A DNA stretch of 64,000 nucleotides, taken from the NCBI GenBank assembly GCA_965178125.1, contig OZ237761.1, positions 1 to 64,000 on the forward strand. The letters run 5' to 3'. Positions 1 through 64,000 of the stretch are shown here, one piece after another. The notes beneath the pieces are model-generated. The model saw only the letters and a list, made by a program, of their open reading frames with translations, did not search any database and was not told the origin of the DNA. Origin of the DNA: Bilabrum cf. latius. Its lineage: Eukaryota. The position numbers and the translations under genes are program-made. Numbering within the stretch: the first letter of the stretch is position 1; each line of letters begins with the position of its first letter.

Positions 1-2277
1 ACCCTAACCCTAACCCTAACCCTAACCCTAACCCTAACCCTAACCCTAACCCTAACCCTAACCCTAACCCTAACCCTAACCCTAACCCTAACCCTAACCC
101 TAACCCTAACCCTAACCCTAACCCTAACCCTAACCCTAACCCTAACCCTAACCCTAACCCTAACCCTAACCCTAACCCTAACCCTAACCCTAACCCTAAC
201 CCTAACCCTAACCCTAACCCTAACCCTAACCCTAACCCTAACCCTAACCCTAACCCTAACCCTAACCCTAACCCTAACCCTAACCCTAACCCTAACCCTA
301 ACCCTAACCCTAACCCTAACCCTAACCCTAACCCTAACCCTAACCCTAACCCTAACCCTAACCCTAACCCTAACCCTAACCCTAACCCTAACCCTAACCC
401 TAACCCTAACCCTAACCCTAACCCTAACCCTAACCCTAACCCTAACCCTAACCCTAACCCTAACCCTAACCCTAACCCTAACCCTAACCCTAACCCTAAC
501 CCTAACCCTAACCCTAACCCTAACCCTAACCCTAACCCTAACCCTAACCCTAACCCTAACCCTAACCCTAACCCTAACCCTAACCCTAACCCTAACCCTA
601 ACCCTAACCCTAACCCTAACCCTAACCCTAACCCTAACCCTAACCCTAACCCTAACCCTAACCCTAACCCTAACCCTAACCCTAACCCTAACCCTAACCC
701 TAACCCTAACCCTAACCCTAACCCTAACCCTAACCCTAACCCTAACCCTAACCCTAACCCTAACCCTAACCCTAACCCTAACCCTAACCCTAACCCTAAC
801 CCTAACCCTAACCCTAACCCTAACCCTAACCCTAACCCTAACCCTAACCCTAACCCTAACCCTAACCCTAACCCTAACCCTAACCCTAACCCTAACCCTA
901 ACCCTAACCCTAACCCTAACCCTAACCCTAACCCTAACCCTAACCCTAACCCTAACCCTAACCCTAACCCTAACCCTAACCCTAACCCTAACCCTAACCC
1001 TAACCCTAACCCTAACCCTAACCCTAACCCTAACCCTAACCCTAACCCTAACCCTAACCCTAACCCTAACCCTAACCCTAACCCTAACCCTAACCCTAAC
1101 CCTAACCCTAACCCTAACCCTAACCCTAACCCTAACCCTAACCCTAACCCTAACCCTAACCCTAACCCTAACCCTAACCCTAACCCTAACCCTAACCCTA
1201 ACCCTAACCCTAACCCTAACCCTAACCCTAACCCTAACCCTAACCCTAACCCTAACCCTAACCCTAACCCTAACCCTAACCCTAACCCTAACCCTAACCC
1301 TAACCCTAACCCTAACCCTAACCCTAACCCTAACCCTAACCCTAACCCTAACCCTAACCCTAACCCTAACCCTAACCCTAACCCTAACCCTAACCCTAAC
1401 CCTAACCCTAACCCTAACCCTAACCCTAACCCTAACCCTAACCCTAACCCTAACCCTAACCCTAACCCTAACCCTAACCCTAACCCTAACCCTAACCCTA
1501 ACCCTAACCCTAACCCTAACCCTAACCCTAACCCTAACCCTAACCCTAACCCTAACCCTAACCCTAACCCTAACCCTAACCCTAACCCTAACCCTAACCC
1601 TAACCCTAACCCTAACCCTAACCCTAACCCTAACCCTAACCCTAACCCTAACCCTAACCCTAACCCTAACCCTAACCCTAACCCTAACCCTAACCCTAAC
1701 CCTAACCCTAACCCTAACCCTAACCCTAACCCTAACCCTAACCCTAACCCTAACCCTAACCCTAACCCTAACCCTAACCCTAACCCTAACCCTAACCCTA
1801 ACCCTAACCCTAACCCTAACCCTAACCCTAACCCTAACCCTAACCCTAACCCTAACCCTAACCCTAACCCTAACCCTAACCCTAACCCTAACCCTAACCC
1901 TAACCCTAACCCTAACCCTAACCCTAACCCTAACCCTAACCCTAACCCTAACCCTAACCCTAACCCTAACCCTAACCCTAACCCTAACCCTAACCCTAAC
2001 CCTAACCCTAACCCTAACCCTAACCCTAACCCTAACCCTAACCCTAACCCTAACCCTAACCCTAACCCTAACCCTAACCCTAACCCTAACCCTAACCCTA
2101 ACCCTAACCCTAACCCTAACCCTAACCCTAACCCTAACCCTAACCCTAACCCTAACCCTAACCCTAACCCTAACCCTAACCCTAACCCTAACCCTAACCC
2201 TAACCCTAACCCTAACCCTAACCCTAACCCTAACCCTAACCCTAACCCTAACCCTAACCCTAACCCTAACCCTAACC
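1..2277. repeat. Telomeric repeat array (CCCTAA)n / (TTAGGG)n, about 379 copies; chromosome left end
   Basis: Uninterrupted ACCCTA hexamers from base 1 to ~2277. A single variant unit CCGTAA (2276-2281) marks the junction. The C-rich strand at the 5' end is the expected telomere polarity. Confidence 0.99.
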
Positions 2278-2279
2278 GT

Positions 2280-2493
2280 AAGCAGGTTGGGTGTGTGGGT
2301 GGTGGGTGGGGGCCATGGTACATGTGCTGGGGCAAGCAGGTTGGGTGTGTGTGCGGTGGGTGGGGGCCATGGTGGCTATGCCGGGGCAAGCAGGTTGGGT
2401 GTGCGGGCGGTGGATGGGGTCACGGTACACGTGTTGGGGCAAGCAGGTTGGGTGTGTGTGCGGTGGATGGGACCATGGTGCATGTATGTGTGA
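2280..2493 (+). repeat. Subtelomeric (telomere-associated) minisatellite, 4 imperfect copies of a 53-54 bp G/T-rich unit
   Basis: The anchor AAGCAGGTTGGGTGTG recurs at 2280, 2334, 2388 and 2441. Each copy is followed by GGTGG(G/A)TGGG and then CA(T/C)GGT. Confidence 0.93.
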
Positions 2494-2802
2494 GCAGCAA
2501 ATAACAACCTAAGGACAGGGATCCCAGTGATACGATCCGGTGGTGATTTTCACTTTTTGACCCCCGGACAGGTTTCTGCACCCGGACATGTGTTGAACTT
2601 TAAAGAAGAAGATTAAAACCCCCGGACATGGGAGAGGGTTGTAGACTCAGTATATCCAGAGCGTCAAGAGCTGCCATCTGCTTTAAATGCTTAGAAGTTC
2701 AATCAGAAACAGCCAGCCTCATAGTTTCGGTATCGGTACTTCTGGCTCGAACTCATCACCAACGTTGCCTCTTCCACTTTGCTTGTTGCTGCACCCGCAG
2801 CA

Positions 2803-5800
2803 ATGGCTAGCCCAAGTGTACAGCAGATTTGCCAGTGCAAGTATATAGTATTCATGGTTGCAATACTTAGTATGTGCGGCTCTCGAGGCGCAGTTCACCG
2901 AGTGGAGAAGTCAGCCTCAAGCGATTCTCGTATGACACGGGGTATGCCGAGCCAAAGGAGTCATTCAGCAAACAGAGCCGTAGTTGTACCAGATAAAAAC
3001 AAGGTGTGTGACGCGCTTCGGATCGCGCATCCTGATGACAGATATACGCTTCAGAGCCGCGCGAAGCAAGTTGGATTCGATGAAGTGCTGAACGTGTACT
3101 TGGGCCACTTTGACTTGAATAGTGGCCGGTCTTTCATTGATAAGAGTACTCTACTACAACAATGTTGCGAGCTGGCCGGGCGTCGAGGACTTGCCTCGCT
3201 CTCTGGTGCGAGGGCAGCATCGCAAGACGCGCAGAACTTCTTGCGCACGGCTGGGCTGATGACGTCTGAAATAGAGACCAAGTTGCTCCTCACCAATTCA
3301 AGAGGCAACATGACTCTGCAACGTCTCTTGGATCCGTTCCTCGCCGACCCTGGAGTCGCGCTGGAGGCCTGGAACAAGCAACCCAAAGAGGTGCTCGGCA
3401 AGCTTCGGATACTGCTGGGAGGCAGCGTCGAAGAGTTCGTGGTGGATCCAACTACTGGCTCCTACTACATTCAGGGCATGCAAGCCGGCGGGGGCTTCGT
3501 CAGGACTCGGCACACTTGCGGCGGGGTGCAGTGCTGCGAGCACAGCCTGGGCGTTGTCCTCTCACCCATGGATTCCCTGCACCTCTCCAGCCTGAGGGGA
3601 AGGTCGATCCGCAGGGCAATGCAAAGATCCATCCATGCATTGGCTGCAGCATCAAGTGGCAGTGTTTATGACACCGCCAGCCCGCAGGCCTCGATTTGGT
3701 ACGCGAGATTGCCCTCATCAGCCGAACCGGTAGCACGGGCGAGAAGCATCGCCGGCAAGCAGCTCGCTGCTCCAGTGGCGATTCAACCACTAGTTGCCGT
3801 ACGGGCCAGGCAATCAGCCTTTTCTGCGTCGCGTATTGCGCCTTACTTCGACCCCGGCAGGACTGTGTGCTTCGTGGGCTCTCTCGGGACGTACGATGGC
3901 ATTAGGAGCGGCTGGATCCAGGAGATGTCGAGGATTCGAGCCAGTGGGGGCAGGCTGAGGTACGTCAGCTATTCATCGGGGGGCGTGCATGAGCAGTTTC
4001 TTGCGGAGCTCAATGCTGTGGGTGCTGGCCAGCCCGAGCGGTGGTTGCCGGCCTCGCTGTCCTCTGGCTCGATGGAGTCGGGCCTGGGAGGCATCCGGCT
4101 GGCGCAGGCCAAGCTGCTTGCCTTGCAGGTCATCATGCGCATGCGGGGCGTGCCTAATGCTGTCTTGGGCAACCATGGGGGCATCAATTGGGATGTTGCT
4201 CGAGAAGCTCCAAAGTACCGGTCGAGCCATACACCTCTGGCGCGCGCGTGGGTGGCGATGGATGCCGCGCTGGCTGCAAGAGACACGCTGTGCAAGTCCT
4301 TTGTCAGCAAACAGTGGTCCCAACGAGCACATGACTTGTGGCTGAAGAAGCTCCCCGGGTACTTGAAGGTATATGATGGGTACTCCAACCCCACCGCCTG
4401 GATGCAGCTGGCCGACCTGAACTTGACGATGGAAGAGACAACGAAACTTGGGCTTGCGTGCGGGGCGAGCGAGTCTGTGCAAGGCATGTCGGTGAGCGAA
4501 TTGCAGCGCAGCAACCATCCTCTCAAGGATGCAAAACGGGTGCTTGAGTCCATAGAAGAGTCCTTTGTTGTCTTTGGGATCCCAGACGGCGCCGAGGTTG
4601 TGCGCTGGCTGGCCCGCTTCAGCGAGCTAAAAGTGGGTGGGATCATGGGGTGTGACATGATGACGATTGCTCTGGAGAGCGACATCACAGACGCACTGTT
4701 GCATGAGACCGCGCGTGTAGCAGGGACACGGGCGACCGTGCTTGAGAACTGTGGTGTGAACCGCAAGCACGACGCTCGACGGACTGCCGGATACAGCGTT
4801 GTCACGGGTCACTCCAGCCACGCAAGGGACGTCATGGCTGTGGATCTCATGGGGCACGGTTGGGCCGCCTGCAGGGAGAACTTCAACCTGGACTCGATGG
4901 ACGCCATGGACTGGACCTCTGCCCAGGTGAGGGGCGGTGGTGCTGCGGTGGTCCCGCATGGCTAGAAGCAGCCGCCACTCGACGCGGAACTCAGCGGAGT
5001 CATCCACGACCTGTTTGATTCCACCGATGTCAGGCACTCCGAGCGGACCCTCGTGGTGAAGGCCGAGGCGCCCCCCTGCTCCAGCCCTGCCAGCTCGCCC
5101 GCGTGCTCCGAGGAGCGATGCAGGAGCCTGCCCATGCCCACAGTCACGATGCACCTTGGAGCTGACCCGGATCGGTTCTAGCGCCACACTGCGCCTGCTG
5201 TTCGAACCAAGGGCACAGCCCCGCCCACGATAGGCTACCTTGGCAGGCTCGGTCCCGAGAAGGGCCTGGTGCTGGCAATGCGAGCGTGGGCCATTGCCAG
5301 CGGGGCACGGCCTTTCGACGGCACCGACGTTCGGTCCCTTGCCGACGCCACCGCGGCTGCCTGGTGCGGCAAGCCCGCCAGGAGGTCCCAATCCGGTGCT
5401 ACATTGCAGTCCAGCGTCCTTGTCCGGGTACAAACTTCCTCTAGCAGCCCCGTCGCGCACGGAATGGTGTCCTGCGCGAACATGCACGACCGGATGGGCC
5501 AGCAGAAGTGGCACGAGAGCAGGGCCATCGCAGTGGCATCGACTCTTTAGCTGTATCTAGACATCACCTCAGCACCAGGTGGTGAATCCGCCGCTGCACA
5601 GGAAGAAGTGAGCGGCATGGGCGTCATTGAAACTCGTCACCCGAATGGTGCTCGGTGTCGCCGCTCGGCACACGTTGCTCGCGCCCTGCAGTGGGCCTTC
5701 CCTGCCCTAAACGCCTGGACAGATTCTTCGGACTAGTGTGGCCTGGTGGTGGAGTTACCAGCCGCAGTGCCGCACGGCAGATTCAAGATTATCGGAAGCG

Positions 5801-6408
5801 GACTCATATTCGATGACCTGCAGCAACTCGCCAGGAGCCTGAATTGCTCTGATACAGTGCAGATGCTAGGCTCCGTGTTTGGTGACCAGCTAACCTCTGA
5901 GCTCTTCGAGATGAGCGCGATGATATTCCCGTCCCTGCGGGAGGAGTCCGAGACATTTGGAGTGAGTAACCTTGAGTCGCTGCTGACCGGCGTGCCATTC
6001 ATATCCATGGGGCTTGGTGGGTCCGTGGACTACACAATGCATGGGTATAACTCGCTCATCGTGCCCCAGGGGGATGCGCTGCCGATGGCCTTGCAGATGA
6101 TGGCTTTCATGAGGGGGCGCGCGGGCAGCCGGGAGGATCTCCGTGCCATGGCGAGGAGGCACGGGCACTCGAGCCAGGCCGTGGGGGAGAGGTTCGCTCG
6201 CCTTGGCGCCTGCTTGACGAGGTGTCCAAGGTTGAGTGAGGGGCTGGAAGACATGAATAGCGTGAGCGTTCGGATGGAGAGGCTCGCCCGGGATTTAGGC
6301 GAGTGGAGCTACGCTGCGGCTATGCGAGCCGGATCTGTCTCGGTGGCTTCTTTGCTGTGCGCGCAGGAGTGCGTGGCCAGCCATGGGTACCGACACGCAA
6401 AGGGCTAA
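2803..6408 (+). CDS. Glycosyltransferase family 4 (GT-B fold) protein with long N-terminal region, ~1201 aa with TAG=Gln
   Basis: One frame from ATG 2803 to TAA 6406-6408, with in-frame TAG at 4963, 5179, 5548 and 5734. GT4 motifs IGYLGRLGPEKG (~5230-5265), FKIIGSG and E-X7-E 'ETFGVSNLESLLTGVPFI' lie in the same frame but are separated by TAGs. N-terminal hydrophobic stretch YIVFMVAILSMCG suggests a signal anchor. Confidence 0.85.
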
Positions 6409-7276
6409 TGCTTCGTGTGTTCTTTAAATCGAAACAATACAGCGTTCGCACACGTTTCTTGGTTTCTTGCTCAAGTTGCGACCCTACAAATATTGAAGAT
6501 GAGGCGTCCACATTGCCGTCGCGGTTGAATCAGTACGAGAGCCGTGACCAGCTCACTTGTTTGAAATTGAATTTGCACTACAGTCTCAACAGGCTGTCCC
6601 AACTGCTGCAAGAGGTAAGGCCTGCTTCTTTCTGTATTCCGCTTTTCATGCTGCATTCCGCCATTGCTACCCTCTTCAATTCCTCTAACATTGGCATGTA
6701 GAGACGGGTGATCCGATCTATGATCCGGGTCACTCATCACCCCACACGCCCCATCTCAGCCTTCCCGGTCTATGCCTTTGCCTTTCAATCCAAAGAGTCG
6801 ACCAGATGACCCAACCAATCATCTTCTCCACTAAGCCTCCACCCACCTGGTGTACCATAGCCCCTCCCCACCCTGGCCGCCGCTCCTACTCGTACCTCGA
6901 CCGCTCACCCCTCCGATTTGCTGTGTAGCATCTGATCTGGCACCTCGAGCTGGTACTACACTCAACGAGCGACGTCAATTTCAGAGACCTAATTGGCCTC
7001 ACCAACGACGTGAAGGAGACTCATTTCACGAGCAGGTGCCATATGGCCTGAGGTTGCCCGCACAATCGATGCGGGCACCTTGGAATAAACCGACAAGGTT
7101 GCGCATAGTACCACTGCGGCTTTGGTCACATTCTAGGTCCTCATTCTCAGGTCTTCGTGACGTTGCGTTCGGCTAAACGGCGCCGCGCAAAACGGCGGTT
7201 CCGCAAAATAGTTTCGCCGGCTCACCAAACCGGTGCGAGGCGCCGCTAACGACTGCCTCTGCACGACGAAAAGCGA

Positions 7277-10245
7277 ATGAAGCAAAGCGGACGGAAACGA
7301 GCACCGTATACTTCCAATGCATGCTACGCTTGCCGAGCTGGCAAGGTAAGGCGGGCTACACGGAGGTACACTTTCCGCACCAACGCACTGTCTTTTCTAT
7401 CCATCTGACCGGTGAATTTGAACCGTTGAACTGCTTGCGGTCATTTTTCATCAACTATTCGTACATTCAAAGGTTACTGAGTCGGAAATTTGCGCCTTTA
7501 GGTCAGCTTGATGCCTTTGTGCATGTATTTTCCCGTGCGGCGCAGCGGAGATGTAGCGGCGCTCGTCCATGCGAAAGGTGTGCCAGGCTTGGGCGAGAAT
7601 GCGCATCAGGTGCTCCACTTGGTACGAAGCGTCCCCGAAAGACTGTGCGACAGCCCAATGCCGAACCAGAGGGATATGGACGGTCTCAACTGGCGGGCAC
7701 ATCTACTTCCAGTCGTCCTAGCGGTGGTTCTGATCGCTATTCGCGTGCAGACTCGGCCCAGTACAGCAATTCAAACAGTTTGCGTTCGCTTAATCATATG
7801 TCTGCGGAGAGTGACGGTACTCGGGCCGCCATTCTGAAGCGTCGCCGGATTGAAGCGGACTCGTCTGTACTTCTCGGGTTTGCCTCCGGCGTATAGCAAG
7901 CCTAGAGGCAAAGCATTGTTTCACCTGCTAGCATTGCAGGAGTTGATGCCCAGCGTGGGTCCGGCTCTGGCGGTAGTCATGTCGCTTTGCACTAGCAGCC
8001 GACCTCTGGCATCCAGCTCCAAGTCTCGCCAGCAACACACGCCCAATTTGCACGGATGCCCAATACCGGGCCCGTGTAGCCCGGTTTAAATATGGGAGGT
8101 ATGATGTTGTAGCATTAGGGTGGAATCTAGTCCACAGGTCAGGGTATCGCCGTTCTTTCTCCCGCAACAGCATCCCAACCCGCATTTGGGCCGCAGCGGC
8201 TCGCGCCATCTGTGGGCTATGCGGTCCCCCCCACTCAGCCAGCCCCCATGTACGTGTACATGCATTAGAACGGCCAGCTGCGAGCACCATCTGCCCCTCA
8301 GGTTGTCTATCAGGTGCCACAGCACCAACACCCCGGTGCCGGTGCCCAGCCACTGCAACCCATGCGTATATCAGAGGTATCGCAAGGCGCGCACTTGCTG
8401 GCTCACGGAGCAGGCGGCAGCAGGGCGGGGCCAGCTGCTGTTGGCATCAGACTCGATGCACTAGGGGGAGAGGGGGCTGCCCAGCCAGCGGATGTGCGCG
8501 CAGCTTTGTCCTATGGTACGCAGCCAGTTGCTTTTTCTTCGCCTGCAGGACAGGTGCAGCTTGGCGCCGCCTCAGGGGCGGGCTAGGGCCGTGTCGATGC
8601 CGGTGGATTTGTGCGAGAGAGGGCCCCGTTGGAGTAGAGGGTCACGGCTGGGGGACAGCGGCTCGCGGGGCCTGATGTTCCAGCGGTGGTGCCCTCCGCT
8701 ATCGCCAGCTCTGGCGCGTCACCCGTGGCCCGTGGGCCCAGCAGTCCGGCCCGGCTCGCAGCAGGCCGGGTCAGAGAGCAAGTGAGAGACTTCTGGCGGC
8801 GGGAGGGGGAGCGGCTCGGTCGGGAGCAGGGGTCTGGGCGGGGAGCGGGCAAAGAGAGCATCATCCGGGTGTTGCCTGGCGAGTGCAAGCGGCTGGCTGC
8901 CGCGGTGGGCAAGGTGCTCGAGTCGGACCAGGCGCTGGGGGCAAGGGGGGCAGCGGGGGCGGACGTGCTGCTGGAGGAGGACTAGTGGCTGGCTGGTCTG
9001 GACCTTGGCCAGGGTAAGGCAGCCTCGCAGCCATCTACTTCGGAGACCACTCTGGCTGGTGATCGCGCCGGAAGCACTATGTCGGCTGCATCACTTGGGG
9101 AGGGGGCCAGCGAGGGGGGGGCTGCGGCGGGGGAGCGGCATGGGGCAGATGGGGCAGCCAGTCGTCTGGCAGGGGATAGTGGAGATACCGAGGACGGCGA
9201 ATCGCCGATCGCTCGTCCGTCAAGAATGCGCGGGGGTGCGCCCGTAACCGGTGGCAGCCAGCGAGCCACCATGGTCATCTTGGAGAACGTGGCTCTCAAG
9301 CACCTACCCGTGCCCGCTGCCCGCATGGAGTTCACGTACGAGCCCAACAGGCCCTCGAGCCTGTACATTAACGACGCGGGGGCCGCAGTGCTGGGCTTTG
9401 GGTGCGAGGAGCTGTCCGGGTGCATCCGGCAGGGCTTCTTGCCGGTGGCCTACGATCCGTAGAGCTGGCTGGAGAGGGGCCGTGCGGTGCTGCCTGCGGT
9501 GCGGGACCGCCGCAGCTGGTTGGTCCACAGGTCCAAGATGCGGCGTGTGGTGAGAGGGGACGTGCAGCGGCCGTGGGAGGGCCTGCTGCTGCAGTACTTT
9601 GAGATGACAGAGACTCTGTACTTCGAATGGTTCGACAGTGATCAGTAGGAGGGGTAGTGTACAGGCTAGAAAACGGGCGGCAGTGGGCAAGCAGCCGGGG
9701 CCGAGCCTCGGAGCGGAGGTGGCTGCAACCGGTTCCGCGCTGCGATCAGTTACTTCAGTGATATCGTGGATCTGGACGAGACGCTGTGGATCTAGCCAAC
9801 GAAAGAGGCTTGGACTGGACGCGGGGGTGCAGGTCAAGCTATGGCCCCTTTCTCTTCGTCCTCATCGTCAGCAGCTTCGGGTGGCCGGCATCAGTACCAG
9901 TTCCCCTCTGGTGAGGCATGCGGCATGTACTACGTACGGCTGAACGAGGCGCATGGCCTTGGGCCCAAGCTGGAGGGGGTGCAGCGCACGGCAGGCGGGG
10001 AGCAAGTGGCTGTGGGGGCAGCCGGAGGTGAGGCGGCAACTGATGGGCCGTCCTCAAGCTCATCTGCTGGTGAGGCCACGCAGCTGACGCCTTCCGGAGG
10101 CATCGTCACGGTGGGCGCGAGCCCGCTGTTCCACCTCGTGTCACCCTACCACATGCTGGAAGCAATGGGAAGTGAAGCGCTTTCCTTGCCGGGCAGGTCT
10201 ATGGCGACTGGATCAACTATTACGAGTGGGGGCAAATAGCACTGA
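7277..10245 (+). CDS. Zn(II)2Cys6 (GAL4-type zinc cluster) transcription factor with PAS-like region, ~922 aa; exons 7277-7345 and 7546-10245
   Basis: Splicing GTAAGG(7346)...CGCAG(7545) assembles CYACRAGK|RRCSGARPCERCARLGREC, the C-x2-C-x6-C-x5-C-x2-C-x6-C pattern. Exon 2 stays open through 17 TAGs to TGA 10243-10245. PAS-like core LYINDAGAAVLGFGCEELSG at ~9360-9420. Confidence 0.85.
7346..7545 (+). other. Spliceosomal intron (200 nt, phase 0)
   Basis: GTAAGG donor, pyrimidine-rich tract and CAG acceptor. Removal restores correct zinc-cluster cysteine spacing. Confidence 0.88.
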
Positions 10246-10578
10246 CATGGCTAACATTGGCCTAAACAGTGGACTCCACTCCAGGTGTACATCATTCCTT
10301 CAGCCATGTGTCTTGATATGACTAACTTCAACACGATTCCATGATATGTTCCCACCGCTTTGATTGATGACGACTCTGAACACCATATCAAGCTATACAG
10401 TCTACTACATCGTGCATGCCATGCTTGCCGCTTCTGATGCATGCACGCATGCTTCTCGACCTACCCCACTCATCACACCAGAGCTGCAATAGATCGATCC
10501 CTGAAAATTAAATACGAATCAGTCTGAACCAAACAATACTTGTTATAGCACGCGTTTTATTGCAAGTTAATTGTCGGA

Positions 10579-11409
10579 ATGCGCACCATTTCTTTTGATG
10601 GAGCCTGTAACGGAGCTATTGCGGCTGGCGTAGTGGCTGGTGCGTGGCTGTACCTCGGATTGAACGGAAGGCAGTTTTTACTTCAAAGTGGGGTCTCTCC
10701 GCAGTCTGCGAGTGGAATGAAAGCAGTTTCAAATCTACTTGATGCCACTTCCAACGAGGCGGAACCGGAAGCCAGCAACGCAAAGGAGGCCCAAGCTTCG
10801 GAGGTGTCAGCACCATCACTGGCAAGTGCAGCGCTGGCCGTGCTCACTACTTTGTCGACTGGAGCTTACCGCATGACACCATCGCTATTTGATGCGATAG
10901 TTCCTGCATCGTCACTGCGTGTCCAAGCCATGCTTCGGTCTGGCTCGCAAGGCGTGAAAGTGTCCAGCGATGTGTGCGAAGCTGGCATTGCATACCTCGA
11001 GAATGTTGCTGACGTTGCCCTTGAATCGAGCAGGAGTTCTTATCAAAGGATGTCAATTGATCTTGGGATGATCCAGAAAGGAAGGCTTCACCCTTCGCAC
11101 CTGCGGGCCAACGCGATGGACCACTTCTGTCAGGGACTGGAGGAGGACGTGACAGATCCTTCCTACGAGATAAGGGATTGGCTTCAATCTGAGGCCTGCA
11201 AAGGTGTGTGCCACCCAGAAGTATGTGCACGACTTGCTAGGATTGGAGCGCTGCGACCAGTGATGCGAATTCCTTCAGACCAAGTGGCATGCATGCTCGC
11301 AAAGTTCAGGCAGTCACTGCTTGCTACTGCTATCCCGCACTTCCACAAAACAGTCAAGGCTCCGGCAGCATCCGAGCCGGAGCGTTCACGGATCGTACAA
11401 AACTGGTGA
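10579..11409 (+). CDS. Hypothetical protein, 276 aa, N-terminal hydrophobic segment
   Basis: ATG-to-TGA ORF filling the space between AT-richer flanks. GAIAAGVVAGAWLYLGL is a candidate TM helix. No family recognised and no internal TAG. Confidence 0.6.
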   Translation: MRTISFDGACNGAIAAGVVAGAWLYLGLNGRQFLLQSGVSPQSASGMKAVSNLLDATSNEAEPEASNAKEAQASEVSAPSLASAALAVLTTLSTGAYRMTPSLFDAIVPASSLRVQAMLRSGSQGVKVSSDVCEAGIAYLENVADVALESSRSSYQRMSIDLGMIQKGRLHPSHLRANAMDHFCQGLEEDVTDPSYEIRDWLQSEACKGVCHPEVCARLARIGALRPVMRIPSDQVACMLAKFRQSLLATAIPHFHKTVKAPAASEPERSRIVQNW

Positions 11410-11599
11410 GAAAGTGCGTTCAATGTGCCTTCTTTAGTAGGAGTGGACTTGTACGAGTCATATTGACCTTCTTTACCCCTGGTTATGCAGGTACATGGAT
11501 CTTGCATCCGAATGCAGGGGCAGGGTACTTGAGCAGTACGGGTACCCGCGACAAGCAATCTCTATGTTTGATATGATACGAGGAATCGAAGAGCCAGAA

Positions 11600-13030
11600 G
11601 AAAAACGTTCGAAGCAAGATGCATACGACAGCATTGACTAGCTCGTTTTGAGCAAGTTGAATGCCCCACTTTTCAGAATCAGGTTTGCTGATTTTGCCAA
11701 GTGAGAGGCAAGTTAACATGTAGTGTACAGATTGACATTCATATTTTGTATATTTAGTGGTTAACAAGATCAAGATTCTCCAATTTATCCACATTTAGCA
11801 TTGTCATTAATAACTCTATCGCTATCTATGCTTATCACAAAAACTGTCAATTTGAGTTGATAATGTTGTGGTTGATATCATCGCAAATCAGGCGAGATAC
11901 TTTGGCAGTATATCTATTACAAAGAACAAGAATATATGTTTATTTATTTGTGGCCGTCTCACTTCGTTCACTTTCGTTCAATAGTCACGGTGTTTGAAAT
12001 CATTTGTAGTGATGATGTTTACATGTGTACCTTTTTTTCTAAGAGTATAGGTCTCCATGATTTTTCACATTGACTCACGAATTGATCGTGATATGTCACA
12101 AAGTCGTGTGTATTGAGCCGCCAAATTGCGATTTGTAAGTGCACATGCGATATTCAATTATAGTTTATGTAGGATTCGATGCCGAGACCTAAAGCCATTT
12201 TGCATCCTCAATCGCAGCATCAATTAATATCAATTTTCAAATTGCCTTGCACGCCTCGCGCACCAAAATTCAAGAAACATGCGATTCACTTCAAATGGCA
12301 TTAGTGTCTTCGGTGGTAAGGTGTATCCTACAGTTGTTTAAATTCAATCAAGTTGCCCATTTATGCTTGGGGATAAATTTAAAGTGCCCCGAATTCTAAT
12401 CCCGTATTGCTAGCCTAGTTTCCACGATCATAAAGTAGTTTGAGGAGACAACTTAGAAGTTGCAATTAGGTTTCCTAGCTTTAGGTCTACTATTGAAGCT
12501 GATTGTAATTATCGCATCTACTGCTTAAACTCATGCGAGCTAGATAATAAAAAATGGTAGCAAGTAAATCTAAGTCTTACTTTAAGACACATTCAAGGAA
12601 ATCCAACCGCCCAATCGCCCCATCTCGAAATACTAGGACTTTAATATGGAAGGATTCTTTTTTAGCATCGGGACTGAAAGGCAAGCATACCTTGACATTT
12701 ATCATTCTGGCGAAAGTCTTGTATATACTTGCAACATCTTGACTAGGATATTTTGTGGCTAGATTATCAAGACCACATCAATACATGAATTAATTATTTG
12801 TGACTTGGTGAATGCAATAAGTGCCGCTTTGCCGATTTATTATTCTGTCGGAAGCACTGTAGTTACAGTCGCTGAAATAATCCAATGGTTTGCAGATTTC
12901 ATGAGATCGCCTGCAGTCGTTTGTCCTAAAATATGCTTTGGATGCTTCTGTCTCTGCGCCGATCCTATTGATTCTACCGGAACACACAAGATGTTTCCAA
13001 TATGAATATCCATGTTGCTTACTTTGTATG
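11600..13030. other. AT-rich, apparently non-coding island
   Basis: Spot counts of 60-nt lines give 27-33% GC (lines 11701, 11761, 12541), far below the GC-rich coding DNA. No convincing ORF in the track or by eye. Confidence 0.75.
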
Positions 13031-13901
13031 AATGATGCGTAAGTAGCACCTTTATTGCAAGAAATCAATGAATGTAACTAAGTCATCGTCCAAATAGGCT
13101 CAAAGTATGGTCTGATGCTTTTGCACCTTCTATTGTAACTCGGCAGTCACACCGACTTTCCGATATCTTCGAATCTGGCTTCTCCTGCCTACAGCTGCGT
13201 TGCAGCAAGCTAGCAGGCAACAAGTGGCCTCAGTCGCGAGCCCACCTCGATCCCGTGCGATTGAGCAAAACATGAATCTGCAAGGAGACTTGTACGTGCC
13301 AAAGTGTACAGCACTTGCGGCACGGTGTGGGAAACGAGTGCCTTTGGCCAACGCGCGTAGTTTGGATGCGAAATCTGCCAAGCTCACCTGGATGGCTGAC
13401 ATGCTCGTATGTGTTGATGACGTGTCGAATGCCTTTGCTTGCAGGTTGATTACTATGTAGAAAAATGAATGATGCGTAAGTAGCACCTTTATTGCAAGAA
13501 ATCAATGAATGTAACTAAGTCATCGTCCAAATAGGCTCAAAGTATGGTCTGATGCTTTTGCACCTTCTATTGTAACTCGGCAGTCACACCGACTTTCCGA
13601 TATCTTCGAATCTGGCTTCTTCTGAAAAGTCCTGCCTTCAGTTGCATGTGGGCCATTTGCAGCAAGCTAGCAGGCAACAAGTGGCCTCAGTCGCGAGCTC
13701 ACCTCGATCCCGTGCGATTGAGCAAAACATGAATCTGCAAGGAGAATTGTACGTGCCAAAGTGTACAGCACTTGCGGCACGGTGTGCGAAACGAGCGCCT
13801 TTGGCCAACGCGCGTAGTTTGGATGCGAAATCTGCCAAGCTCACCTGGATGGCTGACATGCTCGTATGTGTTGATGACATGTCGAATGCCTCTACTTGCG
13901 G
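13028..13901. repeat. Near-identical tandem duplication, two copies of a ~420-440 bp unit (13028-~13445 and 13465-~13901)
   Basis: ATGAATGATGCGTAAGTAGCACC starts at 13028 and 13465 (offset 437). The copies align to ...GTCGAATGCCT with a few substitutions and ~20 nt of extra sequence in copy 2 near 13620-13658. Confidence 0.95.
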
Positions 13902-14271
13902 GGCTTTGATCCAACAGCAAAAATGTCGGCAGCGCAATCTGCTCCATCTTGCAATGTTCGGAGCCGGTAGCAGAGCTAATACTGTCCTCAGTTCACTCGC
14001 AAAGCATGTGTCATGGCAGCCGCGTCGATAGTTTCTCAAATTACGACAGAATGTACTGGCAGTACGGCTCTGTGGAACGTGCAGAGATGAGTGTAGTGTC
14101 AACTTCTGCAGACCGTCCGACGCAGTCCGGAATTCATAATTGAGCTTGCCGAACGTTGGGGGACACTGCAGCAAGGCAGGAACAGCAGCACCAATACTGT
14201 TTTGCAGTCTAATGCGCATTCCATAATAATCGTTTGGACTCTGGATTGGCCGGCTCAGTGACGAATTCCGC

Positions 14272-16548
14272 ATGCAGTCGGAACGGTAGGTATCGCAAGC
14301 TGAACGGAGCTCACAGGCTGCCCGGTCGGCCATGGCCGGCTGGAGCGGAACCCCTTGGGAAGATGCAATGCCTGGTATATCATCGGGGATTGGTACTGAT
14401 TCTGCAGATCGACCAGTTCGCTCTGCAGGCCACATTGCGGTAGCTGGTCTGGTTGCTGAGCCAGCGTTGGTATCAAGCCACACTCGCGGGCAAGGGAGCG
14501 ATGGATTGCCAGAGTCAAGGGCTCACGCTGCGCACGGAAACATATACATAGGTGCAGTGGGTTCAGAAGCTGCGGACGAGAACATAAGGGGTTCCATGGC
14601 CCTGTCAGCCGGCCTGGCAACTGCGCTGCTGTCCGGCCACACAAACGATGCCTCTGCCACGGCGCCTGCCCACGCTCGGCAGCCGGGCAGACCGCGCCCT
14701 CTCGCCCCCCTCGCGTCCATGGATTCGTCGGAGAGAAGGGTGTCCAGGCGGGCGCCAGCACTGGCCCAGGCTGTGTCGCCCTCACTCTAGTACTCGTCCT
14801 AGTTGCGAGACGCACGCAGCCCAACCGTCGGCGCCCGCTCGAACGGGAGCCCGCGCACTCGTCACACGCGGAGGGGCTCTGCCTCCGGATCCCCACTCGG
14901 TGGCAGGGACCACCGTCGACGAGTCAGAACGCACTCATCACACCGTGCCGACCTCGCGACGGCCATGGGTTCCCCGCTACGGCCCGCTGCGGCCGCAGCC
15001 GGGATGGGGTCCCCTTCTCTGCACTCGTCACACGGATCTCCCCGCTCCAGCGCCCTGTGGAGCGTCCGTTCCTCCCTCCGCTCCTCGGCACGGCCCGGCC
15101 CCCTGCCCCGCGCGCCCGTCAAAGTGCTAGATGCCCCCGGGCTGCTGGACGACTTCTACCTGCAGCTGCTGGACTGGGGCCGGGGGGAGGACGCTGTGGC
15201 GGCCGCGCTGGGCTCCGTGGTGTACCTGTGGAAGGCCCGAGGCGCCTCTGTGCAGGAGCTGTGCGACGCAGGAGAGGGCAAGTCAGTGTGCGCGCTGCGG
15301 TGGAGGCCGTCGGGTGCATCGCACGGCGGTGCGGGCGGGAGCAGCCGGCTCGCGGTCGGCCTCAGCGACGGGCAGGTGCAGCTGTGGGACCCTGAGAGGG
15401 GCCGACAGATCCGTTCACTTGGGGGCCACAAGGGCCGCGTGGCCTCCATCGACTGGGCGGCCGAATCCGCGGGGCACGGGCTGCTTGCCACGGGGGGCGC
15501 GGACGGGAGGGTGCTCCTGCGGGACGCCCGCTCCCCGCGATCCGCTGAGGCCGCGCTGTCGGGGCACCGTCACGAGGTGTGCGGCCTGCGATGGAGCCCT
15601 GACAGCCGGATGCTGGTATCGGGCGGAAATGACCACACCGCGGTGGTGTGGGCACCTGCTGGCACCAGAGGGTCTTCATCTTCATCTTCATCTTTATCGT
15701 CCGACGCGCCGGCTACCCCCGGCGCGGGCCTGTGGCCGGGCTAGCGCGGGCACAGCGACGACCCCCCCGAGTCGGACTCCACGGGTGGATTGGGATCTGG
15801 CTCCGGGTTCAAGCAGAGGGCGGGCAGAGGGCCGGGTGCTCGGCGTGGCAAGGGCTCTGCGGCCATCTTGCACCGCATTGCAGTGCACAAGGGCGCGGTG
15901 AAGGCGCTCTCGTGGCACCCCAGCGAGGCCGGCGTGCTTGCTACGGGGGGTGGGGCCGCCGACCGGTGCTTGCGGATCTGGGACGTGCGCGGCGCCGCCC
16001 CTTGTTCCTTGGCCCGAGTGGACACCGGTTCGCAGGTGTGCAACGTGGGCTGGGCCCCTTCTGGGCGCGAGCTGTGCACCACTCACGGGTACTCAAGCCA
16101 CGAGGTAGGCGTCTGGGGCTGGAAGGGGGGCTCGGGTGCAGCGCACGGTGGTGCGAGGCGGCTGGTGCGCACCGCGCGCCTCAAGGGGCACACGGCGCGG
16201 GTGCTGTTCCTTGCGCTGGCCCCCGATGGACAGACGGTTGTAACCGGCGCAGCGGACGAGACGTTGAGGTTTTGGCGGGTGTTTCAGCCCTCGGGCGGCC
16301 TGCGAGCGGGGGCGGCCAGCCAGGGGTCGCCCATGCCGCCGCCCAGCCCGGCGCACGGAAAGGGCGTGGTGCTTGCACCCGCAGCTGCGATCCATCGGAG
16401 CTCTGTGGCGGCGGCGGCTGCGTCTGGGAGGCAGGGAGCGGGGGCCGATTTGGCGACCGAGGTGCACGCAGGCGGCGCGCGAGTGGGCGCTGGGGACGGC
16501 GGGCTGCTGGCATCCTCCACGCCGGGATTGACGGCGACGTTGCGGTGA
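14272..16548 (+). CDS. FZR1: APC/C co-activator of the Cdc20/Fizzy family, most like Cdh1/Fizzy-related; WD40 protein, ~758 aa (alternative start 14332)
   Basis: Motifs PVKVLDAPGLLDDFYLQLLDW, GHRHEVCGLRWSPD, HKGAVKALSWHP, VDTGSQVCNVGW and GHTARVLFLALAPDGQTVVTGAADETLRFW, plus a terminal LR resembling the IR tail. The two halves of the propeller are in one frame joined through TAG 15742. Other TAGs at 14287, 14788 and 14800; stop is TGA. The family is secure, the Cdh1 versus Cdc20 assignment less so. Confidence 0.9.
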
Positions 16549-16717
16549 CTGCGAGTAACAGTGCAGCATAGGATCGTATGCACTGCTGCAAATGAAGCCT
16601 GGCACAGTATTCTCAACTCCACCTTGGGAGCCGCCAACCTTCGACTCGGAGCGGTTTAGGTGACGGCGTCTTCCGCGAATACAACTTTTGCGACACTGCG
16701 ACAAGCCTACGTTCTTC

Positions 16718-18016
16718 ATGGCAAGTGCAGAAATCGCCTGTACTAGCTATGCACGAAAGAAAGCAGTTGCAGTGATTTTAGGTAGCGCATTCAACGATGC
16801 GTTGGTGGATTCTGGTAGCAAAGTGCAACTAGGCACTTGGTCGCTTACACCAGTCCGTATAGGCGATATAGATTCTATTCAGTTGATAGACAAGCATGTG
16901 CAGGAGTGGATGCAGCGCGTTGCGTCCCCAGTTTATGCTGTTAAATGGCACGATGGCCCCCGGCAAGACGGCGGTGGCGCGTATGTAATGTTTCGACACG
17001 GCATCCCACACGATACATATCCCCATGAAATTGCGTACATGGTAAATATGGCTATATTATATCACCTTGGTGTCGGTAGCGTGCTGGTGACATCAAGTGT
17101 AGGGGTACTAGACCGGAAAATTCCTACGGATGTGCCCATTCTAATCGAGGATATACTTTTGATGGAGAACTTGATGCCAGCAGTTCCATCTCGGCCTGAT
17201 GGTCATTGTTTCGATAAAGATGCACGATTCATGCCGCATGGGAGCAGCGTGTGCTCAGTATGGTGCGATCGACAGCTAGATCTTGGGTTGCCACCGCCCG
17301 GGCACCTGCTCGTCGGCGAGGAGGGTCTGCTCTCCGACGCGCTGTCTAGCTGGCTAGATGACACATGTGGCAGCAGTCATGCATAGAGCAGCACCACATC
17401 TCCGGAGCCTGCTTCGCCCGACGCGTTATCATCACCCGGGCTTGCCAGCGGGGTGCCTGCCACCCTGCGGCCTGCAGACCCCGAGAGCAGACCAGTGGTC
17501 TTCGCATACTGCAGGGGCCCTCGCAGCAAGACCCCCGCTGAGAACAGGGCATGGCGAGCGCTTGGAGCCAGTGTCAATAGCATGACCCTTGGACCCGAGG
17601 TGGTCATGGCAGCCGAGTTGGGCATGTGCGCAGCTGCTGTTGTCGTGGGGCACAAGCGAAGCGAAGGGAGACCGGGCATGGATAAGGAGGATGAGCCTCC
17701 GGGCAAGGCATTGGCAGGTGGTTCTGGCATCGGCAGTGGCAGCAGCAGCATAGCAGACTTGGAACATGCTAGCGCATTGCATGCAGGTGCACCCCCACCC
17801 ACAACCGGCGAGATCCTAGGCCAGCTGGATCGCTCCAAGCAGGCGCTCTTTGCAGTTGTGGATGCCTTCCTGGGGGGTGCCCCCATTGAGGGGGTCAGCC
17901 CCCCCTGCTCTGTGTTCCGGTTCCCTGAAAAGGAGCGAGTGGATGGTTCATCGGCTGGCAGAAAGGCGCGAGAGCCTGTCAGGGGGGCTGGGGCTGCAAG
18001 AGGCAGTGTTGTGTGA
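16718..18016 (+). CDS. MTAP/PNP-family nucleoside phosphorylase (5'-methylthioadenosine phosphorylase-like), ~432 aa
   Basis: N-terminal motifs VILGS, FRHG..H..PH and VTSSVG are joined through TAG 17384 to GPRSKTPAENRAWRALGASVNSMTLGPEVVMAAELG (family pattern GP.FETPAE....LGAD.VGMT..PE...A.E.G). Stop is TGA. Confidence 0.85.
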
Positions 18017-18372
18017 CTGCCCTCTGACGACAGCATGAGACTCCGGCTCGTACAGATGCACCAATCTTGCTGAACACACCGCCACATGGCCCGTTTTGAC
18101 AGTACCGCACAAAAATTGCTCTCTAACACTCGATACTAACTCACGTAGCTAGCCAACGCTGGTGGTGTCGACTGTAGATCTGCGACATTCGATAGATCAT
18201 CAGGCAGGTCTGCCGGTGGATCCGCCAATATTCGGAGCCACAATGCAGGAAGCTGCCGGTCCTGAACACGCAGGCAAGAGAACCTGCGACGAAAACGCAG
18301 TAAACTTCAAATTTAAGGCAAAGAGTTGTCTACGAGAGCGCCGAGGCGTCGCCAAACGGCGAGCTAGTTGTC

Positions 18373-21300
18373 ATGCAGGCGATCTTGCGTAGCATAGTTC
18401 CATTCGCTCTCAAAAGCTACTTCCCGATAGTAGAGCTGGACACAGATGCCATCGAGATAAATAATCCGAATAACAATGACACCACTATTTCGATACGCCG
18501 CCCGAAATTTTAGTCGTAGCTTGTTCGGGAGCAAATGCACAAGCTACGACTCCCGTTTGAGCCCGCTCCAGACAGGCCTGGCAAAGCCGCCATGACAATA
18601 GAGCTGATTTCAGTGCAGCTTGATGTCAGTAAGCTCACCACTGTCGCCACTGGAGGGAGCGTGGGCGACAAGCTACCAGTCGAAGTAGTGGTAGAGGGTG
18701 TGCATTTGCGGATGCAAGCTCGCGATAAGGGCATGATAGGGCAGCATTATGGCGGAACAGAGGCGTCTACTGCAGGCGTCGATCATTCTAAATCGGCACC
18801 AGCAGCCTAGCACCCGGACGCGAAGAGCGAGCAGGACACATCCGGGGAGGACGTCACCGACATGGACGTCGTGCTGAGCGTGCACGCCCGGCAGCAGATC
18901 GAGAGGGCTCGGGCGCTGAACCTGCCTCTCCCCCGCGGGTGGACGCAGGACATCACGTCGGAGGGGCGCCGCAGCAACCCCTTCATGTTCCGCATCCTGG
19001 ATGCCATGGTACCTGGGCTGAACCTGAGCGTGCGGGACCTTACGCTCGTGGTGGAGGACACGACCTCGGTCAAGGGGCAGGGATTCGTGGCGGGCATGCA
19101 CGTGGACGAGATCGCATTCAGGGCGCCTCAAGACGGGCCCGGGTCCAGAGCTGGCTGGTCTGTTCCCCGCAGGGCAGAGACATGGTACGAGGGCGTGACG
19201 CACGTGAGCGGGCTGCGGGTGTGGCTGGAGCCCATGGGAGCTGCCTTGCACCTGCCATCCTCAGTAGGTGTTGACAGCAGCTCGGGAGCAGGAAGTCATG
19301 GATCCCCAAGCGCAGTCCCGAGGTCAAGAAGGAAGCGAGGTGCCTCTGGCGCTTCCAGCACTCCAACGGGACAGTAGCAAGCTGCAGGTGGACGATCCAC
19401 GACCTCACCCCCCGCCTCTCCATCCGCGTCATCCGCGCACGCGTTTGGCGGTGCCTCGTGGCACCCCGGCCTGCGACGGTCAGGCACCACTACACATGAC
19501 TGGAACATCATAGACCCGGTCTCTATGCGGGCACGAGTCAGCGTCCAGCAGGGCCTGGTGGCCTGGGCCGAGGGGGACAGGGGGCCCGTATACCCCCCTC
19601 TGGCGCTCGCAGACGTGCACGTCGGGGTGCTCCGATGCAAGGTACAGGAGGCACAGGTCCGGTTTCTGGGGGCAGTGCTGCACGCCACCTTGGGAAACCG
19701 CACCAAGTTCGAGGGAGAGGCTTCTTCAGGTGGGGCGGGGAAGGCGGCAGGCGCGGACGGCGAGCGTGCGGCTCAGAATGCCTCGGTGGCCACAATCGTG
19801 CAGCGGGTGCAGTCGGCCACGTCTGACGCGGGCCAGCTTCTCGGTCTGGATCTCGGCAGCACCAATCGGGTGCTGCAGGAGATGAGCCGGCGGCAGGTCG
19901 AGATGGTCCCCGTTGATCTGCAGAGAAGGGTGGGCATGAAGTCGCTCACGGCATCACCAGCTGCGGAGAACCAAAGAGGGAACGCTGGAGGTGAAGCGAT
20001 TGGTGGATCGGGCGCCTTCGAGAAGATGGGAAGGGGGTCTGCAGGCAAGGCTAGAGGCGCGACAGGAATGGGAAGCGGGGGGGCAGCACAGCGGGGGCGG
20101 CGGTGGTATGAGGTTGCAGCGAGAGGGGTTGCCTCCAGGCGCAATAGAGTGGACCGGAAGCGGCGCCGGCGTGTGTCTAGTAGCGTGTTGGGTGGACACG
20201 AGTAGCACTTGCACCGGATACCCAGGTGGGTCTTGCCACCAGTGCCCGCGCAATCGCGTGGCCGGTTGTGGCTGCGGTACGTATCTCTGGTGTGCCAGTC
20301 GTACCTGGCTCCCTCCCGGGATGGATCCCCGACGAGTGAGGTCCCAGGGCTGGTGCTAAACAAGGTATGGCTCCCTGGATTTGTAGTTTGCGAAATGACC
20401 GTGTTCCCTGAAACAGCCCCTCCGTAGCTGCCGGGGGCAGGGGCACGTTCCGCTGGTGGTAGTGGTACGAGAACCTCGGGTTCCGGTGCCGGTGCTGGTG
20501 CTGGTGCAGGCGCTGCCGCTGCATCGGCAAGTGAGTCTGGATTCGGAGAGGGGGATGACCAGGCGCACGACGGGCGGCCGGTCTCTCGGCGGGTGATCCC
20601 GTTCCATTTGCGCGCCGTGGAGCTGCGCCCACCCCGCCGCTCCGACGCAGTACTTGTGGAGGCCCTGTCTAAGGCCGACCTAGGGCCAGTCCCGCGGTCT
20701 CCCGAGGGATCTTTCGTTGTTGGTGACGGTGGTGCCACGGATCCAGTCGACAGCGTTGGGCCATTGATCCTGCCCAGCATGAGCAGGTCGGTTCGCTCCG
20801 CCTCCCGACTCGCTGCTGCGGCTTGCGCGGAGCACGTGATCAAGAGGTCACCCAGGGTAGGGCTGTCGAGAACAACAGAGCTTGCTAGAAGCCTGACGGG
20901 CCCTCCTTTATCCCCACGGGAAGCAGAAGACAAGCAGATTCTGGAGCGAGTGCTGACCCAGGGTGAGGTGCTGCAGTGCCGCAAACTAGCAACTGCTACT
21001 CTGGTTTCATACGCCCGGCAGCTGCAGCAGCAGCAGGACCAGGTGCAGGCTATGCGCGAGCTAGACACGTGCGGGACCTGCTTTGGCAGAGCGCCCGCGG
21101 TGCCTCCCGCTGCGCCGATGCCTGCAATGGGGCCGGCCCTTCGCTGCCTTTACTAGTCGCACGGCGATTTGCGCGGGGATGCCGCTGGAGCGCCACATGG
21201 CGACACCAAGACCAGCAAGGCCGGGATAAGGCCAACGCAGCAGGGCCTCGTGTGTCTCCCGCTGCCGGCGTGGTAGTGGACGATCTAGCCGACCGGCGAT

Positions 21301-24300
21301 GCAGACAGCCACCGGGCTGCCGATCCTTCCGCGTCCCAGGCAGCCATCCTCAACCCGAATCCGCCACTGAGTGCAGTCGCAGGCCAGGCACTTCTAGTTG
21401 CCGACGCAGAGGCAGTCCGGTGGTCCTCTCCGCAGATGCAGGTCAGGCAAGAGCGACAGAAAGCCTCCTGGCTGGGAGATACGGCTGGACACGGGGCTGG
21501 CACTGATGAGGCGATGCCGTGGAGCGAACAGCTTGCAATGCAAGCCTCTCGTCACACCAGCGACTGGACCGCCAGCTCTCAGCCGGGATCCATCGCGAGG
21601 GCCAGGCAGAGGATCGCACGGGCCTCCAAGAGGAGGACCAGGCGATCCACCGACGGGCGTGGTGGAAATGTGGGGCGCCTGCAGCAGGAGCACCCTAGGG
21701 CAGGTTTGCCCCGCAGGTCGGTGGCCGCGGTCAGATCATCAAGGCGCGGGCTCGGGTCGATAAGTCGAGCAGGGAGTAGCCGTCGTGTGAGTCATGCGGG
21801 TGACCTGCATGGGTAGACGGCCAGGGATGGGCGAGGAGGCGATGATTCGAGCTCCTCGGATGATGACTCGCCTGATGCAGCCCAGCCGCAGGTGTTGCCT
21901 GTGCTGGTTGCATCCTCGGGTATCCGAGCGGTAGCTAGCGCTTCCTAGCCATTGCTCGGCCGTGTAGTGCTCGCAGCAGACACCCTGGTGCTGACCTCGT
22001 CTGGGGGCTGGGACGAGGCGTTGCACCGCATTGAACCAGCCGAGACCAAGCTTGCAGGTGCCACAGGGGAGCATGATGGGAGATCGACATCAGGCAGGCC
22101 CAAGGGTGCCGGTACCGCCTCCAGACGCGACGTTTCTTCAGAGGTGCTTCGGCTGATCCAGCAGCAAGGCACCAGCGGCCCCTTCAGGAACATGTCCAGC
22201 CGAGGACACCGCGGGCTCGGTGTTGTCTCAGAGCTGGGTATGTCGGCAATGGCCCATCCCATGTCTGCCGCCGAGACCCTGGAGCTGTGGGACGCGGTGC
22301 TGAGCGCGCAGCGAGGGACTATCACTTTCGAGGGGGTGCACTCGCTGCAGCCAAAGTTCGACTTCAGGCTCACGGTGTCTCAGTTTAGAGCACAGCTGCT
22401 GCGCACAGCAGAGGAGCCGCTGCTGGGTCTGTACCTGGATGTGATGAAGGTGCGCGGGCTGATTCGGCCAAACGATGTCTACGATGGCGCCTTCTCTGTT
22501 GGGCAGATGCACGGTGACGCGCTGTTTGGTACGGAGGGAAGCATTGGCCGGGGGCAGCTCATTGGTGGCTCTATGCTGCTCGACAGGCGAGTCCGCAGGT
22601 GGATCAGCTGGCAGCCGCGTCTGCTGGCACTGCCTGCTCTAGGTTAGGGTGGAATCGCATAGACTAGCCGTTCGGCCACGGGAAGAGGTGGCCGTGCTCG
22701 GAGCAAGGCTGCGCAAGCCCCAGCATCCACACTTCGGGCCGCACCAGGCGCTGAGGTGGCCCCGTCGGTGTCTTCGACAGCGGAGGGAATCCGTGGGTGG
22801 GCAGCGAGCCACTCCCTCAGGCAGCTCATGGATGGCCTGGCGAGGGCGGTGTGCAGAGGAGGGCTTGACGCGTGGGCCGGTTCGTCCGCCGTCAATGCCG
22901 GCTATGCCGACGGTGGGTCGGCGGATAGATCTGCTGGGGTGGAGAGGTAGAGTGAGGGCTCGGTGGCCCGAGATTCGGCTGGCACTGCGTCTTCCTTGCT
23001 GCATGCACACCTGCGGGCAGCTGGCATGCCGAGCGCGCCGGGAGGATTCGACCGCTTTGCCTAGTACGTGGCACACGCGCTTGCAGCCGACTGCGCCGCC
23101 CGAAGCAGCGTGCCAGGCAGCCTTGAGAGGGTCAGCATCGTGGCAGGGGGTGATCGCGCCATCCGAGCCGGGGGTCGGGGCCCTGCCGTGGCTCGCTTCC
23201 ACAAGGTGGCCCAGCAGGCCGTGTGGCGATTCTTCCGGGGGATGCCCTCCATCGCTACAATTTTGCTAGACGAGTGCCTGTGCCGGCAGCTGGCGAGCTT
23301 CTGCGAAGGCCGTGCCAGGTCGCTGAGGAGCGCGCCTGATCTTGAGCTGCAGCTCAGTAGAGGCGACTACGCGTGTGCTGCTGAGGGCTGGCTGGAGCGC
23401 CGGGTGGCCCACGGCACGCCGCGAGCCCTCTCGACAGAGGCGGCATGTGAGGCCGCAGCCAGGGCTATTCTCGCCAATGGCGTGTCTCGTCTTGTCCCTG
23501 GCCTGGCAGGCCGCAGTGGCGGTAGCAACGGGGTTGAGCCTGACCCCAGCTTGATTGCCAGTGCCACCGCCATCGAGGAGCACGCCCAGCGGCTGGTACA
23601 TGCCCTCGAACAGGAGGCCAGGGCAGCCAATGCCAGCTGCTCAGGAGTATTGCCGCCCATGTTTTCCTCCGGTCGCGGGCCAAATACCAGCAAGGGGCGT
23701 GAAGCGCGCCCCAATCCCGCCGGCTTGTCTGCCTCCAATGGGGTGTTACGGAAAGTTCCCGCACTGAGGGGGAGCCTCGCGAGGCGCTGGAACCGTTGGC
23801 TGGTGGCTTGCGTTGCCCCGGAGCTGATCCGTCTGTGGCGCAGGTGTGAGGAGGTGACGACCCACGTCGACGGAAACGACGCCAAGAGAGTGGCCGCAGA
23901 ATCGTGGCAGGAGCTGATGACAGCGCGCGCCCCATCTGGAGCAGAGGTGCCTTCCCGTCTCGCCCACCACGCCGCAGCAATGCTCATGGCAGAGGGGCGG
24001 ATGGAATCTGTGCCAGAGGCGAGGTAGCTCAAGCGGGCCGTGTGGACCGGCATTGGTGGCTATAATGGAACAAGCATGCAAGCTGGCGTGCAGAATGTAA
24101 CCGCGCCACAGTGTCTGCATCCTGCTGACGTGGAGCTGTGCTGGCCACCTGACGTGGTTGTGCAGGGGCGTGGCATCATTGGGCAGGCCCTGCGCTTCGT
24201 TGGCCTAGAAAGCGCCGTGGATTCTGCTCTGCAGGCTGCAAACGATCTGGGCGGGGGTCACGACATGCAACCCGCAGGGATGCATCCGTTGGCGCAGCTG

Positions 24301-27300
24301 CTCCGCAAGTGGGGTCACTCGGTCGCCGGCACGGGCGGGGCAGCAGACCCGAGTGGAGAGGAGGCTCCTGGTGAGGCGGCTGCTCTGGGTGCGCTGCAGG
24401 AGGGAGTGTCAGACATCATGCGCCAGCTGCAGGAACAGATCGAGCGGCTGTTGGACATGCATTGCATGGCGGCATTTATGGACTGCTGCTGGGTCCCCGA
24501 GTGGGGCTGTACCTCGTGGGCTGCGCACCAGCTGGGCCGACCGGTGGGTGCCTTTGCGCCCAGTGCTAGCGTCATCCGAGGACTTTAGACGCCGCTACAC
24601 CACCGCTTGAAGCATTAGGACAACCAAGGCGGCCCTTCGATCGAGCGTTCAGGAAGCAGGGAGGCCTCGCTGCAGGCCTCCCGATTTGCCGCGCTGGCTC
24701 TTCGCCTGCAGATGGACCTGGCAGCCGGTCGATCTACTGGACGGCAACTGGGGGAAGCACGTGCGGAAGGAGGCGCTGCAGAAGGTAGGTCCTCGCATTC
24801 TGAGCCCCAGGCATTGCAATCAGCCGAAGCAATACTGGCCGACACCAGGTGGGGCCACGAGGCCGGCGTGCTCGTGACTGGCTCCGAGCTGGTGGCCCGT
24901 GGCTCGGATGCTGCAGCTAGCGCAGCTGTATCCAAGGTACGGAGCCTCATGGGACAGTCCGATCACGCTGTTCTGCCCTCGAGCGATTTGAGCGGGTTTC
25001 AACTGCCAGAGCAAGCCTACCCTGTGTCCCACCTGAGGACCTGCATCGATCTATCCGGCTCCTATGCGGTGCGAGGAGGCGGGGCCCCGGCGAGGTCCGA
25101 AGACGGCATCAGCGAGACGGTGCTGCCTAGGCTGCTAGATGCAGAGCGGGCCACCGAAGAGCTGCATGCGGCGCTCAACAAAGCCATGCGCGAGCACGGG
25201 GGAGGTGGGGGCGAGGCCGATCTGTTGTCGATGCACCGCCAGGATGCGAACTCATTGCTGGTGGCTGCACTGCAGGAGCTATAGATGCCCGCAGCAAGGC
25301 GCATCGAGCAGACTAGATTTCAGGGCAGGTCAATAAGGACGTCTACAAGCGGCGCATACCGTGGCTTTGAAGCCCGGGTAGACGGCATGCCGAGGACTTA
25401 CGACCTGTAGCTGCAGGATGGCTGCATTGTTTGCCAGCCAGCGCAGTCAGATGCTGGCAGTCGATTCTTTGGTGCTGATGCAGATAGTGGCAGAACGCTC
25501 CAGCTGCCATGCAACGGGGTGGTACCGGGCCTTGCGGCCGGAGACCATCCCCTAATGGCTGCCCTAGTGAACGTGTCTGCAAGCCGTGTAGTGCTCGTCA
25601 AGGGTGGAAATGGTGCACGTGCTTCAGGTGCTGCAGGCGAAGGCAGTGCAGCGCGCTTGAGGCCAGTTCTGCAGAAGCAGACATCATGGCAAGCAAGCAC
25701 GCTGCACGCAGAGCTGGGCATGAACTCACCCGTGGGCACTGCCACAAGGATGCAGCTCGATTTGGAAGATGGACTACGGTCTGCCAGCTTGCCAAGAGAC
25801 CACGTGCTTGTATTTGAAGGTTCCGACACGGCGCATCACTTTGTGCAAACTGTGCGAAGCTATCTAGCTAGGGCTGGTGCGGCTTCGCGAGGGGTTTCGT
25901 CTGCGGCACACCCTGAGGCTCTGCATGGAGCAGTCCAGCAGAGGCTCAGAGAGATGCTTTTTGAAGGAGTCGGGCACGAGTATGGCAGCAGACTGGAAGC
26001 AAAAGGGGGCGGATAGGAGACCCGGAGTATGCGCAGCGGATTCGGAATCGATTTCATAGCATCGGTGGTGCAGGACAGGGAGGCATCGCAGCAGCTTGTG
26101 CCTGAGCATATGCCACAACACGCGGCCAATGCCTCCCTGTAGTGCACCGTGTCCTCCCTTCGACTCATGCTGGTACCTGAGGTGGCCATGCACTCCCTGG
26201 CTTTCATTGAGAGGGCACGGCTTGCATGGGTAGTCGCTAGTTTCTTGTTCCCACGGGTACATGAGTCGCTGCAGCCGTCAAAGCGGGTCACCAATGGATC
26301 CAAAGAGGATGAATAGGCGCGCGAAAGCGGTGACTCTGCCGATGACAGTGATCGCGGGAAAGGGGCGGCGGTTGGAGCAGGCAGCAGCGGCAGCGCAGAA
26401 TCGAGTGAAGATGAGATATATGAGGAAGACGAGGAGCGCAAGTCGGACGAGTCTGGATCCGGCGATGATCGTGATGTTGGCGATGGGCAGAGGCTTAGAC
26501 GTGGCGATACAGCCAGCAATGGGCAGTCTGGCGGTCGAGTGCAGGCAGTGCAGCTGCGCATTCGGCCTGCGGTGAATCTCTGGGTCGAGCGACTGACGGT
26601 GGTAGCCACAGAGTACCGGGACACAGCCGAAGAGGCTAGAGCCAGTAAATCCAGTGCCGACGAAGAAGACGATGGCTCGGTTGTAACGGATCAGCCAGGC
26701 TCGGTGGGCGGTGTGCGGCTGGGGCAAGGTCTCTCAGCATTGCAGATTGACCTCAAGGGCATGTCGATGCGGACTGCCGGGGCTGCCTAGAATGCAGCGG
26801 AGCTGATGCAGGCGGGCTGCATCCAAGACGCCCTGCGCTCTGTGCTGGATGGAGATGCCCCAAGCGACGGGCTGCAGTCTGCCATCCTTTCGCCGTAGAT
26901 CGGGATTGCAATGTCTCTAGAGTCGGCTCAGGCGCGGGTATTGCAGGTGGCCGCATTAATGCCAGCGGGAATTAGCGAGGATGAAGTCACAGAGGTAGCT
27001 CGCACGGCATCACAATAGAGAGACCGCGCGAGCGAAATGGACCGGCCAGCAGCACATCGCCCTCCTGCACCCGTAGAACAGCCCCAATCCCTGCGTGAGA
27101 GCGGTCAGGTGGACGTCGCGTCTGACGTGCTTCCTGTGCGATTCGAGGCGGATGAATGGGTGTCTGGTCTGGCAGTTCAGTGGTGTTCTACACTGCTGCT
27201 GCTCGAGGGTCTGGGGATCAGCGGGGTCATCGTGCCTGGAGGGACTAGTTTCCGGCAGCTTGGCAGATCAGCACGGGCCAGGTTTTATGCAGATGCAGAC

Positions 27301-30300
27301 AGCGGCGGGTCCAGTCCTAGCGTCGGGTACGGCGGTGAAGATGCTGATGACGGTAATGATGATGTGGTGGAGTACCCACCTCTCATTGGCTTGCGGTTTC
27401 GATTGCAGCACGCCGGCGTCATGCTGGGTGCAGGCACTGGGGAGGCACTCGTCCGTCTGGCCAAGCGGTGGGCCACTGTCCCGCTTCAGGTGCTGCACCG
27501 GGTGCAAAAGACAAGCGCTTTGTCAGACCGAAGGATTAGAACGATATCAGCGGCAGGGTCCATAGAAAAAGGCCGATCAGCACCCATCAGATCAACAGAA
27601 GAGGCGAAAGGTAATGACGCGAAGGAGGCAAGTTCCGACGGCAACAAGTCCAAGCCCAGACCCAAGGGTGCCCCCCTGGGTCTGGAAGCGGTGCGGGTGG
27701 TGATTGCATTAGAGCTAGCTAGGCTGACATTTTCGCTGGAGGGTAACGGCAGTGCCATGCACCGACGTGTACTCAGAGCAAACGATGCGATGAGCTCGGA
27801 TCGGTTGGTTGGACTCGGTCGGCTGGACGAGGCCTCCATGGCTGCTGCCACGTACAGTGAACTGCTGCGAGCGTCGGGCCACGGCCTGGAAGTGGGTATC
27901 TTGGCCACTGTGGCTCGCGGGACTGATCTCGAAGACATGGCCTACAGGGCGCGAGCGACGAAGGGAGCAGATGAGCTTAGCCCGCCAGGATCCGCAGAGG
28001 CCGCAGTGGCTCGTGCATTTGCGCCAGGATCTGCGATCGCGATTGCGAGGCTGCACATGGCCGAAATATGGGAACCGAAGGTGCAGCGCACTGCACGGTA
28101 CCATGGTAGCAGCGTGAGCACAACCGGGGAGCACGGGCGCTCCCGGGGCCGTCACCTGCTCACGTTGGTTGGAAACGGAAAGCAAGCGGGACCAGGATCC
28201 AGGGCTATTCGCGCTGTGGTAAGCGCTGGCTTGGAGCCCCACCCGCTCATGGACCTCGCTGGCGCGCAGTCTGGGCTGCTGAAGTTGCATCGAAATGCTG
28301 CATCTTCTGAGAAGAGGCCAGCAGAGGACAATGACGGTGCTCAAAGTGCCATCGATTTCATCCAAAGGAGCGTTGCAGCACAGGTGGGCGAGCTGCGGCC
28401 AACGCTGGATTTAGACGTGGATGTTCAACTAGGCCGGATCTATGCCACGTTGGAGTGGGAAATTGCGTCCCGAGTGGCCCTCGAGCTGGAGGCCATGAAA
28501 CGAGGCACTCTGCCGGCCATTGCAGAGCTGGCGGCTGTTCCTAGCCAGGTGGCACAGCTACTGACTACGCAGGCAGCAGGTGCGTCTGACGATACCAGCG
28601 CTGGCCCAGCCATGGCTCGGGCGGCTTCCACAAGAAGCGTCCTAGCTGCCAATGGGGATGATTCGCCCGGCAGTGAAATGCCGGATAGCCCGAGTGGGGT
28701 CGAGTCTGGCAGCAACGAGAACGACGATGATCGTGCCCGAGGGAAGTCTCTGGACTCTGCCGTCGAGTCTGTGTCTTTTCCTCAATTCATTGCAATTCGA
28801 ATGGCGCTGGAGGCAGAGCAAACTCGACTGGGAGTCTCCGCATTCAACACACCGCTTGCCGTGCTTGCCGCCAGAAAGGTAGCGGTAGCTGCATCGGGGG
28901 GCGCTGCGATGCTGCACGGGGCCGAAGACGCCTTCAGCTTTCTATCTCCAAGCAGTCGAGCCGCGAAGGGGCCAGCGGATCAGGGACTTGGTACTTTGAA
29001 GAGTGAAGCTGGATCGGACGCATCGATTGGAACCGATGACGCTGAGAGCGTTGCCATCGTTCTGGAGCGATTCAGGCGCCAGGTCATGTCCAGTGACAGA
29101 CTGCAGCAATCGATGCCGAAGGGTACATCTGCAGAGCTTAGTTTTGAGTGCGACTTTTTGGAGGCGGTGCTGGCTCGACCGACCGAGTTCGGGTGTCGTT
29201 CAGCCGTCCGCAAACGTAAGCAGCGCAAATAGGCTCTGGTGCGTCGGGGAGAAGACTCGTAGATCCGAAAGCTACGTGCGGCGACACGAAGGCCGAGCTT
29301 CTGGCGGCAGAGGCTCTCGGATGCACCGTCTGTCGGAGACACGATCTACTCGGAGGGTCAGACCAGGGTGGATGCTGCATGTCCTCCACTGCCTGTGTTA
29401 TGGTTGCTGACCCGCGCCAACACGGAGTTCTGGTCTGGAGTGCCGGGAGGCACCGTATCAATCAGCGGGGAACGCATCGCGGGTTCTCTCCGTGCTTCCA
29501 GCTACACTAACCAGCAGTCTGCGATGGATCTGCAGGCCTCCGTGCGACGACTTGCCCTTGCTGCGGAACAGGACCCGGCCGCAGTCCCCGAGGGGGTAAG
29601 AGCCTGCATGTTCCACAGCGATGCGGAGGCTGACCGTCAGGGGCAGGCAGGGCGCAGCGGAGGGATCCTGCCCACACCCGCTCACGCCCGCCAGGCCTCG
29701 TGGGGCGGGCAGTAGCGGGCGCCGAATAGGGGAGGATATCGGACGGTCAAGACGGAGCCTGGCAGCGCAGCAGATGGGGCGTGGGGCAGAGGGGCGCCGC
29801 TTCGTATCCAACGCCTTGCAAGCGGCCTCTTTGAGCCCCCGCCAGGGCGGCAACGACTGGCAAGCGTGCCAGTCAGCAGGTGCAGGCGGTGGCACGCGGC
29901 CTATCGGGAGTGGCCCATCCCGGCTTGGCAGTGGGTGTATGGCCTCGCGCGTCGGGACCATACACCCCGGGTCATCGCAAGACTGGGGCCGTGCAGATCA
30001 CCTCAGTCGGTACAGCGCATCGTCAAGCGGTTCGAAGCCCTAAAGCGGTAGAACTAGGGGTTTGGGCTAGCGTCACCTTCACCTGTATACCGCCAAGACG
30101 CCCCTCACACACCCTCTTCTCCGCATCGCCACTCACCCGTTCGCTCCTCTGGGGACGTAACTGATGTTGCAAGGCATGTATACGGCTCTGAGTGGTCTGC
30201 CGCAGCCGAAGCTGCCGCTAGCTCCGTCCCAGACTTGCCATCCGGGTGGCAGGAGGGTCTCTCGTTGTCCATGCTGCTGCCCACTGTTGTCACTAAGCAT

Positions 30301-33300
30301 GCAGGGCAACGGGCTAGACATGAGATAGCGGGCCGTAGTGCGCCAATGGTGCCATCTGCTGGACTTGACCGTCTAGAGATGGACGCCGTGGAGAGACAAG
30401 GGCTCGTGGAGAGACTGGCCCGAGACGACGCCAACCCGCTGCAGTCGGTCATCGAGATAGGAGCTGGCAGCCTGCACCTGATTACCGACCCGCTAGGCCT
30501 GTTTTAGCTGCACGAAACTATCGCAGTAATCAAAGAGATCCTGGGCGTGTTCCGTTTCTCGACTGTCACAGTTGAGAGTCAGGACATAGGGGGGATAATT
30601 CGAGGCGGGTCTGGCGGTATTGGTACTAGAGAGGAGGTGGGGCAAGGGCCTACCAACGGCTCCAGCAAGGAAGCAGACACTGGTGCTCGGGCGGGTGGTG
30701 TACGCAGCCGAGGTGTAGGCTCTGACGAGGGCATGCTATGGTAGTGGAAGCTAAGGGAGCAGTGGCAGCACGGCACGACCGATTACATTGGTGTGTCTGC
30801 CGCTGAGGCGCAGATCACAATGTGCAGTGTAGCGGATGCACTTCGATTCAAATGGTAGGGGCCTGGTGATGGGTCCTATCATGGGGGAGCTGCAGCTGAG
30901 GGGGGCTCACTGGGTTCCCGGCAGTTCGAGGGCCTGGAGTGGTTCTTTGGGCACCCTTGCGTGCGAGGCCCCGTAGCAGAGCACATGTGGCTGGTGGGTC
31001 AAGGTATCGAGGTGGAGGTATCGTCGAGGCAGGCCACGCAGCACCAGGCTTGGGAGCTCGAGTGGAGGGATGGCAGGGGTGCCTTGAAGGAGGATCTCAA
31101 GGGGTCAATTGAGTGGGTCCAGACCATGGTGCGTATGGACGGCGGACAGGGACTACCAGGCAGAAACCACAGCCAGTTTGGGCCAGACATGCCAGCATCG
31201 CAACCAGACGGCAAGGGGGGTGGATCAGGCAAGGCATAGCAAGCAGTTCCAACGGAGCAACGAGTGTGGATCGCGCTGCGACACGACCAAGCAAACTTAC
31301 CGAAGCACATGTCAATCCACATTCGGATGGGTGGGGCCTCAATCACTGACGTCAGTCCCAGTCCGTACACTTAGTTCCCCGATGACGTGGAGGAACAGGG
31401 TAGAGATCGGACTGGGACAGCAGAGTCAGGAGCTGGAGCGAACGGGGACTCGCCAGACTCGAGCTAGTCCCGGTATCCTCCGGCAGGCACCCCTTCACCT
31501 TTCTCCCGCGCCCGAAGGTGCATGCCGCAATCGCTTCGAATGAACACCGACCTTGCCCGACCAACTGGACCTGTTGGTCTAGGTGGACGGCGGGTTGGTT
31601 GGGTGAAGCGGAACGCTGCCTTTGCATGGACTCCGCCATTCGACCCTCTTTCAGTCGACGCGCCTAGCCTCATGTTCCCTCTGCGGGTGGCATTTCGCAA
31701 GAGCATGGCAGCTACCACTGCGGCTGTTCGTAGGCGGCTTGAGGCCCTCAAAAACGGCGATGTGGTGGCAGCTGCTGTGCGACGATCGGCTAAGCGGGAG
31801 GCAGACACGCGCGGCAAATTGAGCGCCATCGCTGAGGCACGCAGGCGAGCCATGGGGGGAATGGATTTCCAGGGGGATGGGCCTACCCGTGCATCAATTG
31901 CTTCTGATCATGATACTGCCGCAGGACCTGGGCACGAGCCAGACGAGGACAAGGGTAATGCCAAAGGCCGTGCTGCAGGAGGCACTCCAAAGCCGATCCT
32001 CGGTGCCGGAGGTACATCAGAGGGGCAGGATAGCGATAGCAGCTAGAGCACCACAAACGGCGCGGCAGTGGAAGACACGCAAGCGACAATCACGCGTGGA
32101 GACCTACTACGAGAATTGTTTTAGCCAGACGGTCTTGGGTCGCGGGTGTGGTACGCTCGCGAGCTGGGCTGGGCCATGCCTTGCGGGCTGCAACCGTTGG
32201 TGGAGCTGGCAATCGCGGACGCGGAGAAAGCAGCTGCTCGAAAGCAGGATGTGGTTGCAGGAGAATGGTACTTTTCTGACGAGGACGAAGATCGCGATGA
32301 TGCCAAAGACAGGCGTGAAATAGAGCAGGGCAGCAAGGACGAGGACGGACAAGCCGATAGCGCGGGGGGAGAGGTCGATCATCGGAAGTCACGAGGCAAA
32401 ACGGGGGGCATGGGGGCTACAAGTGACGTGGCGAGTGCGACCAGTCACAGGACGGACGGGAGCGACGAGGAGACAGACCCCGGCTGGCTGGACCTGCGCC
32501 GAGGTGACACGCGCCTGGACCAGGAGAAGGTTGCCAAGCAAGCAAAGGAACGCAGGAAGCGCGCCGCTATGCGCCTCGTGCTCAAGGAGGAGCTGTCGAG
32601 GGAACAAGCCGCGCTAGAGGTCAATGCCATCCTGGTGGCGGGCTCTCCGGGAGTACCTGGGCTGGCTGCATGCGCTCTATCGCGACAGATGAATGCGTCA
32701 CAACCGCGCACAGGTCTGCTGAGCGTGCGGCACAAGGTAGGAGGCCCTCGTCTACCGGTTGCTGCACTGCCTGTTCTCGCCATCATGGCGGCAGAGAGGC
32801 ACAAGACTGCGCAGCAGTCGGTGGCTTGCGGACCCACGGAGCTGCCCAGCCGGGGCAAGTTCCCGATGGCTGTGGACGTAATCATGCCCATTGCACTGCC
32901 GGACTTCCTGCCTCCCGCCTCTGCTGCTCCCGGTGAGTCGCAAGAGGATGCAGAGCAGGATGCTGCAGCGGAGCGCGAGCTGGCTGGCCTGGACCGAGTG
33001 GAGCTGGAAGCAGGGGGTGCGGCAGCGGTGCAGCCTGCACGAGTTCCTTCCGGCCCTGTGGACTAGCAGCACGGCGACCCTGGCTGCGGTACGGATGCAG
33101 AGCTGTTTGCATTCGAAGGGGCGTATGGCAGCAGGGAGGATAGGTGTGACGATTCGATTCCCGCGACATACTGTCCGCCCATGGCCCGAGCGTTGGAGGA
33201 CTACCCTCAGGCGTTCAAGATGCAGATCACGGTGTGCGCGGACCAGGGGACGGTTTCCTTTGTGCCTAGGTTCGTGCTGAAGGAGTTCGCCCCTTCCATC

Positions 33301-36300
33301 GGTCTCACCATCGACGCATTCAACGGAAAGTCGCCCTGGGCCGCGCTGGACGCCGTCCCCAGGCCGCCCACGAACCCGCCGATTAGCCTGCAGATATTCG
33401 CGTCGCGGACACGAGCCCTTGTGCCACCGCGGTGCGACGTGGATGGTACGCCTGACGGAGACAGGGAGATGACCGGGCACTCTGCAGCGGGAGGAGGCAC
33501 CCGCCCCGGCACCGATGCCAGTCTGCCCCGACCGACGATGCTGCTAGCTGCAGCCCGTGCCATCAGTATCCGGCTGTCTCAGAGAGTGGGAGCAGCTGCA
33601 CTCAAACCAGACGTCGTCCGACCCTCAACCGCTGCTGTCGAACAGGCCAGGCGCCGAGAGTGGCAGCGCCTGGCAATCGACGTGGATGCGGCGATGGCCG
33701 AGAGCTGGAGCGTGGAGGGGCACCCGACTGACCCCACCAAGAGAGCGACTGAGAGCACGGTGGCGTCGGTGCGCCGCCGTGCCATGCGGGTGCTTGCTGC
33801 TGAACGGATGGGCTCCATGCGAGTGCCCCAGGTCATGCTGCGCCCGAGGCGGCTGCACCTGCATCCCCTGCTCCCACTCACAAACGACGTGATCCACGAC
33901 CCCGCACTTGGGCTGATGCCGGTGCTCGTGGCCGGAGGGGGGGGGGCTGGGTCTGGAGCGGGCGGGTCGGCGAGCTAGGGCAAGCACCATGGTCCGCGAT
34001 CTGGGCCCGGAGGCCGAAGGGGCGCCTAGATTCACCAGCCCCGGGTTATAGTACCCACGATGGTGATAGAGATTCGGTCTGCCAGGGGCATCCGGCTCGA
34101 AGCAGTGGAGCCGGGGCAGCTGGGCGCATCGTTGGGGATTGTAGCTCCGGGTCTAGTGCCTGTGCCTCCCCGATGGCTCCCCTCTCGCATCGATCAGGTC
34201 CCAATGCACGGGCCATGGGAGCGCGCGCCCTAGCCCCCATTTGTACGTCCTGTCCTCTAGTCCGGAGACGAGGTGCTGCAGAGCCTGGCAGAGAAAGACT
34301 GGCTGTTCGGGCGGGGCATCATGCAGCACGATGCGCTGCAACTGCACGATTTCATCAGAGCACACGCGGCACAAGACGTCGAATGGGACCCGCAGGGAGG
34401 AAGCGGGCGCGGGAGGGGCCAGCGGCACGGGCGGACTCTTGTGGGCAATATGCCAACAGAGCTCGGTGGCCATCGGGCCTAGGATGGCCTGGCCACGAGT
34501 GCAGCCGCTGCGGAGGGCATCGCTGCCCCGAGTCCCGCTGGATTCTTCTCGGACCATGCCGCTGCGGAGATGAAGCAGATCTGGGTGTCCTCCGGCAGGC
34601 AGCTCGACCAGGCCAAGACAGCGGGGGAGAGGCTCAAGATGCTCATCCGGCCTTTCATGGAGGTGCATCGCACGATAGGGCTGCAGACGCTTGCACTGCC
34701 GTAGTGGCAGCGGCCTTGGTTCAGCGAGGCTAGCTCCGCACTGTCGAAGCGCGATCGTGCAGTGCAACGCGCCATCATGGGCTGGGCGAGGCCAAGCTCG
34801 CAGGACGCGGAGAGGAGGCGCGGGTGGGAGTCCGAGAGCTTGGTGGAGGCGGGGGTGGGGAAACCGAAGTGGGCCATGTATGCAGGCAGCCTGCAGGTTT
34901 GTCTCCGACAGGTGCACGGCGAGGGTGCGAAGCTCCTGGCGGAGACGCAGCTGGCCATCGACGTGGTGGTGCCAGCTGCCATCTATGGATGGAATGTGGC
35001 GCACGCCGGGCCGCACGCGGGCGGTCCTGTGTCGCATGCTGAGGGCAGGCCTGGGTAGATTCACACAGACATTGACACGGGTTTAACCACCTCGATCTTG
35101 TCAAGCGATACTGGGCTAGGCGGGGTGGAGCGTGGTAGCGCAGACAGCACCGGGCAGGGCGCCGGCCACGTTGCGAGGCGGCTGGCAGCCCCAGGCGTAC
35201 AGATCCCCGAACTGATCGCAACCATGCAGCACGTGGTGAAAGCCTTAAAAGAATTGTCCCCGATCCTGCGGTTTGCTCCCGACTTCGAGTCTCGTTCTGC
35301 TCCAAAGTAGTCTCTGGAGCTGCTGCCAGAGTCTTTGCCAGGCCCTGACGCCGTTGACATCCCCGTATACATGCAGCGGGAGCCGCACAGGGGTGCAGCG
35401 CTGGCCCAGCGAGAGAGACAGGGGGATCCAGGGGCCCTGTCGCGTGCAGCAAAGGCGTGGCCAGGACGTTGGTCCGCATTCCGGGTGCGTATCGTTGAGA
35501 AGCAACCCAAGCAGCTGGTCCTGCGGCATTGCCCCGTAGCTGATGACCCCCGAGATGAGCTCACGATGGACGCTCCCGCATCTCCTTTCATTTTCGGGGG
35601 CCTGCACGAGCACCTGGAGAGGCATGGCCCCTACCCTATTGGAATGAGGGGGTGGGCTGCGCGCCTGCTGAAGGGGGCTGGGGTATCTGGTGAGGCCATG
35701 TTCGACGGTGGTGGGCTAGAGGGCATGCTGCGAGCGGCTTCGCTGCATATAGGCGGGGGCCAGGGCGGCCTGCAGGTACCAGCAGCTGCAGTGGCATCCC
35801 TGCCTCTGGCTCTCGCCCTCCCGTTCGCCACCCGGGCGCAGGCATCTCTGCATCGGTTCGTGCTTGAGCACCTCAGGCAGGAACAACGTTTGCAGGGGGT
35901 GGGCAGTGGTCGGGCCAGGGGGGCCGTTGCCAATAGGAGAGGTGGCGGACTTAGTAGGCAGACGGGACACTCAACGGATCTGTCTCCAGACAGGCCTCCA
36001 GAAAGCGAGTTACCAATGCCAATCGGCTGGCAGCTGCCCGGCCGCACCACCGGAAGGGAACTCATGGCAGAGCTCACTTCCAGGCTGCATCTGTCGGACT
36101 ATGCAGGGGCAGTGCAGTCTCCCACAAGCGCCGATGAGGTCGTGAAAGCGGGTCTTCCCTACGACTGGGAGGGCGAGGATACTGCCGTTCCTGGTCTTGA
36201 GCCAGATGGTCCATCTCGGGCCCACAAGGACAGTGCAGACGAACGGGAGGATGACTCGCGGAGGCGTTCAGCTTCAGCTACTGCAGTACAGTCGAGGATT

Positions 36301-36906
36301 ATGCCCATGCCAGCTCCGGACGGGCAGGCACCAGTCCCGAGCGGGGGCCTAGACAGCACGGGTGGCGACAGCAGCGCCAGCAGCGGGCTGGAAGGCATCC
36401 TGTCGGCAGAAGACATTGCGGCGATCGAGCAGGCCCAGGAGGCGCAGGCACTCGTGCAGAGGGTGACGAGTGGCATGTCCGGTGTAGAGAGGAGGCCATT
36501 GATTGACGGCGTAGTGTTCAATGAGGGTGCCAACCGGGAGCAGCCGGAGGCGGAAGAAGCGGCCTAGCAGGACTTCAGGGGTGCGGAGGGGCGGAAAGGG
36601 TAGGAGGAGAAGCGGGGGTCTCCAGCACCAGGGCATGGCCGCATGGGCGGAGGCGTGGACGATGTATCAGCGGATGGGAACAACGACGACAATCCGCTGG
36701 AGGCTCTGCGTGACTGCGCTGCGCTGCTGCGTGGAGGAGAGCAGGCGACACCGGGTGGGTCGGTCGATCTGGAGGCGGTTGCCAGGGCGATTGAAGCGGC
36801 CAGTCGAAAGGTAGAGTCTCAGCTGGCGGAGCAGTAGCGATCCATTCGATAGCTGGCCGCGCAAGGCGCCGAGCTTGCGACTCTGTTGGCTGACGGTGAC
36901 ACATGA
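18373..36906 (+). CDS. Giant single-exon protein (~6,177 aa with TAG=Gln); N-terminus chorein-N-like, candidate VPS13/ATG2/BLTP bridge-like lipid transfer protein
   Basis: 18,534-nt frame from ATG 18373 to TGA 36904-36906 with ~52 TAGs and no TAA/TGA (gaps between track ORFs read manually). The N-terminus ALKSYFP...KLRLPFE...IELISVQLDVSKL...LPVEVVVEGVHLRMQ and MVPGLNLSVRDLTLVVED resemble chorein-N. Alternating-hydrophobic beta-strand segments recur along the length. The ORF is secure; the family is an inference. Confidence 0.8.
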
Positions 36907-37241
36907 GGGGCGGCTGGGCATCGTGGAGAGGTATGCCTCTGTTCCAAGGGCCACATTCGTGATCAATACGCGGGGCATAGGTACCCATGGAGGGTATCGC
37001 AATATTGTTTACATATAGCGCAATAGTAATAATACCCCTACCAAGTAAACCCAACCTCAGGCTACCACTGTAGATCTGACCCTGTCCCCACCATGCCAAC
37101 CAGACGCGACAGTGTGGATGTTCAACAAGATGTCGCGGCGCCTCACGGCATCCATTGGTTCCGCCACGAACAATCCCCCACTTTAAGCTGCAGTGACTGC
37201 GCAAGCAGCGCTCCATTAAATCACCAGGTGGAGTCGAACCC

Positions 37242-40200
37242 ATGTTTCATACTTCCCCTGCAACCCTGCGCTAGATTCCAAGCTTAGTATTCGACGGTTC
37301 TGTTCGAGATCCTGCATCAATTGCTGTGGCCAGTCCTAATGGAATTGAAATAGCAGACTTGCTGAAACTTGAGACATGCGGCGATCGCGTGAAGCACGTT
37401 TCGTCCAGAATTGTCCCTAAGTCTGATTCTGATGCCATCATTGCTCTGGCTAGTACCACAGTGTACCTGAAGGGCTTGGTTGGGGTGCCCATGCTCGCCG
37501 AAATAGGTGATGCAGAGAAGGCGGAAGATATCTCTGGCTCTGAAATCGTTCATATAATTGCTGCAGCTAGAGGCTCCAGCGATGGTCGGGCTGGATCTCG
37601 AGGAAAGGTGCAAATGTATGCTGCCATCCGTGACAATTCTGGCACCCTAGTCGTTAGCAAGCCCATTATTGATGTTCGAACTCCGATCGGTTGCCCTTGT
37701 ACATGCATGGACGTATGTGTGCTGCCTGCCACAGGGTAGAAAGGCAAGGGGTCGAACCGTCAGGCTGCAGGAGTTGGCCGGTCATCAGCCAAGGCTGGCA
37801 CGTTGGACGGCGGTGTGCTGGGCAGCTCTGTTGGAGGCCACACCAAGCCATTAATATGCCTTGCTACAGCGTATGAGGTCGGCAAGAGCGCTGGCGTGCA
37901 CGTGTGGAACCTCTAGCTGTCTCTGTTCGTGTAGGCCGCAGAGGAGCTGCTGGCCTCCTGCGCTGCCCGAGACGGCACTGCCAGCGAAACAGGCGCAGGC
38001 GCAGGCGCGCAAGGAGTTCGTCTTCTGGTGAGCCGTGGCGGAAAAACTAGCATTCTGTCCGAAACATACTATCCGCGGCTGCTGGGCTCAGCCGGAGTCT
38101 CCACCCGCAGCTCGGCAACCTCTGACACGGTCCAGACCGCTGGCTCGAGCGTGCAGCTGCTGAAGGGAAGCGACGCAGCGGGGGTCTCTTTCGTCGGCCT
38201 GAAGCATACCCGTCAGTCAATCCATGCACATGGCGCAGCTGCATTGTCTGGCGAAACCCAGGGGCATGGACGTCACCGCCATCCTACGGTGGTGCTTGCG
38301 GTCGCGTCCGCGGCAGGACCCGTTCTGGTCTTCAATCCCCAGCGGCTGGTGGAGCAGCCCATGTTCAGCTGGACCCCAGGTGTGACGAGTGGATCGTCGG
38401 CCGAAAGCAGCGGAGCAGTCGCAGGCTCCCTCGGTGGCGGCGGGCCGAGGCTGCGGCTCCTCAGCAGGCCGTTCGCCGCGATTGTGCAGGTACTGCCGAG
38501 GCCTGGCGCGGCATTGGCGGCGGCCGCGGCGGGGGACCATACTGCTGGACAGGTGCAGAGGGGACAGCCCAGCAACGGCGTTGGGGGTATCTCTGGGGCG
38601 CGAGGCCAAGACACCGCGAATCAATCCGCCCGTGGACTCAGACTGGTGGGCCTTGGTGCCGCTGCGGCCCCTGCCCGTGCGACCGGGTGGGGCATCTTGC
38701 TAGGGGCCACCCCTTCTGGCGAGCTGGCAGCCTGGGATGTAGGTGCAGCGCTCGCTGAGCACCTGCGGGTGAGTTCCAGACCGGCGCTGGCTGCTTCTAC
38801 TCAGCGAGCAACACGATTTGCCGAAGGTGCGCTGGGTCACCATGCAGTGGGCCTGGGCCTGGGCCTGGGCCCGGGTGCGGGTGCGGGTGCAAGGGAGAGT
38901 CCAGAGGTGGAAGTGCGGCCTGTGTGGCGAGGAACCATGCCGCCTGCTGCAGTGCAAGCAGAGGCATCGGCAACCTGGCGGGGCATCGCACGCGGCGAGT
39001 CAGGGGTTCAGTCTCAGCAGTCAGAAGGGACCGACGGAGTGGATGTGGAAGGGATCGTGGCTCGGTAGCAGCTGGACACTAGGCTTCTGGTGGATGTGCA
39101 CTGGGGGGAGAGGGCCACAGGGGCGCCTCGGAGCATCGGTGCGGTAGCTGCCTGCTGGATGGGCAGCAGGGAGGCGGTCGTGTGGCCGCTCGTGCTGACC
39201 ACTGGGGAGGACGGGGTCCAGCAAGAGCCAGGCAGCGGCAGCAGCAGCCGCCGCGGTGACTTGCAGTCGCTCGGCGGAAGCTCGTTCCATGGATCTGCAG
39301 CTGGATCGGCGGCGGCTGGCGGAGTATCGAGCGCGATATCGCAGGAGTTTTCGTCCGTCAGTCTCCATGCCTCAGCAGCGACACAGGGCTCTTCGCGGGG
39401 GATGCCGAAGCGAGACCTTCGCGCGCTTGCTTGTCCAAAGGGGGCGCTGCTGCGGAGGCTCCCAGCTCCCCCCCTGTAGCTGCGGTGGCTTGATTCTGGC
39501 GAGCTGCCCGCTGCCGGCCGCAGGCATCCCCTGGAAGCGGCCCTGCCTCCCCTCGGTGTTGTGGTCGCTCCAAGCCAGACCGGGCTGCTGCTTGATGGTA
39601 GCAAATTCCCGGAGAGCAATGCCGGGCTACCACGTCAGACCTCAGCAGGAAGCGGTAGCTCATTTCTGGGATCACAGCGGAAACTACCCCTGCTACCGTT
39701 TGGCACGGGGTTTCCCGACCGACACCGCGAGCGCGAGGAACAGCTGGACTTCGAATCGGCTGGCCTGATCGTGATGGCGGTATCTGTGGGTCAGCCCCTG
39801 GCCAACACTGCCGTTGCTATTGCCCCAGGAGGTCACCTGGCTCTCGGTGCAAACGCGCCCAGGTACCAGGCAGGCAACCGCCGCACCGGCGCCGTGGTGG
39901 TGCAGCGGTCTTCGGTGCCTCGGGTGTCACCAGCTAGCAGGGATGAGATCGCATTGATGCGGAGACTGCAGGAAGCCAGCGGTATCGACTTGGTGCCTCT
40001 GCTGGCAGCAGTGGCCAAGGAAGCAGACATGGCGCAGTGCATAGTCCGCTCCATCGAACCGCTGGCCACTGCTGCCACGGACGAAGCTGGGCGCGATGGC
40101 ATGGATGCCAGTCGAGTTTCTCGATAGGCCAGTAGTGGCGTAATGGAATCAGTTCGAACGCCCATGCACCTCTTCTTGCTGCTTGCCAGAGACTGCAGGC

Positions 40201-43200
40201 GTGCCGCCAGCGCGGGTACCCGAGGGCCCGCCTTCCTAAAAGTCCGTCGATCGCTGGCGGCTCGATGGAGAGCGACCGCCCCTGCGCTCCTGCAGCTGCT
40301 GCGTGACCAGGGCAACATGCTGCACGGCAATCAGCGCGCGCGTGGAGCGGCCCCGACGGAGCGGTCAGGCGCGGTGAACGAACTAGTTGAGCTCACGTTC
40401 GCGCTGGCGTGGGCGGTCCGCTCGCTGCTGAGGCGCGACCTGTCCGTGCCTTCGACTGCAGGCAAGTACGCATACCAGGACGGTGCTTTCCCCGAATGGC
40501 GAGGGCTGCTGCCACTGCTCTTTGACGGGTCTCGACACGCCGCATCCCACAGCGGCGCAAGCTCAGCTCCTGACAAGAGCAATCCTGGCACTGGTAAGGC
40601 CCGTGCCAGGACTGCTTCTTCTACAGGTAGCAGTACCCATCACCACGGCAGTCGTGCCTCCGGGACCGTTGGCGAGTCCCCACCTGCTCCTGACTCGAGG
40701 ATAAAGCTGGGATCCCTCGTGGCAGTCTCGTCGGGCGGGCGAGAGGCAGTCTTGGGAGCAATCGGGTGGCCCAAACTAGAGGAGCTGCTTGCGAAACTTC
40801 GGGCCGAGGGCAAGCCTGCGGTCATAGATCCGGAGCACGTCGAGGCAGCCGAGGAGGCGCAAGCGCTGGGGCTGCCCTATGAGCTGGGTTCCTCCTCGCC
40901 TCCTCACCCCGTGGCATAGGGCAGGAACGCCCCAGCTGGAGCGGGGGAAGTGCCCCTGCGGCCACCATCGGAGCCCATCCCCTTGCAGTCACTGCCGCCG
41001 CCTTTGGCGGGAGGCATTGGAGCCGCCAGTGGGTCAGCTATCTCGCGCAGAGGCTCGAAATCAGGGGACACATCTGACGCAAGGCACCGGCACTCGCCCT
41101 CCCACGCCTCCTCGCCGCACGGCCCGCTGCACCGCACCGACTCGGACAGTCTCCTTCAGGACCACTTGAGGGCCTGCGTCAGGAAGCTGGGCCTGCATCC
41201 CGCCGATGACATGCCGGAGACAGCGCAGCCACACAGCGTCGAGCACGGTGGCGCTGTCGCCCCTGGATCCCCGGACAGCAGCGGATTCCCCTTTCCCGCC
41301 GACACCATCGGGCGTGCCGATGCACCGGATTCACCCAGCCGGCGCGAGTGCGGTAGGCCCGGCCCCTCCTTCAACCTGCACGCCTACTTTGACGCGGTGC
41401 TGGACGAGGAGGACGCCTCTCAGCTGTGGGCGAGGGTGCTGCAGGGCGACGAGGCCAGCCAGGCCAACGTAGGCAGGCTGGCCTGGGACGCGGCGTTGCA
41501 CTCGTCACAGCTGGTGCCTAACGTCCCGCTGCCGTCGCTCATTGCCGAGGTGCTGGCCGAAGTTGCCACCCGTCCGCTCCCACCCCCGCTTGCCGGGGTC
41601 ATCGCGACCGCCCTGCGAGGTGCCTGCTACTCGCGGGCAGCTGCCATCGCCGCGTCTCATGGTGCTCCCCGCGCGGCATGTCGCGTGCTGCAGGTGCACT
41701 CTGCGTGGCTCGCTGCGCAGTCGCGCTCCCTGCGCCAGGCAGCCGACGCTGCCGAGCACATGGGCCTCGAGAAGCGCTGCGTGACCTCGCTGCTGCAGCA
41801 GGCAGCCGCGCTTCAGCTGGCAGCCGATCAGCGTACCAGGGCCTCGGATCACGTGGCGGAGTTTCCCGCGCAATTCGCATCGGCGCAGGGCGTCGCCAGC
41901 AAGTACCGCGTGCACGAGGCCGGGGCCAAGCAGGGCGGTGTCATTGGTGCGGATGACGCGCAGGAGACTGCGGACCGCCACAGCCAGATCCTGGAGACCC
42001 GTCCGCAGCTGGAGGCCCTTCGTCGCTGGTCCGTCAAGTGCGCCGTGCACGCGCGGGCGGTGGCGGCTGGGTCTCCGTGGCTCGCTGCCCTGTCGTGGCT
42101 GCTTCGGGGGCAGGTCCTCAGCGTCCTGCCCTCCATGCCTCTTCGCATCGCGGCCGGGGTGTCGTAGGCAAACGCACTGACGCCCCGGATGGGTCCAGTG
42201 CAGACCTTAGAAGATGCAACCGGCCTGGCCTCGTCACCTTCCTCGAGTGGCACCAGGTCACCTGCCGCTAGCATACCACAGGACCCCGCTGCCATCGGCT
42301 CTAGGATCATGGCACTGCAGCACCTTCCGCTGCCCGACCGACTGGGCTTCCTGTGCAGGTTTTGTCCCATCGAGGAGGTGAAGACGGTGGCGCGCGGTGC
42401 AGTGGCCGCGTCAATCCGGCAGGGGAGGCTGGAGGCCCTGCCCCTCACTGGACTTGGTCGGGCCGGGGTGCGGCTGCTGCAGCGGTACGTGGACAGGCCG
42501 GGCCGGGGCGTGTCCCGCCTGCACATCGCGGCGGTACTCGGCGCGTATGCTGCCCCTTGGTCCCTGAACGAGGCCTCGGCGCAGCGGGTGGTGGACTGGA
42601 TGGTGTCCCTACGGCAGTGGCTCAACAGCAGGCGGCTCTGGCAAGCCAGGGCAGCTCTGGATTGCGACCGAGGACGCCTGGCTAGGGCCGCTGCTGCCGC
42701 TCTCCGCGCCCGTGTCCTGGCTGCCTCAAAGAAGAACGAGCCGGAGCAGGAGCATGAGGCCAGCGGTACCAAGCGGACAGGCGCCGGCTCCTCTGGTGCA
42801 TCACCGTCGGCTTCATCTTCCGGTCTCTAGACGCTCAAGCGGCTTGGCAAAGGGCTCGCTCACTCCTCCTCGGCCAAGCGAGGCAGCAGACACTCGGGTC
42901 TGAGAGGAGCAGGCGGGTCGGGCGAGCTCATGCGGGCTCGATTTGCAGCTGCCGCAGCGGCCAACCGCACTCCCAGCCTCCCCGCGCCTCTGGATCAGGC
43001 CTCCGAGGGCCGCGTGCCGCTGGTGGCGGCGAGCTCCCGACGGCTGCTAGCGGGCATGCCAGATCCCGGCTCGGCTCTCCCTTCGGCGTTCGATCCTAAC
43101 CGGGGCTCTGCCATGGGCAGGGAGCCTGTCTCGAAACGATTTCTCCGTGCGCGACGAAGCGCGGCTGCGGGGTCAGCTGGAGAGAGTGCCTAGTCGCAGG

Positions 43201-44336
43201 TTTCCTCAGTCTCGGGTGCGACGTCTGGCACCGGAAGCGACGGACCCCAGCTGGGTCTCGCGGTGAGCGAGGGAGGTGGGTCTGCCACTGTGGCTGGCTC
43301 TGCGGCGGGCAGCCTGACAGACAGCAAGGCTGGGAATGGCGCGCCCGGCGCTGCTGGGGCCAGTGCGACCGACAGTAACACTGGCTTTGCAGCAGGTGCC
43401 GCCAGTGCTGGTCCCAGCGGGCTGCTTGCTTCGGTTATGTAGGTGCGGCAAGATGACAAGGACCGGGCCAACGCGTCACAATCCGCTGCAGGGTCGGCCC
43501 CTGGGTTTGCGTTTGACGCGCAGGCCGCCGCCCTCGTGCTGGCCTCCGCACGCGGTTCCCAGGACGCCCAGGTGCAGGCCAAGTGCGCGCACTGCGGGTT
43601 GGTGCTCGTGCTTCCAGAGCTGATGCGGAAGGGCCGGTCGATGAAGGAGTGGGTCCAGAAGCAGAGGCCCAACGTGCTTCAGTGCATCGCGTGCAAGAAG
43701 GGGCTCCCTCGCTGCTCGCTGTGCTTGCTGCCCATGGGCTGCATCAACCCGATCATGCAGATCAGCGAGGAAGAGAGGAGGAGCAGAGGGGCCGATGCTG
43801 GGCTGCAGAGGGGGCTGCAGCTAGCGCAGGTCTCTCCCATGCGCTCGCCGACGCACAGACCCGTCCAAGTGGGAGCGACTCCCGGGGCGCCTCCTGCCGA
43901 CCCATTGGTTGGCAGCAGTGGTGGCGTGGACGGGGCTTGGGATGCCAGCGCTGTCTCTGTGCTGCCCGCAGCGGCCCGTGCACAGCAGCGCAGCTCCCTG
44001 CCGTTCGGGGACTTCTGGTCCTGGTGCCAGTCCTGTCGCCACGGTGGGCACGCGAGCCACCTGGCTACCTGGTTTGCGTCCAACGACATCTGCCCGGTCG
44101 CGACGTGCGCGTGCAGGTGCAGACGTCTGGACATGCAGGCAGTTGGGTGGCAGGGCACTACCGGTGGATCGGCTGGTGAGGCGCTCGGTGCTACTAATGC
44201 TGCTGATGGAGGAGAAGCCGCCGCGCTGTCTCGGTACGAGGAGGCGGGCACGATCGGGGGCTCGTCTTGGCTAGCTGCTTGGACCATGCCAGCGGCTGAG
44301 TCTGCGGTCGGGAAGACGAGAGGGAGTGGGAGCTGA
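37242..44336 (+). CDS. MIOS: GATOR2/SEA complex subunit MIOS (Mio/Sea4), ~2,364 aa
   Basis: One frame with 12 TAGs, ending TGA. Mio motifs LPLPDRLGFLCRF, GRLEALPLTGL...LLQRYVD and W..SLRQWLNSRRLWQARAALD, and the C-terminal zinc/RING region CIACKKGLPRCSLCL...FWSWCQSCRHGGHASHLATWFASNDICPVATCACRC. Confidence 0.88.
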
Positions 44337-44551
44337 TTGGTAGCCTCGAATCATCGGGGTCGTGCTTCTCATCGTTGGCAGCGCATGGTCTCTCTAGGCC
44401 CAGCTCACCAACACACTGTGCAGGTGGCCTTGTAGGCTGCATGCGACCATTCAAGTTGAGTCCATCCGGGGATAGATGATGAAGATAGATCCGACAGCGG
44501 CGAATAGTTTGGCGCGTCATACAGTATCCACGCGGATACTTCCACCTTAGA

Positions 44552-47500
44552 ATGAAAAGCCGCACAGCAATCCGCAGCAATTCGCATGTTAAGTCTACTG
44601 TGATTCAAAATCCGATGGTCGCAGGGCGAGCATAGCGCAGTTCTCAGCGATCCCCCCTTGCGACCGATACGCCCGCACCGGCGGAATCCGATTCTCAGGG
44701 CCAAGATGCAACTTCAAACGAGTGGAACAACTACTTAGACAAACAAACAGTATCGCTAAAGGTTGCACGGCCACGGGTACGAGTTGATGTTTGCTCTGCT
44801 GCTGTATTTGCGGAACGGCAAGCCAACAAGCAGAATCCAGATGGACTCGCAGGATATTTCGCAAGCACGCTGTCGTGCGGAGCGTGCGATGATCCTACGG
44901 TTCAGTTCAACGTGCTTCATCCAGTTTCGTGTGAGTTCGTACCCAATCAGACCCCCATACCCGCTACAAGAAGCCCTTTCATATGCTCGCGACGGTCTTC
45001 AATGCCATGTCTGCAGTGCGGCTCACACCTGGTTCGCTGACCATGGTGCTTTCAAACCCTGGAGGTGGTACAAGCACCCTGCTGAAGCTTATTTCGGGGC
45101 GCCAGCTTCCGCACGAGGGAGAAGTTATGTTCAATGGATGCAGTTCCGTCGATCTCCAGCGAGTCTCTGGGGCGGACCACCGCAGAATTGCATCGTATGT
45201 GGGCTAGGCTGACGTACACGAGCCAATGTTTTCAACGCGAGAAATGTTTGAAGTAAGATTTTGCATATTAAGCTGCCATGGTGCCCCGCTTAAGTGACTT
45301 GCATGGTTCAATGCAATCTCTAGTCGACGCCACCTGGGCGCAGTTTGCTGCTGGAGCTACGTTTGGAGGCATGCAGCAAGAGATTGCGGATTCTAAAGAT
45401 AGATTCCTATTTCAGCCAGCGGCTCGTGCCACCGCAATGCTCAAACTGCTGCGGTTGGAATCCTGCGCCGACACGAGCGTCGGCAGCGCAACCATTCGGG
45501 GCATAAGCGGCGGCCAGAAGCGCCGAGCGTCTCTCGGAGAGGTGCTCTTGACCGAACCACGGGTGCTTTGTGGGGATGAAATCACCGCAGGTCTTGATGC
45601 TGCTGCTGCCGAAGAGGTGGTGCTCCGCCTCAGGGAGTATGCCCGAGTTACCGACGCGACCGTGGTGCTTGCGCTGAAGCAGGCCACCCCGGGCATGTAC
45701 GAGTTATTCGACGAGGTGGTGCTCCTAAGTGACGGGCACGTGATCTACCACGGGCCTAGAGAGGAGCTCGAGGGAAACCTGGCGGCCAGGGGGTTCCCCC
45801 CGCCCCAGGAGGGGGACTTCTGCGACTGGCTAGCCGCACTCGTCACAGACCCCGCCTTGGCCACACCTGCTGGTCACACGGGACCTGTCCCGACAGCAGA
45901 AGAACTGTCGACTGGTGTCAATGGCTGGTACCGCAGCGACGCCTTTAAGAGGCACGTCGACCGGCGCTCGCCCCCTAGGTCGGCACTGGGGCAGCAGCTG
46001 CTACCCCAGGGGCAAGACCCAAGCGCTGACTACGATGACCTCGGGCTGTTCCTGCGGACAAGCCCAGCCCTTGCCCTGCGGTTCGGAGAGGGTAGTAGGA
46101 TGAATTTCTGTTCGAGGTTCGGCACTATGATGGCGAGGCAGGGCAAGCTGATGTGGAGGCACCCGGTGCTGACCAGGGTCCGCTGGCTCGAGTCCATTCT
46201 GCTGGGGCTGCTGTATGGGGCGGTTTTCTTCTAGCCCGACGTGAACGATTTTGCGCCCAGGCTTGGTGTGAGTAGGCTACGTGTCAATCGATTGTGATCG
46301 TCGAGTGCATTTGCCGAACCCTAGCTCTTCTCTGTGCTCGCCGGTTTCTATCATCTCGACCGCTCGCAGCTCGCAACTGTAGCGCTGGTGCACGTTGCTT
46401 TTGATTTTGCCGTGAGTATTCCGAACGCCACTGTGCCATGCATTTGCTAGACATCATAGGCGTGCGGACGTCATGTGGCTGTATTCTGCTCATTTGCTAG
46501 TTCCGCAGGAAGTGCACGCTGGTATTGACGGCAGAGCTGTGGCGTACAAGCTCTCCCGGTCGGGCATATTCGACGACTTCATGTACATCCTTGCAGTCTG
46601 CCTTGTGCATGCCCCAGTCGCCCTGATCAACGGACTGTGCTTGACTGTGTGCGTCTATTTTCTTGCCGACTACTCACTGGAATTCACTCGATTCATGGTA
46701 TACTGGGTGGTGCTGTTCAGCGCACAGATGGCAATGTCTGGTTGGTTTAGGATGCTGACTTACATCAGCCCGTCGTTTGAAGTGGCGCACACGCTTGGCG
46801 GCACTGTAGTTGGAATCTTCCAACTGACGGCGGGATTCCTGGTGACCCGCACCAACATCCCCATGTTTATGCGATGGCTTTACTACGTGAACCCGCTCAG
46901 CTGGGCGCTCCGTAGCCTGGCATTGAATGAGTTCTTCGCTACCAGGTACGACAAGCCTGTGGAGCTGGGCATAGAAGGGATACGCAACGGGACGGTGGGT
47001 CTACATACCTACCAAGCCATGCAAAACAACTCGAGCACGCTTAGAAAGCGAGAGGCCTTCCTAGCCGTCTTCGACATCGAGGATGATTCGTAGCTGGCGT
47101 GGATGTGGGGAGCTGTGGCGTACATGCTGGGCACATGGTTCCTCTTCGGCATCGTTCTGTCCTACTTTGCTCTGGCCAGCTGCAAATATGACTCGAGGCC
47201 GGGGACGCAGCGAGTGTATGACGAAGGCATCCGCAGGCAGCTCTCAAGGAGGCGCTCCTTCATGCGAAAGCAGTCCCTGTCTACCGCGCGGTCCATCAGC
47301 TCTGCCAAACGGGCTGCTACTGGACCGAGCGCCAGCACCGAAGAGGACGAGTTTAACATGGTAGGGGGCTTCAACAGAACCAACGCGGCTGACACGTTGG
47401 AGTTAGACACAGTCGAGCTTGATGCAGGCACCACCACGTCCTGCCATGAAGAGCCGTTCCATGTGCCTTGTCCTGCCAGTTCAGACGTGGAGAGATCTGG

Positions 47501-49583
47501 TTCAAGCATTCAAGACGGGAACGTTCAGTGTGTCCCGGTCGAGCTGGCGTTCAATGACATTCAGTACGTGGTATCTGTGCCTTCTTCAGGCAGTAACCGC
47601 GCAGGCACCGCACTCTCGGAATCATAGCAATTCCATGCATTTGATGCTCTTCGGGCGTAGGCAGGGTATACCCATGTAAATGGCCGTGCGGGTGGTATCG
47701 GCTCTGGCCCCATCGCTGATGGCGGTGCCAGTCAGCTGCCACTGCTCCAGGGAGTATCCGGTATTTTCAGACCAATGCGTCTAGTTTGCTTGATGGGTGC
47801 GTCAGGCGCGGGAAAGACAACATTACTGGATGTACTCGCTGGCCGCAAGACCCAGGGCACGGAATCAGGCGTCGTTCGTCTAAATGGGCGGCCAGCATCG
47901 AAGCAATAGCGGGCTTCCTTGACTGCATATTGCGAGCAGACCGACCAGCACTTGCCGACATTAACGGTCGAAGAGTCACTGGATTTCTCGGCTAGGCTGA
48001 GGCTAGACGCAGATACTGCAGAGAACGAGAGCAAACGGCACGCAATCGTGAGCCATGTTATGGAACTGCTTGAGCTAGACTCCATCAAAGGCCGGCCTGC
48101 TGGCTCTCTGTCTGTCGGCGAGGCCAAGCGCCTCACCATCGGCTGCGAGCTGGTGGCCAACCCGAGCCTGCTCTTCCTGGACGAGCCAACTACAGGGTTA
48201 GACTCTAGATCTGCCGTGCAGGTGATGCATGTGCTGCAGAATGTGGCACAGACAGGTCGCACCGTGGTTTGCACGATCCACCAGCCGAGCTATGACGTGT
48301 TCACATCCTTTGACGACGTGCTACTGCTAGCCAAGGGCGGGCGGCAGGTGTACTTCGGTCCCATTGGCGACCACTGTGAGGACCTGGTGAGGCACATCGA
48401 GGCACATCCAACTGCTACACTGCGCCCGATCAGAGTAAATCCGGCAACTTGGATGCTAAATGAGCTGGAGGCGGAACGGGAACGAGTGGACGCATTATTG
48501 GCAGGCGGCGGTACATCCGGTACGGAGGGCCAACCCCTGGTACTTAAGCAGCTCAGATCGAGCCTCCTTTTTGAGACGTTCAGGGACTCCTAGGCATTTG
48601 CGTCTTTATCCCGGGAGCTAAAGCACAGCTAGGCTGCCCATTCATCCGCTGCCGGGCGCACGCAGGCTCGCACCAGCAAGTTAAACGACCTGGCTAGATT
48701 CGCGGCTGTCCTAGAGAGAACCTTTACGGACAGCTACCGTGATATAACCTTCAATGGATCAAGGTTTACAACCCTAGTTATGCTTGGACTCATCTTTGGC
48801 TTGCTGTTTTTCGGGTTAGATTTCACGTCAAGTCAAGGCGGCGTGCTATCCATGGTTGGGGTGCTGCAGAGCATGGCATCCTACAGCGGGATCCAGTCAC
48901 TTGCGGCGCAGGTGGTGCTACTATACAAGTATAGACCGAACTTCTACAGAGAGAGGGCACTTGGGATGTACGGCACCACGACCTACTACCTGACTATGGC
49001 ACTGAAGGAGGTCGTGTACCTCGCCTGTCTTTGCGTGGTATTCACTCCGATTGTGTACGCCTTCGTTGGGCTTCGGTTCGACCAGATCAGCGTGTTTGCC
49101 GAGACGATAGCCAGCGTATTCATCGTGGGGTTGCAACTGTCCCTCATGTCACAGTTCTTTGCTGTGGCTTTTTCGAACGTGCACACGGCCGAGTTTTTCG
49201 TCGGGGAGCTGTTGCTCATCCAGACCATTTTCAACGGGGTATTCACGTCGGGCGTACAAAACTACAAACCTGCTCTGCGCTGGCTGGCGTACCTGAACCC
49301 ACTCTTTCTCGTAAATGTGCCTCTGGCCCTAAACTAGGCTCACTGCTTCGATGCTGGGCCCCCGGCTGACGAACTAGCTCGTATTGAGGCCGGGTGTCCC
49401 ACAATTTCCGTGGTGAACAACGGTGTCGAGCTGGTGCAGACGGTGGAAGGTTATGTAGAGCAGCTAGTGGACGCGACCTATGCGGAACGTTGGAAGTACT
49501 ACGTCGGAATATTGGCGATCACTGCTGGGTACCAGGCCCTTGGGTACGTGCTTGGGCAGGTGCTTGACTTCTAGAAGCGCTGA
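44552..49583 (+). CDS. Full-size ABCG / pleiotropic drug resistance (PDR)-type transporter, NBD-TMD-NBD-TMD, ~1,551 aa; exons 44552-44930, 45017-45252, 45344-46267, 46370-46411, 46509-49583
   Basis: NBD1: [14 protein letters not shown][TAG][28 protein letters not shown]2: [74 protein letters not shown]. Two TM blocks; C-terminus LDF[TAG]KR-TGA. 11 in-frame TAGs. Start could be 44615. Confidence 0.93.
44931..45016 (+). other. Spliceosomal intron (86 nt, phase 1)
   Basis: GTGAGT...CTGCAG. Removal gives [20 protein letters not shown], matching the PDR pre-Walker-A segment. Confidence 0.8.
45253..45343 (+). other. Spliceosomal intron (91 nt, phase 0)
   Basis: GTAAGA...GCGCAG. Removal gives STREMFE|FAAG (family pattern TVRETLEFAA). 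Confidence 0.85.
46268..46369 (+). other. Spliceosomal intron (102 nt, phase 0)
   Basis: GTGAGT...TCGCAG, preceding a 42-nt hydrophobic exon [14 protein letters not shown]. Confidence 0.72.
46412..46508 (+). other. Spliceosomal intron (97 nt, phase 0)
   Basis: GTGAGT...CCGCAG. Removal gives [18 protein letters not shown] (family pattern AE......R.VFYK). Confidence 0.75.
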
Positions 49584-49756
49584 GGATCCGGAGGATATGG
49601 TTCTGGAAGATGGAGACGACTAAATGACTGCCATGTACGTCCATGTGAACTCATTACGTAACTTACTATCAACTCTGCAGAGGAGAGACTCCATTTTATC
49701 TTGCTGCAGCCTGTCAACATGGGTGGGTCGGTCCACACAGATGCATTACTAAGCTC

Positions 49757-51910
49757 TCAGCGAGTTGCCATCCCAAGCGGAGGCACCACCCAGACAAACT
49801 CCTCGGCAATGACGCGCCCAGTGCCCTCACCAGGGCATTCCACAGCATGCCCATCGCAAGACTTGCTGCAGCTCCAGACGAAGACCGATAGAAAATCAGT
49901 CCCTAGCAACAGGCCGGCCGGAGCGCCAGCAGGGCGGCCTGTTTCTGCTTCTGCTATCAGGGACGGCAGCAGCTGCACCTCAAAATCGCAGGTAGCGCCG
50001 CACCGGCGGCACGGTGGCACGGTAGGCCTCACCTTTGACGAGGCCGGGGGTGCACCTGTTGGCCACAGGGGTTCGCCGCCGTACGCATATCGAGCCAACT
50101 ACCGGGGCGCGCAGGCCACTCGTGCTCTAAACGCATCCAATGAAGCCTTTATTACCAGCGACGAGGCGCCGCTTTGTCTAGCTGCGCACACGCTTCCGCC
50201 GATACTGGACTCGCCACCTGAAGACCCCTTCCCCTTGCCATGAGCTCCACGCCTCAATGGCTTCCCCTTCCCTTTTACAGTGCTTCCGTCACCAGAATGT
50301 CCAGCAGTTCTCCATCCGCCCGTGCCTCGCCCCGCTAATCCTGGTCCCTCCTCTTTCTCCGCCGTCTCCGATCTCCAGCTCGCCACTGAGGAAGCCGTTG
50401 AGCGCCGGCCTGCCCCACTGTTGCCTCCCTGCGGCCGCTATCCTCGCATCCAATCCCTGCGCAGGTCATCGTCATCGCTGTCGTCTTCCTCCTGGCCCGG
50501 CCCCATGCTTCGACTAGAACCGATCGATCCGTCTCCAGGGCTTGTTCCCACCGCAGTGCTCGGCAACAAGTCCAGAAGAGATCCTGCACCCGCACTCGCG
50601 GCATGCTTCTCGTGCTTACCTCTGCCTTTTCCCTTTCCTTTCTCTTTGCCTTTTGGTGTGTGCAGTGCATGCTCAGCCCCTCCCTTGGCTGCACCACTCC
50701 CATCGCCGCTAGTCATACCGGCGTCTTCCTTCTCCTGTGCAAGGTACCTCTGATAGAGCTCTTCAATATGCGCTGCGTCCCCACTACCTGCAGTCATCGC
50801 GCCGGTTCCAGATCCCGCTGCACTCCTGCCGGTCCCTACCCTTTCCCTGTCTCTTGCTTTCTTTTCGGCAGTCAGGGCCTCCCACGGCTCCTCCTCGCAT
50901 TTCACGGGCATCACAGGCAGCACGATTCCGCTGTCCGTGCCCGCGCCTGGCCCGATCGAAGGGTCCATACTAGCACCTGCTGCTTCCGCTGCACCAGTAG
51001 CAACAGGGGCGCTACTAGTTGAAGCGAAATCAGTAACGCCGGCATCGGAGTCCTACTTTGTCACCCCCGTCGCTGTGCTTCCCACCTGCCTGAACGTGCT
51101 AGCAGACCTGCTGGGTGATCCGGAGGTAGCATCTGCCCTATCTGAGTCTGGCGCTGGCCCAGTGCCGTGCGACTATGTATCTGGCCCGATACAGGCAGCA
51201 AGATCAATGCCTTGCGTAAGCACAGGGCTGCCACTAGCAGGGTCAGAGGGATCGGCTGCAGCTGCAGCGATCGATCCAGTGGCGGAAGGACCCGAGCTCG
51301 TGCCAGTGGTCGGCTCTGTCCAATCCACTGCTGCTGCAGTGTCCCACGGATTTGGTTCGCTGCCAGCAGCCTGGTCTGGGGAATCCACTGCGGCCCAGTC
51401 CGCTGCGCCGTCCTCCGTTGCCTCACCCTCTGGGACCGGGTCTCCAGGGGCGCCCCATGCGCTGCTCGTGTCTTGGTCCAGCCCGGACCAGTCATCAGCG
51501 GCATCTGGTGTGACACCAGACGAGCTAGGTGCGCTAGGCTAAGTCGGACTAGAATCATGACCAGCTCTTGTACTGGAGGTTGGCTCTACTGACGGCTCCG
51601 CCGCCCTGCCGCCTGGGGCTTGGCTGCGAAACACGCGTACTGTTCCAGGCAATCCAGCGCAGTCACTGCGGCGACATACGAACGTATTCAGATATCTCTT
51701 CTCAGTTCCGTAGCATGGAGCGTGAAGCTGCATCAAGTGAATCATTTTGTCGCTGCAATTTCTGCATGTTGGCGTTCTTCGCGGCAACGGTGGTCTCGGA
51801 GCTCCGCCAACGAAAGATGCTTGTGACAAACTTGTGGTTTTCCCCTACAAATCGCAAGACGCGACAAGTAAAACTGCCTCTTCATGCGATCTTGGTCCCA
51901 CAAACGACAT
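49757..51910 (-). CDS. PDCD2L: PDCD2-like / Tsr4 family protein (uS5 chaperone, PDCD2_C domain), ~717 aa
   Basis: Minus-strand frame from ATG 51910 to TGA 49757-49759 through 6 TAGs. N-terminal SFVGGAP...CRNCSDKMIHLMQLHAP...RYLNTFVC....C...VRVFRSQ. C-terminal AFRARVACAPR[TAG]LARYAYGGEPLW...PPCRRCGATCDFEVQLLPSL...DF.SVFVWSCSKSC...EEFVWV. No MYND finger seen. Confidence 0.87.
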
Positions 51911-52068
51911 CACGCGCTAAATCAGGCCGAATAGTTGGATTCTATCCCTTTATCTATTTGGCTCCGGATGTGAGGTACTGGGGTTAGTAACGTGCGAGTC
52001 AAACAAAATCGGAATTTCTCACATCTTGCCAAACTGCAACAGTTGCACTTACCTTCGCACCTAGGGCT

Positions 52069-53835
52069 ATGAAGACTGTTGTTCCTTTGCTTGCCTCGAT
52101 ACTAGCAGCGAGTGCGCTGGGATCACCGGAAGAATTATTGAGAGATGCGGTTTTGCAGTCTCTGGGAGCAGGCTTTGCACGTATGTCTCATCGGCAAGAG
52201 AGTCTTGGCGCTTCCGTCGGCCATGTCTTGGCAGAGATGCACAGCCGTCTATCTGGCTAGTTTGGATCCAGTGGACGTCGGGCGTCTGGGAGTCCTCCAC
52301 CGGGTGGCAATGGGACTGCCCTGCTGCCTGACGGGTACTACAGGATTATTCCTACCTTTGAAGGCGGCGCCACTCTACCTGGCAAGCCAGCGGTGGCTCG
52401 GAACGGCGCCAGCCCAGTCGTATCTTACGAGTCGAGGTGTTTTGCCTCGAACGAGGCGAAGGTTTCATCTGTCTCAGACGGCGCGATCGACTTGCAGATC
52501 ACCGGCACCGGCCCGGCCAAGGGGGCCGGCCTGCTGACCCCTTGCACTGAGCTGTACCTCATCGTGCACCCAGGGGACCTGCAGTTCGCCACCATCAAGA
52601 CGGACGGATCAAAGCAGAGCGAGTCCACGACTGTGAAGATGTCCTATAACATCACGGCGCTGCCAGAGGGCACGCAGGAGTGGCTCGGCCACAGCGGCGT
52701 GCGCGTGATGCGGTTCCTTTACGAGCCCCTGGACCTGATCGGAGACCTGGCCGATACTCTGAGCCTGTACATCCCTGCCCTGGCCGAGCCCACCCTGGAC
52801 GCCGCCAGCGCCGAGAGGAACCTCGAGCTGCTGCACGACTACTGCGGGGGGGTGCAGATGCCCCCCCGGAGCAAAATCGTCACGGGGATCCCAGAGGAGG
52901 AGATCAAGTCGGGCACGCTCCTGGCCATCAACCGCCTGGACGGGCTGGGCACGCTGGAGGACTGGGCCACAGGTGCCCGCACCACCCACATCGCCACCAT
53001 GATGTGGCTCGGGTCGGGCGCTGACAGGGCACTCCACGTGGTGGAGAGCACCGACACGGAGAGCTACTGGCCCAACCCGAACATCCAGAGTACCCTGCTC
53101 AAGGAGTGGATCCCCCTAGCCGTGGCTGCCAACTACTCAGTGGCGCTGCTGCCCCTCAAGCCAGAGCTGCAGGCCAAGTTCGACGCCGGAATCGAGGCGG
53201 CCGAGAACTTCATCTCGGGGTCTCTGGGCGAAAAGTACGGCTACAGGTCATTTGTGGCGACTTTCTACGATGTTCCCGTGGGATCACTTCCGTGGCCCGC
53301 CACATGGCAGGCGGTGGAATCGATCTTCCAGCTGATCGGGCTGGTGGCGCCCTCGATCCCCGAGCTCATCATGAACGAGGGTCTCAACAAGAGGCTCAAC
53401 TCCACGGGACTGGGCATGGTGGCCGCGGCGAATTTGGCCAACCAGAGGAACGTGAGCTGGGGCGAGCTGCTGGCTATGCCGGAGCAGGATTCGTGGGTGT
53501 ACTCGGACGGGCCAGCGAGGGTGTGTGACGTCTACTCGTGCTCCATCTACAAGGCCGCCGGCCTCTTCGGTGACCTGACCGACAAGATCCAGTGCGGCGA
53601 GTTTTAGAACAGGGACGTGTACTCGCTGGATTTCTACGACGTAGCCAGCGAAGACGGGCTGCATGACCCGCGCCCCGCGGCGTGCAAGGAGGCGGACCCG
53701 ACGCTCCCCTACTGCATGCTCATTGGCACGAGGCAGATCGAGCTGAACGGGGTGAACTCGGTGGCGCCGTACGCCGGGATGAACGAGAGGTGCGCTTCCA
53801 CCCCGCCACACTACACACGTGCAGAGGGGTGCTGA
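52069..53835 (+). CDS. Secreted protein, ~588 aa, probable permuted papain-like (NlpC/P60 superfamily, YiiX/YebB-like) domain
   Basis: Signal peptide MKTVVPLLASILAASALG. One frame through TAG 52258 and 53605 to TGA. His-before-Cys motif order IKSGTLLAINRLDG...TTHIA...LHVVES...GEKYG...PEQDSWVYSDGPARVCDVY..IYKAAGLF. Confidence 0.72.
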
Positions 53836-54161
53836 TTTTATGGAATTTGTTTTGCGAGTGCTTAGAGCCAGGCCCCGGTGAGCTTTGTGAACGTTGTGAC
53901 GTGACGCACGCGCATCGGTGCAACGCTTGAGGATGCGACTGGTGCAAGCCTTGCGAACCTACTTGCATGGTTACGGTTTACATTTGTTTGCTTGTACGAC
54001 CAGAATATAGAGACTCTCTCTACGGCAGTGGCTTCAAGTTGTTGTGAAGGAATCATACTCATCACGATCCGCTGGCATCCAGCGGTGTAGTCTACACTGG
54101 CACTAGCGCAACCTGAAGCTACTTGTCCTAAATCCCAAAGGCAAACAGTCTGTGTACCTGT

Positions 54162-57100
54162 ATGAAGCGAAAGCGTGAGGCAGGCGCCAAAGGGGCCGGA
54201 CCAGATTCGAGCGACCCAACGAAGCAACCCAAGGCTGCTAGAAAAAGCACAGTCTCGGCCTGTCTAGCTTGCAAAAGAGCCAAGCGTTCTTGCTGGGCTG
54301 AGAGACCATGTCCCCGATGTGTAAAGCGCGGGATTCCGTGTGTCGAGGTGTTGGACCGCAGGAGCAAAGCCTTTCGTAAAATAAAGTCTGCTGTGAGCGG
54401 GTAGGCGTCATCCTCCATCGTGGTGTCCGTGCACGGGAAGTCCGATAGAACTACTGTGTTCAAGAAAAACCTATCAAAAGGTGCGCGCGAGTCTCTGAAT
54501 GCGGCGTCCAGTGACAGCGCAGACCACGCCCCATCGGATCCCACTACGTCAGAAGACAGCACAGAGTTCAGGCCCAGTACGTTGTTGGATACATAGGAGA
54601 AAACAGTTCGCTGCGATCAGACAGTGAATGATCGGAAATGCAGTAGACCATCTGGCATTGCTGGCCCGCACCAAGCTGCTGCCAGTAGAGGGATACTCCG
54701 TTCTCGTACAGCTAGCCTACCTGCCGCTGGCATGTAGTCTTCCTCCTCTGTATCGTACGCGGAGCAGCAGCTGAGGATCCGTCAGTTAATGGCGCTTGGA
54801 CCCCCGCTATCCATGTCCCAGCCGATGCTGACGATGCAGATCGACAGCAGGGGCGGTCTCCTAATGACGGTGCGGCAGGACCCCACGCACCCAGGTCTGC
54901 AAGCTTTGCTTGGCCAGGACTACAACCGCACCGTTTTCGTGCCACCGGCCATCGAGTCGGCTGCGAACGGGGTGTTGCTGCCGGATGGCGCTCGGCCTGT
55001 GCTACCCCCCCAAGCGCTCCAGCTGCAGAGTGCCTACCAGATTCAGGCGCACGACGCCTACATGTTCGACCAGCTGAGCCGGTCCCCCATCCCAGTGATG
55101 CGGCAAACCTACAATATGCTCACTCTGCAGCCGATGCAGCTATTCATGAACGCAGCAACTCTCGGCATGGTGTGCGGGGAGGAGGAGGTGGCGGTGGCGT
55201 ACATGGGCACGTCTGACTAGCTGATGGAGATGGACCCAATCAGCGCCGTGCTGTAGTCCACCAGCCAGTTGGGAGCTATCATCGGCAGGCGAAGGACGTT
55301 CACGCTGCCTGGTCAGATGTGCAGGCATTTCTTCGTGTCTGAGAAGGCAAAGCAGGAGGCCATGGAGTTTGTCGGATTGGTGGAGGAACAGGGCGAATCC
55401 TACACCAGTGCGGCACGCAAAGCGGTTGCAATCGTCGGTGAGAGACTCGCGCAGGCTCAGGCTCAGCACCACACATCTGCTGGTGCATCGAAGGCGAGCA
55501 GCGGCTTTGGCTCGGCATCGGGCGGAATGGCGGGGGGTGCACGAGCGAGAGCAGGATCAGGATCCTCGTCAACTGGGACGGATACATAGAGCAGCCTGAG
55601 CGGAGAAGGGGAGGCCACCCATTAGCAGGCAGGGGAGGAGGAGGAGCCGCTCTTCGACTTCTTGACGGAGCGCGTGGCCTCGGTGCTCTTCTACGTCGAG
55701 CATGAGATTACTGCCGACTGGGTAGGCACTGCCCCCCGGGCGTTGTGCGGACAGCTCAAGAACTGGGAGAGTCTCCCGAGTAAAGAGGAGCATCTCGGGG
55801 AGTTCCGTGGCCTTGCTGACCAACGGATCCAAGGGCCTTACCTGCCATGGTGCTGGGCCGCCGCAGAAACCATTGAAGCGAAGCAGAAGGAGGAGCCTTT
55901 CCGGCCGTGGTCGACCCGACCGACAAAGTTACCAACTAGACGTTTGGATGGATCTGTCTAGCCCCTTGCTTCTGGGACAGGGCATCCCCCAGTCCCGCAT
56001 CCAGCAGCGCAGAGTGGCGATGCAGCGACGCCACCTTCTAGCCGTGACGTGACGCACGGCCAGCACTTGAGCCACCCTTCCTCTGGACAGGAGTCGTCGG
56101 GTGCATCGGTCCCTATTGATGGCGTACAGTCAAGTAACCCTTCGTCATCATCCGGAAAAGGATCCTCTGGCGCATCAGCGGCCACCGACCAAGACAACAT
56201 CGCCGACGATGCGTCCAGCTTGCCACGCGGCAGGGCTTCCGCGATGCATGCCACCTCGACCAGCAGCCGACCTGGAAGTGCTGCGTCTGGAGTATTGCAA
56301 GCCGGCAGTTCCACCACAGCTCATCAAGGTCCAGGCCACGATTGGATGCAGACTCCGGCCAGTGGAAGCCCCAGCGCCGGATCTGCTGGTAGCAGCTTGC
56401 ACATGCCAGCAGGGGAGGGCAACGACCGCGCCGGGCGATTCGCCCTAGGCAGCCCTTAGAGCTTGGCGCTTGGCTCCTTGGGAACCGGCTCAGTACTCGA
56501 TGATGGTGCCGGCAAAGGCGCCGGCAATGACGATGCGTCCTCTCTTGCATCACATGGGATGCAGCCCATGATGCTCGGCTCTCCCTCTGCTGGTTTCGAT
56601 GCTGGCGCCGGCGAGTCGAAGCAGTCCCGATCGTGGGGTGGATTCGAGCCGGGTGAGGTGGCACTCACCCGTCCCATTTCAGCAGCAGACACACACAGGA
56701 TGGACCCGCCGAGGGGAAGCACAAAGACATACGTGGAGGCGCCGTCCTTGGGCCTGCCATATTCGGGGTCATAGCGATTCCTGAGTCCGGGGTAGGCAAG
56801 TGGTCAGCAGGCCATGATCGAGGAGGGGATGCCGGGTGCACACGGTGCAGGTGCTAGCAGTGGTGGATCGGCGTATGGAACCGGCGCTGGAGTAGGTGTC
56901 TCGTCATCGTCAAGCAGTGCAATGATTGGTGCTGGCAGCAGCAGCAGCAGCAGCAGCAGCTCTCATGCAGCTGCAGCTGGTGCAGGCCACGGCATGAGCA
57001 CACTGCAGCCCATGCCTATGGTGCACCGCTTCGGCGGCGTCAGGCGCTCCGATGATCCAGGCCACGGTACGGCTGCAGGTCAGATTTGGGATCTGGACGA

Positions 57101-57578
57101 GATCAGCGAGGTGTCCGGCTCAGTCATGTCCAGCTTGCCGCCCTCCAAGCGTGCCCGGACGGAGCGGGGCGGCGCCGGTGGCACAGGCAGAGCGGTGCCG
57201 CGGATGGATGGTGAAGATGGATTCGGATCACCTCTCGGGGAGGCATCAGGCACTGGGTCGTATGCGTACGTATGGCCTGAAGCGTCTGATTCCCCAACTC
57301 ATCACGAATTGCGCCAGGATGCCGCGGGTGGTGCAGCGCACCTGTCTCCTGCCGACCGTGCCAGACTCCGGTGGATCCCGCGTGAGCTACTCGCGGTGCT
57401 GGACCCAGTGGACGTGCAGATGCTGAAGAGGAAGGTCGTTCTGCAATCGGAGCTGCAAGCATGGCACTTCGATTTCCGCAGGAGGCTGCAGATGCCGGGG
57501 AGCAGGCTGGGTGAGGAGCTGACGAGGTTGATCCTGAGTGCCTCGAGCGGGGATGCGAGGATAGTTGGACCATCGTAA
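54162..57578 (+). CDS. Zn(II)2Cys6 zinc-cluster transcription factor, ~1,138 aa
   Basis: ACLACKRAKRSCWAERPCPRCVKRGIPC near the N-terminus. The frame continues through 11 TAGs to TAA 57576-57578, with Ser/Gly/Ala low-complexity regions. Confidence 0.85.
56935..56960 (+). repeat. (AGC)n microsatellite encoding poly-Ser within the second zinc-cluster gene
   Basis: gcagcagcagcagcagcagcagcagc read as AGC Ser codons. Confidence 0.8.
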
Positions 57579-58479
57579 GTTACATAAATGATCGTCATTG
57601 CATGTACAATACGCTGTGCATTACCGTCCGCAGGGCATGATGTCTGTGACGACGCCTACGAGGTGACACGGCTCTATGGGTAACTGTCTATTTCTGAATC
57701 AAGTCGACATGCAGTGACAAGCAAAAACATTCTTGGATCTGTAAAGAGCAGATCTAAGCCCAAGAGCTGAATCATACTATTAATGACCAAATTTGATCCG
57801 GATGCTAGCCATCGGATTGCGACGACTACGTGGGATCTTGCCTCGTTAAGAGCACCCAGGGATCCTGGATCCTGGATACATGCCAGGGTATACGCGCAAC
57901 CTAGTCTCTAAATCAATCAGACATGGCAAGACCTGACGAAGCTGTGCATGTGCGCGACCCTTGACCAGATTGACCGGGCTAGGAAGAGCACGGGCACCAC
58001 ACCGCCGAGGAGGAGGGGGTCGGGAGGGTGGGCAACAAAATACCCAATCTCCGCACCTCTCCTAGAGAGGATATGCGCGTCATCGCAAAGCAATCCGTTG
58101 TCATTGGTCGCATCTTCCGATTGCGACCCCCAGCGGAACCCACGTGACGTCCCAGCGCTTTCACCCTGACATCCACTCCGAACCGCATTCGGCGATAGGA
58201 TCCAGACACCAACTCAAAAGATGAAAGCGATCAAAAGCTGTAGCATTAAAAACACATGCTGAGTAGAATGGCAAGACGTAGGAGCCTCTACTTGACTCCG
58301 ATTCCGACTATTACTACTCAACTGGCGCCCACCCGGGTGGCACCACATTGCACACCACTGGCGTCCATCGCACACTCAGCTGGCACGTGACCCCCATATC
58401 ACGGCTGGCATCCCACCAGCACTTCCGCTAACGGATATTGATCCGTTTCCCACGGACCGTACTATGCTCACAGTGTTGA

Positions 58480-61400
58480 TCAGAGTGGCACCTTCTTCTG
58501 GAGGATGACGTGTACCCCACTTGCAGCCTTCTTGCCGTGGAACAGAGGCATAACCTCAGACGGGCTGAGCGAGGCCGCGCCCATCCCTTCTTCCGCCCCC
58601 CCTCTCTCTTCAAAGGCCTTGTAGAGTGCCTTAATGTCTCCCAACGAGCAAGCAACAGCATGCCTCACGTCCTCGTTCATCAACCCAGAGTCCTACATAA
58701 GGTCTAAAACGGCCAATTCGGTGGTAAGCGTGACGACAGAGCGGCGTGATTCCTGCCACTTCTTGGGCGGGTGCGTTACGGAATCCGCATGGGCGGCTTC
58801 GACTGTGGTGGATCGATCTAGCACGAACTCAAACCCAATCTCGGGGGACTCTGAGCTTGTGCTTGCTACCACCACCAGGGGGTGGGACTGCAGCCTTGTG
58901 CGCCTGTCGATTCCCCCCTCTTCGCTGGGGTCCTTGTTCGGAAGGTACCGCTTCATGAACTCAGAGAGTGACTCGGCATCTGTAAGACCTGTGACTGCAC
59001 TGATGAGAGTGGCTGGGCCCGCAGTGCTCATCTCGCCATCCATTGTCTGGATTAGGTAGGGAGACGTACGGAAGGCTAGAGCCATTGCAACCAGGTCACC
59101 AATCCGGGCAGATGGCGTGGCCAGAGCGTGCGAGAGACTTGCACTAATGCCGTCATGCAGGTCCTATCTCGTGCCCTCCATGTTGCCAGTAGAGGCCAGA
59201 CTGAGTTCCAGGATATAGAGCTTGAGTGCATCAACCGTCCTGTTTATGGGGTGGCGGAGCTTGCCATTCCCACTGGAAGCCCGCGCGCCTCTAAGGGTCC
59301 GACCCCTGTTTGCCCGCATGCCAGTCCTACCGTGCTGCAGCTGCAGGAGCAAGGGCTCATTGGTATCGATCACATCCTTGTCGATCGTAGAGTCAACACT
59401 TGAGGAGAGATCATTGCCCTCGTGCAGTGGTGGCAGATTGCTGTTCTTGGCTTCGCTGCGAGGCTTGGTCTCCACGCGCCCTCGTGCCTGAAGGCTGCGC
59501 TGACCAGCGGCATCGAGCGCTTTCGTGTCGAAGTGTGGCCCGGCGCTGGACAACCACTCGTTGAATTGGCCATCGTCAAAAGCAGCCTTCAATTGTTCGT
59601 CGAGCAGCTTGAGGTCGGTCTCTCCCATAACCACGTGCGCGAGGCGGGTCAGCGCCCTCACGTTAGAGATCATGCCGTTTTCCTTGGCATCCGAAATAAG
59701 CTTGGTCAAGTGCCTTACTGCATGCACCAGGCCAGCAAAAGCTGCTTGCTGAGGCCGCATGGAAATCTTGGAGCTCGTGCTTGATTCCTCGATGGAATCA
59801 GTTTGCTGGCTTTGCTAAGCCTGAACTTCGTCTGCGGGGACGCCGATCCACTTCGGCATGCATTTGTCCCAAAACTAAGAAGCCACACCCGTTTCGATAC
59901 GGATCGTTCGCACTGCAATCGACCGGAGGATTGCGGCCGCCTTCCGCGTTAGTTGCTCCTGCTTCTCTAGAGCCAGTGATGCGAGCTCCAAGGCGACGTC
60001 TGGCTTGTCAGTGAACTTGGCGGCGCCGTTGCCTGCCATCGTAATAGCCGTCTGGAACGCAGCCTTCCTCAGCTGATTAAGATCCACCTCCGGATCCGGC
60101 TTGTCGTTGAACGTTGGGAAGCAAACGCGGTCGCCCAGTTTCCAGAGGTCTTCCAATGCGATATTGCGGGCTTCCTCGGCTGCGAACGCGAGGGGCCTCG
60201 TCATGCCAGCGTTCCCGGCCGTTTGGAGGTCGGAGCGAACACGTCCTGTCTACACGTCAGACACGTAAGGTGTGGCGCCCTGTAGCGCAAGGAAGGCAGC
60301 CATCCCGCGGTAGAAGCTGTAGCTGTCGCGGGAGCTACCGTCGAGCTCACCAGCTAGCCAGAACTCCTTGTCCAGCACTCGCTTCACTGCATCCCGCAAA
60401 GTAGCGTCGGGGTCGATGTTGTCGAATAGCACTGGCCGAGCCTGCACCTTCGACTCGCAAAACTGGCCAGCATAGCCCTGCTCGCACTCGCAGACAGCGC
60501 GAAGCTTGCCGAGAGCTGAAGATGCCTCTGCCACGTCTAGTGGAAGGGTTGCGGCGTCGCGGAAGATGCACTGTCCGTGGCCTGAGCAGTACTCGATGGC
60601 ATCGTCGGGTCCACTCTCTCCGCACCATCCAGCCGTAAGGCGACTCGCGCCATGCATGGCTGCTTCCACATCTCGCAGTGTCGCTCTTGGAACCGAGTAG
60701 TCCTTGGTGACGTGTAAGAATGATGTCAGCGCGTCACTGCCTGTGCGCACTTCAATGAGACCATCTTCCTGCCCACTTTTAGGTTCATAAGCTCTATTCG
60801 TTTCTGAGTGCGAGCCACTTTCGAACATGTTGGCCTTCTTGGCTGCACTGGGGCTCTTGAGCGCAATGGAGTATACGCGCTTGCCACCCTTATTCACTCG
60901 GTAGTAATAGTCCTCCAACGGTTTGTTTAGACTGTCCAGCTCTTCGGGAGTCAAAGGGGCGCGGTAGCTCTTTATTGACACATCAGAGACCGGCGGACCA
61001 CTTGCGTGCAGTGCGACCAATGCCTGCGAAAACGCAGCGTAGTTCTCCTTGTCCGGCCGGAGGCGCTTGTCCTTGCTACGTGTTACTGCTCGACTAAATC
61101 CGACGGGCGCGAACACCTGGGTCTCCCCCTGGATACCCATGTAGTAGTCATCATTGAGGCAAACGGCTTTCGAGGAGAACTCAAAGCTCTTCTCTTCCCA
61201 CACCTTCAGCTGGAGCAAACCGTTTACGACGGACACCGCCTGCGCTCGGCTGTATGCTCGCTGGCTGGGGCTGAAGGACTTGACGGGGCCAGAGACAGAA
61301 GTATCCCTCATCTCGGGCTGGCTCTGGAATAGGTGCAGGTCGCTGCGACCCTTCTGGGCGATGCCAGCGTACGCGCTCTTGGCCCAGGCATCGTGCTACA

Positions 61401-64000
61401 TGCCAACTAGATCCATCGCTTCGGTCTCTGGGTGCATGTAGACCTCCGTCCGCTCCATGCCGTCAAACAGCAGGCCCAAGACCCAGCGCTCTAAGTTGCT
61501 GTTGCCATTGTCCAGATTCAGGTGCTTGATCAGCTTCATGGAGATGCCCTGCGCCCCATACACTGGAATGTCACCACCGATTAAACCAGTGATTGCGGGT
61601 CTGAGGCCCTACGCCTGGCCACCGCCTCCCTGAATCGACCCCTTGCCCAGATCCCTCAGAGCCACACCGAGCTCGGTTGATTTCGTGTGATCAGCAGCTG
61701 TCATTCGGCCCTCTTTGGAAACTTGTATGGTGCCCAGACGGATATCGCTCGTCAACTCAGAGTGGGACAGCTGGTCGGATCTGGGTACATGGAGTGTCTT
61801 GGAAGCAGCTCGCATCGCGTTTGAGGTTCCTTCTAGTCTTGCACCAAAGCCGATACCTCGGGGGCCGGTGCTCGAGCGCTCCTCCCAGGCATGCTACTCG
61901 AGGGCCTTCACCGAAATGTCAAGCCTAGGGTCGTTGTCTCGGAACGCGATGAAATCCACCACCCGATCATGCGCTGTGCTGCCTTTGCCAGACATGTCGG
62001 CGATTGAGGCCTCAAGGGTTGCAGGGATAGAATGCAGTCCAGAGCCCGGAGCAATGAGTCCAAGGATTCCGGTGTCTCCGAACCTGCTCTTTTGCTCGAA
62101 TTTCCCGTTCTCCAGCGGCGTGCCAGAATACATGCTTGGCCACAAGTGTAACGCCTCACGGTCTTCCTCCTTCGGCGGAGCAGCATGGCACCGAAGTTTC
62201 ACCATGGCAGCATCGATCAGTCGTAGCGCCTGCCCCAAGGGACCACTAGCGATCGGGTGTTCGTCATCCTCCGACCCCTCTACGAGCGGGGAGCCTTTTG
62301 AAACGGGCCGAGTGTCCAAGTCCTTCTCCAAGTATCGGATCAGTCCAACGAGGCCAGCTCTCTGCGTCTCATGCATGACACACTGCCGGTACACAACATC
62401 GTCCAACATGCGCCACAGTCGATATCCCAAGGCATCAGTCAGTTTTTGCTCAATGGTCGCTTTCGAGATGACGTCGATGATGGCAGAAATGAGACTGATG
62501 ACGTTCTTGACCATGTCCACCAGCCCCTGCATGATTGCAATCGCATCCCCTACAATCGGCGCCGCTACGACTGCCGTGCCGACGGCAGCACTGATGTCTG
62601 CAGCCAAGGCGGAGATCTGTGAGATCATCTGCTGAACGGCGACAATTCCGGCTTCTGGACAAGCAGTGACGACGTGGTAGACGGCTTGCTGTGCCATGGC
62701 TCTAGCCATAGGCCCTACGGCATGGACGACAGGCATGATAGCCGGCTCCAGAATGTTCTTTTGCACAGACTTCAGAACGTCCTTTGTCACATCCTTGGCT
62801 GCCTTCTTGACTTCTTTCTCGATCGCTTCTTTGATTTCCTTCTTCACCTTGTTAACGACGGGTTCGACCCCTTTCTTCACAGATGTAGTCGCTGCCTTGA
62901 TGGCGCTGTACGTCTTGGTGACGGAGGCGATCTGGCTATCCACCATCAGCTTTGCTCTCGTCAGTTCATCGGCACCATCGCTGTAGGCGCCGTCCCTTTT
63001 CTCCCAAAACTGCAGGTGCTGCGACATCCGGACCAGGTCAGCATTGTCATTCCCCTTCTGAAACATGGCTTCGCCAGCGCTGCGGAGAGTCTCCGCTCCA
63101 AACTCACGGATTGCCTCTGCATCGCTCTCAGAGAGGCTTCCCTGTGCTTCGCTGGACAGAGCGGACTCGACCGATGACTCTGACGGTGACAAAACACTTA
63201 GCTGCTGCTGCAGATGGTTCAAACTGGCTGAAGCAGCCGCCGGCTTGCAGTACTTGAGCACGTCGAAACTAGGGATGGATCGCCCACTCTCAAAGAACAA
63301 AGGCAGAAGGTTGACACGATCGGGCACCCACTTCTTCAAGCTTTCGGTCTCTTTGAAGCCGTCGTCAAATAGCTCCTCCCACTGGACCTCGAACAGTTTT
63401 TGGACATTCAAATTCCCGAGGTCCAGCTGTCTGCGGAAAGGGCTCGTGTGGTCCACCGGCTTCGTTTTCTTCTCATACTCGTTCGTCGCTAGATCGCCGC
63501 ACCAGTCCACGTATGCCTGCGAGAGCCTCGTCACGGGAGCGTTCAAGACACCGCCACTCTCTGCCTCCTCGAGCAATGCCTCAGCAAAACCGGCTCGGCT
63601 GAACTCCGGGTACGAGAATTGCGCGTCTTCTGCCATCAGCTGGATTCCCGCGAAGAGGTTCGTGACCATGTCGATGGTGATTGCGAACTAGTTCACCGTG
63701 TATGTCTCAACACCCGTCCAGAACTTCTTGCCCTTCGCGACCACGTCATGGATGGCACGCTTCGTCCATGAGCCTTTGCCTGTGGCCTCCCAGCCCTCCA
63801 CCTCGATACTTGGGGTTCGAAGCTTGTCGTAGCTCCCCCCCACGTAGAAGTCGAGCTCGCGCTTGTCGTCCTCGAAGTAAGATATCCTCTTGCTTTCGCG
63901 AAACTCGCCGTGTCCTTCGAAAATCTTGCGTAGCTTCTTGGTCGCACCAGTGCTGAGCAGGATTGGATTGGTCTCGATGTGCCGAACGGCCAGCCTCGCC
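58480..64000 (-). CDS. Large protein of unknown function (>1,839 aa, 5' end outside window) with an EGF-like domain
   Basis: Seven track ORFs share one minus frame joined by 9 TAGs. The frame is open to the window edge and ends at TGA 58480-58482. EGF-like CSGHGQC...CECEQGYAGQFCE at ~60450-60590; Ala/Val/Ile-rich hydrophobic segment at ~62470-62640. Confidence 0.8.

Follow-up and report, generated by a model that had tools for sequence, protein, structure and literature searches.

Reassignment of UAG to glutamine, with UAA and UGA kept as stops, is already known in other lineages (PMC11687900). No change affecting UAG alone was known before 2017, and such cases can now be counted on two hands (PMC5304391, PMC11687900). 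The fornicate Iotanema spirale, which is not a ciliate either, has the codon table proposed below; this anaerobic flagellate of the gut has been characterised through its transcriptome, and an eRF1 T32G change is reported for it (PMC5304391). Among ciliates, table 15 is also found in Protocruzia tuzeti and two phyllopharyngean lineages, as shown by in-frame UAG at conserved Gln (PMC11687900). Ulvophytes and the aphelid Amoeboaphelidium protococcarum are non-ciliates with a stop-to-Gln change, but there TAA is Gln too. The presumed route, the same as that proposed here, is a C-to-T change in the tRNA-Gln anticodon together with an altered eRF1 (PMC2984419, PMC5304391, PMC6299283). In the rhizarian exLh (UAG Leu) and in Scotinosphaera (UAG Ser), UAG alone is reassigned and UAA remains a stop (PMC5304391, PMC11687900).

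The window analysed here is the whole stretch of 64,000 nucleotides from Bilabrum cf. latius. Judging from its sequence, UAG is very probably an ordinary glutamine codon of this nuclear genome, with UGA as the main terminator and UAA as a minor one, the pattern of NCBI table 15. This is the table that the original prediction had put forward; its genome-wide claim exceeds the evidence, which covers the 64 kb of the window and 8.8 kb of a diverged relative. Compared with Iotanema, the window has a TTAGGG-type telomere, about 60% GC, Zn2Cys6 factors, a full-size PDR transporter and relatives in metagenomes; nothing in the data of the window links it to fornicates. It differs from ulvophytes and Amoeboaphelidium in having no internal TAA and two frames that end in TAA, and from exLh and Scotinosphaera in the amino acid, Gln being strongly favoured. 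Ciliates have macronuclear telomeres built from C4A2 or C4A4 repeats, and most of their genomes are rich in AT. The ACCCTA telomere and a GC content of 0.53-0.68 (4-kb segments of the stretch) set the window apart from the table 15 ciliates and argue against a ciliate genome, in line with the non-ciliate look noted at the outset.

Table 1. Features of the 64-kb window (positions in the window; TAG counts with TAG taken as a sense codon).
Feature	Position	Strand	Evidence or remark
Telomere, ACCCTA x380 (TTAGGG type)	1..2281	.	chromosome end
Subtelomeric 54-bp repeat, 3.9 copies	2280..2485	.	
GT4 glycosyltransferase frame, ATG 2803; 6 TAG (4 after ATG), ends TAA	2617..6408	+	Glycos_transf_1, E 1.3e-13
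TF1, Gln-rich, Cys-rich N-terminal motif; 17 TAG, ends TGA	7177..10245	+	no Pfam match
Long frame with TAG as sense	10528..11409	+	
Cdh1/Fizzy-related APC activator; 4 TAG, ends TGA	14230..16548	+	WD40_CDC20-Fz, E 2e-87
PNP_UDP_1 (MTAP-like) phosphorylase; 1 TAG within domain match, ends TGA	16664..18016	+	Pfam
Giant intronless frame, 6,200 codons; 52 TAG, no TAA/TGA	18304..36906	+	no Pfam family
MIOS-like protein, C-terminal zinc_ribbon_16; 12 TAG	37197..44336	+	Pfam
Full-size ABCG/PDR transporter, 1,551 aa; 11 TAG, stop TGA	44552..49583	+	ABC_tran/ABC2_membrane; RNA joints
ABCG exons	44552-44930, 45017-45252, 45344-46267, 46370-46411, 46509-49583	+	four GT..AG introns, RNA joints
TAG at ABCG NBD1 Q-loop (aa190), exon 2	45205..45207	+	in spliced X5 and X7 contigs
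TAG three codons upstream of ABCG TGA stop (aa1549)	49572..49574	+	homologue alignment
PDCD2L-like protein, 717 aa; 6 TAG, ends TGA	49757..51910 (stop-to-stop frame to 51949)	-	PDCD2_C
TAG at conserved Gln of PDCD2_C motif (aa604)	50099..50101	-	L002 relative also TAG
Secreted protein, unnamed family; 2 TAG	52069..53835 (frame from 51991)	+	transcript-shaped contigs
TAG in unnamed-family protein (aa514)	53605..53607	+	Q in 4 closest relatives, T in 5 distant
TF2, Zn2Cys6 (Zn_clus) protein; 11 TAG, ends TAA	54132..57578	+	Pfam
Two TF2 TAG codons, first base C in run X5	55218-55220, 55254-55256	+	
Large frame, at least 1,839 codons, past window edge; 9 TAG, ends TGA	58480..63999	-	no Pfam match

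Genes of the window had been described as frames broken by TAG only, without TAA or TGA, and this was reproduced: in 13 long frames, taken from the two strands and totalling 18,054 codons, TAG occurs in frame 131 times, and neither TAA nor TGA is present internally. Every long gene of the window contains TAG. When counted from the gene starts used originally, the total is 129, as against about 129 claimed. The counts per gene agree as well (TF1 17, MTAP 1, giant ORF 52, MIOS 12, ABCG 11, 'papain-like' protein 2, TF2 11, 'EGF' protein 9, PDCD2L 6 from the first Met and Cdh1 4 in the stop-to-stop frame); the four TAG given for GT4 become six in its stop-to-stop frame, two of them upstream of the ATG. 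One of the four in Cdh1 lies within an insert that divides the WD40 propeller into two halves. Pfam bears out the names of the Glycos_transf_1, CDC20/Fizzy WD40, PNP_UDP_1, zinc_ribbon_16 (MIOS-type), ABC_tran/ABC2_membrane and PDCD2_C proteins and of one Zn_clus protein. The names 'papain-like', 'EGF', TF1 and giant ORF have no Pfam match and stay unconfirmed, and a TAG-free part of the giant ORF, used as a protein query, gave no usable match.

Read in the +1 and +2 frames (36,108 codons), the same stretches contain 297 TAG, 122 TAA and 621 TGA. TAA and TGA together (743) thus amount to about 2.1% per codon off frame, a rate at which non-coding stretches should hold about 370 of them in frame, and none was observed. 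The rate of TAG, in contrast, is about the same in frame as off frame (7.3 versus 8.2 per 1000 codons), so TAG is not avoided in genes.

Contigs of DNA run X1 are continuous through the ABCG introns. Those of X5 and X7, from two other studies, show joints at 44930>45017, 45252>45344 and 46411>46509, and X7 alone shows a further one at 46267>46370; with these four GT..AG joints, the contigs evidently derive from mRNA. Their splicing is the basis for taking X5 and X7 as RNA; no RNA run holding the sequence is listed on record, and X5 is labelled 'RNA? (probably DNA)'. Of the five introns originally called, four, all in ABCG, are borne out by RNA joints. The anticipated retention of TAG in mature mRNA is seen in the spliced X5 and X7 contigs, which keep their TAGs with 0 differences. 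The RNA evidence consists of assembled contigs, from which rare variants are dropped by assembly; on this basis, 26 of the 40 TAG codons of 44001-64000, that of the Q-loop among them, lie within listed X5 and X7 pieces that show 0 differences. In two X5 pieces (49662-51921 and 52048-54015) the ends resemble those of transcripts. Sequencing runs of four studies gave contigs with the same TAGs. Neither an artefact nor RNA editing accounts for the TAGs.

The TF2 block varies between runs. Two listed variants fall on TAG codons, both in TF2; each is a T>C change of the first codon base, so that one strain or allele has TAG where another has CAG.

To what residue UAG corresponds was read from homologue columns. 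In ABCG, Q stands opposite the Q-loop TAG in 117 of 120 homologues and opposite aa1549 in 82 of 120; at aa502, R (74) is more frequent than Q (23). At aa604, in PDCD2_C, 142 of 155 homologue domains carry Q, and neither E nor L occurs in the column. At aa514 of the unnamed family, the four relatives with Q share 52-77% identity. Families that could be aligned offer 15 TAG columns, of which 9 were usable; across these 9 the log-likelihood is highest for Q (-18.4), followed by T (-30.1), a distance of 11.7 nats, and leucine is outside the best eight residues. Four of the nine columns are variable with Q rare (aa722 mostly D, aa994 T, aa1222 A, aa1235 K). TAGs also lie inside glutamine-rich runs, among them a poly-Q run of the relative. 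Most likely, as far as sequence comparison goes, UAG is glutamine.

The relative is represented by the metagenome contig L002 (8.8 kb), in which 2,873 codons contain 25 TAG and no TAA or TGA; both of its genes end in TGA. Its MIOS ortholog carries 23 TAG and shares 52% amino-acid identity with that of the window. Where an ortholog site is flanked by at least 11 identical neighbours, the partner of TAG is TAG three times, CAG twice, CAA once and TTG once. TAG is seen to exchange with CAG or CAA between orthologs, and with CAG between strains. Three TAG positions are common to the window and L002, which places the code change before their split. Translation of UAG, as originally claimed, is thus supported by spliced contigs, by TAG at invariant or nearly invariant Gln positions in three unrelated families and by a relative with the same pattern.

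UAR is read as Gln in ulvophyte green algae, Amoeboaphelidium, oxymonads, hexamitids and many ciliates, and TGTAA is the green-algal poly(A) signal. A code in which both UAA and UAG are Gln (NCBI table 6), UGA is the sole stop and TAA is merely rare from high GC would agree with the 13 of 15 genes ending in TGA; the TAA-ended frames could also extend, to a next TGA after 40 codons (GT4) or 64 (TF2). We consider it very unlikely, since no internal TAA is present in the window and L002 as against 156 TAG. Synonymous NNG and NNA codons stand at about 3:1 (per 1000 codons, CAG 29.6 versus CAA 9.2 and GAG 39.4 versus GAA 13.6), a ratio that predicts about 40 in-frame TAA in the window if TAA also coded Gln; 0 were observed, versus 131 TAG. 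In TF2 the TAA is followed three codons on by a second TAA, resembling a tandem stop, and TGTAA occurs up to 400 nt past the stop in only 2 of 12 cases (AATAAA in 0 of 12). Preference for TAG over TAA is on record for ulvophytes (PMC2984419) and would suit such a code. The assignment of UAG to another residue, be it Leu as in exLh, Glu, Ser or a non-standard one such as pyrrolysine, is highly improbable. It could draw on two ortholog sites that pair TAG with Leu codons (TTG, CTA), on the TAG columns that are mostly T, D, A or K, and on the solved fungal PDR transporters Cdr1 and Pdr5, in which E occupies the Q-loop position of NBD1, Q appearing only in the second-domain alignment. Against this stand the lead of Q over all other residues by at least 11.7 nats, the PDCD2_C column, the TAG/CAG nature of both strain variants and the Gln-rich runs. 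For Leu in particular, UAG was not found at conserved Leu, and Leu codons occur at those two ortholog sites only.

The code is ambiguous in Condylostoma, karyorelicts and Blastocrithidia, and UAG might likewise be Gln within genes and a stop near some 3' ends. Because TAG counted as sense when the frames were called, a gene truly ending in TAG would go unrecognised among the 15 gene ends seen in the window and L002 (TGA 13, TAA 2; in the window alone, TGA 11 and TAA 2). We nevertheless hold this ambiguity to be extremely improbable: the three C-termini fixed by homologues (ABCG, PDCD2L, unnamed family) all lie at TGA, matching the homologue ends, and the ABCG homologues run on past aa1549, so that even a TAG three codons before the stop is still read. 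That there is no code change at all, the TAGs being sequencing errors, pseudogene lesions or codons removed or edited before translation, is barely conceivable. No support for it was found, and it is contradicted by the recurrence of the TAGs in four studies, by their retention in spliced contigs and by the conservation of TAG positions at 52% amino-acid identity; decay is excluded by the absence of internal TAA and TGA from 18,054 codons. The preferred reading, UAG as Gln, agrees with in-frame UAG in conserved expressed genes, its alignment to conserved Gln and the restriction of UAA and UGA to gene ends.

By analogy with other stop-to-Gln lineages, UAG would be decoded by a tRNA-Gln(CUA) derived from tRNA-Gln(CUG). 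An eRF1 blind to the third-position G of UAG may have kept recognition of UAA and UGA, and UAG would no longer act as a premature stop for nonsense-mediated decay. A tRNA scan of the 64-kb window found no tRNA, Rfam at gathering thresholds gave no match there, and eRF1 is not among the genes of the window.

The affiliation of the organism was approached with trees. In the Cdh1 tree the query sits at the end of a very long branch, at 4.5 changes per column, and its position lacks support; in the ABCG tree it belongs to a group of 14 rows that has full support and is separate from plants and green algae, oomycetes and Corallochytrium. The scarcity of TGTAA after stops speaks weakly against a core green alga. 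Homologue searches gave no named relative that is close. In the unnamed family a single member bears a name, a Salpingoeca rosetta protein; its 46% identity, across 28% of the query, is too thin a match for placing the organism. Full-text literature, taking in few subscription journals and no supplements, yielded no description of a GC-rich, TTAGGG-telomere eukaryote with a UAG-to-Gln code. We tentatively suggest, at somewhat less than even chances, that UAG-to-Gln arose independently in a GC-rich, TTAGGG-telomere environmental clade without described code change. At least two deeply diverged members, at 52% MIOS identity, would share TAG positions through a change that is old and fixed, and public standard-code gene calls would be fragmented at TAG throughout the clade.

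Nuclear code changes are rare, and those limited to UAG uncouple it from UAA; an additional non-ciliate case would be a data point on the evolution of eRF1 and tRNA-Gln, and for this one there are an assembly at chromosome scale, transcript data and relatives from the environment. With TAG read as Gln, standard gene predictions are wrong, and annotation of this genome and its metagenome relatives under the standard code would leave most long genes truncated or split. Such a failure, foreseen in the original prediction, is visible in the relative, whose public gene call P0241 ends one residue before a shared TAG.

When TAG is taken as a sense codon, both strands of the window show a small number of very long frames. 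A scripted count over 13 frames (18,054 codons) gave 131 in-frame TAG and neither an internal TAA nor an internal TGA. The per-gene TAG counts of the original prediction (129 in total) were reproduced by the recount. The largest frame alone carries 52 TAG and no other stop. The two alternative frames of these stretches contain 297 TAG, 122 TAA and 621 TGA, and arithmetic on these off-frame numbers gives about 370 in-frame TAA/TGA expected if the DNA were non-coding. TAG is about as frequent in frame (7.3 per 1000) as off frame (8.2 per 1000) and is therefore not avoided. The observation of sense TAG across the window is thus confirmed. Eleven of the 13 frames end with TGA and two with TAA, and for the three proteins whose C-terminus can be located from homologues (ABCG, PDCD2L and the unnamed secreted family) translation stops at TGA in each case. 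No internal TAA was found in the 18,054 codons of the window or in 2,873 codons of L002, a metagenome contig of a diverged relative, versus 156 TAG; with NNG:NNA codon pairs at about 3:1 in the window frames, TAA is therefore no regular sense codon.

The status of TAG in mRNA was addressed with public sequencing runs. The segment 45272-53835 was found in eight runs from four studies, and four of the eight were compared with 44001-64000. The X1 run gives contiguous DNA of even depth that reads through the ABCG introns and is probably the source run of the window DNA. X5 and X7 originate from two studies other than that of X1. Their contigs carry GT..AG joints at introns (Table) and therefore come from spliced mRNA; X5 is labelled 'RNA? 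(probably DNA)' by the run classification, its RNA nature being taken from the splice joints. Depth in X5 and X7 differs from gene to gene, and two X5 pieces have transcript-like starts and ends. The zero-difference X5 or X7 pieces listed span 26 of the 40 TAG codons of 44001-64000, among them the TAG of ABCG exon 2, which lies between two spliced introns; the comparison uses assembled contigs, in which rare edited forms would be lost. TAGs are thus retained in spliced contigs, and these zero-difference TAGs rule out, at contig level, an artefact or RNA editing as their source.

To assign the amino acid, ABCG exons were joined at the RNA joints (1,551 aa, 11 TAG, no other stop) and aligned with 120 homologues. 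The TAG at aa190 falls at the Q-loop position of the first nucleotide-binding domain (NBD1), where 117 of 120 homologues have Q. At aa1549 Q is found in 82, and at aa502 R in 74 and Q in 23; the remaining TAG columns are variable (four) or in gaps (four). As a caveat, solved fungal PDR pumps carry E at the NBD1 Q-loop site, which is known to be degenerate in that subfamily. Glu misfits, however, the PDCD2_C column: the TAG at aa604 of PDCD2L is the conserved Gln of this motif, Q in 142 of 155 sequences (exhaustive search and domain alignment). The secreted family has only 11 homologues; opposite the TAG at aa514, the four nearest of them (52-77% identity) carry Q and five distant ones T. Of 15 columns, 9 were usable, and a simple column likelihood across these gave -18.4 for Q and -30.1 for T, the next best. 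The sense reading first proposed is thus supported and can be narrowed: in mature mRNAs UAG most likely encodes Gln, and UAA and UGA act as stops. By analogy with other stop-to-Gln lineages, UAG would be decoded by a tRNA-Gln(CUA) and would no longer be recognised by eRF1 (PMC5304391, PMC2984419). The 64-kb window itself contains no tRNA gene or Rfam match.

The same code is seen in a relative. Two PDCD2L protein matches, P0241 and P0242, are pieces of one ortholog; P0241 ends one residue ahead of a shared TAG position, and was thus cut there by a standard-code gene caller. L002, obtained from a metagenome scan (8,835 bp, GC 0.62), carries a PDCD2L ortholog with two TAG. Its MIOS ortholog spans 2,267 codons and has 23 TAG but neither TAA nor TGA; of the 1944 residues that align with MIOS of the window, 1008 are identical. 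Where 11 or more neighbouring residues are identical, TAG is matched by TAG three times, by CAG twice, and by CAA and TTG once each; at looser sites it also stands opposite CTA, GCA, CCA and GAT. In the relative, TAGs occur within a poly-Q run. The majority of TAGs are not common to the two organisms, and the two listed strain differences on TAG codons, both in TF2, change the first codon base from T to C. This pattern is consistent with a reassignment that is old and fixed, under which C and T interchange freely at Gln codons. Gene order also differs: ABCG separates MIOS from PDCD2L in the window, and L002 has these two genes in tail-to-tail arrangement with 208 bp and no ABCG between them; ABCG was therefore gained or lost at this spot.

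UAG-only reassignment is described to Gln in Iotanema spirale, Protocruzia and two phyllopharyngean lineages, to Leu in the rhizarian exLh and to Ser in Scotinosphaera (PMC11687900, PMC5304391); as a code, this one is therefore not new. Ulvophytes and an aphelid use a UAR-to-Gln code, from which the present one differs in that here TAA is no regular sense codon (PMC2984419, PMC5304391, PMC6299283). A full-text literature search of incomplete coverage found no description matching this organism. It may be the lineage, not the code, that is new, and we give the originally proposed undescribed independent origin of UAG-to-Gln roughly an even chance.

As had been anticipated, the organism is not a ciliate, judging from its telomere type (380 copies of ACCCTA open the window) and GC content. 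Best named protein matches are taxonomically mixed (35-50% identity); the Cdh1 tree is uninformative on position, and in the ABCG tree the query groups with metagenome proteins. TGTAA, the green-algal poly(A) signal, is nearly absent after the stops, which weakly disfavours a core green alga.

Table. Coordinates of features in the window (and in L002 where stated)
Feature	Position	Remark
Tandem copies	13028-13187/13465-13624	99%
Tandem copies	13200-13445/13657-13902	97%
Giant ORF	18304-36906	6,200 codons, intronless, Ala/Gly/Ser-rich
MIOS, ABCG, PDCD2L order	44337-49757	L002: 1-8835
GT..AG joint	44930>45017	X5, X7
GT..AG joint	45252>45344	X5, X7
GT..AG joint	46267>46370	X7 only
GT..AG joint	46411>46509	X5, X7
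X5 piece	49662-51921	transcript-like ends
X5 piece	52048-54015	transcript-like ends
Secreted protein	52069-53835	11 homologues in 5.8 billion proteins
Dense run differences	54300-57350	TF2
1-base insertion	behind 55004	listed run difference
Skipped segment	55893-56069	175 bases; X1, X5, X7
X1 contig connection	57553 to 64000	opposite strands

Pfam upheld GT4, Cdh1/Fizzy, PNP_UDP_1, the MIOS-type zinc ribbon, ABCG, PDCD2_C and one Zn2Cys6 domain; the proteins first named 'papain-like' and 'EGF' found no Pfam match, nor did TF1 and the giant ORF. A 737-aa part of the latter returned no usable protein-atlas match. The tandem duplication (13028-13902, unit of about 440-457 bp) sits in an AT-richer stretch, 11.4-14.2 kb, with no long TAG-only frame listed there.

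In TF2, X1 contains two forms, each with roughly half of the depth (21.7 of 44.3), pointing to a source sample with two alleles or strains. The skipped segment has AG..TT ends and is no intron; its length is not a multiple of 3, and an indel within TF2 or a repeat collapsed there may account for it. The connection made by one X1 contig may reflect inverted repeats, or else a join made by the assembly at the window end. The secreted protein belongs to a very small family whose only named member is a Salpingoeca rosetta hypothetical protein; X5 contig depth over it is 139, far higher than over its neighbours, contig depth being a poor measure of expression.

What the first reader, a model, noticed from the sequence alone, without database searches (positions are those of the whole stretch)
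6400..57578. UAA and UAG are uncoupled: TAA still terminates (6406, 57576) while TAG is sense
Seen: 10 genes end in TGA and 2 in TAA; none has an internal TAA despite more than 120 internal TAGs. Established: almost all nuclear reassignments change UAA and UAG together (table 6), because a UUA-anticodon tRNA wobbles onto UAG and eRF1 reads both. Uncoupling is reported only rarely, for example in Iotanema spirale (UAG=Gln), an uncultured rhizarian (UAG=Leu) and some phyllopharyngean ciliates. Inference: the genome should encode a tRNA-Gln(CUA), lack tRNA(UUA), and have an eRF1 restricted to UAA/UGA. Neither gene is visible in this window.
Basis: partly seen in the sequence, partly recalled or inferred. 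Interest (0 to 1): 0.85.

Follow-up and report, generated by a model that had tools for sequence, protein, structure and literature searches.

The report
Nuclear code: UAG glutamine, UAA stop
This chromosome end belongs to a GC-rich eukaryote that reads the stop codon UAG as glutamine while still avoiding UAA inside genes and using it, beside UGA, to end them, which is a rare but already described kind of genetic code.

Summary
With corrected gene models the window has 12 genes. One ABC-transporter gene has four introns, shown by spliced RNA contigs. These genes hold 130 in-frame TAG, 0 TAA and 0 TGA in 18,047 codons, against 53-67 TAA in each of the other two frames.

TAG means glutamine. One TAG sits on the ABC Q-loop glutamine, which is Q in 116 of 117 homologues. 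Two more lie in Q-dominated columns. In orthologues from a related metagenome contig, the best-aligned TAG sites pair with CAA or CAG.

Spliced transcripts keep UAG, so RNA editing is excluded. The relative shows the same pattern: 25 TAG and 0 TAA in 2,873 codons.

TAA at 6406 is a credible terminator. Two homologues end within 8 residues of it, and the coding signal collapses after it.

TAA at 57576 is weaker. It lies inside a splice-donor-like GTAAGT, and splicing there would give a TGA stop one codon later.

Neither tRNA-Gln(CUA) nor eRF1 could be tested, because no genome is held.

The code equals NCBI table 15, as in Iotanema and some ciliates. This is probably a new lineage carrying it, but the organism is unidentified.

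The parts
1..2277 (.). Telomere: CCCTAA (TTAGGG) repeats at the window's start. They show this is the end of a linear nuclear chromosome.
   Evidence: Read directly. One search counts 380 TAG steps in one minus-strand frame across the repeat.
2779..6408 (+). Glycosyltransferase-group-1 gene, 1209 aa, with 4 in-frame TAG. It ends in TAA.
   Evidence: Pfam Glycos_transf_1, 1e-13. Codon counts.
6406..6408 (+). TAA stop codon. This is the clean example of TAA as a terminator.
   Evidence: There is no GT donor at the site (GGGC TAA TGC). Homologue P0242 (395 aa) ends 1 residue after its match to query residue 354 of 360. P0317 (1113 aa) ends 2 residues after its match to residue 352. The coding score of the next 40 codons is -0.66, against a minimum of -0.40 in 445 coding windows, and GC falls from 0.65 to 0.46.
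7277..10245 (+). Zn2Cys6-type gene with 17 in-frame TAG. A predicted intron at 7346-7545 (GTAAGG..GCGCAG) restores the Cx2Cx6Cx5Cx2Cx6C cluster. It ends in TGA.
   Evidence: The intron is predicted and was not covered by the reads laid.
10540..11409 (+). ORF of 289 aa with 1 TAG and no family match. Its status as a gene is uncertain. It ends in TGA.
14272..16548 (+). CDH1/Fizzy-related APC/C activator with 4 TAG. It ends in ..LR then TGA.
   Evidence: Pfam WD40_CDC20-Fz, 1.9e-87. PDB matches to Fizzy-related protein, 3.6e-74.
16688..18016 (+). PNP_UDP_1 phosphorylase-superfamily gene with 1 TAG. It ends in TGA.
18373..36906 (+). Uninterrupted ORF of 6177 aa with 52 TAG, 0 TAA and 0 TGA. It matches no Pfam family. 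It ends in TGA.
37242..44336 (+). MIOS-like gene (zinc_ribbon_16), 2364 aa, with 12 TAG. It ends in TGA. Its orthologue lies in L002.
44552..49583 (+). Full-size ABCG/PDR transporter, 1551 aa after removal of introns 44931-45016, 45253-45343, 46268-46369 and 46412-46508. It has 11 TAG and ends in ..F-TAG-K-R then TGA.
   Evidence: GT..AG joints in contigs of X5 and X6, absent from X1. Spliced ORF. Homologues.
45205..45207 (+). TAG codon at the Q-loop glutamine of nucleotide-binding domain 1.
   Evidence: The aligned residue is Q in 116 of 117 homologues (coordinates). Spliced contigs of X5 and X6 cover the site with 0 differing letters.
49335..49337 (+). TAG codon in a Q-dominated column of the ABCG second membrane domain.
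   Evidence: Q in 62 of 80 homologues in the MAFFT alignment. In pairwise BLASTP only 30 homologues align there, and 9 have Q.
49757..51913 (-). PDCD2_C-domain gene, 718 aa, with 6 TAG. It ends in TGA. The TAG at 50099-50101 is conserved as TAG in the L002 orthologue.
   Evidence: An RNA contig spans 49662-51921 with 0 differing letters.
52069..53835 (+). Gene of 588 aa with a hydrophobic N-terminus, 2 TAG and no family match. It ends in TGA.
   Evidence: Contigs of three runs (X5, X6, X7) cover about 52048-54015.
54162..57578 (+). Second Zn2Cys6 gene, 1138 aa, with 11 TAG. Its ORF ends in TAA.
   Evidence: Pfam Zn_clus, 3.4e-5. Codon counts.
57575..57633 (+). Candidate 59-nt intron (GTAAGT..CCGCAG) that contains the TAA at 57576-57578. 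If it is spliced out, the ORF ends two codons later in TGA.
   Evidence: Sequence. All four confirmed introns begin GTGAGT or GTAAGA and end GCAG. This candidate is shorter than those, which are 86-102 nt. No spliced contig was seen here.
58480..63999 (-). Gene of more than 1839 aa that runs off the window. It has 9 TAG and no family match. It ends in TGA.

Best explanation
The window is the end of a nuclear chromosome of a GC-rich, intron-poor eukaryote. Its cytoplasmic translation reads UAG as glutamine. UAA and UGA remain terminators, and UGA is used for most genes. This is the code of NCBI table 15. Shown here: UAG is frequent in frame and survives in spliced mRNA; it falls on conserved glutamine positions; UAA is absent from coding frames; coding ends at a UAA in at least one gene. 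Inferred from published work on other UAG-only lineages (passages of PMC5304391 and PMC9161772): decoding is by a tRNA-Gln with anticodon CUA, which cannot pair with UAA, and the release factor eRF1 has lost or weakened its recognition of UAG. Three TAG codons lie at the same orthologous sites in a relative that is only about 52% identical. This suggests the change is old and shared by a clade.
For: (1) Codon counts. There are 130 TAG, 0 TAA and 0 TGA in frame in 18,047 codons of 12 genes, against TAA 67 and 53 in the other two frames. Three ORFs totalling 9,577 codons keep the same ends when TAA is allowed as sense, and they hold 72 TAG and 0 TAA.
(2) Glutamine identity. The TAG at 45205 aligns with the ABC Q-loop, which is Q in 116 of 117 homologues. 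In the 80-homologue alignment two further TAGs lie in columns that are Q in 62 of 80 and 47 of 80.
(3) Orthologue pairs. In window-versus-L002 pairs, 7 TAG sites have at least 5 of 8 flanking residues identical. Three of them pair with CAA or CAG (two of these with 8 of 8 flanks identical), two with TAG and two with Leu codons.
(4) The relative. L002 carries a 2267-aa MIOS orthologue and a 606-aa PDCD2 orthologue. Together they have 25 TAG and 0 TAA, and both end in TGA. The ORFs are unchanged if TAA is read as sense. TAGs sit inside a run of Q in L002 MIOS.
(5) No RNA editing. Contigs of X5 and X6 that skip the GT..AG introns cover TAG codons with 0 differing letters.
(6) TAA as a stop. At 6406 two homologues end within 8 residues. 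The coding score after both TAAs (-0.66 and -0.57) is below the minimum of 445 coding windows (-0.40). For 57576, contigs of a diverged copy leave the window 23 nt upstream. Read on by eye in the same frame, their 30 loose letters reach a TGA one codon later than the window's TAA.
(7) TGA as a stop. The ABCG gene ends at the C-terminal ..F-Q-K-R position of its homologues. The window and L002 orthologues end at matching places.
Against: One TAG (ABCG residue 994) lies in a column that is T in 88 of 120 homologues. Over all 29 aligned orthologue sites, Q (4) is no commoner in raw count than S (4) or A (4), and two well-aligned sites pair with Leu. Residues within 3 positions of TAG are not enriched in Q: 33 observed against 30.3 +/- 5.5 in random sites. 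Only one or two genes end in TAA. The second TAA may lie inside an intron. The two genes of the relative both end in TGA, so TAA termination rests on very few cases. Two genes have a TAG 2-3 codons before their TGA, so the use of UAG as a terminator near gene ends cannot be excluded. The tRNA and eRF1 were not seen.
Confidence: 0.78

Rival explanations
1. Both UAA and UAG mean glutamine (table 6 type), and TAA is simply rare because the genome is GC-rich. The two TAA gene ends are then coincidences.
For: GC3 is 0.51-0.79 in these genes, so A-ending codons are the minority. UAR=Gln is by far the commoner reassignment (passages of PMC5304391).
Against: A-ending partners of two-fold families occur at 0.21-0.35 of their G-ending partners. 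So 130 TAG predict about 27-45 TAA, and none is seen. The same holds for the three ORFs whose limits do not depend on TAA and for L002. Coding signal stops at both TAAs, and homologues end at the first.
Confidence: 0.03
2. UAG is sense and UGA is the only efficient terminator. UAA is unassigned or avoided rather than a working stop. The TAA at 57576 is intronic, and the TAA at 6406 is an exception or hides an unseen intron.
For: Ten of 12 genes in the window and 2 of 2 in L002 end in TGA. The TAA at 57576 lies in GTAAGT..CCGCAG, which fits the splice sites of the four confirmed introns.
Against: At 6406 there is no donor-like sequence. Two homologues end within 8 residues. Composition and coding score change there. 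Total avoidance of TAA in 18,047 codons is what a functioning stop produces.
Confidence: 0.1
3. UAG is sense but stands for another amino acid, most plausibly leucine as in the rhizarian exLh, or for more than one.
For: Two well-aligned orthologue sites pair TAG with CTA or TTG. The last ABCG TAG pairs with L in 4 and Q in 3 of 11 pairwise alignments. One TAG lies in a T-dominated column.
Against: The Q-loop position is Q in 116 of 117 homologues. Two further columns are Q in 62 of 80 and 47 of 80. The two orthologue sites with perfectly identical flanks pair with CAA and CAG.
Confidence: 0.04
4. UAG is ambiguous: sense inside genes but still a terminator at some gene ends, as in codes with context-dependent stops.
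For: TAG lies 2-3 codons before the TGA in the first Zn2Cys6 gene and in the ABCG gene, so termination there could not be told apart. Only 12 gene ends were seen.
Against: No gene of the 12 needs TAG as its end. In 10 of them, conserved domains or long coding stretches follow the last TAG. The ABCG TAG near the end lies in a column that is Q in 47 of 80 homologues.
Confidence: 0.05
5. The TAGs are not translated at all: the genes are pseudogenes, contain assembly errors, or carry codons corrected by RNA editing.
For: None specific. These are the ordinary first suspicions for in-frame stops.
Against: Only one of the three stop codons occurs in frame: 130 against 0 and 0. The same sequence is held by runs of four studies. 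Spliced transcripts keep TAG. A diverged relative has TAG at three identical orthologous sites.
Confidence: 0.01

Closest known systems
Iotanema spirale (Fornicata) nuclear code: UAG=Gln, UAA and UGA stop (Panek et al. 2017, PMC5304391; PMC9161772; passages read)
   Same: UAG is read as glutamine while UAA is kept as a terminator. The same mechanism is predicted: a tRNA-Gln(CUA) plus an altered eRF1.
   Different: In Iotanema UAA is described as the dominant stop; here it is TGA (10 of 12). Iotanema is known from a transcriptome, and its eRF1 has GTS changed to GGS. Here there is chromosome-end DNA at about 60% GC with TTAGGG telomeres, and eRF1 was not seen. Nothing here places the organism in Fornicata.
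Ciliates with UAG-only reassignment to Gln: two phyllopharyngean lineages and Protocruzia tuzeti (PMC11687900, passages read)
   Same: The codon table is the same (UAG=Gln; UAA and UGA stop), and it evolved independently several times.
   Different: This window has kilobase-long TTAGGG telomeres on a chromosome of more than 64 kb, about 60% GC and very long genes. From my own knowledge, not from a call, this does not look like a ciliate macronucleus.
NCBI translation table 15, as also used for TAG-recoded phages (PMC9523058, abstract only)
   Same: The formal table is the same: TAG=Gln, and TAA and TGA are stops.
   Different: Those are phages that use bacterial ribosomes and RF1/RF2. Here there is a eukaryotic nucleus with spliceosomal introns and a single release factor for all stops.
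Uncultured rhizarian exLh (UAG=Leu) and Scotinosphaera (UAG=Ser), both with UAA kept as stop (PMC5304391 and PMC11687900, passages read)
   Same: UAG and UAA are uncoupled in a nuclear genome.
   Different: The amino acid differs. Here the conserved positions point to Gln.
UAR=Gln codes (table 6): many ciliates, ulvophyte green algae, hexamitin diplomonads, Streblomastix, Amoeboaphelidium protococcarum (PMC11687900, PMC6299283, passages read)
   Same: UAG is read as Gln, and a tRNA-Gln(CUA) is known in some of these lineages.
   Different: In those lineages UAA is sense too. Here there is no in-frame TAA in 18,047 codons.

Membership tests
UAG=Gln with UAA/UGA stop (NCBI table 15; Iotanema type) | UAG is frequent in frame in conserved, expressed protein-coding genes. 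| tested here: met
   130 TAG in 18,047 codons of 12 genes. Families were recognised in 9 of the 12 genes; orf3, orf10 and the last gene matched none. Spliced contigs retain TAG.
UAG=Gln with UAA/UGA stop (NCBI table 15; Iotanema type) | UAG falls on conserved glutamine positions. | tested here: met
   The Q-loop position is Q in 116 of 117 homologues. Two further columns are Q in 62 of 80 and 47 of 80. Three of 5 non-identical well-aligned orthologue pairs are CAA or CAG. Against: one column is T in 88 of 120, two pairs are Leu, and there is no Q enrichment among neighbouring residues.
UAG=Gln with UAA/UGA stop (NCBI table 15; Iotanema type) | UAA is absent from coding frames. | tested here: met
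   0 TAA in 18,047 codons, against 67 and 53 in the other frames. The result does not depend on ORF definition in 9,577 codons. 0 TAA in 2,873 codons of L002.
UAG=Gln with UAA/UGA stop (NCBI table 15; Iotanema type) | UAA is used as a terminator. | tested here: inconclusive
   At 6406 it is supported by the ends of two homologues and by the collapse of coding score. At 57576 it is ambiguous because of a candidate intron. There are only these two cases, and no read evidence was laid on 6406.
UAG=Gln with UAA/UGA stop (NCBI table 15; Iotanema type) | A tRNA-Gln with anticodon CUA is present and no tRNA(UUA). | not testable with these tools
   ARAGORN finds no tRNA in the window or in L001/L002. 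No genome is held.
UAG=Gln with UAA/UGA stop (NCBI table 15; Iotanema type) | eRF1 domain 1 is altered (GTS, NIKS or YxCxxxF motifs) so that UAG is not recognised. | not testable with these tools
   There is no eRF1 family among the Pfam matches of the window's proteins. No genome is held.
UAR=Gln (NCBI table 6) | In-frame UAA as well as UAG at glutamine positions. | tested here: not met
   0 in-frame TAA, where about 27-45 would be expected from 130 TAG at the window's A/G ratios.
Context-dependent stop/sense codes (Condylostoma, karyorelicts, Blastocrithidia) | The same codon is sense inside genes and a terminator at gene ends. | tested here: inconclusive
   None of 12 genes needs TAG as its end, but two have a TAG 2-3 codons before the TGA. 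TAA is never internal.

The most novel reading that the evidence does not exclude
This is an independent and old origin of the UAG=Gln/UAA-stop code in an as yet undescribed clade of GC-rich, intron-poor eukaryotes. Its members are so far visible only as unnamed metagenome and run contigs. TGA has become the near-universal terminator in the clade. It would be the first such lineage with chromosome-scale DNA, so the tRNA(CUA) and the eRF1 changes that separate UAG from UAA could be read directly.
Probability: 0.4. Interest if true: 0.75.

Novelty: new member of a known kind. Interest (0 to 1): 0.6.

Why it matters
UAA and UAG almost always change meaning together, because one release factor reads both in eukaryotes. 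The few lineages that separate them are the natural experiments for how eRF1 tells the third base apart. Most known cases rest on transcriptomes or metagenome bins. Here there is telomere-anchored genomic DNA, transcripts in public runs, and at least one diverged relative with the same code. The whole assembly should therefore yield the suppressor-type tRNA, the eRF1 sequence and a genome-wide stop tally at once. There is also a practical point: any annotation of this genome under the standard code will shatter its genes. Protein calls of relatives already stop exactly at TAG positions.

Tried and rejected
- **Whole genome:** none is held for this window. Scans for tRNA and eRF1 and a BUSCO-style stop tally were therefore impossible.
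- **tRNAs and RNA families:** ARAGORN found no tRNA in the window, L001 or L002. Rfam at gathering score found nothing in the window.
- **Sequencing runs:** no RNA holder is listed on record for the stretch. Runs X5 and X6 were treated as RNA only because their contigs skip GT..AG introns.
- **Q enrichment around TAG:** null result, 33 against 30.3 +/- 5.5.
- **All-site orthologue pairing of TAG:** too noisy in low-complexity regions. Of 29 aligned sites, 3 are TAG, 4 Q, 4 S, 4 A, 3 P and the rest scattered. Only the well-aligned subset was informative.
- **PDB search with the PDCD2 C-terminal domain:** no relevant chain. My recollection that the TAG in ..APR-TAG-LARY.. matches a conserved Gln of that domain is therefore untested.
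- **Metagenome scans:** the first scan, with P0241, found nothing. The second, with alignment A1, gave L001 and L002, which are the same sequence, so they count as one relative.
- **Cluster look-up:** gave no organism names for the relatives.
- **The protein-atlas search:** I did not pursue it.
- **PDB search with the 6177-aa ORF:** over the size limit and not repeated.
- **Loose-end sequence at 57553:** absent from the window.
- **Literature:** seven searches found no report of this code in a GC-rich non-ciliate eukaryote other than Iotanema. Subscription papers and supplements were not visible.
- **Taxonomic placement:** not achieved. The best named homologues are only 35-49% identical. They are green plants and algae for CDH1, and oomycetes, plants and algae for ABCG.

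Full report
**What the window is.** Bases 1-2277 are CCCTAA repeats, followed by short G-rich subtelomeric repeats. So this is the end of a linear nuclear chromosome with TTAGGG-type telomeres. GC is 0.53-0.68 per 4-kb bin. No tRNA gene and no Rfam family at gathering score lie in it.

**The observation.** Under the standard code the window is a mosaic of short ORFs. With TAG read as sense it resolves into 13 long ORFs, among them one of 6177 aa and one of 2364 aa. They hold 128 in-frame TAG and no TAA or TGA in 17,871 codons. Eleven end in TGA and two in TAA, at 6406 and 57576.

These are real genes. Pfam recognises the following:
- a group-1 glycosyltransferase;
- two Zn2Cys6 proteins;
- a CDH1/Fizzy-related APC/C activator (1.9e-87; PDB matches at 3.6e-74);
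- a PNP_UDP_1 enzyme;
- a MIOS-like zinc-ribbon protein;
- an ABCG/PDR transporter;
- a PDCD2_C protein.

**Gene models and introns.** Public runs hold this stretch nearly word for word (names coded). I laid four of them on 44,001-64,000. Contigs of X5 and X6 skip four GT..AG segments: 44931-45016, 45253-45343, 46268-46369 and 46412-46508. X1 does not skip them. These are therefore spliced transcripts.

The two ABC ORFs and an upstream exon join into one ORF of 1551 aa (44552-49583) with 11 TAG and no other stop. The 'TGA end' at 46295-46297 is intronic.

The four introns begin GTGAGT or GTAAGA and all end GCAG. A fifth intron, 7346-7545, is predicted in the first Zn2Cys6 gene. Removing it restores the six-cysteine cluster and keeps the frame.

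**Corrected counts.**

| Frame | TAG | TAA | TGA |
|---|---|---|---|
| Frame 0 (18,047 codons) | 130 | 0 | 0 |
| Frame +1 | 160 | 67 | 277 |
| Frame +2 | 134 | 53 | 350 |

TAG is thus as common in frame as out of frame, while TAA and TGA are excluded from the coding frame.

**Is the absence of TAA circular?** Partly, because ORFs were cut at TAA. But when TAA is also read as sense, the ORFs 18373-36906, 37242-44336 and 46473-49583 keep the same ends and the same number of non-standard steps. That is 9,577 codons with 72 TAG and 0 TAA. A-ending members of two-fold families occur at 0.21-0.35 of their G-ending partners here (CAA/CAG 0.30). A synonymous TAA would therefore be expected 15-25 times in these three ORFs and about 27-45 times overall. 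A table-6 reading with TAA merely rare is excluded.

**What TAG encodes.** The strongest site is the TAG at 45205-45207, in the Q-loop of the first nucleotide-binding domain. The aligned residue is Q in 116 of 117 homologues that align there.

In a MAFFT alignment with 80 homologues, two more TAGs lie in columns that are Q in 62 of 80 and 47 of 80. The second of these is in the C-terminal ..F-Q-K-R motif. In pairwise BLASTP far fewer homologues align at these two sites, and Q is 9 of 30 and 3 of 11.

The other ABCG TAGs fall in variable or gapped columns. One (residue 994) lies in a column that is T in 88 of 120, which counts against a simple picture.

A test for Q-rich neighbourhoods around TAG was null: 33 Q within 3 residues against 30.3 +/- 5.5 at random sites.

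**A relative with the same code.** A search with the PDCD2 C-terminus found an 80-aa fragment 65% identical. A metagenome scan then gave two loci, L001 and L002, which are the same sequence.

L002 (8,835 bp, GC about 0.6) is broken into ORFs of 416 aa or less under the standard code. With TAG as sense it carries:
- a PDCD2 orthologue (606 aa seen, 2 TAG);
- a convergent MIOS orthologue (2267 aa seen, 23 TAG).

Both end in TGA, and TAGs sit inside a run of glutamines. The ORFs are unchanged if TAA is also sense, so there is again no in-frame TAA in 2,873 codons.

Aligned to the window's proteins (about 52% identity), 29 TAG sites are alignable. Over all of them the partners are scattered: 3 TAG, 4 Q, 4 S, 4 A, 3 P and others. 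Among the 7 sites where at least 5 of 8 flanking residues are identical:
- 2 are TAG in both sequences;
- 3 pair with CAA or CAG, two of them with all 8 flanks identical;
- 2 pair with Leu codons.

Three orthologous TAGs are shared in all (MIOS 746 and 1642, PDCD2 605). This suggests the reassignment predates the split of the two lineages.

A closer relative of the glycosyltransferase (P0243, 77% identical) has a protein call that stops exactly one residue before the window's TAG at residue 986. That is what standard-code gene calling does to such a gene.

**Rivals for TAG.** RNA editing is excluded for the sites covered. The spliced contigs of X5 and X6 cover the TAGs at 44633 and 45205 with no differing letter. 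Unspliced-region contigs of X5 cover all 6 TAGs of PDCD2 and both TAGs of the 52069 gene likewise. Pseudogenes and assembly errors do not fit a 130:0:0 pattern, the four independent studies that hold the sequence, or the conserved TAG sites in the relative. Leucine remains a weak alternative.

**Does TAA terminate?**

At 6406 the context is GGGC TAA TGC, with no donor-like GT. The last conserved motif of the protein lies 8 residues before the TAA. A 395-aa homologue (P0242, 41% identical over 358 residues) ends 1 residue after its match to query residue 354 of 360. A 1113-aa homologue (P0317) ends 2 residues after its match to residue 352. If TAA were read through, the next stop would be 40 codons on. 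Those 40 codons score -0.66 on a codon log-odds scale, where 445 coding windows of the same size have a minimum of -0.40 and a median of 0.33. GC falls from 0.65 to 0.46. I take this TAA as a working terminator. I could not see whether P0242's own end is a true stop.

At 57576 the evidence is mixed. The coding score after it is -0.57. Contigs of a diverged copy leave the window at 57553, 23 nt before the TAA. That copy shows 32-33 differences in about 1.3 kb, and an X1 contig places a matching 72-nt piece in inverted orientation beyond the window's end. Read on by eye in the same frame, the 30 loose letters of these contigs reach a TGA one codon later than the window's TAA. The loose letters are absent from the window. 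So the homologous copy ends at essentially the same place.

But the TAA lies in TC|GTAAGT, and 59 nt later comes CCGCAG, which matches the donor and acceptor pattern of the confirmed introns. Splicing there would give two more codons and then TGA, the same length as the other copy. The candidate is shorter than the confirmed introns (86-102 nt), and no spliced contig was seen. A weak C/D-box snoRNA-like match (29.3 bits, below the gathering score of 40) overlaps the would-be second exon. I leave this case open. Either way the protein ends within a codon or two.

**Mechanism.** Nothing in the window bears on it directly. Passages of Panek et al. 2017 (PMC5304391) establish two points. A tRNA that reads UAG but ignores UAA must carry anticodon CUA. 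Such a tRNA-Gln is one mutation from tRNA-Gln(CUG) and is known in organisms with UAR=Gln. In Iotanema the eRF1 GTS motif is changed to GGS, removing a contact to the G of UAG, whereas standard-code relatives keep GTS (PMC9161772). I infer the same two components here, and this remains untested.

**Comparison and novelty.** The codon table equals NCBI table 15. UAG-only reassignment to Gln is reported for Iotanema spirale, Protocruzia tuzeti and two phyllopharyngean ciliate lineages. UAG=Leu is reported for a rhizarian and UAG=Ser for Scotinosphaera (PMC11687900). The kind is therefore known.

The organism is unidentified. Its best named homologues are only 35-49% identical: plants and green algae for CDH1, and oomycetes, plants and algae for ABCG. 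Its closest relatives are unnamed environmental sequences. From my own knowledge, long TTAGGG telomeres, 60% GC and a 6177-aa intronless gene do not fit a ciliate macronucleus. Nothing ties it to Fornicata.

Seven literature searches found no description of such a lineage. Subscription journals and supplements were not visible, so an existing description cannot be excluded. I file it as a new member of a known kind.

**Verdict.** UAG=Gln is strongly supported and the absence of UAA from coding frames is strongly supported. UAA as a terminator is supported by one clean case and one ambiguous case. The tRNA and eRF1 are untested. Overall confidence in the table-15-like reading is 0.78, and interest is 0.6.

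Noticed in passing
window 2278-2500: Directly inside the telomere lie about four G-rich subtelomeric repeat units of roughly 60 bp (..GCAAGCAGGTTGGGTGTG..GGGGCCATGGT..).
   Followed up: no
window 11700-13100 and 13028-13902: There is an AT-rich gap without genes (GC 0.33-0.40, against about 0.6 elsewhere). It is followed by two-copy direct repeats of 160 and 246 nt, 97-99% identical, spaced 437-457 nt apart.
   Followed up: partly
window 57880-58100: A short stretch downstream of the second Zn2Cys6 gene has contig depth up to about 2000 in both a DNA-like run (X1) and X5, against about 35-40 for the surrounding DNA in X1. It is a high-copy element of unknown nature. It matches no Rfam family at E<=1.
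   Followed up: partly
window 57584-57699 (+): Weak match to a fungal C/D-box snoRNA family (RF01509 Afu_300): 29.3 bits against a gathering score of 40, E 0.0027. AUGAUGU and CUGA box-like motifs are visible in the sequence. It may be a snoRNA in the 3' region of the Zn2Cys6 gene.
   Followed up: no
window 18373-36906 (+): An uninterrupted 6177-aa ORF has no Pfam match in either of the two pieces scanned. Its identity is unknown. A PDB sequence search was over the size limit.
   Followed up: partly
window 54162-57553 and beyond 64000: The second Zn2Cys6 gene has a diverged second copy with about 2.5% differences. Variants occur at about half depth in X1. An X1 contig links a 72-nt piece ending at 57553, in inverted orientation, to sequence beyond the window's end. 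This is a paralogue, a second haplotype or a subgenome.
   Followed up: partly
L002 1-8835 versus window 37242-51913: In the relative, the MIOS and PDCD2 genes are direct convergent neighbours. In the window the 5-kb ABCG gene lies between them. The ABCG gene was gained or lost at this spot.
   Followed up: no
runs X1-X8: Near-identical sequence (0.36-0.98 of sampled words) is held by runs filed under four different coded organism labels in four studies. The organism may therefore live with, or contaminate, other sequenced organisms. I did not try to resolve the labels.
   Followed up: no

Follow-up and report, generated by a model that had tools for sequence, protein, structure and literature searches.

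Changes to the nuclear genetic code are rare. One recurrent kind is the capture of both UAA and UAG by glutamine (NCBI table 6), which is found in many ciliates, dasycladalean green algae and hexamitid diplomonads, and also in aphelids. Reassignment of UAG alone to glutamine is reported in PMC5304391 and PMC11687900 for only three lineages, all with UAA as the main stop. The fornicate Iotanema spirale is described as using UAG for glutamine and UAA and UGA as stops, with UAA the primary terminator (PMC5304391), and the phyllopharyngean ciliates Hartmannula sinica and Trochilia petrani as using only UAG for glutamine, with UAA the preferred stop (PMC11687900). The same papers record UAG alone being captured by leucine in rhizarian exLh (PMC5304391) and in uncultivated phyllopharyngeans (PMC11687900).

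The locus described here very probably uses a code of the UAG-to-glutamine-only type, the pattern of NCBI table 15, which is a known kind but is accompanied here by TGA as the main stop. The window, by which we mean the whole 64-kb stretch of DNA that was analysed, forms a long chromosome end that carries 380 CCCTAA repeats and no fewer than 11 genes, unlike ciliate macronuclear molecules, which are gene-sized and have C4A2 or C4A4 telomeres. Across 12 open reading frame (ORF) segments comprising 17,749 codons, TAG is present in frame 130 times and TAA and TGA not at all; these two zeros are partly a matter of construction, as the ORFs are delimited by TAA and TGA, and it is the lengths of the ORFs that carry the evidence. 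The off-frames of the same segments contain 67 and 52 TAA and 267 and 340 TGA triplets. When TAG is read as a sense codon, the ORFs of at least 300 codons increase from 25 (11,595 codons) to 40 (30,860 codons), whereas reading TAA as sense gains next to nothing in the window. The longest ORF, of 6200 codons, includes 52 TAGs, and the reassignment is therefore not confined to one gene; another, of 2379 codons, has 12 TAGs and no TAA or TGA. In-frame CAG (529) and CAA (157) in the 12 segments lead to an expectation of about 39 TAA codons if TAA also encoded glutamine, and none is observed. UAA is not a sense codon within the window, and this separates the code from those in which both UAR codons specify glutamine, although the capture of a stop codon by glutamine is shared with them and the mechanism presumed for it, a suppressor tRNA-Gln together with an altered eRF1, would be common to both.

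Nine of the 11 long ORFs that end within the window do so at TGA and two at TAA, so that UGA is still a stop and is the chief terminator here. Only UAG has moved to glutamine and UAA has stayed a stop, as in Iotanema spirale, but the predominance of TGA differs from the primary use of UAA given for that organism in PMC5304391; the same likeness and the same difference apply to Hartmannula sinica and Trochilia petrani as described in PMC11687900. Further differences from Iotanema spirale are a G+C content of ~60%, spliceosomal introns of 86-102 nt and CCCTAA telomere repeats, and the similarity of code shows no kinship.

An addition to this scheme, rather than a replacement for it, would be an ambiguous code in which UAG encodes glutamine inside genes and acts as a stop in some contexts, as is known for Condylostoma and karyorelict ciliates. 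We consider this improbable. Nothing in the window demands such a code, all 11 of the long ORFs are able to end at TGA or TAA, and the TAG at 49572, three codons before the TGA of the ABC transporter gene described below, is read through with the gain of a conserved C-terminal ..FQKR motif (Q in 86 of 111 among the homologues listed); even a stop-adjacent TAG is therefore decoded. The C-terminus of the ABC protein at this TGA coincides exactly with the ends of its homologues.

We thus favor, with high confidence, a decoding in which UAG is glutamine in the nuclear genes throughout, and translation still ends at UGA (mostly) or UAA. UAG would be decoded by a dedicated tRNA-Gln with the anticodon CUA, and eRF1 would no longer recognise UAG. 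Within the 64-kb window, ARAGORN found no tRNA genes, an Rfam scan no RNA family, and there is no eRF1 gene. Leaky near-cognate readthrough was considered and rejected, as a chain with 52 UAGs, each read with 95% efficiency, would reach its end in only ~7% of cases.

The earlier note, made from the sequence alone, drew attention to a TAG at the NBD1 Q-loop of an ABC transporter gene, whose features are listed in the table. Judged by its sequence, this gene is a full-size PDR/ABCG transporter with reverse topology: Pfam places ABC_tran on both NBDs and ABC2_membrane on both membrane halves in the order NBD-TMD-NBD-TMD, and 6163 homologues match the protein at E <= 1e-20, led by PDR/ABCG proteins with up to 41% identity over at least 96% of the query region. 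The four joints (44930>45017, 45252>45344, 46267>46370 and 46411>46509) are all of the GT..AG type and correspond to introns of 86, 91, 102 and 97 nt, three of which were foreseen from homology before the contig comparison. The introns are removed in contigs of runs X5 and X6, from two studies, and a contig of run X1 is collinear with the genome. X5 and X6 are not listed as RNA and were only guessed to be so (X5 is automatically labelled 'probably DNA'), but because the four introns are removed exactly, we infer that their contigs represent transcripts. The spliced model is a single open frame of 1574 codons with one terminal TGA; an in-frame TGA at 46295 lies inside the intron 5' of exon 4. 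Exon 5 includes eight TAGs, at 47091, 47625, 47658, 47907, 48591, 48630, 49335 and 49572.

Table. Coordinates in the window of the ABC transporter gene, its Q-loop codons and other TAG-containing features.
Feature	Coordinates	Strand	Basis
ABC gene exon 1, from first in-frame ATG (putative start)	44552..44930	+	3' end from joint 44930>45017 (X5, X6); open in spliced model
ABC gene exon 2, NBD1 Walker A (45052-45078; Thr for Lys at 45070-45072) and Q-loop	45017..45252	+	Joints, Pfam ABC_tran
ABC gene exon 3, NBD1 signature and Walker B, start of TMD1; TAG 46232	45344..46267	+	Spliced contigs, model
ABC gene exon 4, 42 nt	46370..46411	+	Joints 46267>46370 (X6), 46411>46509 (X5, X6)
ABC gene exon 5, TMD1, linker, NBD2, TMD2, TGA stop 49581-49583	46509..49583	+	Pfam, homologues, spliced model
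In-frame TAG, NBD1 Q-loop column, ABCG/PDR gene	45205..45207	+	Sequence, frame, homologue column, spliced contigs
CAG, NBD2 Q-loop, paralogous column	47937..47939	+	Sequence reading
6200-codon ORF, open only with TAG as sense; 52 TAG, 0 TAA, 0 TGA in frame	18304..36906	+	ORF scan
In-frame TAG, P-x-Q-x-x-R-Y motif, PDCD2_C domain, neighbouring gene	50099..50101	-	Pfam PDCD2_C

Positions 45190-45225 read GCA TCG TAT GTG GGC TAG GCT GAC GTA CAC GAG CCA (A S Y V G * A D V H E P), in the same frame as the NBD1 Walker A motif SNPGGGTST (45052-45078). The window sequence and frame confirm that the TAG lies between ASYVG and ADVHEP in NBD1 and that its NBD2 counterpart is CAG, as the earlier note described. 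Contigs of runs X1, X5 and X6, from three studies, have no differing letters in the exon at 45017-45252, which rules out an assembly error at 45205, and the TAG is retained unchanged in the spliced contigs of X5 and X6. With UAG as glutamine, it is this TAG that supplies the Q-loop glutamine of NBD1.

The strong conservation attributed to that glutamine holds among homologues at large, with Q in 119 and A in one of 120 sequences listed of the 6163 homologues (MAFFT) and Q in 106 of 108 NBD1 alignments (BLASTP). It does not hold in other deviant NBD1 domains. The three best solved matches to the exon, Cdr1 9iuk, Pdr5 7p03 and Cdr1 9s2c, have Glu in this column and no Walker A Lys (PMC8421411 gives the Pdr5 NBD1 Q-loop residue as E244), and P0059, which ranks among the top five matches to NBD1, has Ala in the column and also lacks the Walker A Lys. 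The earlier note had stated that a non-Gln residue here in close homologues would refute its claim, and P0059 is literally such a case. The NBD1 described here has Thr where Lys is present in 106 of 108 homologues, and for this reason is probably a deviant, non-hydrolytic ATP site, in which selection on the Q-loop residue may consequently be relaxed. A search with the NBD1 exon alone for longer relatives returned 26 candidates, none of them significant, and yielded no additional deviant NBD1s. Given the missing Walker A Lys and the Glu or Ala in other deviant NBD1s, the identification of glutamine rests on other columns, and by these alignments site 45205 is one witness among several, weaker than first claimed and not the most discriminating. 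The pairing of NBD1 with NBD2 had been presented as an internal control; the glutamine reading that it was meant to secure stands by virtue of other columns, but as a single-site exclusion of Glu it was overstated. More generally, a conserved catalytic residue in a deviant domain copy is a poor witness of the meaning of a codon, and the argument is carried by columns that lie elsewhere in the gene or belong to different genes.

Comparison with the fungal asymmetric pumps shows a shared plan and several departures from it. Like Pdr5 and Cdr1, the protein is a full-size NBD-TMD-NBD-TMD transporter with an NBD1 lacking the Walker A Lys and an NBD2 with a canonical Walker A (GASGAGKTT here) and Q-loop. 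Unlike them, it has Thr rather than Cys in the NBD1 Walker A and a TAG-encoded residue, taken to be Gln, in the NBD1 Q-loop where the fungal proteins have Glu, and its NBD1 Walker B keeps the Asp-Glu pair, whereas the fungal-type NBD1 has a Walker B without the catalytic Glu. By analogy the protein may work in the manner of an asymmetric pump, and on sequence grounds it is placed outside the fungal Pdr5/Cdr1 group.

What TAG encodes was scored on the 12 TAG columns, from three genes, that could be aligned; Gln obtains +18.7 bits, followed by Ala at -8.8, with Glu at -12.1 and Leu at -16.0. These values support the proposal that the Q-loop TAG is glutamine. In the ABC gene taken by itself Gln scores +16.2 bits, and +11.7 without site 45205; as a control on this scoring, 8-column subsamples drawn from 55 ordinary codons identified the correct residue in an average of 84% of trials. 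Of the 1291 aligned columns in this gene only 16 have a Q majority, and these take in three of its eight alignable TAGs, more than chance would give (hypergeometric P = 8e-5). As judged from the homologues listed, 49335 (Q in 103 of 112) and 49572 are better single sites than 45205. At 46232 the 120 homologues listed have R 81, Q 17, K 7 and D 5; P0004 and P0010, which are the nearest, both carry Q. An independent column that the alignments indicate to be more discriminating than 45205 is provided by the TAG in the PDCD2_C domain of the neighbouring gene, where 145 cluster representatives covering the column have Q 143 and H 2. A metagenome scan for close kin with possibly the same code found six loci with 34-65% identity, none a close relative and all six with Q in the column, encoded by ordinary Gln codons. 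Five of the alignable TAG columns are variable and uninformative. The 6200-codon and 1839-codon ORFs match no Pfam family, leaving the 61 TAGs between them without homologue columns, and two Zn2Cys6 genes compared as possible paralogues align only over the zinc-cluster motif, so that the comparison says nothing on the reading of TAG.

The same columns bear on glutamate, which UAR encodes in Blastocrithidia and which, as the residue specified by TAG, is very unlikely here. The deviant fungal Q-loops described above would be compatible with it, and at the variable ABC residues 1245 and 1258 Glu is the top residue at one and the second at the other. Its score, however, falls far below that of Gln; there is no Glu among the 145 PDCD2_C homologues at 50101, it accounts for only three of 112 at 49335, and it is outside the four commonest residues at 49572. 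A single-gene tree, in which no fungal sequence was included, also groups the ABC gene with a Cafeteria clade whose members carry Q.

Leucine is less probable again, to the point of being scarcely credible, despite the precedents in exLh and an uncultivated phyllopharyngean lineage, in which UAG alone is reassigned as it is here but to a different residue. Two TAG columns are hydrophobic, that of ABC residue 51 (TAG 44633; L in 75 of 93 homologues) and that at 14800 in a Cdh1-like gene (14230-16548; I 47, L 41, V 19, M 7), but both are in poorly aligned N-terminal stretches where the gene structure is putative. Leu is absent from the strongly conserved columns 45205, 49335 and 50101, and its score over the 12 columns is the lowest of those given above. 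That the TAGs are true stops in decayed pseudogenes, sequencing errors or sites of RNA editing to CAG has no support that we could find and is extremely improbable, given the two ORFs of 6200 and 2379 codons that run through their TAGs without TAA or TGA, the identical TAG in the runs of three studies, unedited in spliced contigs, and the coincidence of TAGs with conserved Gln columns.

Glutamine as the meaning of UAG in this setting may represent an independent and hitherto undescribed origin of the UAG-to-glutamine-only code, a suggestion that we make tentatively and rate as somewhat short of probable. The host would be a protist outside the ciliates and metamonads, rich in GC, with telomeres of the TTAGGG type, short GT..AG introns and a PDR gene nearest to a bicosoecid stramenopile clade, and its code would be the first of this kind with UGA, not UAA, as the main terminator. 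A search of openly accessible papers gave no report of a nuclear UAG reassignment for bicosoecids, labyrinthulomycetes or a GC-rich telomere-to-telomere protist assembly. If the suggestion is true, glutamine can capture UAG without AT pressure and without stops dominated by UAA, and a GC-rich, UGA-terminating case is an independent data point on how recognition of UAG is separated from that of UAA by eRF1. There is a practical consequence as well, as annotation with the standard code would fragment most long genes of the genome, including one with 52 TAGs.

As an indication of lineage, the placement of the ABC gene as sister to the Cafeteria clade, in a tree of one gene without support values, is a hint only. 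The PDCD2_C gene has a match at 71% identity (P0121), and a PDB search with the PDCD2_C piece gave matches at chance level only. A search with the Cdh1-like WD40 gene gave best local identities of at most 54%, to a mixture of green algae, Perkinsus, oomycetes, plants and Cafeteria.

Reading TAG as a sense codon raises the number of open reading frames (ORFs) of at least 300 codons in the window (~60% G+C) from 25 (11,595 codons) to 40 (30,860 codons), the longest having 6200 and 2379 codons, and reading TAA as sense yields almost no gain. Frame 0 of 12 ORF segments (17,749 codons) contains 130 TAGs and neither TAA nor TGA, zeros that are partly built in because the ORFs are bounded by TAA and TGA, which is not true of the ORF lengths; the off-frames of the same segments hold 52-67 TAAs and 267-340 TGAs. 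Were TAA also a glutamine codon, ~39 would be expected (CAG 529, CAA 157 in these segments), and none is seen. The 11 long ORFs ending inside the window stop at TGA (nine) or TAA (two).

The TAG at 45205-45207 lies, in every detail as the earlier note observed, between ASYVG and ADVHEP (45190-45225), slightly downstream of and in frame with a Walker A motif of a PDR/ABCG pump gene (the ABC gene), and its NBD2 counterpart reads TAYCE-CAG-TDQH, with the CAG at 47937. The Pfam domain order over 44.9-49.6 kb is ABC_tran, ABC2_membrane, ABC_tran, ABC2_membrane, the reverse topology of full-size ABCG/PDR pumps. Splicing leaves a single open frame of 1574 codons with one TGA at its end, and an in-frame TGA at 46295 falls within an intron. 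Public sequencing runs (coded X1, X5, X6 and X7) were compared with the gene after homology-based intron prediction; contigs of X5 and X6, from two studies, skip four introns of 86-102 nt, whereas an X1 contig runs collinear with the genome. X5 and X6 were taken as RNA by a guess of run classification only, with X5 flagged 'probably DNA', and it is the four exact intron removals in otherwise at least 99% identical sequence, rather than the run records, that make spliced transcripts the simplest explanation. The exon carrying the TAG (45017-45252) has no differing letters across X1, X5 and X6, which rules out both an assembly error and removal of the codon by editing.

The spliced protein, with X for each TAG, was aligned with its best 120 homologues, which are PDRs of plants, green algae, oomycetes, Cafeteria and metagenomes; identity reaches 41% in the subset that covers at least 96% of the query region. 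Eight of the 11 TAGs past the putative start fall in columns of at least 50% occupancy, and the weighted log-odds sum over these is +16.2 bits for Gln, followed by Asp (-6.5) and Glu (-6.7); leaving out 45205 gives Gln +11.7 versus -3.9. As a control, 55 ordinary sense codons from this gene were subsampled eight columns at a time, and on average 84% of trials returned the correct residue. Of the 1291 aligned columns just 16 have a Gln majority, and three of the eight TAGs lie on them (P = 8e-5).

In-frame TAGs with their homologue columns, and introns of the ABC gene
Feature	Position	Strand	Observation
TAG, ABC gene	44633	+	L 75/93; N-terminus there aligns poorly
TAG, ABC gene	45205	+	Q 119/120, A 1 (best 120)
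TAG, ABC gene	46232	+	R 81, Q 17, K 7, D 5; Q in two nearest homologues
TAG, ABC gene	47907	+	T for the most part
TAG, ABC gene	48591	+	variable
TAG, ABC gene	48630	+	variable
TAG, ABC gene	49335	+	Q 103/112
TAG, ABC gene	49572	+	Q 86/111; C-terminal ..FQKR
TAG, PDCD2_C gene	50099-50101	-	motif P-x-Q-x-x-R-Y; gene independent of ABC gene
Intron, ABC gene (fourth)	44931-45016	+	skipped in X5/X6 contigs; GT..AG
Intron, ABC gene	45253-45343	+	homology prediction; skipped in X5/X6 contigs; GT..AG
Intron, ABC gene	46268-46369	+	homology prediction; skipped in X5/X6 contigs; GT..AG
Intron, ABC gene	46412-46508	+	homology prediction; skipped in X5/X6 contigs; GT..AG

As evidence, 45205 is weaker than the earlier note argued. 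The NBD1 Walker A (45052-45078, +) reads SNPGGGTST, with Thr for a Lys present in 106 of 108 homologous NBD1s, and for this reason ATP site 1 of the pump is probably deviant. The NBD1 Walker B keeps Asp-Glu, and NBD2 has the signature LSVGE. Among solved structures, the TAG exon is matched best by three entries for fungal pumps, Cdr1 (9iuk, 9s2c) and Pdr5 (7p03), which likewise lack the Walker A Lys in NBD1 and have Glu at the TAG column. In the Pdr5 structure paper, the Q-loop residues are E244 in NBD1 and Q951 in NBD2, and nucleotide-binding site 1 is termed degenerate (PMC8421411). Our pump is probably asymmetric like the fungal PDRs, through different substitutions. Among the 108 NBD1 alignments, one of the five best matches (P0059) has Ser in Walker A and Ala at the TAG column, and only one of the five NBD1s found here without the Lys (P0044) has Gln there. 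The site is a valid witness, contributing +4.5 bits for Gln, but taken singly it is not decisive, favouring Gln while leaving room for Glu; the exclusion of Glu rests on the PDCD2 column and two other ABC columns (49335 and 49572).

Homologues of the PDCD2_C product were taken as the best 150 cluster representatives in a search of 1.84 billion proteins; of these, 145 span the TAG column, with Gln in 143 and His in two, and all six metagenome loci have Gln. We note that P0121, a metagenome protein of 80 residues that shares 71% identity with the C-terminus of the PDCD2-like protein, is far closer than all other matches and suspiciously short, as expected of a gene prediction truncated at an in-frame stop; the metagenome locus scan did not recover its contig. 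A TAG at 14800-14802 (+) in the Cdh1-like (Cdh1/Fizzy-related) gene (14230-16548) counts against Gln, since the homologues are hydrophobic there (I 47, L 41, V 19, M 7); it lies in a short motif before the WD40 propeller, within low-complexity N-terminal sequence of putative exon structure, and the ORF showed no C-box. Summed over 12 columns from the three genes, Gln scores +18.7, Ala -8.8, Glu -12.1 and Leu -16.0. The proposal of UAG as glutamine is well supported, and we regard it as very probably correct.

UAG is often in frame, kept in the spliced form, and matched to Gln. Leaky readthrough would be insufficient, since a protein with 52 UAGs could not be made by leakage, and this points to dedicated decoding, in which a tRNA-Gln(CUA) would read UAG and eRF1 would be blind to it; the window contains no tRNA genes. 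An ambiguous UAG serving as both sense and stop is a minor possibility that nothing requires. Even in the ABC gene's last codons, where a TAG precedes the stop by three codons, translation would continue through it to give the conserved C-terminus.

The code adds another case to the known UAG-to-Gln type. PMC5304391 (Iotanema spirale) and PMC11687900 (Hartmannula sinica, Trochilia petrani) report that UAG alone is reassigned to Gln while UAA and UGA still terminate, and give UAA as the main or preferred stop, whereas TGA predominates in this window. The source genome has a high G+C content, its telomere repeat is CCCTAA and its spliceosomal introns are short. The Cdh1-like and ABC homologue searches found no close relative, and in a single-gene tree the ABC gene falls next to a clade that contains Cafeteria. 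In the main text of openly accessible papers no such code was found for bicosoecids, labyrinthulomycetes or a GC-rich protist assembly, and the host lineage is possibly one where it is not yet described.

Three stretches of the ABC gene (45639-45815, 48117-48293, 48825-49001) show depth spikes and clustered variant letters in X1, X5 and X6 contigs at short conserved ABC motifs. Loose contig ends there run on to other sequence, which suggests that this organism has more PDR paralogues with the same stretches. X1, X5, X6 and X7, from four studies under four different organism labels, contain 65-99% of the gene's sampled words, which means that more than one strain has been sequenced or that the organism occurs in company with others.

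The window's largest gene by far is an intronless ORF of 6200 codons (18304-36906, +); it carries 52 TAGs in frame, and Pfam gives it no family at E <= 0.001. The only Pfam match of the 2379-codon ORF (37197-44336, +) is a C-terminal zinc_ribbon_16, a domain known from MIOS and other WD40/RING proteins of the GATOR2 type, and its 12 TAGs all lie outside that domain. Two genes (7177-10245 and 54132-57578, both +) combine Zn2Cys6 clusters of the fungal type with long stretches of low complexity, with the zinc-cluster motif alone aligning between them; the first has the window's highest TAG density (17 in 1022 codons), many in Gln/Gly/Pro-rich stretches. The window starts with a telomere of 380 CCCTAA copies (1-2281, 99% matches), followed by a 54-bp subtelomeric repeat (2280-2485, 3.9 copies), and so represents the end of a chromosome in a eukaryote whose assembly is good.

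Follow-up and report, generated by a model that had tools for sequence, protein, structure and literature searches.

Sequence comparison places an in-frame TAG within the conserved C-terminus of an ABCG transporter, three codons before its TGA stop

The stretch of DNA analysed here (the window, 64,000 nucleotides) begins with CCCTAA telomere repeats, which occupy at least the first 300 bases from position 1, and is therefore taken to be a chromosome end. Behind the CCCTAA tract a degenerate G-rich subtelomeric repeat is seen at 2300-2480, and over positions 1-2500 the reading frames are open in several phases, up to about 2500. The GC content is about 60% (~55-68% over most of the length). The standard code interrupts the long frames, whereas counting TAG as a residue gives fused ORFs of 1201, 974, 758, 6177, 2364, 1138 and more codons; in the 12 genes of the window, TAG accounts for 129 of 18,015 codons, that is, for 16% of the Gln codons. 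The Pfam families found are eukaryotic: CDC20/Fizzy-type WD40, PDCD2_C, Zn2Cys6 cluster, glycosyltransferase 1, PNP_UDP_1 phosphorylase, and ABC_tran together with ABC2_membrane. The CDC20/Fizzy-type gene is FZR/CDH1-like, and the best named matches of its protein come from plants and green algae (32-49% identity). The longest frame, at 18373-36906, is uninterrupted over 18.5 kb (6177 codons) and contains 52 TAG; neither of its halves matches a Pfam family. ORFs 7321-10245 and 54162-57578 encode long low-complexity proteins, the latter with the Zn2Cys6 cluster; the former matches no Pfam family, although its N-terminus has, by eye, a Cys-rich stretch like that of the latter.

As for the decoding machinery, a tRNA scan of the 64-kb window returned no tRNA gene, no eRF1 gene lies within it, and Rfam gave no match at the gathering score. 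Below that threshold, a C/D snoRNA-like element (Afu_300, 57584-57699; 29.3 bits against a cut-off of 40 bits) is the sole match in 57500-58500. In the intergenic region at 57880-58100, which has no Rfam match either, the contig depth lies far above that of the flanks in four out of four runs (508 versus ~30-45 in run X5), with many loose contig ends and small indels, and this region is probably a dispersed repeat.

Table 1. Features of the window related to the reading of TAG, with their coordinates (positions of the whole stretch).
Feature	Coordinates	Strand	Remarks or basis
TAG CAC TGA, end of ORF 7321-10245	10237..10245	+	TAG 2 codons before TGA 10243
Successive stops TAG CAC TGA CAT GGC TAA	10237-10251	+	sequence
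Two in-frame TAGs of the 6177-codon ORF	36835..36852	+	23 and 18 codons before TGA 36904-36906
Full-size ABCG (PDR-like) transporter gene	44552..49583	+	1551 codons, 11 TAG; spliced contigs, Pfam
ABCG exons	44552-44930, 45017-45252, 45344-46267, 46370-46411, 46509-49583	+	start codon provisional
ABCG introns, all GT..AG	44931-45016, 45253-45343, 46268-46369, 46412-46508	+	X5/X6 contigs
TAG at Q-loop Gln of NBD1, YVG-q-ADVHE	45205..45207	+	Q 48/62, 8 gaps
TAG at family Gln position AVFF-q-PD	46232..46234	+	Q 28/62 homologues
TAG at family Gln position ALN-q-AHCF	49335..49337	+	Q 39/62; L001 CAG, L002 TAG
In-frame TAG, third-last ABCG codon, read as Gln	49572..49574	+	sequence, homologues, L001 CAG
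AAG CGC (Lys-Arg), conserved basic C-terminus of the family	49575..49580	+	homologues, L001, L002
TGA, true ABCG stop	49581..49583	+	homologue ends; TGA in both relatives
PDCD2-like gene, convergent with ABCG	49757..51910	-	Pfam; X5 record 2 spans 49662-51921
Successive stops TAA GTT ACA TAA	57576-57587		sequence
Successive stops TGA TCA ACA CTG TGA GCA TAG	58465-58482	-	sequence

Spliced contigs from X5 and X6, two runs not recorded as RNA, served to place the introns of the ABCG gene (Table 1) and to correct its gene model. These contigs join across the four GT..AG introns, which argues that the gene is transcribed and spliced, and the spliced frame is open along all of its codons; a pseudogene is thereby ruled out. 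Between a 102-nt and a 97-nt intron lies a micro-exon of 42 nt, seen in spliced X6 contigs; X5 shows one junction of this exon as well. A further contig, X7 (49135-49722), does not differ from the window and adds no independent depth. The protein shares with full-size ABCG/PDR-like transporters the order NBD-TMD-NBD-TMD, NBD first, and a basic C-terminus directly after the last membrane helix, and it aligns along 62 full-length homologues. It differs from named ABCG proteins in that the nearest of them, from the choanoflagellate Salpingoeca rosetta, is 26% identical over the part searched; its closest relatives are environmental sequences. From the ABCG stop to the TGA of the convergent PDCD2-like gene there are 173 nt, a distance that bounds the 3'UTR space of both genes, and transcript contigs, which by their nature cannot show RNA ends, extend 95 and 37-180 nt beyond two stops.

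At the end of the ABCG gene, positions 49560-49583 read GTG CTT GAC TTC TAG AAG CGC TGA, and the protein, with TAG taken as Q, terminates in ...VLDFQKR. The DNA thus contains exactly the LDF-Q-KR-stop described in the initial annotation; the TAG occupies 49572-49574 and the TGA 49581-49583. Homologues were sought with the last 397 residues among 1.84 billion representatives, and the whole protein was aligned with the 62 matches longer than 1150 residues. In this alignment the TGA-delimited end is flush with that of 59 of the 62 full-length homologues, whose last residue is K or R in 57 cases; two basic residues close the protein in 33 of them, and exactly KR in 30. The residue aligned with the TAG itself is more variable (I 15, L 13, Q 8, V 6, and others). 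The annotation had also seen here the PDR pattern (L/F)NFQ(K/R)R, and this comparison bears out one part of it: homologue P0065 ends in VNFQKR, but the commonest form among the nearest relatives is [IV][NS][HFY]-x-K-R, x being I, L, Q or V. P0007, an environmental fragment of 120 residues with 55% identity, ends in NYQRR, and its metagenomic DNA (L001) reads AAC TAC CAG AGG CGG TGA at the homologous end, while a second relative (L002) reads TTC CTA AAG CGG TGA, its protein ending in KR. In non-coding DNA of the window, the chance that two K/R codons and then TGA or TAA come after a TAG is 4e-4.

Taken together, a family end lying two residues past the TAG, the DNA of the orthologues and this low chance value place TAG 49572 inside a conserved protein that stops at TGA. 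As judged from these sequences, then, TAG 49572 is a sense codon and TGA 49581 the true stop, and the claim that the TAG three codons before the TGA is sense holds, on the homologue ends and the L001 DNA. Since L001 has CAG and L002 CTA at this position, the TAG may be a recent change, and the presence of Q in only 8 of 62 homologues suggests that Gln itself is not required there. If the TAG is young, KR-TGA may also be persisting by inertia. By the general topology of ABCG transporters, the basic pair after the last membrane helix would face the cytosolic side, and this would provide a reason for selection to keep the pair.

Two other places had been pointed out as carrying near-terminal TAGs, and all three codons (10237, in TAG CAC TGA, 36835 and 36850) are located where the annotation put them. 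No protein with a length of 126-403 residues matched the last 230 residues of the 6177-codon ORF at E <= 0.01. The 17 codons from TAG 36850 to the TGA score 0.618 per codon (codon-usage log-odds, trained on genes stripped of their last 30 codons), compared with a coding-window mean of 0.344, and none of 408 in-frame 3'UTR windows reaches that value. By codon-usage score, what follows TAGs 36835 and 36850 looks coding-like; homology proves a near-terminal sense TAG at one site (49572). TAG 10237 allows three readings: a sense codon, a residual stop, or a one-time stop that is read through to a back-up TGA.

Counted over the 12 genes, TAG is not less frequent towards the stops: there are 4 in the last 25 codons (2.1 expected), 4 in the last 50 (4.3 expected) and 7 in the last 100 (8.7 expected). 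No depletion is thus seen in the last 25 codons, within the limits of a small sample, and under a model of tenfold depletion the probability of finding at least 4 TAG there would be 7e-5. The last 3 codons show instead a nominal excess (2 against 0.25 expected; P = 0.027, post hoc), which is also what some residual TAG stops would produce. Had TAG kept its terminating role, a TGA or TAA would follow it by chance within 3 codons in ~9% of genes. Such counts are circular unless the terminal TGA is a real stop, so each near-terminal TAG needs support of its own. As a sample, the 12 gene ends are compatible with a UAG that terminates weakly or partially when close to the 3' end.

The remaining two stop codons behave as dedicated terminators. 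Ten of the 12 gene ends are TGA and two are TAA, and the 18,015 codons contain neither in frame. TGA closes all three genes whose C-termini are conserved: besides ABCG, these are the FZR-like gene, whose protein ends in LR (IR in 110 and LR in 3 of 120 homologues), and the PDCD2-like gene, in which the PDCD2_C domain reaches residue 708 of 717. Other ORFs of the relatives end in the same two codons. Upstream of ABCG, L002 carries at 2-1966 an ORF like polysaccharide lyase family 8, with 3 in-frame TAG and a TGA end, and another ORF in the relatives ends in TAA. Extra in-frame stops lie 2-5 codons past the terminal stop in several genes (Table 1); they may be tandem back-up stops, with a count in the 12 genes that is not above rough expectation.

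The residue encoded by TAG is best judged where the family is conserved. The Q-loop column of the first NBD has Q in 48 homologues and E in 3, without L among its five residue types, and together with the 8 gaps these make up all 62; in the column of TAG 49335 there are 39 Q, 5 E and 2 L. The family Gln positions named in the annotation, ALN-q-AHCF and AVFF-q-PD, are borne out by these and by the 28 of 62 homologues with Q at the latter. Both L001 and L002 also carry in-frame TAG, and TAG interchanges with CAG or CAA among the window and the two relatives, in particular with CAG of L001 at two sites, 49335 and 49572. It might be argued that TAG is sense but stands for Glu or Leu, or that mRNA editing turns it into CAG. 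In the TAG columns of the window, L001 and L002, the others (n = 29) do show Q 6, E 8, K 5, D 3, R 2 and L 2, and the FZR-like gene has two TAGs at 14788-14802, in an N-terminal motif region (SL-q-YSS-q-LR), of which the second (14800) corresponds to Leu in 50 of 60 homologues and the first to Ala in 39 of 60. This is, however, the only site speaking against Gln, and because three Gln sites are strongly conserved, TAG 14800 is taken as a substitution. Both the Q-loop and the 49335 columns, with few Glu and few or no Leu, and the TAG/CAG interchange stand against another amino acid, and editing is ruled out by the spliced contig of X5 record 1, which keeps TAG 44633 and 45205 without a single difference from the DNA over them. 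This whole family of explanations is accordingly regarded as highly improbable; on the aligned sequences TAG is a sense codon, with Gln as its best fit. A nuclear code in which UAG alone passes to Gln is what we take to be NCBI table 15.

More demanding is the question of whether UAG is sense everywhere. Our favoured reading, held with good confidence, is that UAG is an ordinary Gln codon at any place within coding DNA, even when three codons away from the end, and that termination is left to UGA, in most cases, and to UAA. Were UAG position-dependent, sense in gene bodies and a terminator near the 3' end of the mRNA, ABCG would end in ...VLDF and KR-TGA would be an untranslated relic left by a recent change from CAG to TAG. 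That the TAG at 49572 is not common to the relatives, which have CAG and CTA, would fit such a relic, as would the nominal excess in the last 3 codons and the small 3'UTR space between the convergent stops. But TGA and TAA, dedicated and never in frame, leave nothing that forces ambiguity; TAG is not depleted before stops; the sequence is coding-like past TAGs 36835 and 36850; and the basic tail of the ABCG family has been retained in frame and in the right place. Dual use, in addition, was tested with a negative outcome in other UAG-only codes, as far as the available parts of PMC5304391 and PMC11687900 go. We therefore consider position dependence very unlikely. A leaky dual decoding, with UAG mostly Gln and a minority of termination everywhere or near gene ends, would yield both ...DF and ...DFQKR, and since competition between eRF1 and a suppressor tRNA is the general rule, it has a rational basis. 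Against it stand the 52 TAGs of the 6177-codon ORF and the 11 of ABCG, which would require termination of ~1% or less per codon if full-length protein is to be made in useful amounts: with 5% termination at each of 52 UAGs, full-length product would fall to ~7%. Termination within gene bodies should thus be rare, and leakiness as a whole is unlikely. Full reassignment, which the annotation had preferred over context dependence, is therefore likely on account of the sense TAG at the third-last codon and the lack of depletion, with the reservation that it relies on one near-terminal TAG proven by homology and on 12 genes.

Under full reassignment, UAG 49572 of the ABCG mRNA would be read as Gln, the conserved Lys-Arg would be added and termination would follow at UGA 49581. 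Judging from other UAG-only codes, as treated in the accessible portion of PMC5304391, the decoding would be carried out by a tRNA-Gln with anticodon CUA, unable to read UAA, and eRF1 would have lost the recognition of UAG while keeping that of UAA and UGA. A sense UAG so near the true stop, at a distance of 9 nt, argues for a switch in the decoding machinery itself (tRNA, eRF1), and not for mRNA context. In practical terms, gene models for this genome could then safely read every TAG as Gln. More speculatively, the organism of the window and two or more environmental relatives, with ABCG proteins 50-55% identical, in-frame TAG and TGA/TAA ends, may form an undescribed non-ciliate clade with a UAG-to-Gln-only code in which termination at UAG has been wholly lost, some near-terminal TAGs (e.g., 10237) being fossils of earlier stops, past which translation continues to a back-up stop close by; we regard this as possible, but doubtful. 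If it were true, it would need an eRF1 able to tell UAG from UAA. Different meanings for UAG and UAA are rare outside ciliates, and how one eRF1 keeps UAA yet drops UAG is the mechanistic question that they raise. The presence of the code in the organism and in environmental relatives is a more interesting fact than the near-stop TAG. Unambiguous UAG has already been reported for other UAG-only codes, and the result from the window, based on one gene and a sample of 12 genes, is incremental.

Comparison with known codes gives this result its proper frame. The contrast with Condylostoma, Parduczia and Blastocrithidia, to which the annotation appealed, carries little weight, since those codes provide no dedicated stop for their ambiguous codons while the window keeps TGA and TAA, and with these two kept an unambiguous UAG is the default expectation. 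What the window has in common with the codes of Condylostoma, Parduczia, karyorelicts and Blastocrithidia (UAA) is the occurrence of standard stop codons in frame inside genes. Condylostoma magnum and Parduczia sp., according to the portion of PMC4967479 at hand, have no dedicated stop for their ambiguous codons, which are depleted shortly before the ends of coding sequences, and their 3'UTRs have medians of 21-23 nt; the window, by contrast, has dedicated TGA and TAA, and TAG is not depleted near the ends. With two dedicated stops and no depletion in the 12 genes, these two defining features of a Condylostoma-type code are absent.

Closer parallels are found among the codes in which UAG alone has been reassigned, represented, in the parts available of PMC5304391 and PMC11687900, by Iotanema spirale (Fornicata; Gln), a rhizarian (Leu), Protocruzia tuzeti and some phyllopharyngean ciliates. 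In the literature searched, outside of which most subscription journals fell, Iotanema was the only non-ciliate lineage found with a UAG=Gln-only code. In it, first-downstream UAGs were judged to be sense in 81 of 81 cases (PMC5304391, as far as its accessible text goes), and in a phyllopharyngean lineage with UAG=Leu, the available portion of PMC11687900 reports UAG without depletion near annotated stops. The window resembles the UAG=Gln codes of Iotanema, Protocruzia and the phyllopharyngeans in that UAG is Gln, with UAA and UGA as stops, and it differs from ciliate-type genomes in its CCCTAA chromosome end, its GC content of ~60%, its ORFs of up to 18.5 kb and its GT..AG introns. With the rhizarian exLh, for which the accessible part of PMC5304391 gives UAG as Leu and true stops that are exclusively UAA or UGA, it shares the reassignment of UAG alone, but the conserved TAG sites of the window correspond to Gln and not to Leu.

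What the first reader, a model, noticed from the sequence alone, without database searches (positions are those of the whole stretch)
50060..50140. UAG = glutamine, evidence 2: conserved Gln of the PDCD2_C domain is TAG (minus strand)
Seen: AFRARVACAPR-TAG(50099-50101)-LARYAYGGEPLW. Established: the PDCD2/Tsr4 C-terminal domain pattern is F..R....P.Q(V/I)LRY..GG.PLW with a strongly conserved Q. This is an independent family on the opposite strand giving the same answer. The gene's likely ATG (51910) is also only reachable by reading through TAG 51845.
Basis: partly seen in the sequence, partly recalled or inferred. Interest (0 to 1): 0.8.

Follow-up and report, generated by a model that had tools for sequence, protein, structure and literature searches.

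The report
UAG read as glutamine, confirmed
In this stretch of a eukaryotic chromosome end the usual stop codon TAG sits inside working genes exactly where related proteins carry a conserved glutamine, so this organism uses a rare genetic code in which TAG means glutamine.

Summary
On the minus strand, TAG (50101..50099) lies in frame between ..ACAPR and LARYAYGGEPLW. It falls inside a PDCD2_C domain (Pfam E=4.2e-19). In 150 aligned stretches from homologues, that column is Gln in 144.

Other genes in the window agree. In the neighbouring spliced ABC-G/PDR gene, TAG 45205-45207 is the NBD1 Q-loop Gln (Q in 120 of 120). TAG 49335 and TAG 49572 sit in columns with Q in 81 of 117 and 82 of 114. 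TAG 53605 is CAG in an orthologue from a related organism. Two TAGs in a Zn2Cys6 gene are CAG in a diverged copy.

Pooled, 4 of 7 well-aligned TAG sites fall in the 13 of 896 columns with Q at 60% or more (P about 9e-7).

Thirteen long ORFs hold 128 in-frame TAG, no TAA and no TGA. All end in TGA (11) or TAA (2). One unspliced contig with no differences wraps the whole PDCD2 ORF.

Best reading: UAG alone is reassigned to Gln (NCBI table 15 type) in a GC-rich, non-ciliate eukaryote. The tRNA and eRF1 could not be examined.

The parts
49757..51910 (-). CDS of a PDCD2/Tsr4-family protein, 717 aa. ATG at 51910..51908, stop TGA at 49759..49757, six in-frame TAG codons, and a low-complexity insert of about 480 aa between the conserved N- and C-terminal parts.
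   Evidence: frame. (PDCD2_C, E=4.2e-19). (N-terminal motifs shared with 72 full-length homologues). (one X6 contig on 49662..51921, no differences, no joints).
50099..50101 (-). The TAG codon of the finding (residue 604 from the ATG, 605 in P0001 numbering). It sits at the P-x-Q-[VCLI]-[LVI]-R-Y motif of the PDCD2_C domain.
   Evidence: Q in 144 of 150 aligned stretches. There is no gap around it, so the codon occupies exactly one residue position.
49787..50140 (-). PDCD2_C domain (Pfam PF04194, profile positions 4-109 of 111).
51845..51847 (-). First in-frame TAG (residue 22 from the ATG). It lies between the conserved V-x-L motif and the S-x-x-G-G-x-P motif, in a variable column.
   Evidence: The L001 orthologue has a TAG one position away.
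51539..51541 (-). In-frame TAG in the low-complexity insert.
51173..51175 (-). In-frame TAG in the low-complexity insert.
51053..51055 (-). In-frame TAG in the low-complexity insert.
50438..50440 (-). In-frame TAG in the low-complexity insert.
44552..49583 (+). Full-size ABC-G/PDR transporter gene, 1551 aa after splicing. Four GT..AG introns at 44931-45016, 45253-45343, 46268-46369 and 46412-46508. Eleven in-frame TAGs. Stop is TGA.
   Evidence: joints in X6 and X7 contigs; splice sites, frame; family.
45205..45207 (+). TAG at the Q-loop glutamine of nucleotide-binding domain 1 (Y-[VI]-x-Q-x-D-x-H).
   Evidence: Q in 120 of 120 homologues; 35 of 35 in phmmer local alignments. (coordinates).
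49335..49337 (+). TAG in transmembrane domain 2 of the ABC protein (residue 1470).
   Evidence: Q 81, V 26 of 117.
49572..49574 (+). TAG two codons before the TGA stop, in the family's C-terminal N-[FH]-Q-[KR]-R end.
   Evidence: Q 82, L 20 of 114. The last query residue aligns to R in 108 of 115.
46232..46234 (+). TAG in transmembrane domain 1 (residue 502), in a mixed column.
   Evidence: R 61, Q 42 of 118.
53605..53607 (+). TAG at residue 513 of a secreted phospholipase-B-like protein (gene 52069..53835).
   Evidence: Q in 4 of 6 homologues (T and D in the other two). CAG in the 72%-identical orthologue on L001.
55218..55220 (+). TAG in the Zn2Cys6 gene 54162..57578. It is CAG in a diverged copy present in run X6.
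55254..55256 (+). TAG in the same gene. It is CAG in the same diverged copy.

Best explanation
The window is the end of a nuclear chromosome of a GC-rich, intron-poor, non-ciliate eukaryote. Its translation system reads UAG as glutamine and keeps UAA and UGA as stops, the variant that NCBI lists as table 15.

The TAG at 50101..50099 is therefore an ordinary Gln codon. It supplies the nearly invariant glutamine of the PDCD2_C domain of a PDCD2/Tsr4-family protein. From recalled literature, this family acts as chaperones of ribosomal protein uS5.

Shown here:
- TAG is in frame in real, expressed, full-length genes.
- TAG occupies single residue positions.
- Those positions are Gln in homologues.
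- TAA and TGA are never in frame.
- A related organism does the same.

Inferred, not shown: decoding by a tRNA-Gln with anticodon CUA, and an eRF1 that no longer recognises UAG. This mechanism has been proposed for Iotanema spirale (PMC5304391, passages read).
For: 1. PDCD2_C column: Q in 144 of 150. The domain match spans the TAG.

2. ABC transporter: Q-loop column Q in 120 of 120. Residue 1470, Q in 81 of 117. Residue 1549, Q in 82 of 114.

3. Pooled test: 896 query columns have at least 80 homologues, and 13 of them are at least 60% Q. Of the 7 TAG sites among these columns, 4 hit such a column (hypergeometric P=9.2e-7). No TAG site falls in a column that is at least 60% any other residue. 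The mean column frequency of Q at TAG sites is 0.54; the next residue is S at 0.11.

4. Joint log-likelihood over 8 columns: Q -17.0, next S -31.3 (only the top 7 residues per column were entered).

5. Orthologue L001 (423 of 585 residues identical) has CAG where the window has TAG 53605. Both TAG codons covered by a diverged copy in run X6 are CAG there, and most of its other changes are synonymous.

6. In 13 ORFs totalling 17,871 codons, in-frame counts are TAG 128, TAA 0, TGA 0. The two off-frames hold TAG 160 and 135, TAA 67 and 52, TGA 274 and 346. One ORF is 6177 codons long with 52 TAGs. Reading TAA as sense changes none of the five largest ORFs.

7. Stops are TGA in 11 ORFs, TAA in 2 and TAG in 0. 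The TGA ends of the ABC and PLB-like genes coincide with the family C-termini.

8. X6 contig 49662..51921 has no differences and no joints across all six TAGs.

9. The relative's contig L001 has in-frame TAGs in both syntenic genes. Database protein P0285 is exactly the fragment between its two TAGs.
Against: - Several TAG sites lie in columns where Q is not the commonest residue: ABC residue 1235 (S 67 of 113), residue 994 (T 72 of 206), residue 1222 (D 23, E 23 of 112), residue 502 (R 61 against Q 42 of 118), and PLB residue 64 (A in L001). L001's own TAGs face S and H in the window. All of these are variable columns where the query's neighbours also depart from the consensus.
- No tRNA gene was found in the window or in L001-L003, and no genome is held. 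The decoding tRNA and eRF1 are therefore unseen.
- There is no protein-level evidence.
- The homologues for the PDCD2 column were retrieved with Q at the TAG, although they were re-aligned with X.
- The tool labels run X6 'RNA? (probably DNA)'. Its RNA nature rests on my reading of the GT..AG joints and on contigs that break at intergenic DNA.
- UAA as a stop rests on two ORF ends and on the absence of in-frame TAA. No C-terminal homology supports it.
Confidence: 0.93

Rival explanations
1. [quoted passage not shown] It would be Gln inside genes but would still end some genes, as stop codons do in Condylostoma or Blastocrithidia.
For: Only 13 ORF ends could be examined, and the ORFs were defined with TAG as sense. 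A gene that truly ends in TAG would simply have been extended. Without raw reads or ribosome profiling, termination at UAG cannot be excluded.
Against: None of the 13 ORFs ends in TAG. TAG occurs very close to true stops: two codons before the TGA of the ABC gene, at a conserved Q of the family C-terminus, and one codon before the last residue of ORF 7321..10245. Position-dependent termination would be expected to avoid that.
Confidence: 0.04
2. UAG is a sense codon for a residue other than Gln (for example Glu, Leu, Ser, Tyr or Lys, as in other lineages). On this view the Gln columns are coincidence or lineage-specific substitutions.
For: Some TAG sites sit in columns dominated by S, T, D/E or R. 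UAG=Ser and UAG=Leu nuclear codes exist (PMC11687900, passages read).
Against: Four of 7 well-aligned TAG sites are in Q-dominated columns (P about 9e-7), and none is in a column dominated by another residue. The Q-loop Gln is 120 of 120. TAG faces CAG at 3 conserved-context sites in relatives or diverged copies. The joint log-likelihood favours Q over the next residue by 14 natural-log units.
Confidence: 0.02
3. The TAGs are not translated. The genes would be pseudogenes, or the TAGs would lie in introns, be edited to CAG in the mRNA, or be assembly errors.
For: None specific. This is the default reading under the standard code.
Against: - There are 128 TAGs but no TAA or TGA in 17,871 codons.
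- The domain alignments run through the TAGs without gaps.
- Known introns here are 86-102 nt with GT..AG ends, and none covers the TAG.
- Contigs from three other runs reproduce the sequence with no differences. Among them are one cDNA-like contig over the whole gene (X6), one DNA-like contig (X5, 49818..53547) and one further contig (X8, 50308..51170).
- A relative shows the same usage.
Confidence: 0.01

Closest known systems
Nuclear code of Iotanema spirale (Fornicata): UAG=Gln, UAA and UGA stops (Panek et al. 2017, PMC5304391; abstract and passages read)
   Same: UAG alone is reassigned, and to glutamine. UAA is kept as a terminator. The inference comes from in-frame UAG at conserved Gln positions.
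   Different: This window shows CCCTAA telomeres, about 58-60% GC, Zn2Cys6 regulators and a full-size PDR transporter. Its best named homologue for one gene is a stramenopile (Cafeteria, 39%). Nothing here ties it to fornicates, but its lineage was not determined. The eRF1 change proposed for Iotanema (T32G) could not be checked.
Ciliates with UAG-only to Gln: Hartmannula sinica, Trochilia petrani, Protocruzia tuzeti (McGowan et al. 2024, PMC11687900; passages read). NCBI translation table 15.
   Same: The codon table is the same. In those species 58-70% of the internal UAGs examined sit at conserved Gln, comparable to 4 of 7 here.
   Different: The window is a conventional chromosome end carrying 379 perfect CCCTAA repeats and is GC-rich. 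From recall, ciliates have other telomere repeats and mostly AT-rich genomes.
UAR=Gln codes (NCBI table 6): many ciliates, Hexamita, ulvophycean green algae, Streblomastix, Amoeboaphelidium protococcarum (listed in PMC11687900 and PMC5304391, passages read)
   Same: UAG is read as Gln.
   Different: Here TAA is never in frame (0 in 17,871 codons against 52-67 in the off-frames) and it ends two ORFs. Reading TAA as sense does not change the five largest ORFs.
UAG-only reassignments to other residues: rhizarian exLh (Leu), Scotinosphaera (Ser) (PMC11687900, passages read)
   Same: UAG is uncoupled from UAA.
   Different: The residue differs. Here no TAG site lies in a Leu- or Ser-conserved column.
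PDCD2/Tsr4 family (Pfam PDCD2_C, PF04194)
   Same: The C-terminal domain scores above the Pfam cut-off. The N-terminal motifs (V-x-L, S-x-x-G-G-x-P, C-x-x-C, Q-x-x-A-P, R-x-L, F-x-C, R-x-Q) are shared with 72 full-length homologues.
   Different: A low-complexity insert of about 480 aa makes the protein about twice the usual length of 340-460 aa. No MYND finger was detected by Pfam.

Membership tests
Genetic code with UAG=Gln and UAA/UGA as stops (NCBI table 15 type) | UAG occurs in frame inside genuine, full-length coding regions. | tested here: met
   128 in-frame TAGs in 13 ORFs. Pfam domains and family termini lie on both sides of TAGs. One contig covers the whole PDCD2 ORF.
Genetic code with UAG=Gln and UAA/UGA as stops (NCBI table 15 type) | In-frame UAG aligns to conserved Gln in homologues, more often than to any other residue. 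| tested here: met
   144/150, 120/120, 81/117 and 82/114. Pooled, 4 of 7 sites fall in 13 of 896 Q-columns, P=9.2e-7. Three TAG-to-CAG correspondences.
Genetic code with UAG=Gln and UAA/UGA as stops (NCBI table 15 type) | UAA and UGA are not used as sense codons and do terminate genes. | tested here: met
   No in-frame TAA or TGA in 17,871 codons. ORF ends are TGA in 11 and TAA in 2. TGA ends match the family C-termini in the ABC and PLB-like genes. For TAA the C-terminal homology was not checked.
Genetic code with UAG=Gln and UAA/UGA as stops (NCBI table 15 type) | UAG no longer terminates genes. | tested here: inconclusive
   None of 13 ORF ends is TAG. The sample is small and the ORFs were defined with TAG as sense.
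Genetic code with UAG=Gln and UAA/UGA as stops (NCBI table 15 type) | A tRNA-Gln with anticodon CUA (or another UAG decoder) is encoded. | not testable with these tools
   No tRNA in the window or in L001-L003. No Rfam match. No genome is held.
Genetic code with UAG=Gln and UAA/UGA as stops (NCBI table 15 type) | eRF1 is altered in its stop-recognition motifs. | not testable with these tools
   eRF1 is not in the window and no genome is held.
Genetic code with UAG=Gln and UAA/UGA as stops (NCBI table 15 type) | Gln is found at UAG positions in the protein. | not testable with these tools
   This needs mass spectrometry.
PDCD2/Tsr4 family (PF04194 PDCD2_C) | C-terminal domain scores above Pfam's gathering score. 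| tested here: met
   69 bits against 30, E=4.2e-19, profile positions 4-109 of 111.
PDCD2/Tsr4 family (PF04194 PDCD2_C) | Motif F..R....P.Q[VCLI][LVI]RY..GG.P[LV]W is present. | tested here: met
   The query has F, R, P, TAG, L, A, R, Y, G, G, P, L, W at these columns. Only the residue after the [VCLI] position (A in place of L/V/I) departs.
PDCD2/Tsr4 family (PF04194 PDCD2_C) | N-terminal half carries the G-G-x-P and Cys-pair motifs. | tested here: met
   G35 (58/61), G36 (61/62), P38 (52/63), C49 (57/62), C52 (54/62), Q61 (60/68), R72 (64/68), C79 (59/68), C84 (59/66), R95 (58/62).
PDCD2/Tsr4 family (PF04194 PDCD2_C) | Binds and chaperones ribosomal protein uS5 (function recalled from the literature). 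| not tested
   No binding prediction or assay was run.

The most novel reading that the evidence does not exclude
The window belongs to a eukaryotic lineage in which a UAG-only to Gln nuclear code has not been reported. It is neither a ciliate nor, by its gene content, an obvious fornicate. Its telomeres are TTAGGG-type and its genome is GC-rich. At least one related organism, about 72% identical in an orthologous protein and seen only in a metagenome, shares the code. That would make this a further independent origin of the rare uncoupling of UAG from UAA, held by a clade rather than a single species. A long-read assembly reaching a telomere is available to find the tRNA and eRF1 changes behind it.
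Probability: 0.45. Interest if true: 0.8.

Novelty: new member of a known kind. Interest (0 to 1): 0.7.

Why it matters
Nuclear codes in which UAG and UAA differ in meaning are very rare. The passages I read list one fornicate and a few ciliates for UAG=Gln, one rhizarian and some ciliates for UAG=Leu, and one green algal genus for UAG=Ser (PMC11687900, PMC5304391).

There is a practical consequence. Any annotation of this genome under the standard code will break most long genes. The database fragments P0002 and P0285 appear to show this in a relative: P0285 is exactly the piece between two TAGs, and P0002 is an 80-residue fragment.

There is also a scientific consequence. A GC-rich organism with a chromosome-scale assembly and cDNA-like data in several runs would be a good system for asking how eRF1 loses UAG but keeps UAA and UGA, and which tRNA took UAG over. 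For this particular finding the result is simple: the PDCD2 gene is intact and its conserved Gln is encoded by TAG.

Tried and rejected
- **Solved structures.** The PDCD2 C-terminus gave only chance matches with E of 0.026 or worse, so no structural reading of the conserved Gln was possible.
- **Neighbour-residue enrichment around TAG sites.** Q is only 1.12-fold enriched. Uninformative, dropped.
- **Comparison of the two Zn2Cys6 ORFs in the window.** Only the zinc cluster aligns and no TAG column is informative.
- **phmmer local alignments of the ABC C-terminus.** They covered too few homologues (18-20) and looked mixed. MAFFT L-INS-i over the C-terminal 330 residues gave 114-117 homologues per column, and those counts are the ones used.
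- **First metagenome scan**, with the relative's fragment P0002, found no locus. The second scan, with alignment A2, found L001-L003. L002 (72% GC) looks standard-code, with long ORFs that end in TAG, and L003 is too short. Neither was used.
- **Lineage placement from best hits.** ABC and CDC20/CDH1 homologues (plants, oomycetes, green algae, all 30-49% identical) do not resolve it. The lineage is left open.
- **RNA evidence.** No RNA holder is listed for the gene. All runs laid were contigs, so starts, ends, strand and expression level cannot be claimed. 145 further differences, 162 pieces and 63 loose ends were not shown, so the TAG-to-CAG tally covers only the rows printed.
- **Literature.** Searches found no report of UAG-only=Gln outside Iotanema, the named ciliates and phages. 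Subscription journals and supplements were not searchable.
Full report
**The observation.** On the minus strand the sequence reads A-P-R-TAG-L-A-R-Y-A-Y-G-G-E-P-L-W, with the TAG at 50101..50099. Under the standard code the frame breaks into pieces of 95-176 aa. With TAG read through it is one ORF, from ATG 51910 to TGA 49759..49757. It is 717 aa long and carries six in-frame TAGs and no TAA or TGA. Pfam PDCD2_C matches residues 592-709 at E=4.2e-19 (69 bits, cut-off 30), so the domain runs straight across the TAG.

**What the TAG column holds in the family.** I searched the C-terminal 159 residues against 1.84 billion representative proteins and got 599 hits at E of 0.001 or better. I re-aligned the best 150 to the query with X at the TAG. 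The TAG column is Q in 144 of 150 aligned stretches (D2, H2, N1, P1 otherwise). Three of the six exceptions are the N-terminal pseudo-repeat of the same proteins, not the C-terminal domain. There is no gap at the TAG, so it stands for exactly one residue.

**The start codon claim.** Aligned with 72 full-length homologues, the N-terminus carries the family's V-x-L motif at residues 13-15 and the S-x-x-G-G-x-P motif at residues 32-38. TAG 51847..51845 (residue 22) lies between them, in a variable column. No ATG lies between the TAG and the second motif. An orthologue on metagenome contig L001 starts with the same M-[SA]-F-[VL]-G and has two in-frame TAGs of its own before the G-G-x-P motif.

**Is TAG a sense codon across the window?** With TAG as sense, 13 long ORFs appear. 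They include one of 6177 codons with 52 TAGs and one of 2364 codons with 12. Together they hold 17,871 codons, with 128 in-frame TAG, 0 TAA and 0 TGA. Their two off-frames hold TAG 160 and 135, TAA 67 and 52, TGA 274 and 346. TAG is thus as common in frame as out of frame, while the other two stops are excluded. The zero counts follow from how the ORFs were defined, but open frames of that length cannot arise by chance at these off-frame stop densities. Reading TAA as sense as well (table 6) changes none of the five largest ORFs. Eleven ORFs end in TGA, two in TAA and none in TAG. The reassignment therefore concerns TAG alone.

**Independent families.**
- Contigs of runs X6 and X7 carry four GT..AG joints of 86-102 nt upstream of and within the ABC ORFs.
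- Joining the exons gives a 1551-aa full-size ABC-G/PDR transporter with 11 TAGs.
- I aligned it against 120 homologues.
- TAG 45205-45207 is the Q-loop glutamine of NBD1: Q in 120 of 120, and 35 of 35 in local alignments.
- TAG 49335 lies in a column with Q 81 and V 26 of 117.
- TAG 49572, two codons before the stop, is the Q of the family's C-terminal N-[FH]-Q-[KR]-R end: Q 82 of 114.
- TAG 46232 lies in a mixed column (R 61, Q 42 of 118).
- Other TAGs lie in variable columns where Q is rare: residue 994 (T 72 of 206), residue 1222 (D 23, E 23 of 112), residue 1235 (S 67 of 113).
- In the neighbouring phospholipase-B-like gene, TAG 53605 is Q in 4 of 6 homologues, with T and D in the two most distant.

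**Statistics.** Over the three alignments, 896 query columns have at least 80 homologues, and 13 of these are at least 60% Q. The 7 TAG sites among the 896 columns hit 4 of the 13 (hypergeometric P=9.2e-7). No TAG site lies in a column that is at least 60% any other residue. The mean column frequency at TAG sites is 0.54 for Q and 0.11 for the next residue, S. A joint log-likelihood over 8 columns gives Q -17.0 and S -31.3 (only the seven commonest residues per column were entered, so this is approximate).

**Relatives and copies.** L001 is a 3219-nt metagenome contig with the same divergent gene pair. It encodes a PLB-like orthologue (423 of 585 residues identical) that has CAG where the window has TAG 53605. 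It also has two TAGs of its own, which face S and H in the window, both in variable stretches. Database protein P0285 is exactly the piece between those two TAGs, which is what a standard-code gene caller would produce. A diverged copy of the Zn2Cys6 gene in run X6 differs mostly at synonymous sites. It has CAG at both TAG codons that it covers, 55218 and 55254. A further 145 differences were not printed, so this tally is partial.

**Transcripts.**
- All four runs laid are contigs, and the tool marks X6 'RNA? (probably DNA)' and X7 and X8 'RNA?'.
- X6 and X7 nevertheless hold contigs with GT..AG introns removed.
- X6 contigs stop in intergenic DNA: 49662..51921 around the PDCD2 ORF, and 52048..54015 around its neighbour.
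- An X5 contig runs across that intergenic stretch (49818..53547).
- I read X6 as holding cDNA.
- On that reading the PDCD2 mRNA is a single unspliced molecule with all six TAGs unchanged. That excludes an intron, two separate transcripts, and U-to-C editing.
- The same contig, if it is DNA, still confirms the sequence independently.

**Mechanism.** Shown: UAG is decoded as one residue, and that residue is Gln by homology. Inferred: a tRNA-Gln reading UAG, and an eRF1 that has lost UAG but kept UAA and UGA. This has been proposed for Iotanema spirale, whose eRF1 has T32G in the GTS motif (PMC5304391, passages read). Neither component is in the window. ARAGORN and Rfam find no tRNA and no genome is held.

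**What is known.** In the passages I read, UAG-only to Gln is reported for Iotanema spirale (PMC5304391) and for the ciliates Hartmannula sinica, Trochilia petrani and Protocruzia tuzeti (PMC11687900). The latter paper also lists UAG=Leu in a rhizarian and UAG=Ser in Scotinosphaera. The window starts with 379 perfect CCCTAA repeats (1..2275). It is 53-68% GC in 4-kb windows. It carries Zn2Cys6 regulators and a PDR transporter. Its best named homologue for one lineage-restricted gene is Cafeteria roenbergensis at 39%. It does not look like a ciliate, and nothing links it to fornicates, but I could not place it. Seven literature searches found no further lineage with this code. Subscription journals and supplements were not covered.

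**Verdict.** The finding is correct and strongly supported. The code variant itself is known, and the organism appears to be a further, possibly new, bearer of it.

Noticed in passing
window 1-2275 (subtelomere to about 2500): A perfect array of 379 CCCTAA repeats starts at the first base, followed by G-rich degenerate repeats. The window therefore begins at a chromosome end with TTAGGG-type telomeres.
   Followed up: partly
window 18373-36906 (+): One uninterrupted 6177-codon ORF with 52 in-frame TAGs and no Pfam match at E of 0.001 or better. Its first residues loosely recall the start of bridge-like lipid-transfer proteins (from memory, untested).
   Followed up: no
window 44931-45016, 45253-45343, 46268-46369, 46412-46508: Four short GT..AG introns (86-102 nt; three begin GTGAGT and one GTAAGA, and all end CAG) in the ABC-G/PDR gene. 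They are defined by joints in contigs of runs X6 and X7. Most other genes in the window look intron-free.
   Followed up: yes
L001 1-3219: A metagenome contig from a related organism keeps the divergent PDCD2 / PLB-like gene pair and also has in-frame TAGs in both genes. The code seems shared by a clade.
   Followed up: partly
window 54190-55430 and 56185-57480: Runs X6, X7 and X8 hold a second, diverged copy of the Zn2Cys6 gene with many synonymous differences and small indels. It could be a paralogue, an allele or a close strain.
   Followed up: partly
window 52069-53835 (+): A secreted-looking 588-aa protein with no Pfam match, named 'Phospholipase B-like' in its Cafeteria homologue. It has only six homologues in 5.8 billion proteins. 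Its contigs have the highest word depth among the gene-covering bins of run X6; the two bins over the gene-free stretch 57341-58674 are as high or higher.
   Followed up: partly
window 37242-44336 (+): A 2364-aa ORF with 12 TAGs whose only Pfam match is a C-terminal zinc_ribbon_16 domain. It may be a GATOR2/MIOS-like protein (from recall).
   Followed up: no
window 57880-58063: Very high contig depth in all four runs (up to about 3000 in X6), with shared small differences and loose ends. This suggests a repeated or highly expressed short element between two genes.
   Followed up: no
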